63,908 nucleotides of DNA, filler included, from Perkinsus chesapeaki ATCC PRA-425 (GCA_013115145.1; 4 parts of 4 records of this genome joined end to end with filler, not necessarily neighbours in it), one strand, 5' to 3'; shown: positions 1 to 63,908, numbered from the whole stretch's first letter. Notes: a model not told the origin generated them from the sequence alone. Translations and numbers: made by a program.

Positions 1-415
1 AGTAAATGTCACATGTATTCTGGACTGTCGCTGGATCTACAGTAGTGACGGCAGCCGTGCTGACAACCGTTGTAGGGGCGGTTGTAGTAGCAACCGTTGT
101 AGGGGCGGTTGTAGTAGCAACCGTTGTAGGGGCAGCTGTGGTAGCAACCGTTGTAGGGGCGGCTGTGGTAGCAACCGTTGTAGGGGCAGCTGTGGTAGCA
201 ACCGTTGTAGGGGCAGCTGTGGTAGCAACTGTTGTAGGGGTAGCTGTGGTAGCAACTGTAGTAGGGGCGGCTGTGGTACCAACTGTAGATGGCACAACTG
301 TGGTGACAATCGTTGAAGGGGCCGCTGTCGTTGAAACCGGAGTACTAACTTGAAGTTCACGGAGCCTGGCGTAGACCACGGCGAGAGTGCACGATAAGGA
401 GAAGAATCTGGTCAT
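1..415 (-). CDS. Secreted mucin-like Thr/Ala-rich repeat protein (3' end runs off the window)
   Basis: ATG at 415 gives MTRFFSLSCTLAVVYA (signal-peptide-like), then about 7 copies of a 27-bp unit encoding TTAAPTTVA. The frame stays open to position 1 (...TVDPATVQNTCDIY). Both listed ORFs here are alternative frames of the repeat. Confidence 0.75.
   Translation of the reverse strand, partial: MTRFFSLSCTLAVVYARLRELQVSTPVSTTAAPSTIVTTVVPSTVGTTAAPTTVATTATPTTVATTAAPTTVATTAAPTTVATTAAPTTVATTAAPTTVATTTAPTTVATTTAPTTVVSTAAVTTVDPATVQNTCDIY
60..290 (-). repeat. 27-bp coding tandem repeat (TTAAPTTVA)
   Basis: Repeated gcaaccgttgtaggggc(a/g)gctgtggta, read directly. Confidence 0.9.
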
Positions 416-1153
416 GACTAAGAGCGAGAATAAAACTTGAGTTACCGGAAGATCACAGCTGATAGAGGCTTTCAATCCCACTACTTCGGATAGGCGACTA
501 TCAACTCAATGGTAGTTGATCGATGTGATGTATCTGAAACGGAAAGATTCTTCGTGAAAGCTGCCGAGTGCGAAAAGATACTAGATCGCCCAAGACACAA
601 AAGCAGATCAGAAACTCTGAATAACGGGGCGACTCCCTAGTCATTGGGTAAATACATAGCTGAAGTTAATAGCCTGCATTCAGTTGAGAGGGGCAAGCAG
701 AATCAACCTCACGCCGTCGTCTCAGTCATCGCAGTAAGTGTGTTTTGCAGTCCTGAAGAGACTACCACAGTAGTAGTCCTTTTGTTCCTCTCATTATCGA
801 GCCTGCATACGCTGTGTTATCCAGCCTACTTGTGTTCGCATGTTAGCGTTGGATAGCACCGTTTACGATTAATATCAACATCTCTGCTCACTCCCCTCAC
901 CTCTGACCTACCAGTTGAGGTCAGCGCAACTCCGCAAAGTCTATCGAGACCTTTGTAATAAGGCCTCCCTTGCTTACTAATGCTCTGACCTTTTAATGAT
1001 CGTAGCGCTGCTTTACAGCTCTCCGCTATGAGTTCTAGTTTTTGGCCGAAAGGAACCTTGGGTAACGCCGCGTTGGTGACGGGAGAACTTCTGCTCCCTA
1101 ACTCGGCCTAGCTCAGAACTCCACACTCAACATACGGCTAATTATGAAACTGT

Positions 1154-2216
1154 TCAAAATCTACCGGAGGCCTCTGACAAGCGGAAGTACGCACTGAGAG
1201 TAGATTGAGTGAAGGCCCTTGTCAGCTTGTACTGCACTTCTGCTTCAACTGGGCCGTCAGGGATTGTAGGATACCGACTCACTTCCTGAGAAAGATTGAT
1301 GGTAACACGATCTTCGAGAATTAGAAGTACTTTGCCTCCCTTATACAAGACTAAGGTTGGGAGCTGGACCGACTTTAGCTTAGGATCAATATTCTGCGAG
1401 AATGCAGCATCCGGCCATCTGTCCACGTCGACCAAACCAAACGAAAGTCGATCGCTGGTATACTTCTCAGCGAGGGATGCGAAGATGAAAGTAGCCTCTA
1501 CTGCTGTTGGTAACGAGGGGCAGTAAAAGAGTACAAGCCATTGAGAGGGCACCTTCGCGGCAGCACCATTCGAACCTGACGCGTCTATCACGATCGAATA
1601 GAATAGTCATCTTGAACCTTTCTTGCGTTCCGGTTCCGAGAGCACCCGGTTATTCATATCACTAGAGCCGGCAATGTACTCTACAGATCGAGGACCTGAA
1701 GCTCATAGGTCGCTCCGGAAGTTGAGACAGAGTAGCTTACCCGAATACTTTGGATGTCCTGCCACAACCCACACCATAAAGCATGCCAAGGTGAACCTTA
1801 GAGGGACTGAGTATACATGGAGTAACCAGATACCTTACCACGCGAACAGGAAGGTATCGACAAAGTAGAGTACAGCCACGCAATACGAAAGGGTGAGAGT
1901 GAGGAAGGTGGCAACCTGACCAAAGGATAATGGATGACATTACCGGGCTAATAAACACCTTAAGCTCGAACACTGGTCTCTTGGAGACTCGATTAATCGA
2001 TATCATGGCAGTTAGCAGTAGCAGTATGACTTCCTTATTGATGCCAGTCCTGGGAGTAACCGTCAAGCGGAGCGCAACGAACAGTTCGGCTTACGACTCA
2101 TCAATCGCTTCTCCAAATGCCTTACGATAGACGATTCGCAGTGTTATATAAACCGCAATGAGACCCACCCGATACGTGTAATACGGACCGCGTATTCGGC
2201 TTACAAGCTGAGACAT
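1154..2216 (-). CDS. TMX2: Thioredoxin-related transmembrane protein 2-like (multi-exon)
   Basis: Exons give MSQLVSRIRGPYY..., hydrophobic segments, and WLVLFYCPSLPT...FASLAEKYTSDRLSFGLVDVDRWPD...QLPTLVLYKGGK. This matches the TMX2 non-CxxC thioredoxin domain. Confidence 0.8.
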
Positions 2217-2394
2217 CTTTTACGGACAACTGCCAGCTTCTCTGCAACTTGAGCAGAGGTCGACCCAATGACCACAGTAGCTACTGCGCCGTCTTACTAA
2301 TCATAACGCAAGACATTTTCGAAGAGGAATAAAATATACATAATCGATCACAAGGGTAACAGTGAAGGTGAAGTTCTTTTAAAGATAGAGGTGC

Positions 2395-4330
2395 TCATAC
2401 CACACCATGATTCCTGTTCCACTCGACAAGATCGTTGATGCTTTCACCAGTACTGGATGGTCTGATAACCTTGAGCGCCTCCGTGAAGTTGTCCAACATC
2501 AGCGGGGGGAGATCTTCCGGTTTCATCGTCCTCACCTAGCATTCGAGATAGTCATAGCTCAGTGCCAAAGGCTGCCACCCACCTTGTCCATTTTAAGACT
2601 CCTCATGCTCGACATTGCCGCCTCACGACAGAGCTGGTTCAGATCTGAGTGGCTGTAGTTGTCGGTCGCTGCCACTATCTCTACAAAGGGCTTTGCAATA
2701 CCACTCTCATCTGCTATTTCCTACTTTCAATATCTCTATTTGTAATCTTACTGTTTGGCACATCTCCCACCAGCTTCTTTATCGCCTGCACAAACCACCT
2801 TACAGGTTCCTCCAGCAGCCTGAAGACCTACTGCAGCTCGAGTTGCTGGCTCCGGCAATGGAACGTAAATCCGTTTAGGAAATCGTCTCAGAACAGCTTC
2901 ATCCAAGTCCATCGGCCGATTCGTTGCAGCCAAAACCACCACGCGCCGACCATCCCCTGTGTCTTGGTGAATACCGTCCAGCTGGATCTGACCAGCGGCT
3001 TCCACTCGTCACCTGCATCGCTCCGCCTACCAACATTTCCGTTTTTAATCTCCGTGTAGCCTCATGGTCGTTGCCACCTGTAGTCGTCATAATCTCCTAG
3101 CCATCAGTATCCTAGCCCGTTCACCTCTCTTGCCGAGTATCGAGTCCACTTCATCCATAAAAATAACACTCGGGGCCCGAGCCCTGGCGACAGTAAACAA
3201 GTCTCGAACCATCTTCTCATCCTCACCATGCCATCGGGAAGTCAGAGCCGATGCCTAATAAACCCCTAGCAAGTGTGATACGCGGAACCTTGCCAGACCT
3301 ACACTGACACTGAAGAAAGTGACGTCCTTGCACTGACTGGCTACAGCTTTGGCAAGATGCGTCTTACCATTTCCGGGTGGACCGAATAGCAGCAGACCCA
3401 ACGGGGGTGCACGAAGGCCGGTGAAGAGCTGGAGGTCCAGACTATCAGAGGATGCCTCGACACCTCGATCTACCTGTGGGTTGAGGCTGGGCAGTATTAT
3501 CATCTCCATCAGGTGCCTCTTGGGCTCCTCCAGTCCCACAACATCATCCCACTTAACTCCCGTTACTGATACTATCAACGACTCTATCTCACTCTGATGT
3601 GACGCCGTGACGCCTCCACCATTGGATGAGCCACTAGCAGCAGCCTGAGCACAAACCGAACTACCCCCTGGCCGAACTACCACACTTACTACCTCAGCTG
3701 CTACAGGACGGCGTACACCCGGAGCCGCACGTCGTGCCATTGGACCGCGTTCCCTATAGACCATCCTAGGCCTAGTGGGGTTCGTCACAGCCGTATGGTT
3801 CTGAAGTTCATAATATTAAACCAGTATCGATCTGTCATACTTTCGCGGCTATCTTTCTCCTAAGTTCCTCTACTCGTCGAGAAAAGGTAAAACACACCTC
3901 CTCAACATCTGCGTTAGAAACGTCCTTCGACAAGGTAATAGCGTATTCGTACCTGATAATGGTTTACCAACTGTTGGCATAGAATCCGTCTAAATGCATC
4001 GCTGAAGCCTTGCTAGAGTGCTGCTGAGCTATACTTCCCCGAAAAGACGTGACGTTGCCTTGACAATGGCCCCGTAACCAATAGCGCAGAAAACGCGACA
4101 TCGTTCGAAATTTCATTAGTGATTATTTCCACGCGTCTTATGGTACGGAATTGGCGGTAAAATAATACACAGTAGCTCCGTCTATTACTGCCGTATTGCC
4201 TCCAAATCTCGCCCTCCCTCCTCCAGTGTCTTAGCTGCCTCCCCAGCCTCTATGAACTTGAGCAGATGTGCCCTAGCCTCGGCGTCGGGGATCCTCTTGC
4301 CTGACGACGGCGTGGTGGAAGAGAGGAAGA
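2395..4330 (-). CDS. Spastin-like microtubule-severing AAA ATPase (multi-exon; start approximate)
   Basis: [13 protein letters not shown], Walker A GPPGNGKT, Walker [37 protein letters not shown], and a C-terminal ...[11 protein letters not shown] (stop at 2395-2397). A MIT-like exon lies near 4200-4310. Confidence 0.85.
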
Positions 4331-4519
4331 ATTAATAACAATTGCTGGGAGGTTTATTACTTCGACGCTCACATAAAGACATGAACCATTTTATTAAGGT
4401 GAGTATCATTACAAGCCATTTGCAGCATTAACCTCAACTCTCAACGCAAGTAAAATGCACTCAGTCTTATCAATTTTCCATCAAGTGTTATCAATATAGT
4501 ACATGCCATTCGACGGTCA

Positions 4520-5295
4520 TTAAGCCGGACGGTAAGAGCTATCTGCATTGAACCGGGACGCATCGTCATCTTCAAGCCGTTGCAACGTAGTAGATGTGCC
4601 TACACACGTACAGTAAGATACTTCCTATCTTCTCTTCTCATACCGTCCCCAACATCGAGCATAGCACCAGTAATAGGGTCCTCTATCATAAAGCCGTGGG
4701 CAATGTCACCATCGCTGTCGACGTACACTGGAGTGTCGGGCACTATTTTTGCTGCATTAACCTAGTGATGGTCTGCTGCTGGGCGAGAAGGTTCCGACCA
4801 TTCTACCTCGTTGAATTCAGTGCTAAGGCGTTCCCTTATAACAGGCACACCATCGGCCTCTGCATTATTTCCTGTACCGCTGCGTTTAATTCCCGATCCG
4901 CTGGTTGGCCGACCAATAGGTGACTTCGGCACTTCCTCACCAGTCGGCGACTCTAACAAGGGACCAAGCTACCGCCCTACTATACACGCGTATGCCGTCT
5001 TGATGGAACTTCTTATACACCACCCGCCCCACCATTATGGGGGCCCCATACTACCTGGCGCAACTTTGCGCAGATTCGGCGACACTGTCTTAGGCGATGC
5101 ATGGCGAAAAGATTCAGGTATCTCCCTCACCTTCTGAAAAGTCACCAATAACCACGCACTGACTACGTCCCTCACTTTGGCTTGTTGACCTCCCGGTGCC
5201 GCCGCTGTATCCGACTCCTCTGGATGGCTTTCCTTTACTGATGGCGGCGTCCGGCCTATCCTAAGATACTTCCCCGACGATTGCCCGCATCCCAT
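4520..5295 (-). CDS. Hypothetical protein with N-terminal dual-acylation motif (MGCGQSS); multi-exon, 3' end approximate
   Basis: ORF 5035-5295 begins MGCGQSS. Downstream exons in ORF 4762-4959 and near 4600-4770 are S/P-rich. Confidence 0.55.
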
Positions 5296-5416
5296 AATTT
5301 AAACTCACCAACACTGGAACGGCGAGTCTCGCGGAAATAACTCGGCGAGCAAGAATTTTGTGGCGCGCAAGAAGTTAATGCTACTCTCCCACTAGTAACG
5401 TCTACCCTACTATATC

Positions 5417-5505
5417 ACCGTAGCCATCCATTTTGACTCAAGGTAAATATCCGGTCTAATCGCTATGCTGCAGCCGAAAGATTGATGCTAGTGACGATCC
5501 TTTTT
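5417..5505 (+). ncRNA. Spliced-leader (SL) RNA gene, Perkinsus/dinoflagellate type
   Basis: ACCGTAGCCATCCATTTTGACTCAAG (5417-5442) is followed immediately by a GT donor (GTAAAT), about 60 nt of structured intron and a T5 run (5501-5505). It shares the ACCGTAGCCAT...CTCAAG ends of the known Perkinsus/dino SL and has an Sm-like ATTTTGA in the exon. Confidence 0.8.
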
Positions 5506-5749
5506 ATGGAGTAACACGCATATTCTTAATCGCGGTGAGTGATTATGGAAATAATCGCGGTTCGATAGAATAGTATAACCTGCGCTAAGTGAATGATGAT
5601 ATAGTAGCAAGTTGGTATATCATAACGGCACTTGTCACATGTTAGTTGATACCTTGCCTATATACTGTATATAACTTATATAGAACCTTGTATATAACCT
5701 TGATACTGTAACTAGAACACCACTGTACGAAGGAAACAACTTAACGTTA

Positions 5750-8700
5750 ACAGGCGTAATAACAGCATACTAATTGGGGTAACGATGACGGCATAGCTGG
5801 AGGAGTAGCTCCCCGTGTAACGACAGGTCTTCATTTGAACGTTGTTGATCAGGGGATGCGTGCAGCAACACCTGGTAGAGGAAATGGAACGGAAGGAGAG
5901 GTAGGAACATTGACCTGCTGATAAAGCCCTATTGCGGCGCCAAGAACGAGAGACTTCCATTGCCGTTCCTCGGCCTCTTCAGCCAGTGCAATATCCAGAG
6001 CAATCTCGTCTCTGTTACATAACTCTCCAATGGACCTAATCACAGCGCCCTTCCCATACAGTGCCACACGCGCCCTACTTGATGGCCCCACCGCTCTGTT
6101 GACTTGTCGAATCCAGCTCCTCACATATAGCTTCCACGAGGCCTAATGGTCCTGAAGTCCGAAGAGGTATTTAAAGTCAGCCAAAGGCTTCGGCGGCCTC
6201 ACCGTCTTTGTTGTATCTGAACTCCAAGTCGCTCGCTACTTCTCCAACTTGCTGATCCTGCTTGAGATGATCGAACGCCGATTTATAGAGATGTGTCAAC
6301 TCTTCGTCCTCAGCCAAGCGTTTGAGATACGGCCTCAACTCGCGCCAGTATCTAAAGCTATGCTTAACCGCGGTAGCCTGGGAAGGGTCACCTTTCATCC
6401 CATCCAAGTGCCCACTGCCCGAACATGTCATCCGACGGCTCGTCAACGGAAGCCCGCAATCGACGCCTAGGAGGCTTCACCGGTGGGTCCGACATCACTG
6501 TTATGGTGCGTTCTGTTTTAGTGTCCGACTACTAGATAACGCAACAGAGCTCAAGTCAACATCTAATGTCATATGAACACATCACATTAAAAGTTGCATG
6601 GAGTTGGCGGCTAGGAAATCAGAAGGTCTCTCACTCCGCCGGAGGCCATATCCCTCCTCTTCCTCTGAGATGCCGATCTGATCACAAATGATGCAAACCT
6701 CGACGGAAATACGACAGCTCACTCCCGGCAACTGGCGGCAGATGTCGGTGAACCTCTGTGGTAGGACGCGCTCGCCCAGTCCATATTAGTGGCATACGCC
6801 GACCTGCTTCTAACAGGTGAATCGACTGCTGGCGTGGGAGACCCTAACCAAGGGGGCGAGGGTAATGGTAAGCCAACACAGCAGTTTGTTACCGAAGAGA
6901 TCAGAGTAGTGTGGCTCGCGATGCCTTCTGGAGTCAGCCTGACGCTCCTGTAACCTGAACACTTGTCTACTCGCCCATTAGGATGATCGAAGGCCCTTAC
7001 TTCTTATCAACCACTATCTGCTGCAAAGACGATATAGTGGACTTGTCCAGAGTTTTATGGCCCAGTAGCGGTCCAATAGAGCAGGTTGCAGAACCCTGGG
7101 AGAAAAAAGCTTCAATTCCGATCCACGCCATGCAGCTTACCGCTCCTCGAGACGGTGACGAGGCCCCTGCTGGGGGAGGCCTCGTCTCGCCCATCGATCG
7201 AGCCTTCCCGAAGTGCCCCGCCTCGATCCTCTTCTTTACCGGGCGAGGCATCGCTGATCTCGGAGAGGTATACCGGCCGCTGACAGCATTCAAGTGATGC
7301 ATCAACCAGCGACCAAACATCCCACCTTACGCCGCGGCCTCGGTGACCAGAACCGGTGGGGGAGAGGCCGAAGATAGTGTTGCTGCCTTCTAGAGTTCGT
7401 CGCCTCATTTGCAAAGGTGTTGGAGCCGATATCTCCTTCCGCAGTGGAGTTCTTAAGCGATCATTCACCTAACCCACCAGCGAATGATCGCCGATGGACC
7501 AACCGCAGCTTCACCTCGGCCAGGACGCATGTCTGGACTTCCGGATGATAGACTTTTCTCTCATCATCCGCGAAAATATTGCTGAAAGAGTGGTACCTGA
7601 TAGGGAGGCCTATAGATGCTCCCTGTGCTGCAGAGGTACACTAGCTTCCTCTGCCTTGCCGATATCGGCGCTGGAGCCAAGGGATGCAAAGGGGGGACCA
7701 TTACAAACAACTCACCACAAACTCCACCCCATTCTAAAACGCAGCGCTCTACGACATAGAGATCTGCATTAAAGCGCTCACTGTCGCCATGGTATTGTTA
7801 GTATCACCATCACTGCTGCCGCTGCCACCTACCCGCCGTGCGAGAACACCTGCGAGCTGAACAAGTCCAAATGCTTCATTTGTCGAGCAGTCAGAGGAGG
7901 AGCACCGATGGACCTGATAGATGGATACACCAATAACATCGGATTCGGTTCGATTGGCCGAACGAACTTTCTGCCGTACAACATCCATATCGGGAAAGGA
8001 GCCCTACCGCCGCCCTACTCTCTGTGATGTCTTCGACGATCAATCTCTGTGGCTGAATTGAGGAACCCTCCCCTCTTGCCACAAGTAAACATAACTTCAT
8101 CCTTGAAGTTCTAAATCCTCAAAGCTCATCATCGACACCTAATCGTCCTACCGCAACACTATCGGATGCTGCTGGGCCTATGGCTTCACTGGCTCGACGC
8201 CGAGCCTTCCTCATTGCCGAAATTGCCTCATCTGCAGCTCCCCTGTTAGTGACACCTCAACGAAGGTACATTCAGCCGAGTCCGTAAGAAGGGTGTCCAG
8301 CGAGGTCTGCAGCTCCATCTGCCGCGTACGGCGTCGCATACCCTCCACTACCACCACCCTACCGCATACGTTACAAACTAACGCCGACCCCACCAACCTG
8401 TTATGCCGGCGACCAAGCTCCCTAGAAGGGTCGAACCACGGCTTCTTGGGATCGTTCTTAAAGTCTATAACATCACCCATATTGAAGTTGTCCGTAGTAG
8501 GCAGGCAGTTGGCATCGTACAACACTGAGACCACCACCATCATCACGCAGCAGCGCCACCGTCACCCGAGGGGACCCACCGCTGCTTCGGGCCTTCTCCA
8601 CGGTATCGTCTCCAGCGAGCATCCGAGCCTTCTTCTCTCGAGCACTCATCATCACCATACCCGGCCCGGGGCCTGGGACCTCTGGGTGAACGGCGTCTCG

Positions 8701-8800
8701 AATCGAAGCTGATCGCCACCACAACAGAAGGTCAGCCCTATCTAGTTCAGCACTCTTCTCAGCGCATCAGTACTGGACCAGCACTGCTGCTGGCGGCAGG
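5750..8800 (-). CDS. One or more multi-exon hypothetical proteins (limits approximate)
   Basis: Chain of GC-rich minus-strand ORF segments (5849-6124, 6177-6446, 8211-8546 and others) separated by short intron-like gaps. No family recognised. Confidence 0.4.
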
Positions 8801-9239
8801 CTATGAAATCCCCTCTCACCAACAAGTACAAGCGATAAACTATGAGTATATTGCTATAAGGCATTCTCACATCGTAAATATATTACGATATTCGACCATG
8901 AATCATCAAATAATATATTACCTAAAGTCCTTTCCTGCTCGACTGGGTCATAACTGACCAGACACTGCTTTACCAGGCAACCTCAAGAATCTTACAGATT
9001 CGTGCCGTTGAAGATGTTCGAATGCATGTGAATGTGACGCCTCTCCCGCGCCGTCAGATCCGAGGGACGCCTCAACCCCTCATTAGACCAGCTCTGGTGA
9101 GAAGGATGCATTACCGATACACCAACAGTGAACTGCGTCTTCTAGATCACGAATTGATCATAGCGCAACAACTAAGAGTTAGAAAAAGGGTTTACAGTGA
9201 GAAATTTCAGAATACCGATCACAAGGGTCAAAAAACGCC

Positions 9240-11612
9240 CTAGTCAATGACACCAATCAATTCGTCCCCGACGGATATCTCTACCAAATCTGCGGCCCCT
9301 CCGCCAGCGGTAGTTGCTTTTACAATGATACCCATAACTGGTTTACTGCTATCCGCCTTTGAAGCCAGGGCTGTCAGGGCCGACCGTCCAATTGCCGCAC
9401 CTGACCAAAATGACATGACTCACTCCTGAAATGAAGGCTTACATCGCACACAATGACGTTTGACAACAAGTGACACTGACTGCCGGCCAGCAGCGCAGGA
9501 CAGCATGCACTCATTCCAGGCGTACTCTCGACCAGGCGAACTGCCCTCAACCATCACATTTGCCCTGAAGATGCCAGCGTCCATCTCTACGCTGGTGCGC
9601 GATGCTTCAGCTGCTATCGTCGCCGTCGATACCACAAGCATGTCCTTGGGCGCCATACCCTCCACAGGCTTTATGGTGCAACCCTGTCCCAATACCAGAT
9701 CAGCAAATTCAGACAGTGACACAAGTTCGGCACCAGCCAGTTCCACTGCGTCAGGTACGTTCTGCAGCCTCATCATCGTGAGGAGAGCACTGCCGAACTC
9801 CCAGTCGACTAACTCGGTCATTTGAGCCATCACTGGTCGAGGCCCGGCGTCCGAGCGGAGCCACAGGCAACCTCTGGAGACGTCGAGAGCCGTGGTGATC
9901 GTTTTAAGCTTCGGGCCATACTTGCTGTTTTTACTATGTATAACTTTACCATCAGGAGTACAGGGAACAAACTGCCTGTCCAGCACCAGCCCACCGTGGG
10001 CAGCCGACAGCAACCACTTCTGCAGAGCAGCGCCAGTGGCATCGGTCAAACTACCAGCTCCCTTCACGGGATACACTGCTATCCCCGAGACCGTCGCTCC
10101 ATCAACACCGCACTCCGCGGCAAGATGGGAGCTACCGGCCTTTAGGTGCCTGGGCGGTGCCGCAGGCTCTGCGTCCAAGAACTCCGTGATGACGAGCTGT
10201 ATCCAGGCGTAGACGTCTGCCACCGTGCTCATATAGCCGAGACTTACCCGAACGAAGCCGCTCGGAGCAGGCTCATCCCTGCCACCACATACCCTTCCAG
10301 ACTCATAGTTCGTTCTCACGTCTCCATCACTTAATTTGAGCCATCTTTGACATGCGCCAGCATTGCAGCAGCACCCTGCCCGGACCAACAGGCCTCGGGT
10401 ATGAGCCAGAGCCTCTACCACGTCGAAGGGGATTGGCGTGCCCTCTGCCCATTGGTAGACCGCCGCCAGGGTCGGGCCTTGGGCCTCTGAGCTGCCATGA
10501 TTTCCCGCGATGATACGACAAAGCGGCTCTCCCGTTGCGTGGCGGAGACCACGAAGCTCCGAGTAAAGGAGGGAGATGAGACCTTGGACGTGCCGCCGGA
10601 GGTAGATCCAAGACGACTTCTCCGGGTAGGCAGCCAGAGCTGCGGGTAGCTGCTGGCAGATAGCCTGCCAGTTGATGGAGCCTCTCTCTAGGGCTTTAGC
10701 AATGCTAGCACTTCTGATACAAAAAGCGGAGGTTGCCGCGATAGCATCGACACTACCACCTCCAAAGTAACACTGACCGTCTGCAAGTGCACCCGCCAAC
10801 TTAGACACGGCGTCCATTCTAACGATCAACGCTCCAAGGCCTGTTGGGGCTCCGAATACCTTGTACAAAGATATCGCCACAAAGTCAGCCTCGAGCTCGG
10901 CTAGGTCCAGCCCGCCCGGTGTGCATGCCAACTTGGCAGCATCTAGCAGCACAGTGTAGCCTGCCGACTTGAGCTCGCGGACAGTTCCAGGCAAGTCCCT
11001 CGCCTTCGCTCCTGACAGGTTGCATTCCCCTGCTAACACATAGAGGCGTTCGGGGCCATCAGGCGACCTGGGAGGATGACCATTTAGCCAGTCGATATCG
11101 AGTGGACTGTCTATACTGGCCACACCGACAGCGCCGCGAGCTAGTGCACGAAGGCCAAGAGCCGAAGTGTGGGACTCTAGGGAGTAGACCAGAGCGGAGG
11201 ACGACTCTCCCAAGGGAAAGTGCTCTCCGACAATTTGGAGAGATTGCGTCGCTCCGCTCGTCCAAATTAAAATATGCGACTCGACGCTGCCGCCAAAGAA
11301 CTCGATGACGTGACGTCGAGTTTCCTGTACGAGTTGGCGAGACCTCCCGAAGCCCGTGTGAGGATTAACTATCGGCGTCGGGTCATAGAAACTCTCAGCC
11401 ATTGCCTTCGAACACTCTTCATTGACAGGAGCGCCGCCCGCCCAATCAAGGTAGTGCACGTCGGTGCTACTCACGAGCGACCGAGGCAGCTGGTCTGATC
11501 TCACCGTGCTCAACAGCGCTTGCTTCAAGTGAATGTTGCTGTCCTTGGTAAGAAACGATTTGAACTCGAATGGAATAGAGGAGAGAAACAGGAAGCCATC
11601 AGATGCCGACAT
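9240..11612 (-). CDS. MOCOS: Molybdenum cofactor sulfurase (class V PLP domain + MOSC domain)
   Basis: YLDWAGG, WTSGATQSL, LLDAAK, PLP-lysine motif SLYKVFGAPTGLGAL, catalytic RAGCCCNAGAC, MOSC_N IAVYPVKG, and FRANVMVEG...CVRC. One intron near 9418-9450 is followed by a terminal exon ...ISVGDELIGVID* (stop 9240-9242). Confidence 0.9.
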
Positions 11613-11714
11613 TACTGATCCGAGATATTACCACTTAAAGATTAAGCAAACACCGAGCTCGCCGACTGGTTAAGAAGAAACGTCTCAATTTCGGTCAGTC
11701 TAAACAGGTTAGTT

Positions 11715-14700
11715 TTACTCAGTAATCTTGTTTTTATTTTTCACCAAGTCAACTATCTCTTGGCTACTTCTCTCTATCTCATGCTGTAACTCATCCCACT
11801 CACTCCTCCCCGACAGTCCGTTCTCTTGTAGCTTTACGTTAACCTTTCTCACGGCGCTCTTCACCAGCATCGACAGTCCTCCTGTGTTCCCAAGGCCCTT
11901 CTTGCATTCCTCAACCAGGACCCCCATGCAGTCTCGCAACTCCTTCAGTTCAAACTCCAACTCAGGCAAGTCCTTCGCATCGTGGATCTGCCTCGAAGGT
12001 CACACTCATTTCGTATTGGCTCACTCACCTTCGGCAATAAATGACGCAGTTGCAGTATTCGCTGTTTGTCAACTTCTGCATCGTTTTCGGCCAGTTGAGC
12101 CAGGCATCGGTGACACACCGCGCTCGTCCCGTGCAGCTTCGACAAGGTCTCAAATAGTTCTACAGCGGGCCGTCGCTTGCCGGTGCTAATTGACAGTCCA
12201 ACTAGGTCCTAATAACCAAGTTCCTTCGTGCTTGTATCACTGTTTCGCGCTAACCTTTAACAGAGCATCATCTTCCAGAATCGTATCGGCTTTCCCCAAG
12301 TCAACTGCTAGACCACGTGCTGCATACGCCATGCAAGTTGGATCTCGTTGCATTTGCCCGACCTAATACACATTTTGTTTTAATTCACGCTGCAAGTGTT
12401 CAACCAAGAAGATACACCGACCGCACCCAAGCCGACGATGCAGGCAACGGCCAAGAGATCCTCGCTATCGGCAAGATGTGGAACCATCACAGGCAAAACT
12501 CAACCCGTAACGGCGGTTATCTCGCCTTGGTATTGATGATCAGTTAAGCATATAAGTTTTGAAAATCCCCAAGCCGATGGCTTTCGGTAGGAAGGCAACA
12601 ATTTGGTCATCATATCAACAATAATTGGCACTAACAACCCCCACGTTACCGTGAGAAGGTTCTGCCACATTCTCCATGATTCTCGAGCGCGTTTAACAGC
12701 TTCATACGAGCATGTGTTGGCGAACTTCAAATATCGTTCGATGTCGCGGGTGCTCTGAGAAAACAGCACGCATGCACACCATAGCTAATCGATTTGCGGC
12801 GAGCGATATACCTTCGACACAAAAGTAGACAGATATCGATTAGAAGGGCGAGCGCTTTTTACTTCCGGTTCAGAATCCACATGGGCTGCCTTCTGCTGTG
12901 CCATCGTAATGTAAGCAGCAGCCAAATTTGCCCAGGACTGAGCATCGCTGTCATCCACGCCCAACGCCCGGGTGAAGGCTGTGGCGGCGTCCTCGTATTG
13001 GGACACTTGAAGATACATAGCCCCGAGGGAAAACCAGATACCTGAGGCGAAGAAGGATGAGATAACCAAGACCAGAAGCTGACAGTACAACCTTACCAGC
13101 CTTCAGCGGTGAAATCTCAAGACTGCGCTTGAAGCAATCGATCGCCTCGTAGCGGTCACCACTCTGCAAAGCGCATCGACCCAGAGACCGCATTGCTCTG
13201 GCGTAACGATGCCCAGACTGATGTAGAACCGTCTGTGGGCACATCAGCTCATCATGTCCCTACCTCGTCCCAGGCCTCCTGCCACCACTTTTTCTCGCCT
13301 GTAATATCGCCAAGCTGGCACAGTAAACGCGGTCTTGTGGCCCGAGGAGTATCCGCGGCTTCGAGACGCTCTCGAACTAGCTTCTCAGCCTGGTGCTTCC
13401 TGACAACGATGATGATGATGATGATCTGCACTCATAAAGATGACAAGGAGCTTACCTATCAGCAACGATAAGGCTATCTATGGCCTCGCACCACATATTA
13501 ATACTAACAAACATATCGTAGGCCGATAACACCATGCCCATCTCCATCATACGTTTACCAAACTCACGCTGAAGCATGGGTAAGGATGGGTAGTACCTGC
13601 AAGAAGAGTGGTGCCAAAGAAGACAAAACCAGTCTGCCCTCTGTGGAAGAGATGAACAGTTGAAAAGCATGCTCGAAAATAATTACTAACTTAACAACAT
13701 CCATTCCCAGAAGGTAATCCACGAAATAATGAAGATCATTGAGTGATGTTTACCAGGAAAGCCTCGTGTCCACGTACGGCGTTTCGGAAGCTACCATCGT
13801 TCCTACTACTTCAGAGCGGCGCTACACCCTCTACCACGAACCCCCTATCTTTAGCGGCCCAACGACAGGCATACTAGATGGACGCCGCTTTTGATATCAG
13901 ACCGATAATGAAAATTTAGTACACAATGATATGAATAATATTTAGTCCATTTGATAGTAGCATTACAGCTATATCCACAAGCCATCCTATCAACTTCAGT
14001 TTAATACCAAGCTCCGAAAGCAACAGATTCTCAATATGAGGAGCACGTTGGGAGAGAAATTTTATCGAAACCTGCAACTGGGTGACTTAGTGCCGGCGGC
14101 CACTGAGATACGAGCCTTCGGCTTTCTCTTTGCTGTGCTTAAAACCCCTATCAAAGTTCCCGCTCATCTCCCCGCAGACTTCCATCTACAGAATGCTGCC
14201 CGACACACATCAGTTCCGTGTACAGTTCATACCGTGATCTTCAATAACATCCCCCATTACTGGATACCCCCCAAGCCCAAGCCCCCATCCTCCTACACTG
14301 AATGAACGTAGCCTATCCTATCAGCCACCAAGTCAGCAGCTGTAGCATCCCCCGGCAACTTGTCCTTATACTGCTCGACCAACGCTTGGAGCTGGAAGGC
14401 CGCACGGTTACGAGTTTTCACTCTGCCGAACTCAGTACGACACCGAAGCCATAAGCCCGCCGAGTACACCAACCAGTGAGCCGAACACCCCGCATCTCGA
14501 GGGTCTGAAAAGATTCTTCCGAGGTTAACTCGCCTACCCGCCCACTACCACTAAGATTCTCCGGCAGCACCAATGCTCTATTAACCAAACAGCCTATCTG
14601 TTCCATAGTAATAACGTCGTCATCATCAGCTGCACTCGAGAGCAGTAACCTCAGAGCCTTAGTAAGCAATATCGCCTGCTCCACCGCGTGTAGCACCGTA

Positions 14701-15860
14701 GGTTTAAATTCATCTGAGGTATACTTCACCGACTCTAAGATATCCGTATCCGGGTCGAGCTCCGTCATCTGGACGTTCTGATGGGCAGCAGTCTCCTCCT
14801 TGCCTTCCCCCTCAGCTACAGGCTCGCCAGTCGCCGTGTCCAGCATTGGGGCCGGTAGCCTACTTTTCGTTACACAAGTCAGCTGGGCAAATGCCTGAGT
14901 TTGATACCGACGCTTGATGCCTTCCACGCCAGTTATCTCCCAGGAGAACCCCACGTGCTTGGCCGCGGCATCGATAATATTATCCGACACCTCAATAGGC
15001 AGCCCATAGTAGCTAGTATGAATCGCAAGCTCCAATACCAACACAGCCCGCACTGTCTCGGGCACAGCTTCCGAGGGTATCATCCTACCGCTCCTTCTAC
15101 AACTTTCCTCCACATCACCCCTCAGAGCTACCGGAGCTTCCGACGGTGCATTCATCTCCACCTCTTTCAACATATCCTGTGTAATGTACCCCCCATCTTC
15201 AAGCGCAGCAGCATAGTCCCCAATGCAGGCCTTCATGCACGTAACGCTCTGGCCGTCCCCTCGTGCCGTGGCCTCAGCCAGCATACGCTGCCACACAAAC
15301 GCCGTCCTGGCTCGCCAAATCGGCACGGTCTCCAGACTTGAATTTTTCAGCATGTTCCCAGAAAGAACATTAACGCTGGTAAGCAGGAGCTGCGGTCCTC
15401 GGGTGACGTCATAAAGGGGCTCGCCGTCTACCTCAAGACGCTCCATTATATATGAATTTCGTGGCGATTCCAGCGCTCGCTGATTGGGGTGCATTGGTAC
15501 GTTTTGAGCAGTAACTTCAGGGCCGGTCCAGTTGGCCTGCATGAAGCACTGTAAGCAGGCAACCGCGGCAACTAACACTGAGAGCTCCGCCTCTGGGCCA
15601 CTGGATGCAGCGGAACGCAAAGAGCCTTCTAAAGCGTCGACGTCATCCCAATTGTGAAGGAGCTCTGCAATGACAGGCTCATTGAAAGCTTCCTCCCATT
15701 TAGCCCCTACCACAGCGATAGCGGCCCTCCTGGCGCCCTCGTAGACCGGGGAGCCGGACAGCTCAGTGGGGGGAGACGGTGGGGCAGTGTAACGACTGTG
15801 GGGGTATATAAGGAAGGCCTCTACAGACCGTATGGCCTGAGAGAGGTCTGACGATGACAT
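11715..15860 (-). CDS. TTC27: TPR protein TTC27/Emw1-like (multi-exon)
   Basis: LQCFMQANWTGP N-terminal motif, EGIKRRYQT motif, and TPR exons (ARAMRSLG...AIDCFKRSLEISP; WFSLGAMYLQ...AATAFTRAL...SWANLAAAY). Inclusion of the last exon (11715-11969) is inferred. Confidence 0.75.
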
Positions 15861-16200
15861 AGTAAACGGAAAACGTCTAAGAGCACGTAGCAGTCGCCTC
15901 TGACACTCCGATAACGGAATGCAATCTCGCGTTAAAAGTATGGGAAAAACTCTGATGGATAAGGGAGAGTGTGTCAAGTAACCTTATAGGAATCTTTCCT
16001 GCTTTAAGCTTACAGCTTCAGAACTGCTTGGATTTGCTTCTCAAGAAGACCCTTCCCATCGTCGATGGGCCATCGGCAACGCAACAGGAGTTTCGATTCG
16101 ATGCCAAAATTAGCAGAATTGTGACCTTCTCACGCGCGCGCCCTAAAACGCGCAAGTCTCGTGCGTACATTACCTTCCTCTATACAGCGTTGCCTTTCTG

Positions 16201-19200
16201 ATGGCTGGCTCCACGGTGGCCTATCGTGAGGAGACAGTAAGGTACTGTCCTTCACATTTTGAGGCACATTCTGGTATGCCGTCACGATTTTGCACTGTGC
16301 TGCTGACGGCACCCGATGGCGGCGAGCCAATACCAGGAATTTTGCGACGAATCCCCAAAGTGGAGGAAGTAAGGAGTACCGTCGTAACATGAAATTGAGA
16401 TATCCTTATTCAGCGTCTCCATCGTATGCGGACCTGGCCGTCGACGCCTAGTGCTAGGTGCTCAACCAAGAAGCAAGACCCCAAGTAAGACAGTCGATTG
16501 GTTTTTCTCGTGTAGGGTTTTGACAGGTCTTTGCCAGTAGCTCCCAGCTCTACAAGTTTACCATCAACAACTGCCTCACATAGTGATCTTAGAGAGCTAC
16601 AACTTGCTGTCGATGACTGGCGGGTTACCGATTACGCTGCCACATGGTGGTGAATGACAGCGATGGTCCCCCCAGTAGGAAGCATGTCACATTTTTTCAT
16701 GATCCCCAGAGTCTATTAATCTCTATTGTGAAGTGTTCTAACCCTTGGTGCCTTCACGATACTTCTTTGACGCGTAAGCGTTATGCTTATATTAAAAGTA
16801 GCTGAAGAGGCTCCCTCAATGGTTGAGCCATTCGAGTGGGTTGCTGCCTCCACCAGAAAAGCCTAGTCCGGTGAGGCGTTATACATCATCATTCAGATTT
16901 CTGTTATTGCCTTTCGGCTGTTAGGGAATTAGCAAACCCATAAGTATCATTCGAAAGTTGATCTTCAAGCATTATGGGTTTCCCGTTTACCTCCCCCCTC
17001 TGTGGTGTAGTAAATTACCCTCAGTGAGCGGAGGCGGCAGCGCATACAATCTGCCACCCCTCTTCTTCACATTAAACCCCCCATTACATCTTACCGCACG
17101 TGCTCCTTACCGCGGTAGAGCCTTCAACAATAAAGGTTGTATTTTCAGGTTCAATCGGTTAAGTAGCACGTACTGTTGCTGCCTTCGTGATCCTCCGTCT
17201 TGAAGTAGTCTACATAGTTTGTAACTGTTATTATTATACTTATCATCATTATTATCGTTTAAAGTCATTGTCGTTAACAAGAACAAGAACACTTACACAG
17301 TCATTATTACCTATTGGTCTGTCGAAACACTCATCGGGTGTTTCGAGAACAAGTATAATTCGTTAGTAGACAAGTCTGTTGAGGGCTCATCGAACGATCT
17401 CGTCATGCTTTCTATCATTTGGCCGTTCAATCCGTGACCAAGTTTTCCCGCGCTGCTCGATCAGCCATTTTTGGTCACATTTTGCCTGTGGCGTCGGCCG
17501 GTTTCTGTGTAGTCCATGATGTCACTTACGGTCCCTATCAACACTGTTGAATACGCTGGTTAAGAAGAAGAGCCTCATCAATTGTGCATGTATTGAAAGT
17601 TATGAGCCTTAGATCACAACCAACTGTCGAAGCTTTTATTCCCGTAAAGGGAGTAGCTCTAATCACTCTGTTTTGTTCACTAATCATCCATTATATCAGC
17701 AACTTAGACTTAGTGTATTTAGTTATGATACATTACAATCTCTCGGCTCTGGACGTAGTGTGCAAGGAGGCCCTCGAGGCTATTCTACGGCCTAAGTACG
17801 CTCAACCCTAGAGCAGCCACTATGCCCACTTTTGCTTTTAGATATTTCCGTCTCATCCAGCCATGGCTTGCTATATCGATGGACGGTGATAAGGAAGTCC
17901 TGGTAGGTCCAAGCCCAGTACTCTCAGTCCCTTCATGGACCAACCGTAGGCTCAGCTCAGCGAGGTCTTGGTCGACCCCACTGTGGCGTTGGGCCCGAGA
18001 AGTCTTCCGAATGCCTATAACCTCTCGAAGAGTTTAGCGCATCAGGTTCAGGGGTCCCTCGATGTAACGTCTGTCCCCTAAAGTTGGTAGTCTTCTAGTC
18101 TCTTTTCAGGCCGAGCAGCTGAGAGAAGGCAAGCCCTCTGGCCCAAGGTGTAAATGTGTTTCGTCTAAAGCAGTTACACGAGACATATACAAGAGTAAGG
18201 CGACCATCGACCATGTTATCACGTTACCTATTCAGATGCTGACGACATCTATCGAGCCTTTGCTTTGGAGAATAGACCTCTCCGTTCCTTACCTTTCGCC
18301 CATATACTCACTCCGACCGCACTTAACAAAATCGAAGAGTGGCAGGTGATCAGAGAACTTCGAAGATCCAACCTTGCTTCTATTGCGTCGTTCAGGTGTC
18401 ATCTCAAGGCTCGACGGCTTGGCCCAATAAGGCGGCGCTGGAACGAGTGCTTCGGAACATTTGGATGTTCGACGCCAGCATGCCGACTTACACTGGTCTC
18501 CTTCGAGTAGGCCTGGCACATCAGACTATCCATTGTAACTGCTAGCTAGGACGAACCATCCCTTCAAAGACCCGCCTCGGCCTCTCGTCGATTGAACGAG
18601 TTTTCAAGAGTTAAAAGAAGTCTACAAGTGCGCCTTGAATCAATAGCTTTCGGCAACACCGGAACTGCATCGTTTTAGTCGTGTATTGTAATTGAGGCTG
18701 ATCGTCATCGCTACGCCCTTCTACGTAAGGCAAGATCAATGGCGGACTTCAATTCAAAGCCGGAGACAGAGTAAGTCATTCACTAGGATCCTCGACATCT
18801 TCACCTTCCAGCCCATACAGCACAGAACAGTTCCAGCGAGCAGTGATATCGGTTGCGCCACATGTTAAGAGCGGCTCAGCAGTCTTACCAACAGTACTGT
18901 TATGATCTGATGGATGAGCCATAACACAATAGCTGTCTCCCTCTCAGGGGGGCACCATCGCCCTTACGACCACTTATTCATCGAGCTACCTGCCTCGAGT
19001 GAGATCGAAGTGGCACAAAGACACCCTTGTGTATCAGAGACGGCGGTGAAGATGAGCCCTTCATGCATGTTTTAAGTCATATACAAATGTTGCTGTTATC
19101 GTAGAGTGCCTTTTGTTGTGCCAAGTTATGCTGAATTGAAAGAACAGCATCGGATAAGATATCGAAGATCCGCCGACAGCATTCGCCGGTAGGGTGTTCG

Positions 19201-19500
19201 CTGAAAACACATCATGATTTGGCCCCTCGTTGTAATGAAGGGAGTTACACGGCTTCCCTCGCAATCGAACAGACATCTACAGTGCGCCGAAGTCAAATCG
19301 CAATACGAGATAATACTGTGCAGTGCGAGCCTTGTATAACTCGTTCACAAGATCTTATCATCACGTTCATCACAGTTATCCACACACGATTCATCTTGAT
19401 GGGGTACTATAGACCGTGATGGCAGCTTCTGGACGCTGTAGTGAAAATAAGAATCGATATTGTTTGGTGCCCAGTGGTGGTCCTGAGTGTTCTTGAGTGT
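16201..19500 (+). CDS. Probable multi-exon hypothetical gene(s), plus strand; structure unresolved
   Basis: Short exon-like segments with GT..AG flanks from ATG 16201 onward. No recognisable domain. Confidence 0.25.
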
Positions 19501-19714
19501 TCTTGACACAGTAAGGTGATCAATTAAAATCTTGTGGCAAAGGAAGATGTGCTCATACTCAGGTGAAGTAGAGATTCGACCCGACGGAAGCGACCTGCGC
19601 TTGAAACATTCCACGACAACTCTGGGGCAGATCATTTCCCCTAGGCTTTATTCTCATTACTGCAAGCTCGCTTGTTGTGTGGAGTCCTTCTTGTACCAAA
19701 GCTCACAGAGCCAC

Positions 19715-20791
19715 ATGTCGGCGCACGAAGACTCTTCTGGAATCGAAGACAACGGCAATGGAATTCTATCACACGAACCTGGTCTCGATGGTTGGCTATT
19801 CAAAGAGTTGCGTAGCTCCGACCAAGCAAGGTTTTTCACAGTCGGTGTCAATCATTGTGCCTTGAACGCATGGCTGTCACAAAACTCACCGTGCTGTGCT
19901 GCTGCAGTGATAGCCCAAGCCATGAATTGCTGTTATCCGGGCCGCTCACCATGGAGAGTTGAGGACGGGATTGATGCATTAATTTGTCTGGTGGAAAGTA
20001 AAATATCAACTTTGGTTGACACTTTAGTCTCTCTGGGAGCAACGTGTGATGTAAAGGCTCTTCTGGAGAGCAGACTTGACGAGGAGGCTCCCGGGTGGAA
20101 AAAGTCAAAGAAGGTCAAAAAGAGTGCAATCAACAAGGTTGTTAACAAGTTGGCAGAAGAAATCGAGGAGAATTCTCGGAAAGGAATATCTGCCGATGAT
20201 GACTCTGCAGATGATGCGGGGGGCGTCCAATGCGATGAGCTACCCTCATCAGTTGCATTCGACATTCCATTCGGACCTTCTTCTGAGAGAGAACCGGTGG
20301 CTAGAGCACTACAAGGCTTAGCAATGAAGATGGATTGTCTACAACGTTTGCAGAGAGCGAGGCCGTCCACAGCCGGAATAGGCAACTGGGCTATTGAAGA
20401 CGTTTTGAGGCACCACAGACTCGACGTTAGAACAGTCCTAGGAAGAGCTGTGCTCGGCGAACGAAAACCTCTCATCAGTACGACTGACAAGAGGGCATGG
20501 GATAAATTCAAGGGCGAGTTTACTAAGCACGATTGTATGATTATACACGTTAATAACCACTATGCCATGGTCTTCGCCTACCGGGAGAGGGACAACCTCA
20601 AAGAGGTCCTTACTGCGAAAAAGGGACAAAAGCCAAAGTATTGGGTAGATTGGACACACGTTATAGCTGCTTTGAATAAATGGCAAGGTTATGGGGTTAG
20701 TGGAATCAACAAAATGGACACTGCGGAAGGTCAGCATCTAGAATCGAAGCAAGGTGGTACCTTCGAAGACTCGAACTTTAACCAAACATGA
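19715..20791 (+). CDS. BIVM-like / C39-like papain-fold protein (intronless)
   Basis: Open frame 19532-20791, likely ATG at 19715. Motifs W-LSQNSPCCAAAVIAQAMNCCY, STAGIGNW, IIHVNNHYAMVFAY and LTAKKGQKPKYWVDW resemble BIVM motifs as I recall them. Confidence 0.6.
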   Translation: MSAHEDSSGIEDNGNGILSHEPGLDGWLFKELRSSDQARFFTVGVNHCALNAWLSQNSPCCAAAVIAQAMNCCYPGRSPWRVEDGIDALICLVESKISTLVDTLVSLGATCDVKALLESRLDEEAPGWKKSKKVKKSAINKVVNKLAEEIEENSRKGISADDDSADDAGGVQCDELPSSVAFDIPFGPSSEREPVARALQGLAMKMDCLQRLQRARPSTAGIGNWAIEDVLRHHRLDVRTVLGRAVLGERKPLISTTDKRAWDKFKGEFTKHDCMIIHVNNHYAMVFAYRERDNLKEVLTAKKGQKPKYWVDWTHVIAALNKWQGYGVSGINKMDTAEGQHLESKQGGTFEDSNFNQT

Positions 20792-21310
20792 ATGAATGTT
20801 GGAATCGCATTTGTGTAGAATATTCCACATCACTCTTGAGTTTATTCAATATTATTTGCATCAGCAATGCTTGTCCGTTAGTGAGATACAATATGCTTAT
20901 CCGATAAGTCCGTCTCTATCAAGCATGAAACCTACTCCCATGGTTGGTGAAATATAGAGCCTACATGGGATACACAGCGTACACATACATACACCTACAC
21001 ATACATAGCATACATAACAAATCTAGGACCCTCATTGAGGACCCTTACACTGCTGATGAATCCTTAACAAGTCAAATTATATGCGTAGGGTCGGCACTGT
21101 TATGTGACACTTCAATTCGCTGTGAAACTGGTGTCACATATGGTGTGACATGTTTATGTATATTTCCGCATAACTTTTGAGTTGTTCCAGAGACATGCTG
21201 CCGGCATCCTGGGCATCCTACAGGGGATGGGGTTATTGCTGTTCATTTGTGGAGAGCCTCTTTCGGGTTGCTCGGCTAGGTAACAATACGTGCATTATGC
21301 GCTCGTGCGT

Positions 21311-21560
21311 TGGGGTATATTGATGAAGTAGATGATACTAAACCACTGTCTCCCGGGGTGGTATATTGATGAAGTAGATGATACTAAACCACTGTCTCCC
21401 GGGGTGGTATATTGATGAAGTAGATGATACTANNNNNNNNNNNNNNNNNNNNNNNNNNNNNNNNNNNNNNNNNNNNNNNNNNNNNNNNNNNNNNNNNNNN
21501 NNNNNNNNNNNNNNNNNNNNNNNNNNNNATACTAAACCACTGTCTCCCGGGGTGGTATAT
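21311..21560. repeat. 46-bp tandem repeat spanning an N gap
   Basis: ggggtggtatattgatgaagtagatgatactaaaccactgtctccc recurs at 46-nt period (21321, 21367, 21413) and resumes after the gap. There are no spacers. Confidence 0.85.
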
Positions 21561-21653
21561 TGCAGCGGATACTAAACGAGAATCTTAACGTAAGTTTCGT
21601 TCGTCCGTCGAAATTGAAGTTACTTTTGTGGAAATAGGCGTTGAAAAAGTGTA

Positions 21654-21675
21654 GTGGTACGGTACCACTGGTACC
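21654..21675. other. Exact 22-bp excision-type scar, X=GTGGTACC
   Basis: gtggtac+ggtaccac+tggtacc = X(1-7)+rc(X)+X(2-8). Confidence 0.75.
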
Positions 21676-22047
21676 TACGAGACAATGAATGCTCGACTCC
21701 CTCAAGTATTGCGATATCGGAGCTGCTGCTTCCATCTACTCGCTAGCTCCTCAAACCGGTTACGGGCCTTTCTACCCCGCTGGCGATCACTTCCACAGTG
21801 TCGAATTTCATCTTAGCAATTTGTCAACGACGAAACTGCTTTATGGAACGTAATTTTACTTCTCGCCGTTATATATTCCACAGCATGCTCTACAGTTTTT
21901 TCTTACTCATACAAACTCAAGACAGATCATATGCTGAGGAATACTTCTCTGCAATCCACCCGCGGGGAACTGCAACAAACTACATGTATAAGTACTGACT
22001 GCTTTCCACCAAGAATTTCATGCTGCACTCACCGAACTAAATGATGC

Positions 22048-23157
22048 CTACTTGAGCACTGCAATGCCAACTCTTTTCTTATCCGGTTGGAACTCTAGGT
22101 AATTGCCTATTAACACGAAGTCTGGTAGCTGCCATTGTTGTGCGTTAGACGCTAGGATTTGCAAATAACAGAAATCTGCAGAGACGGGAACGTAGCTCTC
22201 AGAACTGATGCTAAGGGGGACACCTCCAGTCGGAGTAGCCAGCATGAAGTGTAGAGTCGGCATGTATTTCCTATATTTGCACTTAACTTCCCATACGCCA
22301 TAGTCGGCTTCATATTCAATCCTGACTTCCTTTTTAGCTGAACTGCTTGCTGCTTGTTCAATGCTCCCGAGTAGCTCATTTAGCTTCGCTGGCGGAACGT
22401 ATATGTAATTACATCCAGTATCAAGGAGCACTGTATCAGCAACAGCCACTTTAAGTGTTTCTCCTAGCTCAACCGCACTCAGTTCGACGCGCCAGGAGTC
22501 ATCCCTCACTGTCGGAACGAATGACAAGGGTCCTCTATAGAGGGATCGATCCCCACCACCAAGTATTAGCTCTCCCTTATATTCTGTAGCCCGAGGGCGC
22601 TTTGCTCTCAGGTATAAGCCAAAAACGTTTCCGTTTATTGGTGTCGGAAAGAGGCTCATTAGTTGCTTTAAAAACGAGGGATATTTGTCGTCAATACTCG
22701 GACCCATGCCAAGCAGTGAATAAGGGCTGTTATAGTAAGGACTGAAGTCGCCAATCAATCCGAAGGTGATGTCATGAAGGCTCACATTTCCAAAGTTTAC
22801 GCTCCCCGAGTGCTCAAATATTCTATACAACGTAGCTCCGCCAAAGTCGACAAGATTATACTCTGTGGGGTGGCAGGGCCAAAGGCATTCATAACACTTG
22901 AAAAACAGCTTATCGCAAGCACCTCTTCCGGCAACTTTCTCATACTGAGTTTTCCACACCCAAAGCAGGTAGGAAGAGCCCGTGTCCACAAGAGCTTTCA
23001 TCTCTTGCCCGTCTGCTATCATGGCTGTATAAAGTCCGAACCCTCGAGGGGTCTTATCGGTGATGAAGCTTCGGGTAAGAGACTGTCTCAGAACGCTACC
23101 GGCATTGCACTCGATCAAGATATAGACCAAACGAGCCAAAGAGGTGTAAAGGTTCAT
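22048..23157 (-). CDS. Pepsin-like A1 aspartic protease, copy 1 (intronless, secreted)
   Basis: Signal peptide; VDTGSS and LDTGCN catalytic motifs; GELILGG; C-terminal FQPDKKRVGIA. Confidence 0.9.
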   Translation of the reverse strand: MNLYTSLARLVYILIECNAGSVLRQSLTRSFITDKTPRGFGLYTAMIADGQEMKALVDTGSSYLLWVWKTQYEKVAGRGACDKLFFKCYECLWPCHPTEYNLVDFGGATLYRIFEHSGSVNFGNVSLHDITFGLIGDFSPYYNSPYSLLGMGPSIDDKYPSFLKQLMSLFPTPINGNVFGLYLRAKRPRATEYKGELILGGGDRSLYRGPLSFVPTVRDDSWRVELSAVELGETLKVAVADTVLLDTGCNYIYVPPAKLNELLGSIEQAASSSAKKEVRIEYEADYGVWEVKCKYRKYMPTLHFMLATPTGGVPLSISSESYVPVSADFCYLQILASNAQQWQLPDFVLIGNYLEFQPDKKRVGIAVLK

Positions 23158-23939
23158 ATTAATAAAAAATAACTAAAGGCTTTGATGTTCTCGAGCTTGT
23201 AAGGGATATGTTGAATCGAACATGCGGTATGTAGGCTAACAAGTTTCTAGTAACAACAGTTACAAAACCGTCGAACAGAGTAAAACCCTAACTGCTAATA
23301 CATGCCAGTCTCATCAGTCTGGTCTCGTGCTTTCATCACACGCCACATTTGGGTGCTTACCAAATCACATGTGTCATGGGAGAGATTAGGATCTCAGAAG
23401 GCTGTGGTAAGTCACCACTGGTGACACAGTTTCGCTGGCGTCACGGAGCCCGGTGTCTCAAGTCGCGTCCCGGGGACAACTCGATTGTAAAACTTAGCTC
23501 GATGTCTGATAGTATGGGATTCAATTCGTTACCAATTCCACTACTGGGCGGAAGAAACTTTGACAGTAAAAGAGGCGATACCAACGTTATAAGATCTGAT
23601 ATGTCCTAAGACCACGAATCCTACCGCAGGATCCTGGAATCCCGATTCGGCCAATGGGAACCAACCGTCAGCCAAGAAGAATCATCATGGTGAGCGAACT
23701 TAAGGGAAACTCAGGGGAACAAGCGCGATCATCGGTGTTGGATTGTGCTGGCCAGGTCATATCTTTTCTCGGCTTCCCTGGGTGGGCGATGTGAGCAGTA
23801 GTGATGGTTTTTCGGATGACGGCTCCACGAGGATACACCCGGTCTCGACGATGGAGCCTTGGCCTGGGCCTGCAAGCTCACACACAGTCTGGAGCGAGTG
23901 ATAGTCGCGCTCTTATAAACTATGAGTTGGCTATACGGG

Positions 23940-24443
23940 GAAAGCGTTGACCAGAGCATTACAAGGCTTAGCAATGAAGATGGATTGTCTACAACGTTTA
24001 CAGGGAGCGACGCCGCGGCGTCCACAGCCGGAATAGGCAACTGGGCTATTGAAGACGTGTTGAGGCAACATAGACTCGACGTTAGAACAGTCGTAGGAAG
24101 AGCTGTGCTCGGCGAACGGAGATCTCGCATTAGTACGACTGACAAGAGAGCACAGGAGATGGCCAAGCGCGAGTTTACTAAGCAGGATTGTATGATTATA
24201 CACTTTAATAACCACTATGCCATGGTCTTCGCCTACCGGGAGAGGGACAACCTCAAAGAGGTCCTTACTGCGAAAAAGGGACAAAAGCCCAAGAATTGGG
24301 TAGATTTGACACACGTTATAGCTGCTTTGAATAAATGGCAAGGTTATCGGGTTGGTGGAATCAACAAGATGAGCACTGCGGAAGTTCAGCAGTCAGAATC
24401 GATGCGTGATGAGAGCGAAGACCCGGATTTTAACCAATCGTGA
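23940..24443 (+). pseudogene. 5'-truncated, frameshifted duplicate of the BIVM-like gene 3' half
   Basis: High similarity to 20300-20790. A 5-nt net insertion (gcgacgccgcggcgtcc versus gcgaggccgtcc) shifts the frame near 24010, and the upstream two-thirds is missing. Confidence 0.8.
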
Positions 24444-25009
24444 TTAGGCGTTGGAAAACATCGTATGACACACTTCACACCGCCTTTGAGTTCACTCAAT
24501 ACTCAAGCTGGACGAGCTGAGCTTTGTTCAGTGGTATTTTATGCTCAATCTTTGGCTCTATCTTAGCATCATACTGGGTGGGGATTTTGGCGATCATTTG
24601 TGGCAGACGCCCCAGGTTTGCAATGCACATCTGGGGACCCCATCCCGAGCGAGTGTGATAGTAGCTCAATAAGCAGCATACTGGCAGAGCTCGTGCAGTT
24701 CCCAATAAAGCCGCCATGGTTGATTCGCGGCTCCGCCAGTATCTCGCCAGCGTTGTCAAGTATCAGTATGATCGAGTACGTAAGGTGATGAGCATTGCTC
24801 AAGATGTCCTGGTCAGTTCGACGCGTAGTGGAGCAACAACTCATTATGGTGGTATGTATTTACTAACTCAAGATATAGGAAGATAAGCCTTGTGTTAGGT
24901 ACTAAATGTAGTCAAGGAAAGTTAAGACTAAATTTGTTTCATAGCGGATGATGTCAAGCTTGGGAAGCCTGTCCTGACAACTGGGCATTCTGGCCAAGTG
25001 ATTTGACGG

Positions 25010-26113
25010 CTATTTTAGCCTGGCGATACCAACTCTTTTCCTATCTGGTTGGAATTCCAGATAATTGCCAAATAGCATGAAGTCTGGCAGTTGCCACACA
25101 TCTGTCTTGGAAGTCGAGATGAACAAATAGCACAACTCTCCAGCAACCGGAACATAGCTCTCATAAGTGATACTAAGCGGAACGTCCCCAGTTGGAGTCG
25201 ATAGCATAAAGTGTAGGGTCGGCATGTACTTCCTATACCTACAGTCAACTTCCCATACACCAACCTCCGATTCATATTCAATTTTAACCTTCTTCCTGGC
25301 GGAGGAGCTTGCCGCTTGTTCAATGCTTCCAATGAACTCCTCTAGTTTTGCTTGCGGGGAGAATATATAGTTGCATCCAGTATCTAGAAACACTCGACCA
25401 GCCACAACAAGTTTGGGACCCTTTCCAATTTGAACCGCACTCAGTTCCACCCGCCAAGCGTCATCACTCACTGTCGGAACAAATTGTAATGGCTGCTTAT
25501 AGAGAGACCTGTCACCACCACCAAGTATAAGTTCTCCTTTACCTTCGGTAGTCCCAGGTCGTCCGGGCTTTAAGTATAGAGCAAAGACTTCCTCTTTAAG
25601 CGGCAGTGGTAAGCGCTGCATGAGCTGCTTCAGAAGCGATGGATAGTTCTCATCAACGTCAGGACCCATACCAAGCAGCGCGTAGGGGCTGTTCTGAGAA
25701 GGGCTGAAGCCGGTAATCAAACCAAAATCAACGTCGTTGAAGATAGCTCTTCCAAGGCTGACAGTACCCGAGTGTTTGAATATTTCGAAGTATGTTGTGC
25801 CGCCGAATTCGACTACTGTTAATTCACTCGGCTTGCAAGGCCAAAGGCATTCATAACACTTGAAAAACAGCTTATCGCAAGCACCTCTTCCGGCAACTTT
25901 CTCATACTGAGTTTTCCACACCCAAAGCAGGTAGGAAGAGCCCGTGTCTACAAGAGCTTTCATCTCTTGCCCGTCTGCTATCATGGCTGTATAAAGTCCG
26001 AACCCTCGAGGGGTCTTATCGGTGATGAAGCTTCGGGTAAGAGGCTGCCTCAAAACTCCGTCGGCAATGCACTTGACCAAAATATCGGCGATTACAGCTA
26101 TCCAGATTGACAT
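25010..26113 (-). CDS. Pepsin-like A1 aspartic protease, copy 2 (intronless, secreted)
   Basis: Likely ATG at 26113 (MSIWIAVIADILVKC); VDTGSS and LDTGCN motifs; paralogous to 22048-23157. Confidence 0.9.
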   Translation of the reverse strand: MSIWIAVIADILVKCIADGVLRQPLTRSFITDKTPRGFGLYTAMIADGQEMKALVDTGSSYLLWVWKTQYEKVAGRGACDKLFFKCYECLWPCKPSELTVVEFGGTTYFEIFKHSGTVSLGRAIFNDVDFGLITGFSPSQNSPYALLGMGPDVDENYPSLLKQLMQRLPLPLKEEVFALYLKPGRPGTTEGKGELILGGGDRSLYKQPLQFVPTVSDDAWRVELSAVQIGKGPKLVVAGRVFLDTGCNYIFSPQAKLEEFIGSIEQAASSSARKKVKIEYESEVGVWEVDCRYRKYMPTLHFMLSTPTGDVPLSITYESYVPVAGELCYLFISTSKTDVWQLPDFMLFGNYLEFQPDRKRVGIARLK

Positions 26114-27089
26114 AATAACTATCGTGGTATACAGTACTATAGCGGCTATGAACGAGAAGAGCAATGTCTGCGCTGGCCCGTACGGGCTCCACGGGAGTCG
26201 CCCCCGCCAGCATTGTGTTACTCATGTGGGTGCTGGTGTATAAGCAATGCCAATACAGGTGTTTGATGCACCTTATGGTTTGAAAATCCAGTCCTGCAGG
26301 ATGCATGACTTAAAAGTTTGAATTCGGTCGGTGGCAGATAACCGCTCGTAGGCTGATACGATCGTGCCTAAGTGATGATCGCGTGAAGCAATTGCTAGGG
26401 CGCAGGCCGTGTGATACCACCACAAGAGAGCAGTGCTCGCAGAGCGCTAGCCATAAATGACCATGCTACAGCGCCGGTCGTTAAATAAAGAGGCTCTGTA
26501 ACAGAGCGCCAGCCGTGACTCACAGTTCAGGCATTCCAGTCATCGTGCGGAGGTTTCACCACCATTGTAGTATACTTGTGCTGCCTGTGCCACAGGCCCT
26601 GTGGTGTGCGATCCGCCCAGTGTCACACAACCAGAAGAGGCAACTGAATCGGGCAAAGGTTGCAGTATGAGATCGCGACCGTAAGCCAGCTCAGTGTGGG
26701 CTGCCCAAGCTCCACGAATGGAACCTTGCAATGAGTGATAGGTATGCTCTTCCCAGTCATGCAATCTTGTAAGCCGCACTCTCCGTGGCGCATTGAATAC
26801 AACGGTAGCGCATGCGTGCATGTTGTAAAGTTCACACAATTCCTAGACTCATCAGTCGTCTCTAAAGCGGTGCAATCGAATTGAGCAACCTGACTTTCTT
26901 GCTAAACTTGCCAACTTGCTCAATCCTACATTCTCTGCGAACGCTGCTGAGTTGCTCAAATCGATTTGCTTCTTTGCATTCTTCAAAGTNNNNNNNNNNN
27001 NNNNNNNNNNNNNNNNNNNNNNNNNNNNNNNNNTTAATTAATTAANNNNNNNNNNNNNNNNNNNNNNNNNNNNNNNNNNNNNNNNNNNN

Positions 27090-27520
27090 CACTGGTCCTC
27101 ACCCCTACACCCAACCGACTGATTCGATAGTGATTCATAAGGTTTCGAGAATCAACGGAACGGCTATTGATAGAAAGTCTCGTTAGAGGCCAGGGTCAAT
27201 AGGCGGGTAGGTGGTTCGAGAGCGGGCGCGCGCGCCCACTGGGTATTTGAGGTACTTACTTACCTGGTGTCTTCCCAAGTCAAGTGTTGAATTAGCATGT
27301 CATGTTTGATAATTTTTTTTCAAGTGGGTTGGGTGACGGGACGCTCCTTTGTTGGTAGTTTATAGTCCAATGGTAGTTTATATGCTTAAAGTTACGGAGC
27401 GCATCCCGTGACCGTGGCTCTGTGGGACATCTGCTGAGCCACTGGTCCTCACCCCTACACCCAACCGACTGATTCGATAGTGATTCATAAGGTTTCGAGA
27501 ATCAACGGAACGGCTATTGA
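27090..27520. repeat. About 81-bp direct repeat at 350-bp spacing next to a gap
   Basis: 27090-27170 is identical to 27440-27520 (cactggtcctcacccc...cggctattga). Confidence 0.8.
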
Positions 27521-28189
27521 TCATCAACCAATGTTTGACGTACGTGACACAAGGTTCGAACGCTCAAGCTCAACATGAGGTGATGCAAGATGCGCTGTGA
27601 GGCATGTTTCTTGACAGGAAGCACCTAGCCGCACACGAACCGGTGACACCGAATCGGCGTCGCCGACAGGATGCCACCGTGACGCCGGCAGTTTCACACC
27701 CCATACTTCGGGCAAATCAATCAGTGATCGACAGATTCTTTACTTTCGGCCGGTTCTCTCTATGCCATTCGTAGGAACCTTCCTCCTCATCATCAGTGCT
27801 GTCTTGGTAGTCACGAGATTTTGACCATCAGATCCTTCTGTTCTTTAGGCAAGTGTCAACGCGGAGCCTCCTAGGAGCTACTCACCGAGGTGAAATCTCA
27901 GACTTTCTTCCATCCAATGAAATATCTTCTATGGTGGCCAGCAGCAGCCGCCGGCTGCTAGCCGGCTGGGTTGCCTAGCCCTGGTGACGGACGGATGATC
28001 ACATGTTGCCGCAACTGAAAACCCCTCTGCCGTATCGTAACGCTATATCGTCTCTAGTTTTCTACTGCTATGTTAGCAGTGCAATCTTCATCTTGGAAAG
28101 TTTGTCGGCCTGATCACCCTCAGCTGAGTACTGAGCATTCTGGCACTTCTGTCATATAGTATTGCCCCTTGAATTGAGAGTCTTGGTCT

Positions 28190-30348
28190 TGCCGGTGTCA
28201 TCTTGTACGGTGCCACGTGGACATATGTTCCAATTCTACGTCATTCAGGGAGCAGTCGACAGGCGCTGTGCAACCACCTCTACAAGGGACGCCTGCCCTT
28301 ATACCTAGACAAGACCCTATGGCGGTCTTCGAAGCTTTCGTGTCTCAAAGAGGTAAGTAACCCTTGGTCGACCGTATTTCTGGAGTCGTCATGTTGACCA
28401 TCAGGACGTGTGTACACCGCCGGCGAAGAATCCCAACACTTGGAGAACTATAAAAAGGAGTTAATGAAGCGTCCCAACTCGGTGTCGCTCGTGGAACTGC
28501 AAGATATATTCGACGAAAGCAGGCCGGCTATAATGCAGAGCGTAGTTGATGAGATCAATTCCAAACAAAATACGTGGAAAGCCTCGATAGAGCAAGGAAG
28601 GCTTAAAGGTGCTTAAACTTGCTTAGACTCTCCCTACTTCAGTTATCTTTAGGCGCTTCCATACGGGATGTTCACCACCAAGTGTAAGTGTACCACCAAG
28701 ACTGTGTGGTACACTTACAAATGCAACTCAAGTGGTCTTGGGAGAGGTTTACTCGACGGTAAAGACTGTACCTGACGACTTGCCTAGTACCTTCGATGCT
28801 CGCTTACATTTCGGTGAGTGCAAAGATATCATTGGACATATCAGGTAAGCAGAATACTATCACTTGCCGCGATCAATGGATTCCCCTCAGGGATCAATCT
28901 GAATGCGGCTCGTGTTGGGCAGTAGCACCTACGTCAGCCTTCAATGATAGACTTTGTATCGCGACAAAAGGGGCATTCCAACAGCTATTATCTGCTGGGC
29001 ACATGCTTGCTTGCTGCCGCCCGCCCGACTGTCAGTAATGATCAGCAAATAGTAGCCAGTGGCTACTATTTGCTGATCATGACTATTTATGATTGACTAC
29101 TGATTGACTATTTATGTGGCTACTAGCCACATAAATTCACTGACTCATTGCGTCAAGCTAACTGCTTGTGAAATTATCAGTAATGATAATTATAGTACGA
29201 CACACGCAGTGCCGATGCAGTGCGTCGAAGTGAAATTGGTAAAGTATACGGGTGGGCCCTTGTAGCCCGGTACCTGTACGTTGCACCGAACTGTGACGTG
29301 GTTGAGAACTGCACGTGGTACAAGCCGGAGGTCTCGCTCACTGGGGTGCCAGAGGTTCGCGGCGCAATCCGCACGTTGTTTATATGTGCTGGAGGCTTTG
29401 TCGTAGAAGCCTTCTGCTTTCACCTCCATCGCCGTTCCGTGAGGCCTCAACAATTGTTTCTAACAGACGTGCCAAGTATGTTTAGGATATTTTACGACGG
29501 CAATCGTTTAGGTCATTCGGATGTACCAGCGGGAGCCAAGTATCAGCATGGTTCTTCCTCCGCAAGGGAGTGGTTTCAGGTGATGAGGAACCATGCCAAT
29601 CTCTTAGCCTCGTTGGGTCAAACGAAGTTAATTCAGGTGGTGATTATGCGGCGAAAGATGAGATGACAAAAGCCGATGGTTGCTGGCCGTACAACTTCCC
29701 CAAGTGTGCTCATGATATTATAAGCCACAAGTATCCCCCGTGCACGAAGGTATGTGAACGATTTGGTCCATCGGTCGTGATTTGCGGTTTCAGAATGTAC
29801 CCGAGACGCCTGATTGCGTGGACAGTTGCCCGAACCAAAAGTATACGACATCCTTCGATAAGTAAGCTCCGAAGGATTTATCGATTCGATGTCTCTGTTT
29901 GAAGTGATCTCCATCGTACCTCTGCCTATCCTCGCAGCTTTCAAGACCCTCCAAGTATAAAAAGTGAGATCATGGCCAACGGTCCGGTGAGTCGGGCATT
30001 GGTCACTCCATATTGCTTGCTGTCCTATTATGTGCCAAGCTTGACTATAATGGGATCGAAACAGTGAAGTGTGATATACTACAACGATCTTTAAATCAGG
30101 TATCGGCATCTATGAAGGTATACGAGGACTTCCTCACTTATAAATCTGGTGTCTATAGTCATATGACAGGGGCGGAACTCGGAAGTCATGGCGTGAAGAT
30201 AATCGGCTGGGGCAATGAAGGCGGGGAAGACTTTTGGTTGGTTGTTAACTCCTGGAATGAAGAGTGGGGTGAGCACGGCTTGTTCAAGATCAAAATTGGC
30301 GATAGCGGGATCGAAGAAGCAGTTCTCGGCGCAAAAATACAAGAATGA
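28190..30348 (+). pseudogene. Cathepsin B-like cysteine protease (C1A), apparently disrupted in the propeptide; start approximate
   Basis: DDLPSTFDAR, RDQSECGSCWA (catalytic Cys), occluding-loop GCWPYNFPKCAH, YKSGVY, GSHGVKIIGWG (His) and VNSWNEEWG (Asn). A templated insertion at about 28680-28720 introduces a stop/frameshift under the most parsimonious splicing. Confidence 0.75.
29038..29136. other. Long-armed paired palindromic scar, inferred TSD GTAGCCAC
   Basis: 21-bp arm + G + 21-bp arm (29038-29080) and 13-bp arm + C + 13-bp arm (29110-29136). Confidence 0.75.
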
Positions 30349-33300
30349 TATTTTACGTAGCCGTTGGAGCCATTAAGCTTAGCCCGAGCAATAATGTTAC
30401 GTGTAGTCTGACATTTGCCTCATCCCGTCTTAAACTACACCGCTCTACGAGCTTGGAGACATCCTCATTAGCTTTGTCTTTTTACACTTGTCAATCCGGT
30501 TCAATAGCGTCACATATGATGTATTGTGTTTGAATACGAATCAATTTATACATATTATTTCACAAATGGGCCGGGCAACCGCCGATAGGACTTAAGACCC
30601 TTATCGCAAATAGGACTCAAGATGCTAATCGTCAATACCACTTAAGATGCTTATTGCCAGATCCTTGAAACCCCTCTCAAGATTTCTGAACTGATCAAGT
30701 AGGTCATGAGCTTGATCCCCAATTAACGTCATTGCGTCATTGCAACTCATATTTCGAGTTACAAATCCGCACTCTCCGCGCAGTAGACACTTTCTCGTAT
30801 TTCTGTGTGGCACATATAGCTGCCAGTATGTCTCCAAATAACTACCACATTGACGAGCAATTCGTACGACAGTTAAAAAACCTCGCTGAAACAATTCAAG
30901 GTTCTGATTCCTACTATTCTATCTCATCCACGGCGGATGAGATAGATATGATCCGCTCACCCACCTACCTATCAATCACATCTTCGGCGATCCATTAACC
31001 GAGCTGGACTTGGTGAGAAAATCGAACGATTGGCGATTGAATCTGATAAGACAGGAGCATTGCCGCTCTTGCTGACTTGGTGAATCATGCGTAAAAGTAC
31101 TCGTTGGGAATTGAAACCCAGGTTAACCAACAATAGCAATAACAAAGGTCTTTGGCAAAGATAGTGCATTTACGTGGGGTTAATTTCCCACAGTCCTCCA
31201 AATCAACTCTGCCAATATCACGCATTTGTCACAATTTGGCAATTCTATGCCCCGAACTCGAGGAGCCTCGTTTATATGTGGTCAACTTAAATACACTGTA
31301 AATGCCAGACGCTTCGTAAATCTATCCGGAGTGTTAAAGGCTGCAACTGGAACTGCAAATCTTGCAACACGAATTATACGCTGCCTTACAGTACTATCGA
31401 TCACCAAATATCTTACTATTAATCTTGATATACCTTACATTAAGTGTCCTATTAGTAAATAGCGAATACTAAGCTGTTTCATAACATTTCATATCGTTAA
31501 AGTACACAACGAATTGAAAGCAACGAGATCGATTTGTTAACACACCACCCTTTCTACAACAGCACAAATTATACGGAAAATTATCCCAAATATGTTTCAT
31601 GAATTGGGTATCTTACAATATAAGATACTTCTCACCTCGCCAATCGCTCATCTGTATCAGATACCCAACCAGCATTCATCAACTCGATCGATGATCTCCG
31701 TTTCTCTCGATTCGGAAGTAATCTACGCTGCTTCAAAGCACCCAGTTTGTTACGCCTGAAAAGAAGAAAATTTACAAATCTGAAATTCCATACGAATTCT
31801 GAACATGTACACCAAAAAACACAGTTCAAGTCTGTGACACACGCGTGTTTCACAATAACTACTGATCTACTGCCCCAAGCAAACGGTTACATTAATGGAG
31901 CAGAAAGCTATAGCATGTCGCGATAAAGAAGAGCCAAGGACCAGACCCGGCACTTCACAGTTCGTGTCTGAGACATGCCCCAGCTACTATTGGCCGTTGA
32001 GCCTAGAAGTCCTAGCAGCAGATGCATAGTCGAACAGTTACACCACAGCGAGAGCAGGAAACTATAGCATACCCCAGCTACTGAGGCTCAGCGTCGGCAC
32101 TACGGCAAAGAACCGAACCCGGGATCTCACAGAAGCCTCGGCAACGGATCAATCTCTTTCAGTTTTTCCGGTTTCGATACACGACGCTGCAGCCCTTCCA
32201 TTTGCTTCACACCATTTCGACCAGCGGTGATCTCCATCAGTTTCAGACCAACCTGACCCAAGTTCGACCCCTGGTGGCGACAATTCTTTCTCACCAAATT
32301 AGCCCTCGGATCAGCCACCATCAATTTAGTAATAAAAGTTATGTCCTGCGCCATCGGCACGAGCAAGACAATAATGTCCTCCTGATATATAGAATCATCA
32401 GACAATTCGAAATTACTATTTTTTGTATATCCACTTTTCTCGTATGATTACAAATATGATTGTCACTGACAACTTATCAGGGAAAACTAATATACTATCA
32501 CTGATAATACAGTATTATGTATATATTAAATACATATATATTACTATATATATTACTATAATGCAAGTATCCTTAAGTCTCAAAATTAAAGTCCCAATTT
32601 CTCATCCAACACCAACAGAATCGCACTTTACAAGGATTCAAAAGGCGAAAAGAAAATTCGGGCACAACATCTGCACAATTTGCCAAAAATATTTTCTCGC
32701 TTACCATGAGCATTTCAACATATCGCTTAGGCGGGGTCACCGTTGACTCAAATGGAACGCTCTTACCGCGCAGCAATGCGTATCCTTCCCTCTCGTTTAC
32801 CAACCTAAGTAGACACATACTTGCATGCTTCTCAGTAATACCGAGGCTTAAAGCTGCAGCCACCGGTAGTATTACTGCGAACTCAACGTGCAGTGTATTA
32901 TGCCTGCAACCTACCAAACCTTAGTTCTCTCCCGACGTAGAGCGGGAAGTCAAAATTGTACGATATTTTGACCAGGGAAACTCAATGCGATCAATATCGA
33001 TCAACCGTTTCATGGGCCGATCAATTTGCACACACTGCATACCATGATATATAGATTGTATATCGAACCTACCCTCAGCTCTCGCGGCTCATGCACGAAA
33101 CTTTCTATTTTCTTTTTACCGAATGTCCCCACATTTTTACCATCTCCCTCGAAACCCGGGCCGGGTTTCGAGGGAAGAAATCGCTCATTTTTCTTACCAC
33201 TTGATTTCCAAATTGACTTGTCGTTTCCTCAGCACCATCGGCACATCCACCGACGCTCTGAGGACGCTCGAGAACGCATTAATCTCCTACAAACGGAAAA

Positions 33301-35459
33301 TGCCCCGACACTTCTGCATCACAATAACTCACTTTTCGAGAAATCACCTCGGCACTTCCAGGAAAAATAGCTGTCTCGATCGCCGTGCAGACATCCAAAA
33401 AATCGCCATGAATCAGACCAGATGATCGCATTGTGAAGATTCTACTGCCAGCCGATGGCCTCAACCTGATTCAAACATTGTCGTGATGAAATAATGACAT
33501 CAGTAATCGAAATGAGAATATGGCATACAATAATGGCTGTTGGTGAGGAAAGTGAATTATGAGGTAAAAATTATTTCTAATTAAATTCTACCGGATAATG
33601 AATATTTATTCCTCCGATGGAATCCTAGCTTATGACACATTTATGTAGATATTATATGCACCATATCAAAGGATGCGCTTCTATATCTTTTACATTAAGG
33701 ATGAATCATCTATCTTTTAAATGATCATCAAAGGGCGCATCTTTCATGGCAGTTTTGATCAGCTTAGAATTACCAAAAGATACTCCAAAACTGCCGCTGA
33801 TAAATCATGCTCCTATCCACTTCATATCAGTTCCTCAGCTGCCTATCACGAGTCTCGCGATTTTTCCAAAGATGTAATTTTAGTCTAAAAAATATAAAGA
33901 CTATAATGTAATATCTTCCAATTGTCATCAATTCCAAGTATATCGCAGGCAACAAAAATCACAAATGATCTCTCACCATATCTTTATTTTTCCTTCATGT
34001 CCACCACCGGAATTCTTCAACTCGAATTTTCTATCATCCACCAACTTTAACAGCAACGCATCAATCTCATTCACATAACCCTCTAAACGCTTGAATACTC
34101 GATGTTTGCGGATCTAGGAGAAAACGTCACTGCGCCACGAAATTAGCTACCGCAATTGGTTACCATAATAACATCTTTGTCATCTGCAGTAGCGAGGAAT
34201 CTCTTCATGATTTCTTCAGCTACGAAAATCTGACTTGCAAATCTTGCAAATCTTGCATTTTCTCAACGCGTCCGGCTTTTCCCGGTAAATCCTCATACAG
34301 TACTGGGTTATTCCCCCCATTAGAACATCCAAATTCACTGGTTGAATGACCACAACAAATAGCGCACTCAACAATGCCCAACACTGTGCCAGATAATAAA
34401 ATGGCGCGCGGTCATTGCGATGTCCGGCCGACTCTCTGCGATTTAAATGGATGGATGTGTGAGTGCCATTGTTGGATAGTGTGGCGGTATTAAGTGTATT
34501 ACAGGTAAAGAGACCAGATGAATAAGGACTTAAATATAATAGCTGATATATATAGATATGTATGGAGCAACATAGCTTTCAACAACTTGCATCAAAATTG
34601 AGTATAATAGTCGGACAGCTTCCGCAAAAATGAGATGATATTATATACTCTATATAAAATTTCGAATATATCTTATCAGCAGCGAATGTCGCAAGAAAGA
34701 TTGGCGCTCCGCCACTGGCGGGTTACCGCGATAACTATAACCGAGTTCAGGAGTGCGGCGGAGAGGAATGGACATGATGGCACGAAGAGTTTTCACCGAA
34801 CGGGACTCTTGGGCTTGACTAGTACTCCCACAGAGAGCTAATTGGCATCCCAATTCAAGTCTCCTTATCTAGAAGCGCTCCTCGGAGGAGCCTCACCCCT
34901 GTGAGATTTCCTTACTTCATCATTATCCAACATCTCTCCGATTTTCACCACCAATCTGGCCATCACCTCTCCGCGATTCGTAGTCAATCTTGGTAGCCCT
35001 GATGCAAGCCATGATTTCGACCGGTTGGCGCGATCACCCCACCACCGATATCATTCAGCTTCACTCACACCCGTTAGATGTTCTATACCTTATATGTAGT
35101 TAGGGACGCTGTTTGTTGTGTACTGCTGGTGGATCCCACCGTGCCCGCAACGCAGAAGATCCATATAGATAAATTGTTATTAGTAATATATAAATCTATA
35201 CGTCGATCATAGGTACTCTAAAAGGGTATTTAAGTTTGATACGTTATCACGCATATTTCTTTCAAATCTTAAAAAACTATAAATTTTTGTCATGACCGTT
35301 TATATTCCCCATACAATAAAGATTTATCGAAGACATAGTTTTCATCTCAATATTAGTCACCAGCTGAACTAAATAACGTCGCGAGGACCTCCCAATGCGA
35401 AATGTATGTAAACTTCCAGCACTCATTGGCAGTGCCGGCGGACTGGAGTGCCACACTCC

Positions 35460-35795
35460 CTCCAAGGCGATCCTACTGACAAGTCGGCAAGTAGTCCCCG
35501 AACTCGACGTGATGAAATTCAGATGACATCACAATACGTGCCATTTCTTAACAACCCCGCTGGACCAGAAGATGTCTCCAAGTGGGCTTACCTGGCGATG
35601 CGGAGCCTCTTGCCGAGAATGCACGTCGAAGAGCTGGCAAGGGGGAGGAGCCTGGCAATACGTTTCAAGTCTCATCAGCATAATCAACTGACCTACCCTC
35701 CACAACCCTATCTGATGATGGTCTCCTCGGAACGAGATCCATCGTATCTGACATCCCTGAGTGATGCCAGAGATATCTTCACATCGTTTTATTGA
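35460..35795 (+). CDS. Exon-like ORF of an unidentified gene in the AT-rich block
   Basis: GC-richer open frame bounded by AT-rich sequence; no family recognised. Confidence 0.3.
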   Translation, partial: LQGDPTDKSASSPRTRRDEIQMTSQYVPFLNNPAGPEDVSKWAYLAMRSLLPRMHVEELARGRSLAIRFKSHQHNQLTYPPQPYLMMVSSERDPSYLTSLSDARDIFTSFY

Positions 35796-36260
35796 AATCA
35801 TCGTCAGACTAATCTCATATCATGCGTATGAAACTTGACCACATCAGGTTCAATTTTCTGTCAATAATTTCACAGCAGCGAAGGCTTCACTACATAGCCT
35901 CTAGATACACCGCAACTCACCCGATACGGTTTCAATAACTATTTCCTTCTCATTCTCGTACACTCGTAGCTTCACACGCTTGTTGCTTGTGTCAACTTCA
36001 TACAACTGTCTGACATCAACGCGCTAAATACAAAGGAAGCCGCATCGCGAGAAGAAGTAGTAGCGACCCTTCCAGTTCTAATTGAGTTCATTTCAGCATA
36101 CACAAATACGGCAAACTGACCTCTTGTCATCTGTTTCGTTCCGGTCTGGACTATTTCCCCCAGCTCTCGTGCTCCCCGATGTGGATTCCTGAAGTATTAT
36201 AACCATCATCAATAGGATTTTTTTTGATAAGTTCGACTACTTATGATAGTTGAACTCTTA

Positions 36261-36515
36261 TATTAGTTATATAACTTCACCGAGTTGCTTACTTCACTAA
36301 TAAAATTCGCCGACCGAAATCGATAGAGCTGCATAGCGAAGGACAGACTCTCGTTTATCAATTCGTATAGTTGAAGAAACCATACTAGTTATATTAGTTA
36401 TATAACTTCACCGATTTGATTACTTCACAAACAACCAGCTTCAGACCGAAATTGATGGAACGGTGATTCAGAACATGCTCTCACTTATCAATTCGTACAG
36501 TTGAAGAAACCATAC
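36261..36515. repeat. Imperfect 131-bp tandem duplication
   Basis: tattagttatataacttcaccga...tcaattcgta(t/c)agttgaagaaaccatac occurs at 36261 and 36392. Confidence 0.75.
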
Positions 36516-38186
36516 CCTTCACCCCGGACCATCCCATGAATTATAAAATGCAATGTGGTACATATAAGCCTAAATAATATAGGATACACTTCCAAGTTAC
36601 ACATATACGATATAAACTATTAATAACAAACCACTAAACTAACTATTAAATTACTGACTAAATTAATGATAACTATTAATATCAAACCCCTAAACTAACT
36701 ATTAACTGGATATGACTAAATTAATCTATTATTCACTATCAATATCATTAATATATATACATCCTGTTATACATATATATATAATATAAAAATTATTTAC
36801 TATTTAGTATCATTATTAATATTATATATAATATGTATTAACATGTATCCTATGTAGTATAATAGGTTGCTCTGACTTCCCCCACGCGTGCACCGCATCC
36901 ATTCATTTCTTCGTTCTGGGTAGGCATATGAGCCTGCGGTTGGTCCCCTTTTATTCTATCACGGAGCTGTTCCGGAAGCTTTAAACCTCTTACGCGGTGA
37001 CTATATAAACTATATCAGATTCGGCGTCCTCGCAAACCTACCTCGAATGATCTTAATGATTTTGTCGGTGATGAGAATGATTCTTCAACTTCTACAATAA
37101 CGCCTAAAACTAATCACTAAATTCTTTTTCATATCCACATACTCACTTCGCTCCAATTTCCTATCGGTGTTGATTCCCGTCAAAGAGTCGCCAATGCAAA
37201 GAGAAACGCACATAACAAAAAAGAAGAACAGCAAACCGATCAACTGCGATTAATTCACAGGTGGCCGGAGGCGACGAAGCTGATTTGCGATAACAAAGAG
37301 TGGGAACTTGCATTACGAAATTCTGCTTCGATGACAATACCAGCTTTTTAGAACTCTTCGTTCAAGGAGTTGCCACGCTCCAGATGAAGTACTTTAATAA
37401 TTATTATTAATATAATACTTATCATAATAATATGATACTAAATAATTTACATATCAAATCTATTATACTTTAATAATTATCCTTTGTTATTTAAATGACA
37501 TAACATCAAGGAAGCTGTAATGATCTGGAAACTTACAAAACTTCCCTCCTTCCTCGAGGACTAGCAAATCAACTATGTACCAGCATTCTTCTCCCAACCT
37601 TCGCACTAGAAACAATTCCCTCACTCATCACCACCAAACCCACATGAGCTGCGCCCTTCTTAAAATATATTAACTAACTACAGCTCGACAAACAAGGTTT
37701 TGGAGAGCAAGAAGTGAAACGAATTGGTAGGAGGTGCAAGTTTGCAAGATACAGTGCATCCTGGGTGGTGCGGTCTAGCTCAAGTGTTCTGCTATGCGAG
37801 CTAACTGTTATGACATGTACTTGTACAGTTGTTGTTCTATAATCGATATGATTGATAGCAGTCATGCTAAAGTTGTATTCCGGCCGAATAAGGTCATTGT
37901 ACTTGGTTGTTGTTATTGTTGAGGGCAGAACGTGCCCTATAATAGTATAGTCCTATGGCCCTGAGCCTGTTGTGCTCGCAAGCTAGTCACATTGTACTTG
38001 GTATTCCTATCATTTCCTATTTCATTAATTATCTTCATCCTTCTAATTCATAATAAGACATAGAATTTATAATACAGTTATTTTTAACCTTATTATTTCC
38101 TGAATTTATTAACCATCTATATTAATTATTTGTATTATATTTAATGCTTTCAATGTTATATAGTTATTATGGTCGTGGACTATAAT

Positions 38187-38252
38187 GTATAACCCAGGAT
38201 CGAACCCGCGACCTTACCCTCCATAAGCATCAACCTTAACCGCTACGCCAAA
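38187..38252 (-). other. tRNA-like Pol III A/B-box head (degenerate; SINE-like)
   Basis: Minus strand TGGCGTAGCGGTTAAGG...GGTTCGATCC; no proper acceptor stem. Confidence 0.55.
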
Positions 38253-39270
38253 ATAACAACAAAAACACCGACACGTATGGAAAGAAACAGACAATTCTCA
38301 TCAGGACCATTGCGAATAAGAATATCTCCTCAACCATCTCCTATTCCTCCTCAAATATCCTTTCCGAACTTGGTGTTGTCGGCATTGTGCTGGTCGAAGA
38401 TGATATAGCGTGACGTGACACGTAAGACGATACGCTGGCTTGGTAATCCAATTCCCTGAAAACCCGAAAATTATCCTCCAAAACCCGAAACCCGAAACCC
38501 ACCAGATCCCTCCCTTACCAGCGGTATGTTGATGTTGCTCGAACCTTGTAATCCTTATCGAATATACCATGCTCGTATCTGACATAATCGATCAGCTGAT
38601 CGATATTTCGCTACTGACATATTCGCAAAAAAACAATCTTTCCCCCGCCGAAAATATAGTCCTATCATTTTATTACGGTAACAAGCCTGCATTGTCATGT
38701 CCCTTCAGCTCCTTGATAATACCATTATCTGCCACGTACGTGAGCGAGAATCTGCCAGGCTTGAAGACATCGATTGCTCTACGAATGGTATCAACCAATT
38801 CCGAACTTGAACCTATAAAATATCATATATTTTCATCACCATTCAGATTATCAATATTATATCTTCACAAATATCGACTATAGTATCCGCGTCGTATTAT
38901 AATATTATCCAACTCGCACTCTGCAACTTAGGACATTCTAAACCCTAATTTCGTGAGAAAGTGCTCGGTCGGACTCGTGGAAATCTTCTACCCGGCAAAA
39001 GCAGATCTTCGAGCGGACTCAGCTGGTCCGGTGGTACCCACCTTTACTGAATATCTACAAGTTCGCAGATAGGAGCGCTTCAAGAGATACCAGATGATAT
39101 GGCACATCTACAGCGCGGCGCCCAGCCCCCTGTAACTTGTCATCACCACGAAATTCATACTACAGGCCCTTACTAAACGAACACCCTCAGCACCACCAAC
39201 TCAACTATCTACTTTGGCATCATCTATCAGTGATAGATGATGACTATCTGCTAATGTAATCCATGTATTG

Positions 39271-39292
39271 GCTGTGAATCACAGCCTGTGAT
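39271..39292. other. Exact 22-bp excision-type scar, X=GCTGTGAT
   Basis: gctgtga+atcacagc+ctgtgat. Confidence 0.75.
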
Positions 39293-40879
39293 AGACTATC
39301 ACAGTCATTCCTTCTTATAATACTCATACCGCTCCTCCCCCAGCTCCCCCTCGTTATTACATCTAACATTAGTTTCAAAGCTGGCATATGAACATACCTC
39401 CTCTGGAGTCACATGAATGGTGAAGAACGAATGGCCATCATCCAACGAAGCGTTACAGGAATAACCACTGAGAAGATGAAATCGTCAACTATCAGCTTCT
39501 TATACGAACCCCAATCAAATATCTACCACGCCAACGCCGATGCAGTTCTGGGGATCTTACTTCACAGGAATGAATGATGGCAGTACCAGATGACAACCCT
39601 TCGTGTGGCTTATTGGTCGCCGAGGAGTTTGTTCCTCAACCACAGTTTGCGTCGAGAAGCAGAGCAAGAAGGTTCCCACTGGAACGCGGATACCCGAAAA
39701 GGGTAAGGGAGCTATTTAAAATTACTTTTGAAAAATCGTGACTGAGATGAGGTCTCCTACGGGCCCTATATCCGTAGCGCGTATCTTTCGTCACGCGCCA
39801 CGAAATTAGTAGCCCTTCAGGGTAGTTCTTAGTACTGACTTCCTCTTGGCCTTCACCGAGTTTCATTTCAAACACCAAGTATTGAGTGGATTTAAGTCAC
39901 CTATGACGTTTTGAAACACCATTGATAGTAATAGTAATGTATACATCTAATATACAATTATTATACTTGATTTAATATCACGACCCAACCTCTGCAACTC
40001 TTCATTGCTAACGCGTTAGGACCCGAGACTTATACCATTCGTTACTAGTTAAAAAAACACCCTGTATACACGGAGTAATAAGGCATATATAAACCGTATA
40101 TATAACAAATGAAAGTATATATAATAATATAATACATAGATATATACATATATACTAATGAATCTAATACATGAATATATAGTAATATACCATAATTATC
40201 AAACCACACAAGTTGATTCGAGGTGGAGTAAAGTTGACAGTATTCGTTATTAATAAATAATATGCCATCAATGGATCTAATATTCCCTCTATAATTCATT
40301 TCCTTATATGAAAAAAATTTATGAATACCTTAATAGAAATATAAACTAACCATCACACCCCTCAAGTTGCCTTACCATGGAGTAAAGTTAATAGCATCAA
40401 TCTTAGCTCCTGGATAGATGTCACTAATACCAGATATCTCAGTCATGTAATCAGCAGTCTTGGAACATACCTTATTACCAAAGAATTTACAACGAACCTG
40501 ACCATTAAACTAATAATAATACACAATATCGTAATGATACATGCACACTATGCAGCTCAAACAATATACGATATTATACCACACTTGCTGCTGGCAACCC
40601 TACTAACTATGATCCCAACCTATAGTGGTTGCGTTACAGCGACTATGCTAGACTCCATAGAGAGATAGTGCACTTGAGAAGTTCCCTCACCCACAACGTT
40701 GAGTGAAACCTCTTCACAATTATACTGCCCCATACTGAGCAATTAAATAGGCTTTCAAGGGAAAGCCTGGAGGTTGTAATACGGCATGATGAATCTTTAA
40801 TACTAGATCTTCGGTGCGAAGGGGCGGAGCTCGCTTGTGTTGTACTGTATATTGATAGAGACTGCCTCATTGAATGCTT

Positions 40880-41220
40880 CAAAGAAAAAACGAAAAATGT
40901 TTGATGTGGGATTCGAACCTTGGTCGCTCGAGTGAAAGCCCATGGGTTTAACGTACTAAGCTAATGAAAACCGTTTCATGCGCAGAACCAGCTTGGAAAT
41001 GTTTTCGATAGTTAAGGGGTTCGGGCTTGGAATTTCAAGTTCGCTATATTTTTAGTGAGATCGCCAATACATGCGAAGCAAAATGATATATCGTTCGTCA
41101 GGGAAAACGCTCTGGTTAAGCCGGAATTTCTGCTCACGGACGGACGGACGGACGCACGCACACGAACGACCGCGCACTGCAATATAAGCTCCGCTCGCTT
41201 CGCTCGCTCCGCAATTACTT
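40880..41220. mobile_element. Non-autonomous repeat with tRNA-like segment, (GGAC)n microsatellite and GCTCGCTTCGCTCGC end (Helentron/HINE-like)
   Basis: tRNA-Glu-like A/B boxes on minus (40902-40966), ggacggacggacggacgcacgcac at about 41137-41162, and gctccgctcgcttcgctcgctccgc at about 41188-41212. Confidence 0.4.
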
Positions 41221-41604
41221 AGTATAGAATTAATAATGGCAATTGTATATACAGTGCGAACCAAACCGGAATGCAAATTCGTTTTTTTGGTATAACTTTT
41301 TTAATTTTACGACTTGGAAGATAGCGTGATGGTAACAGTTAAACATAAATTTTATAATATCATGACCGTTTCGTCCCTCAATTCGATTATTTGGGCGAGC
41401 GAGATTTTTCCTTTTTTTGTAACTCACTATTCATAGGTATCATGTATATGATGATCCACATTTCCGCTGGAGCCTTTTGGAGCTATTGCGTAATATATTA
41501 TAATAAATGCCTAGTAACTTGAAAATACAGGATCAATGCTTTGTTGAGTAGTTTATTTAGATTAGCAACAAAATGAGGAATCCAATTCCACATCTATCAA
41601 TACA

Positions 41605-41672
41605 TCCTCTAGGATTCGAACCCAGGGTCTCTGCCAAGGGAGACCATCACCCTAACCCACTGAGCTATTACA
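41605..41672 (-). other. tRNA-like Pol III A/B-box head (degenerate)
   Basis: Minus strand TAGCTCAGTGGG...GGTTCGAATCC. Confidence 0.55.
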
Positions 41673-42781
41673 TTCTCCGGTAAATCATACATCATAATAT
41701 CCAGGTTATGATCGTATCTGCAAACGACCACTGCATAACAGCTACGCACGGCAATCTCGGATGGCTTAGATTTATGAATGGTATTAGTTGACTAAAGTGC
41801 AAATGAACCAACGAGAAAATATCCGTTCTTCTTCAATTTCAACGACGTTTGTCTATCTTCGTACTAGAATTTATCATGTAGTAAATTTCCAGATAAAAGT
41901 CATATTACTTTTATACCCTATTATATATTTCCAACAATTAACATAATTGGCACTACAGGTGGTGATTCACCGTCAATCTTTTACCTTTATTATATTACAG
42001 GTAAGAGATATCAACATATCGCAACAGCACGCAAATGGCAAACATGAATCGCTTCGCTCCGCCTACCTATAATTCGAATCCACATCTTTGAAATCGGCAT
42101 TCCACATAATCCAATGGTCACCATTCAACGGCCCCAATACATATGCATTGCCATTTGAACATCCGAAATCTTTACAAACTTGTCGAAGTAGTGATACCTT
42201 CAATAATAATAACAGCACTTGTGTGGAAAAAGTAATAATACTTTTTAATAATTTATTAGTATTTAGTAATTTTATTACTAATAAAGCACAGCTATAGTGC
42301 TTTTATATACTCACTATAATAGCATGCACCCTAGAAAGCACAAGGGTGATATTATCACTACATAATATTTCTAGTTGCACTGCTCTGTTACAGCTAGTAG
42401 TAAAAACATCATTTCCACTTTGTGACATGTGCATATTATGAGCCCTTTTGGTCTCCACTACCGTGGGATAGAGTAATAAGTTTTTCGTAAGAATTTTCCT
42501 CACTCCAGCACCTCCAAACCATACCGTGTACATATATAATTATTATCAAGCATCATCTATATATTCTGTTATATTCAATAATTGCTATTTAAATTAAAGC
42601 TGATCTAAAATGATCACCATTTTCGCCCTGTTAAAAATACCACCCGAATCCTTCCCTTAATTTAACAAGCATATTATACCGCCATACAAAAATACAATTT
42701 AATCGCTTAGCCAAATTCCCTCATCCAAAACACATGAACGCCTAGACACTTCTAGGGGACAAGTCGACACAAGATAAAAAC

Positions 42782-43005
42782 GAAATCGATCAACCGTTTC
42801 ATAAACTTTCCCCGAAATCGATCAACCGTTTCATAAACTTTCCCCGAAATCGATCAACCGTTTCATAAACTTTCCCCGAAATCGANNNNNNNNNNNNNNN
42901 NNNNNNNNNNNNNNNNNNNNNNNNNNNNNNNNNNNNNNNNNNNNNNNNNNNNNNNNNNNNNNNNNNNNNNNNNNNNNNNNNNNGATCAACCGTTTCATAA
43001 ACTTT
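42782..43005. repeat. 32-bp tandem repeat spanning an N gap
   Basis: gaaatcgatcaaccgtttcataaactttcccc at 42782, 42814 and 42846. Confidence 0.85.
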
Positions 43006-43850
43006 TCCACCTCACCTCGTCTTCAAGTGAGCAATGAACACCTTTCTGGAACTCCGGGAACAGGAAACTCTTTCTCGAATAGAACAGCCATTCCAACTCC
43101 AATCCAACTTCGTTAACAGCATGATCTGAAAATTATAAATGCACAGGAAAAATCGATGCTGCATCCGTCAAGGGAAAATAATGAACCCAGAGGAGGGGAT
43201 GCAAGCCGCTTCATCTTCAATTTTTCCTATTGCCAATTTAATATCTCCGTAATAGACATGGACAATCTTCATGAGTGTCATGGTGTCAGATAAACTTTAT
43301 GACCTAGACAATCTTAATAGAAGTATATTGTTTTGAGTCCGCCAGTGCATATCATTTGTCAGCTAGCCACTGATAACGTAGCGCCTCATTAATGCCGCTC
43401 GATACTATCAGAACCGGCAAAGTCTAACACGGTATGGTACCAAACTTGTCCAGCTACACTTCATTCCCCCAGATTCCACTACTGCCTCCCCATCGCCCTC
43501 ATTACCAAGTAGAGTCCTCAATCCTTGCAAGAGTAGAGTTGTTCCACACGTCTTGATAATAATCTGATCAAAGTAGCAAAAATTACTACACCCCTCCTCC
43601 CAGAAATCGCCTTATCTCTGGCTGAGCGAAATAAAGCCTCCAAAATTTACCTTGAATGGATTCCCCCCCATAGGCTGGTAAAAGGCGTCAAAAAGGCGAA
43701 ATAAAGTTCCACAAAATACGCTACGGAAGATTCCTGCGGATGTCTCATCACCAATGGGAAGATTATTGTTTTAAACAGTCGACAATTGGTCCGAAAAGCT
43801 CCGTGGTGACAGAGAAAGAGGTACAACCCCGACGTCTGGAATATCAACGA

Positions 43851-43912
43851 CAAAGAATCGAACCGACGCCCTTTCTCATGAAAATCAATGCCCTTAACCA
43901 CTAGACTACCTT
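43851..43912 (-). other. tRNA-Glu-like A/B-box head (degenerate)
   Basis: Minus strand GGTAGTCTAGTGGTTAAGG...TTTTCA...GGTTCGATTC. Confidence 0.5.
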
Positions 43913-44249
43913 TTCTGGATATACGAAGAGCGAACTCTCCGACAGTACATAAGCGTCGAAACGGTTCAGTGCTTTATGAGACACTATAGTGCACTCACAT
44001 AATGACAATATCTAACAAAAACCCAGCTATTACTCCGTCACTGCGCCACGAAATTATTATTACTTTATCCCACATAGGCCTGGATATGATTCTAGCTCCC
44101 ATATCCAATTCGTCACCACTCCAAACGAAATCAATCTCAATACGCTTCTCGGTGCCTGGTGATAGTAAATGGGAGTATATTAAAAATGATATAATTATGA
44201 TAAAGAAAATAATGATATAATTAGATATAGTTACGATAATAAGACAGTA

Positions 44250-44271
44250 TCACCTGTCAGGTGACACCTGA
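44250..44271. other. Exact 22-bp excision-type scar, X=TCACCTGA
   Basis: tcacctg+tcaggtga+cacctga. Confidence 0.75.
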
Positions 44272-44658
44272 TAAATTGCAAAATAACGATAGACGAAGCC
44301 ATCTTAAGCTACCCCGTAAAAATGCGCCAAATGCTCCCACTTCATAGTAACCTAGGAGAATATTTTCACACGCCATTCCCGCGAGACTGTATGGCTCCAT
44401 TTCTCATAAGCCAGTGGGAGCGAGCAGAATCCAGCTAAGCCGAGCCTTGGAGGCTTTACTGCTGCTGCTGCCCAGTAAAGTTGAAGTTCTGCCTCGACTG
44501 CGAATATATAATATATACAAATAAACATAAATTTAAGCTCTGCTGCCCTTGGAGATATTCACAGGATATCCATCGCAAAATACGGGAAGCCTCATAGGTT
44601 CCAACCTCCCCTATATAAATGAGGCGCAAAAAAGGTACAGACTCAATACAGTTGACAT

Positions 44659-44770
44659 TGAAATATACATATATACAAGCGTATAGTTCCGACTGTGAAA
44701 TATACATATATACAAGCGTATAGTTCCCGACTGTGAAATATACATATATACAACCATATAGTTCCGACTG
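44659..44770. repeat. 37-38-bp tandem repeat x3
   Basis: tgaaatatacatatatacaagcgtatagttccgactg repeated. Confidence 0.85.
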
Positions 44771-44951
44771 CATGTAAGTTTATTAAGCACCTTACAATAT
44801 TATATATTCTACAGACTAAGTCAAATGCTGGTGTATTATTCACATATCGCCCTCTTCCGAGAAAACAATGCGGAAACCAATCCGAAATAAGCGAGAATAC
44901 CAAAGTAATGTGAGCTAATAACTAAACCCAGTTGATCAAAATATACACTAC

Positions 44952-45041
44952 GAAGAGCTATACTGTAACTAATCCATCTCGACTTTTCCCTAATATGAAG
45001 AGCTATACTGTATCTAATCCATCTCGACTTTTCCCTAATAT
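44952..45041. repeat. 45-bp tandem duplication
   Basis: gaagagctatactgta(a/t)ctaatccatctcgacttttccctaatat, two copies. Confidence 0.85.
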
Positions 45042-45774
45042 CTGAGTAATCTACCTCCGTTCAACTTCTCACCTTCAAAAGCCGGCTCATCGATAACCAT
45101 ACTATTCTGTCTTATACTCCTTTCCCCTCGAATGAGCTCCTTAATATCTTCCGGCATGCCCGGTGGACCAGCTACGTTGTTGTGATTGGCGGCGCACATC
45201 GATAAGCAGGTTGAATGGTGTCAGGAATAGTCGGAAGGAATGGTGACAGATGCCTTTGAAGGAAACTGTAAACTGATGAACAATTATTAATATTAACTTT
45301 TACTACATATTTTTACGTCTCTATACTAGATACTACGTGTAAATGGAAATGTTACATTATGAACAAAATGACCAAGTCCGACCCGATGCTCGTTAAATCA
45401 ATTCTGGGAGTCAGAATCGATTCTAGGATCGCATTATACGTGTAAAAAGAAGCTCGTCGACGAAGTCAGCAAAACAGTAAAGCATGAATCGCTTCGCTCC
45501 GCTGTGGCGCACGAAATTTCCAAGAGACGCGTGTCAGCAAGCTGTGGTGGTCTTCTGGTAAGATATGACTGTAACGTGCTTCCACGGTGCGTTTAATGAC
45601 GTTCCTTTCAATAATAATTAGATATGCTCATATATAACTACTCCCGTTTCATGTTTAGGATATATAAAGTGGACGACAGCAGTTGGCTAGTAACCAACTG
45701 CTGCTGCTGCTGCTGCTAGGGAGCGGTCACCTGTTCCTGTCGACTTTTCTATCTTCAGCTTGATAACCATTTAA

Positions 45775-46803
45775 ATGTTATTCATACCGTTACTTGCCCA
45801 TTTTATATCCCTTGAAATCGCCTTTGGTTCCGACGCTCACGCAATCGTGGCCGAGCTTGCCGACCTCAGAATGGCCGATAAAACACGCCAAGAAATCTAC
45901 CAACTTTTCGGCAACGGTTATCGTTTAAGTCATTCCGCAAATTGGCCCGATACCCCCTGGACTCCGCCTCTTCATCACGCTTACACCTCACAATGCACAT
46001 TTAACTATGCTAGTAATTGCGTCAACGATCAGTGTGTTGCAGGCGCAATCAGGAACTATACCAACAGAATGATCGACCCTTACCTGGCGAACGCTGACAG
46101 GCTCGAGGCGGTTAAATATTTGGTGCACTTCGTGACGGACGCACACTTGCCAATGAACGCTGGCCGCAGCTCGGACCAGGGCGGCAAAGGCCTCAATGTG
46201 CACATCAACTTTGCGGATTTTTCCAACGTCGATCTCGGCAAAGTTTGGGAAGAAAAATTGCTCGATGAGATGCAAGCTGAGTATTTTCCGGGAACGTACG
46301 TTCAACAAGATGGACAGTATCCCGGGGACCGTATGAGGTTCTGGAGGATTTCATCGAATATGATCGGCGGTGACTTGGATACGAAATACGCTGGAAAAAT
46401 CGCCACGTGGCTTTCCGAGTGTCAGAGGCACGGGCTGAATGAATGCGTTAATAATATGCTTTCGGAATCGGCGGGTTTGGCGTGCAACATTGGTTATAAA
46501 AATGTGGACGGTCGAGAGATACAAAATAACGGCGATTTGCCGAGGGAGTATTACACCAGTCGAATTGAAGTGTTGCGAGAACAACTAGCCAAAAGTGCTG
46601 CAAGGCTGACATGGGTGTTGGACAACGCCTTCTTCAACTACAGTGGTGTCACCACCACCCCAAGGCCTGTCACCACCACCGGCCCCAATCCGAGCACTTC
46701 GCCCGGGACGCCGACAACGACTGCATCGCCTTCATCGAACGTCGGCGGATATAATATATTGATCCCTGTACTTGTTGTAACCAGCGCTTATGCGCTACTT
46801 TGA
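45775..46803 (+). CDS. S1/P1 nuclease family protein (class I nuclease / 3'-nucleotidase-like), secreted, with Thr/Pro stalk and hydrophobic C-terminus
   Basis: Signal peptide, FGSDAHAIVA (WGxxGH-like), ANWPD, LHH, CVAGAIRNYT, KYLVHFVTDAHLPMNAG, QLAKSAARL, then a TTTPRPVTTTGP linker and a hydrophobic tail. Intronless. Confidence 0.85.
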   Translation: MLFIPLLAHFISLEIAFGSDAHAIVAELADLRMADKTRQEIYQLFGNGYRLSHSANWPDTPWTPPLHHAYTSQCTFNYASNCVNDQCVAGAIRNYTNRMIDPYLANADRLEAVKYLVHFVTDAHLPMNAGRSSDQGGKGLNVHINFADFSNVDLGKVWEEKLLDEMQAEYFPGTYVQQDGQYPGDRMRFWRISSNMIGGDLDTKYAGKIATWLSECQRHGLNECVNNMLSESAGLACNIGYKNVDGREIQNNGDLPREYYTSRIEVLREQLAKSAARLTWVLDNAFFNYSGVTTTPRPVTTTGPNPSTSPGTPTTTASPSSNVGGYNILIPVLVVTSAYALL

Positions 46804-47364
46804 GACCTTCACCAATACTAACCATCTTTTCACAGGATTCGCTATTGTGTTGTCACCGAAAAGTGTTGGATCTTTCGCGGAGATATTTTTACTCTTCGAG
46901 CTCCCGAGGTTGACAAGCCTATACGACTGTCTGGGTAGGCTTCACTGGAATCGGACTACTTCCTCATCGAATCGTTTTTCCATTTGGAAAGTTTTCCAGA
47001 ATTTCGCAGCGCTCGCTTCGCATCGAAGTTGAGCATTTGAAGTACGTTTGGGCATCCTTCCCAATTTCAACTTTACCGCGAAAATGACTTCAAACGGAAA
47101 AACATACGACGATTTGCTGGAAGAAATGTCACCACCGAAATTCGATCAAAGGTCAGTCGAATGTTGATAATCATCATCACATCTGTGCGCGTGTTAGATA
47201 CCGCGTTCCCGAGAATGCCAAAGTGATATATTCTCCACAAGATCGTTGGTGGCGCAGTGACTCTCCGAGACCTGCTGGGAGGTTTGATAACAGAACTGAG
47301 GTGACTTGGATGGCATGAGTGAATACAGCTGAATCTATAGCGCGCTTGTCTCGAAAACAGCAAT

Positions 47365-47625
47365 TTTACTATTAATTTATTTTACTTGTTGCTTTATTGC
47401 TTTATTTAGTTCTATTATTTTACTATTAATTTATTTTACTTGTTGCTTTATTGCTTTATTTAGTTCTATTATTTTACTATTAATTTATTNNNNNNNNNNN
47501 NNNNNNNNNNNNNNNNNNNNNNNNNNNNNNNNNNNNNNNNNNNNNNNNNNNNNNNNNNNNNNNNNNNNNNNNNNNNNNNNNNNNNNNNNTTACTTATTGC
47601 TTTATTTAGCGCTATTATTCTGCTA
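47365..47625. repeat. 54-bp AT-rich tandem repeat spanning an N gap
   Basis: tactattaatttattttacttgttgctttattgctttatttagttctattattt period 54. Confidence 0.8.
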
Positions 47626-48336
47626 TTTTACTTTATTCACTATTGCCATGGTTCAAGCGTTTGGTGGACTGAGAAAAATACGATATGGTACGGACGTTGG
47701 CTTGGCGAGCAATAAGTTGTACAAGTTTTTTTTCGTAAACTACTCTATGTGTATTTCAGAGCAACAATGGGTCAACTGGTGATGTGAAAACTGAAAGGAA
47801 GGGGGTGTTTGACTGGGATAGGCATGAGGAAGCTAATACTTAGTAAGCTATATCATATACACTTGAGACGATGTCATATAATATTATGAATACTAATAAC
47901 TATACATTATATGATAACAAAAGTACATAACAAACGCTGGCATCTGGCTCGGCACATATATCATCTTCTTGTAACCCGATCACAATATCCGCACTCTCGT
48001 AGTCATTATTTATACTGTAATAATTTCCGTCGAACAATCACAAGATAGGCACAAGGTGCTCCATTTCTGTCGGAGGAATTCTCTATTCCTATGTGAAATA
48101 TGCTACTGAGTTTTTTCACAAGTTGCTAACAGTTGAATAATTTCACTCAAATAGGTCCCGCGTTTGGGCGCCCTATTAAAAAGGAAATGAAATGGTTCCA
48201 TCTGTTATAAAATCCAAGCAAATTTTCACTATTACAATACCGATAATTAAAACATACAATTAATATAATTAATATTGATTAATAATATTAACTGTCGCTG
48301 AGTTCTGTATCTAGTCATTGGCGGTTGATAACTCTA

Positions 48337-48510
48337 TGGACCTCAATCAGCCGCATTCCTCAGCTATCGAATCACGCACACCTCCATTTACAAACCACCA
48401 GAGGAAATGAACGGCGAGCGAAAGCCGAGCAGATGCATTGCCGGTTACTCCGGTTTTATACCTGGCAAATATTCCGGGAATATTATTGGAGCTGCATTCA
48501 CACAGGTGGG
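48337..48510 (+). CDS. Exon with a GYSGFIPG repeat motif (FAM166/CIMIP2-like microtubule inner protein motif)
   Basis: ...RCIAGYSGFIPGKYSGNIIGAAF resembles the PGY(S/T)G(F/H)(I/V)PG repeats of ciliary MIPs; the rest of the gene is unresolved. Confidence 0.4.
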
Positions 48511-48720
48511 GGGGGGGGGCGGGACGAGGAATGAGAAGAGGCAAGTAAAAGCCCACATGACGAATCATTCACAAGTTCAATGGATCTGATCCAACTTACG
48601 ACAAGAGGCTCGAAAGTGTCATCAATGAGATGAAGCACGAATATGAAATTTCCCGTGAAAACCACAACCTTGATCTGAGCTTTCAACGACTCTAAATCAA
48701 CCTGAGTGATTTACGGCTGG

Positions 48721-48757
48721 TCGATGCAGCATCGAGCATTCGAGCATCGACGATGCT
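48721..48757. other. Paired scar with extended arm, X=TCGATGCT
   Basis: tcgatgc+agcatcga+gcattcg+agcatcga+cgatgct. Confidence 0.7.
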
Positions 48758-49999
48758 CAAATGGCTCATCTGCTCGGGCTGCTCGCATTCACAGCACATT
48801 TTGCTTCACTGATCATCCAGTATCCATTTTTCACTGATTTGTCCAAGATCACTTGGTGGGGTAAATTCTTTGGTGTTGACAGTCTTTTCTCAGAGCAAGA
48901 TCGACGCCGATGCCCATCTGCAGACGACCGCTCAGGCGACCAGATTCGGCATGAAAGCTCATCAATAAATATACATGCTGTGCGTATGATGTTGGTGTCA
49001 ATCGATTGGGAGTTGAGTTAAACTAGTGACAAGGAAAACGTTACGAGCCACTGAAACACCTAACGTGCCCAAAGGAGGTCCTGGTGAAGACAAAGTGATT
49101 TCCCCTTCCTATGTGAAGGAACTGACCCAGATTGTACTCGTTCAGATGTTGCGTAACATGACGAGTGGGGTATTATAGAATTGGACGAAATTACCGACAG
49201 TGAAATATCCTCTGACGCGGTAGAATCCCGCGGGAAGTGTGAGATGGAGAAATGAAGAAACTATTTCAGCGGTATATTTCTGCTCCACGCGAATCATATT
49301 TGCTGAACACGACCTAATGTTTGTTATGTCGATCGGCGGATGCCGACTAGACCCTGCACGCGTACGAGACGAAACTTTGCACCGGCACATCCCGTGTAGA
49401 AGGCTCCCACTTTCTATGGTCAATATTCGAGTTCACCAATTAGGGGTGCAATAATCCGCTATACTTCCAGTTGGTCGAGAAGCTCGCCACCCGTTGCAGA
49501 TTAATGCTTAGAAGAGTCGTCAGCTTAATCAGAGTTGATGGTTCGTCGCTCAAGTCTATGTGTTGAAGTTGTGCGTAGTTGGGCCAACGACAGTACTTAG
49601 TACTGTCACAGTAGCCGAATGGTGACGTGACTCTGATAAGAGATTTGGTGAGCTCCTGATGAAAGGGTTTACAGAAGAAATTCGTCAGCTGGACATCAAA
49701 CCTCCCAGGGGGGGCCTCCCTGGATAATTAAGGGTTTGCGTCATCCGACGAGTAGTACTGGCAAATTGGCAGGAGCAACAGGGTGTCACTGAGTAGCTTG
49801 AGTTATGTTGGTATTACTTATTTAGTGGCCTTATGGCCAAGTCCTGGAGAAGGAAGGCGAAGCGATAGAAGACTCAGCTATTGAAAGCGAACCTATGGAA
49901 AGCGGCGGGAACGACAGGGATAAACAACTATTGCAGAGACTCATCTACCCTCCTCTTGAACCAGAACTCATCACGGACAATTCTTCCGGGACAATGCTG

Positions 50000-51640
50000 G
50001 TATAAAATAATCAGCATATGGTGCTGATGGTTCTTATCTCATCCATGAGATGAAGATGCCGGGTTGGTACAACGCAACTTTCATGTCACACCAGGAACGT
50101 GTCCACGCCCCGATTGTGAGAATAACGCGGGCAAGAAGATCCTCGTTGAGGGGCTGTCTGCAGTGGAGACACTCCACTAAAATTAAGACTGAGCATGCAG
50201 AACGGCGGGCTGTGAAGCTTCAATGCAGCAATTATTCATTCACCTTTGCAATCGCTGCGCAATATGACCTCCTTGGTCGATACAATGGTATGTGTTGTAG
50301 TAAACACGGCCTCTTGAATACGTCACTGGCGCAGAGACATGACTTATGCTCGCCTAGGGTACCGTTTTACCGCTTGGTTTTACCATGGCGGATATGTTTT
50401 TCTCTCCTAGAGAGATTTGGATATAGGTTGTCTTCTCCCATATTTTCCCCAATTTCGACGATACTCGGACGCCCTGAAGTCCGCACTTTCGTCGACGACG
50501 TCACCAAGGCCAGCCCTGCGGTATTGCCCGTGATGTAACACTCTAACCAAACGCGCCAGTTGGCGCAAAACAAACTCTAAAATAGGACAGACGTACAAGA
50601 GCATGGACTACAGCGATCTAAGGGCCTTAGACTAAGGCCAATCATTCCGGTGTAGTCCAATTCGTGCACTGCCAACTGGTCCAGTGATCAGCTGGTCCAC
50701 GGACCAACTGTAATACTCTAGACGCAACACACCGAAATTGGTGAGGATAAAAGAATATGCAGGCAGACAACAACACTATAGCTAATCGATAGAACTGCGC
50801 AATATGAATAAGAGACAGGACTTGTGCAAACCATGACACCAACTCATCCAGGGATCAACTCGTACACTGGACGAGATCAGGTACCAACTCTGAGTCATCC
50901 ACACCAGCCAGTACCAACTCATCCAGCACTGAGTCGGACACCAGTTTTTACCAATTTGTCCAGTGCAAACACCAGTTTTTACCAATTCGTCCAGTGCCAA
51001 CTCGTCCACTTTTACACCCGCTCGCGAAAATAGTGCTAATATGAGCGCCCCCTCCCGCGATTGCCCCTGCCCCCTTTGGTACCTCACCGAGTTCCAACCT
51101 GGGTTTCTCGCGTGAGAGGCAGACATACTAACTACTACACTAGGAGTCAACTCATTTTTGTGGCACACTGGTCTAAGCCTCTCGTTATAACAACTAACTC
51201 GTCACGCGCCACACTATTGAATAACTATCTTTTCGATCCGTCCTTATGGTGTCATGCTAACGCTTACGAGCGCACAAGCAACCTCTTTGAGGCTTTTCAT
51301 CATTCTTTAAATGATGTTTGTTATATTACGCGCCCTTCTTTCTACTATATACTAACAATTATTGTTGACGGTGTGTCCGACTTTGGTCAACGGTTCACAA
51401 GAATACGGGCTGGGGACGCTTGCCGTCACGTTGACGGCGTCAACCAACCCAAGATCGCAAACAGGCCGAAGGAAACACTGGAAAGAGCATATGCGGCTAC
51501 TTTCCCCGAGTATGCTGGAACATCGTGGGCTACTGAACCTATCCGCTTGACTGAAGACAAATATATTGCATACTTGAAGGCATACAGTTCTGCCCTAGCA
51601 AGATCAAGGCCACAGAAGAAGTTGCACAATACTCAAGACT
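50000..51640 (+). mobile_element. Degenerate MULE (Mutator-like) transposase relic
   Basis: WCHANAYERTSNLFEAFHHSLN...RPSFYYILTII matches the MULE C-terminal RTNNxxEGxHxxLN...HPxxxxFI pattern. PEVRTFVDDVTKA resembles the PxxIMTDFExA region. Multiple stops. Confidence 0.5.
50617..50638. other. Exact 22-bp excision-type scar, X=TCTAAGGC
   Basis: tctaagg+gccttaga+ctaaggc. Confidence 0.75.
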
Positions 51641-52164
51641 AATAGGACTCCCGAAGCGGAACTCCTACTCACTATCATCAAAGTTCCTTATAGTCAAAAC
51701 ATCGCTTGGTCGTGGACGAGTCTGTGGTGTACGAGTTCACCTCGTGGACCAGCTGATTACAACTTTCTTTCACGTACCATTCAGTATTAAATAAGACTGA
51801 CTCTGGGCACTTATTGGCCGTTCAATTGTTTTCGCCTTAAAGACTGAACTCCATACTATTAAGAGACCGAGAGAAGAGAATGAGACGGTGTTGAGATTCA
51901 ACAGCAAAACAATACACCAAGAGAGCATACTTCTACCCTCAACATCAAGTGAGCTAACACCACAGTCGTACATGATGTTATGGAGCCCATCAAATGCAGC
52001 AAATCTGTTATGAACCTTCAAGCACTCCTCAGCCGTTGGGGTTGACGGAACTTCACTTCGTTACTGTAATCATTGAGGTATAGGATTCCTATCATAGGAA
52101 AGGTAATCTGCTTAAGATTATCGGCCTGATAGCTAATGGCCACATGTCTGCTGCTCGTTACTGG

Positions 52165-53289
52165 TTACCACGAGCCAGATAGCTCCGCGGTACCAACCTT
52201 ATTGTTCTCTTGCTGGAACTCAAAATACTTGCCAATGAAGGTTTCGCCACCAAATGCCCAAGACGGTTCTGCAGTTTTCCGAAAAAGAAGACTGCATCCA
52301 CCCCGTAAATGTGCATCGGCATAGTTTATGTGGGTAAGAGTTAAAGGGACATCCCCCTTGGTACCGAGCCCACATCAGATTGGTGGCAGGAGAGAATGAT
52401 ACTCACACGGGAATTCAATGAGACCAGACTTGTTATTCCAGGTATAGGATATTCTTCTTCCACCCACCTCAGGTGTTTGCTGTGCAATACTTGCTATTAA
52501 ATCATCAAAATATATCTGAGGGACTCGACTAGAAGCGTCTCCGGTATCCAGTAGAAGATGCTGGTTGATGCCAATAGTAAGATAGCCACCTCCACCCTGC
52601 ATGCTACTCAATGTGATCTCGTAATGCCTACGGCTGTTGAACTTGACGTAGCGGAGTGGATGCTTGTAGACTCTGGGGTCACCTCCACCCAGTACAAGCT
52701 TGCCCTTGTGACCATCAGCAGTTGACAGATAAATTGCGAAAGTTAGGGACCGTATCCTTCTTGACTTTAACAGCTCATGCAGGAATAAGTTGAAGTCGGC
52801 GTCCTTGTAAATCCCAAGCCCAAGTAGGTTAATCGGTTTCACTTCAGTAGGCGGAGGAGTCTGACCATATATCAAACCGAAGCTCAAGTTTGGAACTTCA
52901 ATTTCCCCAAACCTGATGGTGTCTTTTTGTGGGAATATGACGAAAGTAGACCCATCAGCGAACCTTGTTACATACTCAACGTGGGGAAAGCAAGGCTCTG
53001 GACATGTGTAGCAACCAGAAGGGAGGTACTTGCAGCCTCCTTCACCAACCACGCTTTCAATGAAAGCGTATGGAAAGATTGGTATGACATACCAATCTTT
53101 CCATACGAAGAAATCAGGCGACCCAGTATCCACCACTGCCTGAAGCTTGTTAGTGCCGATATCAAATGTATAGAGTATACGAGGTGAATAACCTCGTAGT
53201 ACCCTATACTGAATATCAAGTTCTAACAGCTGGCCTACTGTAGTTGACAATGAAGACAGAAGGCCCAGCATCACAAAGATACCAAGCAT
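52165..53289 (-). pseudogene. Pepsin-like A1 aspartic protease, copy 3, with a premature TGA and a 30-nt palindromic insertion
   Basis: MLGIFVMLGLL signal peptide; VDTGSP and LDTGDA motifs. In-frame TGA at 52375-52377, after which the frame continues ...DVPLTLT...FIGKYFEFQQENNKVGTAEL* (stop 52165-52167). Confidence 0.8.
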
Positions 53290-53576
53290 AGTGGATGAAG
53301 TGGAATGACTAAAGTTACGACAGTCCGAAGTGGTCATCGTCCTTGCAATGTAGTTAGAAAACATCGTAGTTAATCTTCGGCTCACACACTGTCGCTACAG
53401 AAAGTCGTAAATTGCACACGCGTGCATCAAGTGAATGAGTTTCTCGCGCACCAGACACCTCCGTACGCGTGCGCACGCGTCACGCGGCTGCAAACTCAGC
53501 CCCCCACCGCGCTATTATAGCATTGCTATAAGACCGTAATGGACATCCATGGCCATAGTCTGATCACAGGGTCCTA

Positions 53577-54545
53577 TTGACCTTCCATATGGAACCATTC
53601 CTCAAAAGAATATGGCCCGCTGAGTCGGCATACCCGAGCGATATATCATCCGGTAAAGAAGACGGTCGGCTCCAAGTGAAAGGAGAGAATTTTCCTTCCA
53701 ACACTGGTGGTCGGTCATTTTTGGCGGCGTGGCAGGATAGATACGATTGGCTGGAGTATTCTGCCCTGAAAGACAGTACTTTTTGCTTCTACTGCAGACA
53801 CTTCAGTGCGCCCAAAGTTGGTAAGGGCTCCCCATTCTTCAGCGACCCGAACGGTTTCTCGAACTGAAAAAAAGCAATTCAGAGGTTCGACGAACACTCT
53901 GCGAGTGACTATCATCAGACTTCGGCTAAGTATTTCCTACAGCGGTAGCTAATGAAGAAAAGAGGTCAATCAGTTGCCACTTTGATCAATACCCAAAACC
54001 AAGATGTGGTCAAACAAAATCGTCATTACTTGCGATCGATCCTCTTTTGTATTTTTTTTCGTTGTAAGCAAGGGTTGGCCCTAAGGGGGCATCGAGAAGC
54101 CCTCTCGAACGTGGCCGACGGTGACAATCCGGGAAATTTCCTGGAACTGACTCGTTTGCTGAGTCGTTTTGATGACGTTGTCAAGCAGAGGCTCTCCGAT
54201 GGTCCTGGGAATGCGAGATACACTCATCACTCTATACAGAATGATCTCATTGCTTGCGCGGCAAAGCTTGTTCGTCAGTCTGTAGCATCCGAGGTGGCTG
54301 CTTGCGGTGCTTTCAGCCTCATATGCGACGAGGCTCGCGATATCGCTCATACGGAGCGACTATCCCTCTGCGTCCGGTACGTGTATGACGCGCACTGCGC
54401 GTCGCGCAGATCAAAGAAGAGTTCCTCGCCTTTGTTCGGTGCGAAAAACTGGATGCCGCCAGCCTTACAGATGAGATTTTCCGCACCCTTGGCGAGGTCG
54501 GTATACATCCTTCTCTCATGGTTAGCCAGTGTTACGACGGAGCGA
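53577..54545 (+). mobile_element. hAT-superfamily transposase relic (TTF-type Zn finger + DUF4371/ZMYM1-like), 3'-truncated
   Basis: RSFLAAWQDRYDWLEYS...FCFYCRHF, GFSN*KKA (W to stop), QGLALRGH, NPGNFLEL, RYTHHSIQNDLI, FSLICDEARD (first catalytic Asp), RLSLCVRYV. After a frameshift: IKEEFLAF...SQCYDGAS. Confidence 0.85.
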
Positions 54546-54768
54546 GCGTCCATCGTGAACCCGGTTTTCAAGAAGTCTCAGCAGGACTCCAAACGCCACA
54601 ACGCTGTCAGTATAGGAAGTCAAAATTGACCAAAATACGACAGGCACAGACAGCTCTAGAAGGTCTCCCATGTGGCCTGCGGACTCGGAACCTGCTCTTA
54701 AGGTATAGAACATCAAACCGCTGCAGGAAGCCGATACTATCTCGAGATACTATCTAGCCGATACAATA

Positions 54769-54790
54769 TTCCGTAGTACGGAATCCGTAC
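54769..54790. other. Exact 22-bp excision-type scar, X=TTCCGTAC
   Basis: ttccgta+gtacggaa+tccgtac. Confidence 0.75.
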
Positions 54791-54943
54791 GGAAACACGC
54801 CTTACATTGAAAGACATTTCTGGCAGAAATTTATGCAGAAATTTTCTGCATCGGTGAGGTATGGCCGGCCGACAGTGCGCTCATGGGCCACAGTGGCCAC
54901 TTATGGCCCACAGTGCCGATCCACTATGCAACATTCAACGTCC

Positions 54944-54965
54944 TGTGACAGTGTCACAGTGACAC
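54944..54965. other. Exact 22-bp excision-type scar, X=TGTGACAC
   Basis: tgtgaca+gtgtcaca+gtgacac. Confidence 0.75.
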
Positions 54966-54999
54966 ACGGGCCGTGACACGGCCAATATTGCGATTATTC

Positions 55000-55062
55000 T
55001 GCTGAGTAGGTTAAGGTGATAGTATTATAAGTTAATGGTCGGGGGTTCGATTCTTGGCGGTC
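55000..55062 (+). other. tRNA-like A/B-box head (degenerate)
   Basis: TGCTGAGTAGGTTAAGG...GGGTTCGATTCTT. Confidence 0.4.
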
Positions 55063-55289
55063 ATTTCCCATTTTTTGTTGACGAGTATTGCGCTATTGCG
55101 TGCTTTTGCGTGTTTTTGCACGCGCATTTGCATGCAAAATGCCTATGTTTTGTACGTGTAGTGTATTTCGCGCAATGCACTTCACACTTCGCGCAATGCG
55201 CGCAATCACCTGGTTGTGTTGGAATCGCCGTGCGGCAAGTTCGATGGCGAGTGAAGCTCCAAGTAGTCCCAGAAGATTCATGGGGTGTA

Positions 55290-56040
55290 CCGCGATTCGT
55301 CCATTGTTGTTTCGTCCATGGCATGTTCCGTCCAGGATCGTTTCGTCCACTGTGATTGTGCTTGTTTCGTACACATTTGTTTCGTCCATGTAGGGTTTTG
55401 TCCACGATTGTTTCGTTCATGCTTGCTTCATGCAAAGATGTGCTGACAATGCGCGTTGCGTACATGGCCTTCCAATAGACATTCGTCCACGCCTGTTACA
55501 TTTACAGAACATGCTGGGTCTATAAGAAACCTGGTATGAGATAATAGATAGGATAAGTGGCCTTGACATAACCCGAATGTTGATTATCCGATTGAGTGGA
55601 ATATGCGGAGCGAAGCGCATGATATTTGGTAGACTTTGATACGACGTTTTCAAGCATAATCCGACGAAGAAAGTCAAATTAGCAGATGCGCGTTAGTCCA
55701 GTTAAACGGGTCATCTACGGTTCAGAAGGTCGTCGGTTCGATCCTTGGTAACTCACCCTCGGAGAAAGTTTCTCCGAGAAACGGAAAAGTTCGGCCGAAG
55801 GACGAACACTAACCTTTGGCATGTGATGCCGCGACGGCATCACATATGTCAAAAATTGGTGTGGACGAAGCGAGCATGTACGAAATATGCATGTACGAAG
55901 CGCATATGGATGGAACGAGCAGATTAAGAGCGGAAATGTAAGAAACGGCGTGGACGAAAGAAGCATGGGGGAAAAGCGCATGAGTGAACTGTAAGTGTAC
56001 GAAGTGAGCTGGAGGAACGCGCATGGATGAAAAGAGCTGG
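55290..56040. mobile_element. Putative foldback/TIR element with inverted arrays of short subterminal repeats
   Basis: TTCGTCCA-like motifs repeated at 55290-55500 and TGGACGAA/GTACGAA-like motifs repeated at 55795-56030. Confidence 0.4.
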
Positions 56041-56095
56041 GCCGCCGTAGGCGAATCCGGCCGCCGGATTACGGCGGATTCCCGGTAGTAATCTA

Positions 56096-56390
56096 CTACC
56101 GAGCCTGGCCCCACAACAACTACCGAACCTGGGCGGACTACTACTGCGCCTGGTCCCGCAACTTCTTCTGAGCCTGGGCAAACAAATACTACTGATCCTG
56201 GGCCTACAGCTCTTCCTGAGCCTGGGCCCACAACTACTGCTGAGCCTGGCCCCGCAACTACTACTGAACCCGACCCTACCACAACTAGTACCCAGCCTGG
56301 CCTTGCAACAACAACCGAGCCTGGGCCCACAACTACTACCGAGCCTGGCCCCACAACTACTGCTGAGCCCGGCTCTATAGTAGCTTAGGA
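56096..56390 (+). pseudogene. Mucin-like TTTEPGP repeat fragment
   Basis: The plus frame encodes about 11 TTT(T/A)EPGP-like units. It is bounded by stops (TAG TAA upstream, TAG downstream) with no start; the listed minus ORFs are antisense shadows. Confidence 0.55.
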
Positions 56391-59148
56391 CGATTTGGCT
56401 ACTACGGCCGTGATTCCGTTTGAGCCTGTAAGGCACGCTCTAGTTGTCAACCTGAGCAAGCTTCGTCTTTGTAAAACAGCCTTATGTCGTCTCCGCAAGA
56501 CCTAGTCGGTTTTGGAACCGAAGATGGTCCTTCTTTCTACTCGAGTAGATTCTCGTCCTGGAATGTCAGACTATACTCGTTCCGATACGAGCTGGACGGA
56601 CACTGTAATTGTTGTGTTCCACCTGAACGATTGAGTCATTTGTATTGACGCCCGCATCTCTCTTCAACCTGCGACTTCCTGGTGTTGTTCCCTAGCAGTC
56701 TAGGCTAGCCTCAGCGATTCCTACGACCACGAGGCTCGCCGGTGAATAGGCTTGTAGAAGCAAAACTGCTTTGAAATTTTCAATCGAAAAATTTTCGATC
56801 GAACACGATGAATTTTCAAAGTGCAAATTCATCGTGTTCGATCGATAATCGTGATTACTAGTCTACTAGTCGGACTAGGAATAGAATGTAATCTTGTAAC
56901 GAGGTTCAGCTAGCTCGTCTTTCTCTGACAGAAACCATTGCTGGTACTAGAGTAAGCACAGAGCGCCTTAGTAGCGGCGTCAGTTCCGGAGTCGCTCTAT
57001 GATGCGAGTCCTTCCATCCCTACGAGCGTCCGTGAGCACGGGTTTTACGCCGAACGTGAAAGGCTGGCTACCCATCATGGGCGCAAAAGCTTTTACAGAC
57101 CAGTGAGCACCATGGCGAGAGCTCGACCACGTAACTATCCGACAACATCTGTAATATCATATTGGGGCATCCGGTGACCGGATTCCGCCCAACCAAAGTC
57201 ACTCCGTTCTACAAGCGGCCGCTTAAGCGTTAATATTGCGAGCCAACAAGCGAGTACTAACCTCACCGTAACCTTACCGTTTGCTGAACTCTTATTTACC
57301 TTCTAACATACAGTGCCGCAATGTCAAGTATCGGCTTGTCAAGCCGGGCTTGAAGGCCGAGGTTCTGACTCAGTACTACTGAGGTCTGAAGCAAGTCACC
57401 GGCATTACCAAGCCACTACTAGTCATAAAATTCATACTAAATTTGAGAGATCAATCAATGTATCTAAACTGTATCAAGATTTTACTACAATCATGTATCA
57501 CCGAGCCACTTTCAATCACTGAATTTGTGATAAACGACATCGTCTCCTCAGAAATTCCTGAGCTTTTTTCACATTGAAAACATAAAACAAATGAGAGGAC
57601 TTCACCAGGAGAAGTTCACCTGCATAACTCTAACAGATACAGCCAAATGAAACTTATATCAAATTAACATGCCACAGCCTTCCCGGTAGACTCGGCAAAC
57701 TCGCTTGTAGTCGGTGGTCTGGGCACCATGTTATGATCCATACTGCAAATTGCAGTCTGCAATATAACGCAAGTATCAGAAGACTGGAGTAGATAAACAA
57801 CATTAATGAAGTTAAGCAGGTACTGACAGTGCCTGTTTGCTATGCAGTACCGTACTGTATAGCGTAGCTCACACAATAGACAAGTAGAGATTAGCGCAAG
57901 CGCGTAAGAAGCGCAACTTCTTGGAGATTATCGATCGCCGCGGCGAGCGCAGCTTACTACGATCGATAATACTACCCGACTCCCGAACAGTGAGGGATCC
58001 CAACGTTGTATTCCGCATTGCTGTTCGAAGTGGGCTTTGTAGATTGATGCCCAGTTGCTGGCGCTCTTTCGGCTTGCCCCAAGGTCTCTCTCGAGTCTCC
58101 GACTCGAAGATCTGATCTTGATGCCTCCGGCGGTAGGCCACCTTCATAGGTGAATGTATACTCCACAATGTGGAGTATACAAGCTCGCCTCGAGTTAGAC
58201 CCATTGCTTCCTCAAACAGCTGCTGCTTGACACTGGTGGCCAGACGGTGATTGATATATATTGCTCTCCCGAGACCAGAGGGCCGAACGGCGACCGCGCC
58301 CATCCGAGAGATAGCAGTAGTGCGATACTCCTGCAGCAAGAAGGTCAAGAATATCATACCTACTGCTGATGGAGTTGGTGCTCCATCCACGTATGGCACT
58401 GGTTAACACCAGCTTTCGGATGAATTCCCGTCTGCTCAAGGCTTGGGCAGACGGGAATCCATCCGAAGCCACGGCGGAGGATATCATTGTGATACGGCCG
58501 GGGTTGGAACGCTCCAAAAACGTAGCTTTTTCACGTGAAACCTCTGACTGCGGGGACTGGGAGGTAGGGACGCGCCGGCGGTGTACCTGGCAGACGATGG
58601 TGCCTAGGATACAGGACCTGGCTGCGGAATCCAAGGGTCTCGCAGACATGGAACCGCCGGAGCGGAGCGCTGNNNNNNNNNNNNNNNNNNNNNNNNNNNN
58701 NNNNNNNNNNNNNNNNTTAATTAATTAANNNNNNNNNNNNNNNNNNNNNNNNNNNNNNNNNNNNNNNNNNNNCAAAGTTTGATCATCAAACCGATGAAAC
58801 TGATTACATCAGGAACTTCATAATAGGAAATCTAACCCACCTATGATTAGTTAGTGTGAGGTACTATTACTTAATGATAAGATTCTTTAGATGACTGTAT
58901 AGACAGTTAGTTTAGTGCTCCGCTTTACATTTGGATAATGAGGCCGCTTTATGCAGCAGTATGCTTGTTAGACGGCGCTACTAGTCCCACTTGTTAGTGA
59001 CGAAGGCTGATAAGCTAGTAGTATACCGCGTTAGTCGTGTGCGATCTAGGTCTTTAGAAAGAGCCTATGTCGGTGTTGAGACTCTCAATTTGAGAGTGTT
59101 CAAGTCGTCGACCCTGTGGCCCATCGCAATACGTGGTTTGCAGGACTT

Positions 59149-59956
59149 GGCGATGCTCTTGCTGGTATCTTGGTCTCTTACTGTAACGCAGGCCGATTCG
59201 CAATTCGTAATGGAGTAGTTGGCCTGCGTATGACTCATACGGTAGAGACTTACCATGGTAGCCTTATTCAGTACCATGTAACCAGCAAGTGCATGGTAAC
59301 TGAAACCCGGAGCCACTTACATCTGGATGACCAGATGAATTAAGATTCGGGCCTCGGGTTTCATGTTACTCCTGCAACCCCCGTATTCGATGGGATTTTA
59401 TGGTTAGCGGAATGAGTGTGCGAATGTAGTGTTTGTGAAATCCTGAGAAACAATCGGGGGACTATGAATGTCCGACAGTAGACAACACACAAGGTTAAAC
59501 GTCACACAAGGAGACAGGACAGAATTGCGTCAGCTATGGACAATAGATTAGCTCGCGTTCAAACCTAGATATAAATAGATAAGAGCTATAGCTCACATAT
59601 CTTGCTATACGCACGGCTCGTTACCGGGCTGAACGTTCAAAGCTTGAAGAAAACGGAATGTTTTCGGCTTAGACGGTATAATTTTTTTTTATATTCCTGA
59701 GTACGGCGATGCTCTTGCTGGTATCTTGGTCTCTTACTGTAACGCAGGCCGATTCGCAATTCGTAATGGAGTAGTTGGCCTGCGTATGACTCATACGGTA
59801 GAGACTTACCATGGTAGCCTTATTCAGTACCATGTAACCAGCAAGTGCATGGTAACTGAAACCCGGAGCCAATTACATCTGGATGACCAGATGAATTAAG
59901 ATTCGGGCCTCGGGTTTCATGTTACTCCTGCAACCCCCGTATTCGATGGGATTTTA
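59149..59956. repeat. 252-bp near-identical direct repeats separated by 304 bp
   Basis: 59149-59400 versus 59705-59956; one substitution seen (ccacttac/ccaattac). Confidence 0.85.
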
Positions 59957-60662
59957 CCAAGAATCATCTTCCGTCTTATACGAAGCATTACAGCGACTCC
60001 TCAAGCACAAGAGGGGCGCCCACGAAGGAACGTGACGGCCTTCTACCATTGTGCTCATAAGGGCGGGAACAAGGACTTCTCAAGAACAACCTGCTAGTAT
60101 TGACAGAAATTACTTGGAACTCAACATCGTTGCTTGAGTGTCCCCACAAGACCCTTGATCAGCAATATATAATGCTGTTAGCATGTCTCTCTGTTCGGAT
60201 TCATAGAGCTTCAGGCTACCCACGTTTCTGCACATTCTGCAGGAGATCGTAAAAACTGCTAGTAGTGATGCTCTAGCGAGCCCAGCATTGCAAGGTCGAA
60301 AGGATTCAATCGGGATAGTGATTCAATCTTGGCCCTGGCAGGGCTGTTGAGTGCCAGAAAGAACTTCCAACCCAAGGCTTATTAAGGGCGCAGAAAACCC
60401 TAACGTATGCGTGCAACTGTGTAGATCACATAGCTAATAGCGAACTGCGCAACTACAAAGGGCAGTGAAAAGATAACCATTCTCAGCTACCTACACTCAC
60501 TAAGTACTCAGCTACTACACATACTGAAATCCTAGGACAGCTAATCTCAAACTAGTGCACATAGAGTGACATAGCTTATGCTAATAAATAGTCATTATCT
60601 ACTTCCTTACTGGGCTGCCCTGCGAGCGTTGCTGATCGCGCCATGGAATACACTCACCCGCC

Positions 60663-61410
60663 TCAGGTAAAACTTACTCGCACTACGATGCACTCGAAGA
60701 GTGATAGAAAGCCGAAATGGGATAAGAATAGGAAATACAGACTCCATCTTGGACCAAGATTCTTGGTGGCAAAGAAGAAGATCGTTTCAGCGCATGCTTC
60801 CTTGTATGGAATCCATACTATGGATCTCACTGCGGGCTCAACCGGCGCTATGCTCCATCGTTTGTTAGGTACAGACTGGACTGAACCGTTTCGCAAAAAG
60901 CTTCCTGGAGCGGAGTGTCTCGGGTAACTTCTGCCCCGGGAGAGCTCCGCAGCCCAAAGGCTGAGCTGATGCCGGACGACCTCTGTAGCGCAGACTCTCC
61001 CCACAATGTATAACCCGCATCTGCGCCTCCACGTACCGCCATCGGCTCCTCGGACACGCTCCCTAGATGACCGGGGTCGCCGCCCAGCCGGAAAGGCTTG
61101 CACACAGTGTACAGTCTTGGTCGAGGGGCACTGCTTCGCTTCTCCGGCTACGTATGCCCCCTCCCCTTTCTCGAAGCTACATGTTCCAATAAGCGGTATC
61201 ACTGTAATTTCACTCAGTATAATCTTCTTTTCGCGAACCGAAAGTGAGGAGCTCATCATTTTGCTAGACAGCTTCGACGACGCGTTGAAATGTCCATCAT
61301 CCAATTGAGACTAGTGGTTATCATGTTCCTCGTGGATATCATCAACTGCACTCGCATGTCCCCGGAGCAGCAGCAGCAGAATGAGTACCGTGCCGGCCAC
61401 TAACAGAGCC
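60663..61410 (-). pseudogene. Hypothetical N-terminally anchored protein with an in-frame TAG
   Basis: ALLVAGTVLILLLLLRG...HDNH*SQLDDGHF... The stop at 61311-61313 interrupts one long frame. No family recognised. Confidence 0.35.
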
Positions 61411-62437
61411 TATATGTATTTCGTCAGATACACCTCATTCAACCAGGATCCTGGTAGATGACTTTAATCTTTCTAAAGAGATCTGTGCTGAGCAGGTTGC
61501 TATGAGAAACCTCAGGGGAAATGTGTCTACAATCAAGTGACAAATGAGATCTCAGGTTGCACGTGCAGGAAGGGCGTGCTTCCCATGGGTAAAGTAACAA
61601 CCCCGGTAATTGCTACGTGTGTTTGCACACGGTGCGACTAGTCCGCCACAGGGGTGCTCGCTCGCCCCGCGCAGCGGTTTCTGTTGCTCACTCATCGCAA
61701 AGGAGTGATAACTCATCCCTAGTAGTACTAGGCTACTAGCCATCGTACTAGTAGTACGATCGCTTCTCCCCCCTTTTTTTAACCGGGTCTCTATAGGCCT
61801 CATCGCCCGTCTCATCTCATATCCCTATACTCTCCTCTCGGGAGTTCACATGTCCGACTGTGTATATCTATTTCCGCACTCCGGGGTGCGGGCTGAAGGT
61901 TTCCCATGTGATCTGTAGTATCTGTCTTGTGCCACCCCAGTGGATACCGGGCTAGTCGCGAATCTTAACAGGCTTACAGCAAGCTATTATGGCTTCATGC
62001 TCGTAACAACTTGTTACGAGCGTGTAAGGGAGTATTGTGTGAATTGTCCCTTGTTACCAACAATATTGTGTGGATTGTCCCTTATTACCAACTGCTCGGC
62101 TCCTTGGTGTCACCAAGTTTGTGTGTGCAACACACTGTGGTAGAGGGTCGTTCCTGGTCGTTGGTAGCCGGAACCTTCGTGATGTGCCTACGGCTTTACT
62201 TCCGCATAATTTATGACTCGCGCGTATCGATCACGCTATGCCGTGTCCTAATGTCGCACACGCACTGTCGGTTATATGCTTTCGGGGGATGAGCTTGAGT
62301 TTTCTCCCCTATCCCTTCCCACACGGCGCAAGGACCTTGCCGTTTTTCGACTTTGGCCCTTTGAAGTGTAGGAAACCCACTTTCCCGCACTCGGACCCAC
62401 GCGCCGTAACGGAAGGATTTAAAATGATTTACAATCC

Positions 62438-62525
62438 ACGAAAAGCATGAAAGTTTCATGCTTTTCGTAAGCGGCCAGCACAGACACAAGCGGCCAGCAG
62501 ACAGTGTTTCATCATGAAACACTGT
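62438..62525. other. Long-armed paired palindromic scar, inferred TSD CATGAAAC
   Basis: 15+1+15 palindrome at 62438-62468 and 12+1+12 palindrome at 62501-62525. Confidence 0.7.
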
Positions 62526-62715
62526 GTACTCATGCAAGATAGGAGAGACGTCGAGTGTACCGTTGTAGCGACCAGTGGACCGGTGGCAGTGGTCACTCAA
62601 CAACAATGCCTTCAANNNNNNNNNNNNNNNNNNNNNNNNNNNNNNNNNNNNNNNNNNNNTTAATTAATTAANNNNNNNNNNNNNNNNNNNNNNNNNNNNN
62701 NNNNNNNNNNNNNNN

Positions 62716-63197
62716 GTGCTAAGGTTTATGCGGTCTGCAGTGGAAGGAACGCTGAGTATGTTAAATCACTTGGTGCTGATGTGGTTATGGATTATACCAA
62801 AGAAGGTTTCCAGCTCCCTAATGAGCAATGTCCACCCAACACGGTTGATATGGTTTATGACTGTGTGACTAGCGCTCAGGACATGAACTATGAGCCTACC
62901 GCTCGTGGTACCCTTAAGGAGGGAGGCATGTACGTGTGCACCAATTCCCCGAGTCTGGAGGACTGGATGGCATTCTTCATCGACCAGCAAGTCCCCTTCC
63001 CTGCCCAACGACCCAATTACTCTCTGGCTCTCGTGGACTCCAACACCGAGGATCTCAACGAACTGTCTGGGTTGGTGACCTCAGGCAAGTTGTCCGTCCA
63101 AATCAAGGAGGTCCCCTTCACAGAAAAAGGCTGCAAGGAGGCGGTCGATGCAATTCTCGGCAGGAAAATCCGCGGGAAAGTTGTCATCACGATGTGA
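62716..63197 (+). CDS. MDR-family NADPH:quinone oxidoreductase / zinc-type alcohol dehydrogenase-like protein, C-terminal part (5' lost in gap)
   Basis: AKVYAVCSGRNAEYVKSLGADVVMDYT...VDMVYDCV...GKLSVQI...RGKVVITM*. Confidence 0.85.
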
Positions 63198-63432
63198 GCC
63201 GTCCCTTACTTCGCGTTCTCCATCAACCCTGATTATCTTAAACACTTTCGAGATTTCATCCAACTGTTTCGTCGCGTTGTCAAGTTGGGTGATGAGAGTC
63301 ATAGAGGAGCATTATATATGTTCCTAGAAGTAACGCATACGATATTCCAATTCCGTCTGGGAAATTTTTTCCGCCTCGAACCCTGTCGTAGTTCGTATTG
63401 GGAACACACCCGAGAAACACACTTCTGTGAGG

Positions 63433-63908
63433 TTAGGTGAATCCCTGGTTGAAGAGGCTGAGGAATGGAGAAGTAAATCTCTGTATATAGAAGCTTGCTA
63501 TGACTCTGGTGCCTAACCAGATCGTGATGGGGATAATATACAATGTCAGAGTGACCAGGGAGTCGTAAGAGACCACCAGATGCTCCTGGAAGGAATCCAT
63601 TCGGCTTTCATCCTTGGTCCAGGCAACTGAGTTTTCTATCAAAACTTCTGTTAAATCTCTGCATTTGGAACACTTTTTCGATCCCCGAGAAACCGCGTCA
63701 ACTGACACCAGTTACATCCCTCTTTCGAAGAACGATACAGTGACAATAACAGTATAGATTCTAAGCCATAACGAAAGGCTGAACATATAATGGATGATCT
63801 AACCAAGGCATCTTCGGCGCTGGACTATAAACCCAAACACCCACTCTGAGGCGAGATGACTCCCGGTGAGAAATTTGTAAGAGGTAACTGTGAGAGACAG
63901 TGACCCAT
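63433..63908 (-). CDS. 3' part of a membrane protein gene entering from beyond the window
   Basis: Hydrophobic terminal exon ...LVTLTLYIIPITIWLGTRVIASFYIQRF...*. Confidence 0.3.

Follow-up and report, generated by a model that had tools for sequence, protein, structure and literature searches.

The DNA studied here, a window of 63,908 nucleotides from the shellfish parasite Perkinsus chesapeaki, repeatedly carries one 22-base arrangement in which an 8-mer X is read forward, flipped, and forward again, X(1-7)+rc(X)+X(2-8). Which process leaves such scars? An earlier note proposed hairpin-mediated excision of hAT transposons and named six exact scars and four with one mismatch (27944, 52079, 57362, and 59075), all of which we reproduced with the same coordinates and 8-mers. 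Its tally, however, was too low: in a scan of the full window, 13 scars were exact, 23 had at most one mismatch, and 33 had at most two (Table 1), against shuffled expectations of 0.00, 0.00, and 0.35 (maximum, 2), respectively (60 dinucleotide shuffles in 500-base blocks). The enrichment peak at k = 8, which had been set as a test, was sharp and confined to that length. No exact scar was found at k = 7, the counts at k = 9 were 0, 0, and 1 (exact, one mismatch, and two mismatches), and k = 10 to 13 gave nothing. A 4-base class was rejected as unconvincing (33 versus 18.5 overall, 26 outside known scars).

What had been described as an accessory region is actually four scaffolds (1-26989, 27090-58672, 58773-62615, and 62716-63908) joined by N44-TTAATTAATTAA-N44 linkers, and scars with up to two mismatches lie on three of them (7, 21, 5, and 0, respectively). 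The density of scars is 0.62 per kb, about one per two kilobases. The canonical scars and six long-armed pairs together make 39 eight-base events, of which 33 show the canonical product. The gene-dense first 20 kb holds 3 events versus 36 in the other 43 kb (p = 8e-4), and the DNA added by the scars amounts to ~1% of the window (33 × 14 bases plus the long-armed additions). Loci with hAT sequences from outside Perkinsus, 34.5 kb in all, contained no scar.

Table 1. Scars, paired palindromes, and transposase remnant in the window
Feature	Position	Strand	Details	Evidence
Exact scar	21654..21675		X = GTGGTACC	k=8 scan
Exact scar	26583..26604		X = GCCTGTGG; overlooked in the earlier note	k=8 scan
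Exact scar	39271..39292		X = GCTGTGAT; inside long-armed scar 39223-39302	k=8 scan
Exact scar	44250..44271		X = TCACCTGA	k=8 scan
Exact scar	50617..50638		X = TCTAAGGC	k=8 scan, read-built contigs
Exact scar	54388..54409		X = ACGCGCAG; in hAT transposase reading frame, at frameshift	k=8 scan, protein paralogues
Exact scar	54769..54790		X = TTCCGTAC	k=8 scan
Exact scar	54944..54965		X = TGTGACAC	k=8 scan, read-built contigs
Exact scar	55761..55782		X = GGAGAAAC	k=8 scan
Exact scar	57332..57353		X = CGGCTTGA	k=8 scan, read-built contig
Exact scar	57742..57763		X = ACTGCAAT	k=8 scan, read-built contig
Exact scar	60746..60767		X = ATCTTGGT	k=8 scan
Exact scar	60804..60825		X = GTATGGAT	k=8 scan
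Scar, 1 mismatch	5029..5050			k=8 scan
Scar, 1 mismatch	16055..16076			k=8 scan
Scar, 1 mismatch	23404..23425			k=8 scan
Scar, 1 mismatch	26486..26507			k=8 scan
Scar, 1 mismatch	27944..27965			k=8 scan
Scar, 1 mismatch	51423..51444			k=8 scan
Scar, 1 mismatch	52079..52100			k=8 scan
Scar, 1 mismatch	56055..56076			k=8 scan
Scar, 1 mismatch	57362..57383			k=8 scan
Scar, 1 mismatch	59075..59096			k=8 scan
Scar, 2 mismatches	8770..8791			k=8 scan
Scar, 2 mismatches	27646..27667			k=8 scan
Scar, 2 mismatches	32459..32480			k=8 scan
Scar, 2 mismatches	34877..34898			k=8 scan
Scar, 2 mismatches	50156..50177			k=8 scan
Scar, 2 mismatches	53509..53530		Just upstream of hAT reading frame	k=8 scan
Scar, 2 mismatches	57169..57190			k=8 scan
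Scar, scored as 2 mismatches	57600..57621		One middle-copy change	k=8 scan
Scar, 2 mismatches	61718..61739		Then another palindrome centred at 61751	k=8 scan
Scar, 2 mismatches	62103..62124			k=8 scan
Long-armed pair	29052..29130		Centres 29059/29123; overlap GTAGCCAC (8 bases); arms 21-25 and 13	
Long-armed pair	39223..39302		Centres 39230/39295; overlap TCTATCAC (8 bases)	
Long-armed pair	48721..48757		Centres 48728/48750; overlap TCGATGCT (8 bases)	
Long-armed pair	54816..54849		Centres 54823/54842; overlap ATTTCTGC (8 bases)	
Long-armed pair	57819..57858		Centres 57826/57851; 8-base overlap; mismatched arms	
Long-armed pair	62446..62520		Centres 62453/62513; overlap 7/8; right centre not complementary	
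Atypical pair	53051..53107		Centres 53060/53087; overlap 4 bases only	
hAT transposase pseudogene	53589..54590	+	TTF-type zinc finger, DUF4371, first two catalytic aspartates	

Palindromes in the window point to hairpins. Those with a 1-nt centre and arms of at least 7 bases numbered 69 versus 4.3 in 40 shuffles, whereas those with a 0-nt or 2-nt centre numbered 7 and 4 versus 4.5; this restriction of the enrichment to odd centres supports hairpins whose centre complements the flank base. Eighteen of the 69 belong to none of the 8-base events, and among these the tip bias (12/18, p = 0.12) is not significant. The long-armed pairs allowed an unbiased test of the centres, as the pairs were picked on six inner bases only, with the centres unused. 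Six pairs were found so, against none in 30 shuffles. Their centres, predicted to complement the ancestral flank base, did so in 10 of 12 cases (p = 8e-5) and failed to in 2. The six long-armed pairs of Table 1 independently give an 8-base overlap (7/8 in the pair at 62446), a length that their geometry does not force. Three of these pairs had been noticed before (29038, 48721, and 62438, the last with one noncomplementary centre), and those at 39223, 54816, and 57819 are additional. Filler in the pair at 29052 contains a repeated ATTGACT word and that at 62446 contains AAGCGGCCAG twice; apart from chance 9-10-mers, the window yielded no source for the filler words. Scar 39271 is nested within a long-armed scar, so this site records two successive events. 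The atypical pair lies in a reading frame for an aspartyl protease, which it lengthens in frame by 10 residues compared with the paralogues. Short complement-centred footprints occurred at about chance: 3 versus 1.07 for (1,1), two of the three within other scars, 4 versus 4.2 for (1,0), 0 versus 4.1 for (0,1), and 0 for (2,2). Six-base direct repeats were raised at spacings of 9-12, 16, and 21. Short footprints with other centres, deletions, and precise excisions may also have occurred and would be invisible.

The 39 inferred targets have a pyrimidine at position 2 or a purine at position 7 in 63 of 78 positions (p = 2e-8), made up of T2/A7 in 36 and C2/G7 in 27. The target pattern of Hermes and the Ac family is nTnnnnAn (excerpts of PMC10368747 and PMC8961557). 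The hAT-like bias claimed earlier thus holds for the two positions, but the letters are looser, pyrimidine/purine.

The claim that no element was left behind was wrong, because a hAT transposase pseudogene lies in the window and has close paralogues (92-94%). It contains in-frame stops and an internal deletion and lacks the C-terminal half; relatives of its transposase carry the hAT dimerisation domain (PF05699) and the CxxH and W motifs. The three closest transposase proteins all lack the third catalytic residue and the dimer domain, and no complete Perkinsus transposase was among the protein matches. A scan for 3-10-base duplications with inverted termini returned only AT-rich or subterminal chance matches; no filled site, in which an 8-base duplication would flank convincing terminal inverted repeats, was found in the window, nor were long terminal inverted repeats. 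Scanning of eight distant metagenomic hAT loci revealed no terminal repeat with a duplication.

The pseudogene is itself scarred. Its frameshift coincides exactly with scar 54388, and three paralogous proteins run through the site without extra residues. At scar 50617, one paralogous contig from public DNA reads shows a single X, at the contig end. The single-X ancestral state that the earlier note had set as a test was thus found at two sites. The window's own duplicated segments (20303-20747/23953-24402 and 22067-23123/25029-26085) were rejected as a source of empty alleles, as they cover neither scar 21654 nor scar 23404.

We consider it probable that the scars are healed donor sites, at which a hAT element inserted with an 8-base duplication and later excised, the flank hairpins being joined through their 8-base arms. 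The starting site would be a single 8-mer X, as at the two sites above, and insertion with gap filling would give X-element-X, as the 8-base overlap and the T2/A7-type bias suggest. Transposase would then cut each flank one base away from the element and seal it, a step established for Ac/Ds and Hermes, so that the left hairpin would read x1..x7-x8'..x1' and the right one x8'..x2'-x1..x8. To judge from the geometry, the hairpins would be opened at least 8 bases from their tips, or replicated through, so that one end would expose x8'..x1' and the other x1..x8. Annealing over these 8 bases and fill-in would yield X(1-7)+rc(X)+X(2-8), leaving the site 14 bases longer than before. Where the 8-base match went unused, longer arms would survive, linked through short matches or by locally copied filler, producing the long-armed pairs. 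On this reading, the repair resembles end joining driven by microhomology, in which hairpin tips were little opened. The element was likely of the hAT family, an assignment that rests on the 8-base overlap, the T2/A7 bias, and the scarred hAT gene. The joining of hAT flank hairpins through 8-base arms, as proposed earlier, is supported by the k = 8 peak, the complementary centres, the single-X sites, and read-built contigs, but the element-free and ongoing-activity parts of that proposal are not. The mismatch spectrum (13, 10, and 10 scars with 0, 1, and 2 mismatches) fits one past episode with ~4.5-6% decay and lends no support to an ongoing or domesticated activity, a reading limited by the contamination of the 3-mismatch class with one-sided palindromes; nor do the protein matches, with no complete Perkinsus transposase among them, support such activity.

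The excision chemistry itself is known from Ac/Ds and Hermes; what is unusual is the uniform product, the absence of short complement-centred footprints above chance, and the density. Excerpts of PMC5873905 and PMC1978519 describe Ac/Ds in plants, Saccharomyces cerevisiae, and Candida albicans as sharing the 8-base duplication, footprint palindromes centred on the flank-base complement, and microhomology at most joints (85-100% in Arabidopsis and yeast, PMC5873905). According to the same excerpts, footprint arms reach ~20 bases in yeast, and the products vary, most of them being short: no longer than 3 bases in Candida, and with arms of 3 or more in 47% of yeast footprints. In contrast, the Perkinsus window has one full-duplication product in 33/39 events and short complement-centred forms at chance, and its marks, at 0.6 per kb, have become fixed in a natural genome. 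For Ascot-1 in Ascobolus (by Colot, in 1998) and Ac in yeast (by Yu, in 2004), palindromic footprints that arise when hairpins are opened and joined by microhomology were reportedly found to be non-random, and the exact full-duplication product may already be among either set. Hermes and hobo share the flank hairpins, the 8-base duplication, and the preference for T2 and A7 (excerpts of PMC10368747, PMC8961557, and PMC6900584). Unlike theirs, the Perkinsus bias is relaxed to pyrimidine/purine, and a TTF-type zinc finger and DUF4371 characterise the resident transposase. RAG/Transib makes a 5-base duplication and flush hairpins that give even palindromes. Its coding joints with P nucleotides resemble the scars in their palindromic additions from hairpin opening, but neither k = 5 scars (3 exact versus 1.3 in shuffles) nor even palindromes with arms of at least 7 (7 versus 4.5) were enriched here.

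The same scar would result if a hAT element left at once after strand transfer, a course of events that we think unlikely. The ends of hAT elements (Hermes) carry a 1-base 5' extension, and gap filling could stop after 7 of 8 bases against this extra base; the partly filled gap would be a nicked substrate from which hairpins can form, and a transpososome still bound there could thus release the element without lasting insertion. The filled-gap geometry would equal that of the first nick, and the scars far outnumber recognisable elements (one pseudogene and no filled site in the window). However, repeat-rich, high-depth segments and several transposase paralogues argue that ordinary insertion happened, and resolved single changes, 7/8 in outer copies and 1/8 in the middle (not significant), lean toward targets having aged before excision. 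There is a small chance that the scars are a genome-wide fossil record, of tens of thousands of sites if the window is typical, of a hAT element leaving its targets almost at once in a cell unable to open hairpins at the tip, so that every break was healed through the target duplication.

Less probable still is another transposase that makes flank hairpins and duplicates 8 bases; the most plausible candidate is that of a Mutator-like element. Muta1 forms flank hairpins and 8- or 9-base duplications, but its mostly precise excision (>90% of excisions in yeast), long terminal repeats, and 9-base class set it apart from the scars (excerpts of PMC5499845). In the window there are no long terminal inverted repeats and no 9- or 10-base class (k = 9, 0 exact and 0 with one mismatch; k = 10, none), and the T2/A7 bias and the scarred hAT gene point to hAT. 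Formally, the scar is also a triplication with an inverted centre, which transposon-free template switching during replication (forward, back, forward) could write, and the filler in long-armed pairs looks synthesis-derived. This origin is very improbable: it has no ruler for exactly 8 bases, requires pre-existing inverted repeats, and predicts neither flank-complementary centres nor a symmetric T2/A7 bias. Finally, the chance of a library or assembly artefact is negligible. Presence of the scars in reads, another test set earlier, was confirmed at full depth: four contigs assembled from public reads, at depth 71-85, span eleven of the scars or pairs without difference, although the run, the sole public one with window DNA, may be the assembly's own source. 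No RNA run was listed as containing the window. Moreover, the scars are aged by point changes, nested, rarer in gene-dense DNA, and duplicated with repeats; scar 54944 recurs in a second, higher-depth repeat copy and was thus duplicated together with it.

In the literature searched, with subscription-journal genome papers and supplements outside reach, we found no description of such scars in Perkinsus and no repair-gene inventory for Perkinsozoa. A single genome does not normally show that a DNA transposon has left, and both the rate of departure and the amount of sequence that footprints add have therefore been hard to measure. Here, each scar labels itself with its target 8-mer, its age (from the decay of three copies), and its repair outcome, which would make it possible to count past jumps. 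Scars break genes, the hAT transposase gene among them, and can also insert residues in frame. If the element did leave its targets almost at once, it would be a genome mutator adding 14 bases at a time rather than a resident parasite. The uniform product offers a natural view of how Perkinsozoa repair double-strand breaks, and this uniformity bears on the genome-editing outcomes to be expected in these parasites.

We searched the window for the pattern X(1..k-1)+rc(X)+X(2..k), where X is the inferred target and rc(X) its reverse complement, at k=2 to 13, with 60 dinucleotide shuffles in 500-base blocks as the control. At k=8, there were 13 exact sites, 23 with at most one mismatch, and 33 with at most two, versus 0.00, 0.00, and 0.35 in the shuffles. 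The window yielded no exact match at k=7, 0/0/1 (exact, at most one, and at most two mismatches) at k=9, and none at k=10 to 13. All ten canonical 22-base scars of the earlier note were recovered at their positions. Palindromes centered on 1 nucleotide (nt) with arms of at least 7 bases numbered 69, versus 4.3 in the shuffles, and those centered on 0 or 2 nt were at chance level. Event density in the window was 0.62 per kb; the gene-dense first 20 kb was poorer, with 3 events there versus 36 over the remaining 43 kb (p=8e-4). Eight hAT-bearing loci from outside Perkinsus (34.5 kb) contained zero scars. The scars had been assigned to a single accessory region, but they are spread over three of the four joined scaffolds (7, 21, 5, and 0 scars) and therefore do not mark one accessory locus.

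Since the search for canonical scars presupposes an 8-base overlap, we tested the overlap on pairs of odd-centered palindromes lying farther apart (long-armed pairs). The left and right flanks overlapped by 8 bases in six pairs, exactly at 29052, 39223, 48721, 54816, and 57819 and with one mismatch at 62446. When pairs were picked by their inner six bases alone, six passed and none did in 30 shuffles; in this set, 57819 gives way to an AT-rich pair at 42252, which chance may explain. The center complemented the terminal flank base in 10 of the 12 centers of these inner-six-base pairs (p=8e-5). Arms of the long-armed pairs measured 7 to 25 bases, and two pairs have filler holding a repeated word, as would be expected for synthesis-assisted end joining. 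Palindromes centered on the complement of the element-adjacent base, as in the window pairs, are the signature described for Ac/Ds in PMC5873905, which also gives microhomology at 85 to 100% of joints in Arabidopsis and yeast. Hermes is described as cutting the non-transferred strand and making the hairpin on the flank (PMC6900584), and the Ac cut is placed at the 5' flanking nucleotide (PMC1978519).

When both strands of the 39 inferred targets were read, position 2 was T in 36, C in 27, G in 9, and A in 6 of 78 cases (pyrimidine excess, p=2e-8; T alone, p=2e-4), and G1/C8 occurred in 28/69. Hermes and Ac-family elements are reported to prefer nTnnnnAn (PMC10368747, PMC8961557). The preference for nnnTAnnn reported for Buster elements (PMC3499496) was not seen in the 39 targets.

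The scar at 54388 lies inside a hAT transposase pseudogene (53589-54590, DUF4371). In tblastn comparisons with three paralogous proteins, the frame changes exactly at 54388, and all three pass the site without extra residues; thus, the site was once a single 8-mer, which the scar lengthened by 14 bases. At 50617, one contig agrees with the window as far as X(1-7), then has the eighth base and matches seven of the eight bases that come next after the scar; judging from this one contig end, it may represent an empty paralogous site. Separately, three contigs of the public DNA run diverge from the window at 51023 into a palindrome with 23-base arms that has no counterpart in the window and whose center base is not complementary to the window's base; they probably represent the scarred paralogue of a site without a scar.

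The scars are not an artifact, as attested by full-depth contigs, aging, nesting, sharing between repeat copies, and scarcity in gene-dense DNA. Among the matches listed, contigs at 47600-50584, 51019-52237, 52727-53796, and 57198-58564 had a depth of 71 to 85, did not differ from the window, and spanned eleven scars or pairs, of which two are exact; they come from one public DNA run, which may be the assembly's own source. The scar at 54944 is common to the window and a second repeat copy. The mismatch spectrum (13/10/10) is compatible with one episode and ~4.5 to 6% decay, and a spread of ages may also account for it. Scar 39271 is nested in the long-armed scar at 39223-39302, so at least two rounds occurred at that spot.

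Other features of the window are listed in the table. The frame at 52375-53394 ends ~70 residues before the end of its paralogues and is thus probably a pseudogene; a trimmed duplication and another element are candidate explanations for its 4-base overlap. The fragment upstream of scar 29052 resembles a papain-family cysteine protease in its motifs. The high-depth segments contain facing subterminal repeats, e.g., TTCGTCCA / TGGACGAA, and are candidate non-autonomous elements.

Features of the window besides the scars
Feature	Position	Strand	Remark
Artificial scaffold linkers	26990-27089, 58673-58772, 62616-62715		identical, N44-TTAATTAATTAA-N44; the second joined scaffold has 31,583 bases
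Tandem repeats, 24 and 27 bases	56093-56373 and 50-339		encode Thr/Pro-rich mucin-like peptides
AAA fragment	3255-3815	-	
Molybdenum-cofactor sulfurase-like	9420-11627	-	Aminotran_5 + MOSC
Reading frame of no assigned function	20303-20747, 23953-24402		91% identical copies, in the protease tandem duplication
Two aspartyl protease paralogues	22048-23172, 25010-26221	-	tandem duplication, 76% DNA identity
Cysteine-protease-like fragment	28863-29036	+	SECGSCWAV...LCIAT...MLACC; directly upstream of long-armed scar 29052
S1/P1 nuclease	45775-46803	+	
High-depth repeat segments	50550-51290, 54600-56450, 58300-58660		summed contig depth up to ~1000 vs 72
Aspartyl protease (PF00026)	52375-53394	-	10 extra residues at double palindrome, 4-base overlap only
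Near-exact duplication, 252 bases	59149-59400, 59705-59956		one-sided odd palindrome within
Zinc-binding dehydrogenase fragment	62664-63197	+	

The earlier note held that no element was left behind; the pseudogene is a hAT transposase remnant, and it has paralogues. At 54547-54550, its second catalytic aspartate motif is joined to a stretch ~60 residues further on, which indicates an internal deletion. Among named species, Perkinsus chesapeaki (92% over part of the transposase, 43 to 46% for the protease) and P. olseni (69%) have the proteins nearest to those of the window, which places the genus firmly and the species tentatively. Current excision activity, also proposed, is not borne out: a scan of the window found no filled site (X-element-X), and the C-terminal catalytic glutamate and dimer domain seen in fuller relatives are missing from the three closest transposase proteins. 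Nothing in the data points to domestication; Kat1, a known domesticated case, leaves no comparable scar record as far as PMC4763223 describes it.

The analysis shows a fixed 8-base ruler, complementary centers, and, at two sites, a single X before and a scar after. We consider it probable that the scars are hAT excision footprints repaired through the whole target duplication. Insertion would duplicate the target, and hairpins would form on the flanks at excision; the opening would lie 8 or more bases away from the tip, or replication would pass through the hairpins, after which x8'..x1' would anneal with x1..x8 (the bases of X, primes marking complements) and be filled in. As both X(1-7) and X(2-8) are retained, the duplication was filled in before the element departed. 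A hit-and-run insertion, in which the element re-excises from the gap as soon as it is filled, fits the scar product equally well, and we regard it as unlikely. Mutator-like elements likewise form flank hairpins, but according to the same source (PMC5499845) their excision is mostly precise, and they predict a 9-base class that the k=9 scan does not reveal; we find such an origin quite improbable. Replication template switching has no ruler for a fixed 8-base length and seems more improbable still.

In the searched literature, such scars are undescribed for Perkinsus, and Colot 1998, Yu 2004, Lazarow 2012, and Hickman 2018 may list the exact product. The same literature gave no inventory of Perkinsus end-joining genes: PMC8062965 appears to mention nonhomologous end joining (NHEJ) in general terms only, and PMC3942190 reports no NHEJ transcripts among Oxyrrhis ESTs.

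We counted all footprints made of x1..x7, p left and q right hairpin-derived P-bases, and x2..x8, against 30 shuffles, after removal of tandem and AT-rich matches. Thirteen sites had p+q=8. Short forms were at chance, (1,1) with 3 versus 1.07, two of them inside other scars, and (1,0) with 4 versus 4.2; (0,1) gave 0 versus 4.1, (2,2) and (8,8) gave 0, and (1,3), (3,0), and p+q=6 gave one match each. Three results count against a uniform product: (0,0), with 33 versus 15.9 before and 16 versus 13.8 after runs were collapsed; plain XX, with 5 versus 1.0 (maximum, 5); and an excess of six-base direct repeats at several spacings. Those at spacing 21 (31 versus 13.9) shared no pattern on inspection. 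A further 18 strong odd palindromes were unpaired or atypical, with ~4 expected by chance. The canonical product accounts for 33/39 recognizable 8-base events, a uniformity that covers complement-centered footprints only, as footprints lacking a complementary center, deletions, and precise excisions are uncountable in a single window. Footprints known from hAT elements differ in form and are short in most cases, whereas the window has one dominant, full-duplication product. The proposed chemistry is known, and its outcome here is unusually uniform and countable.
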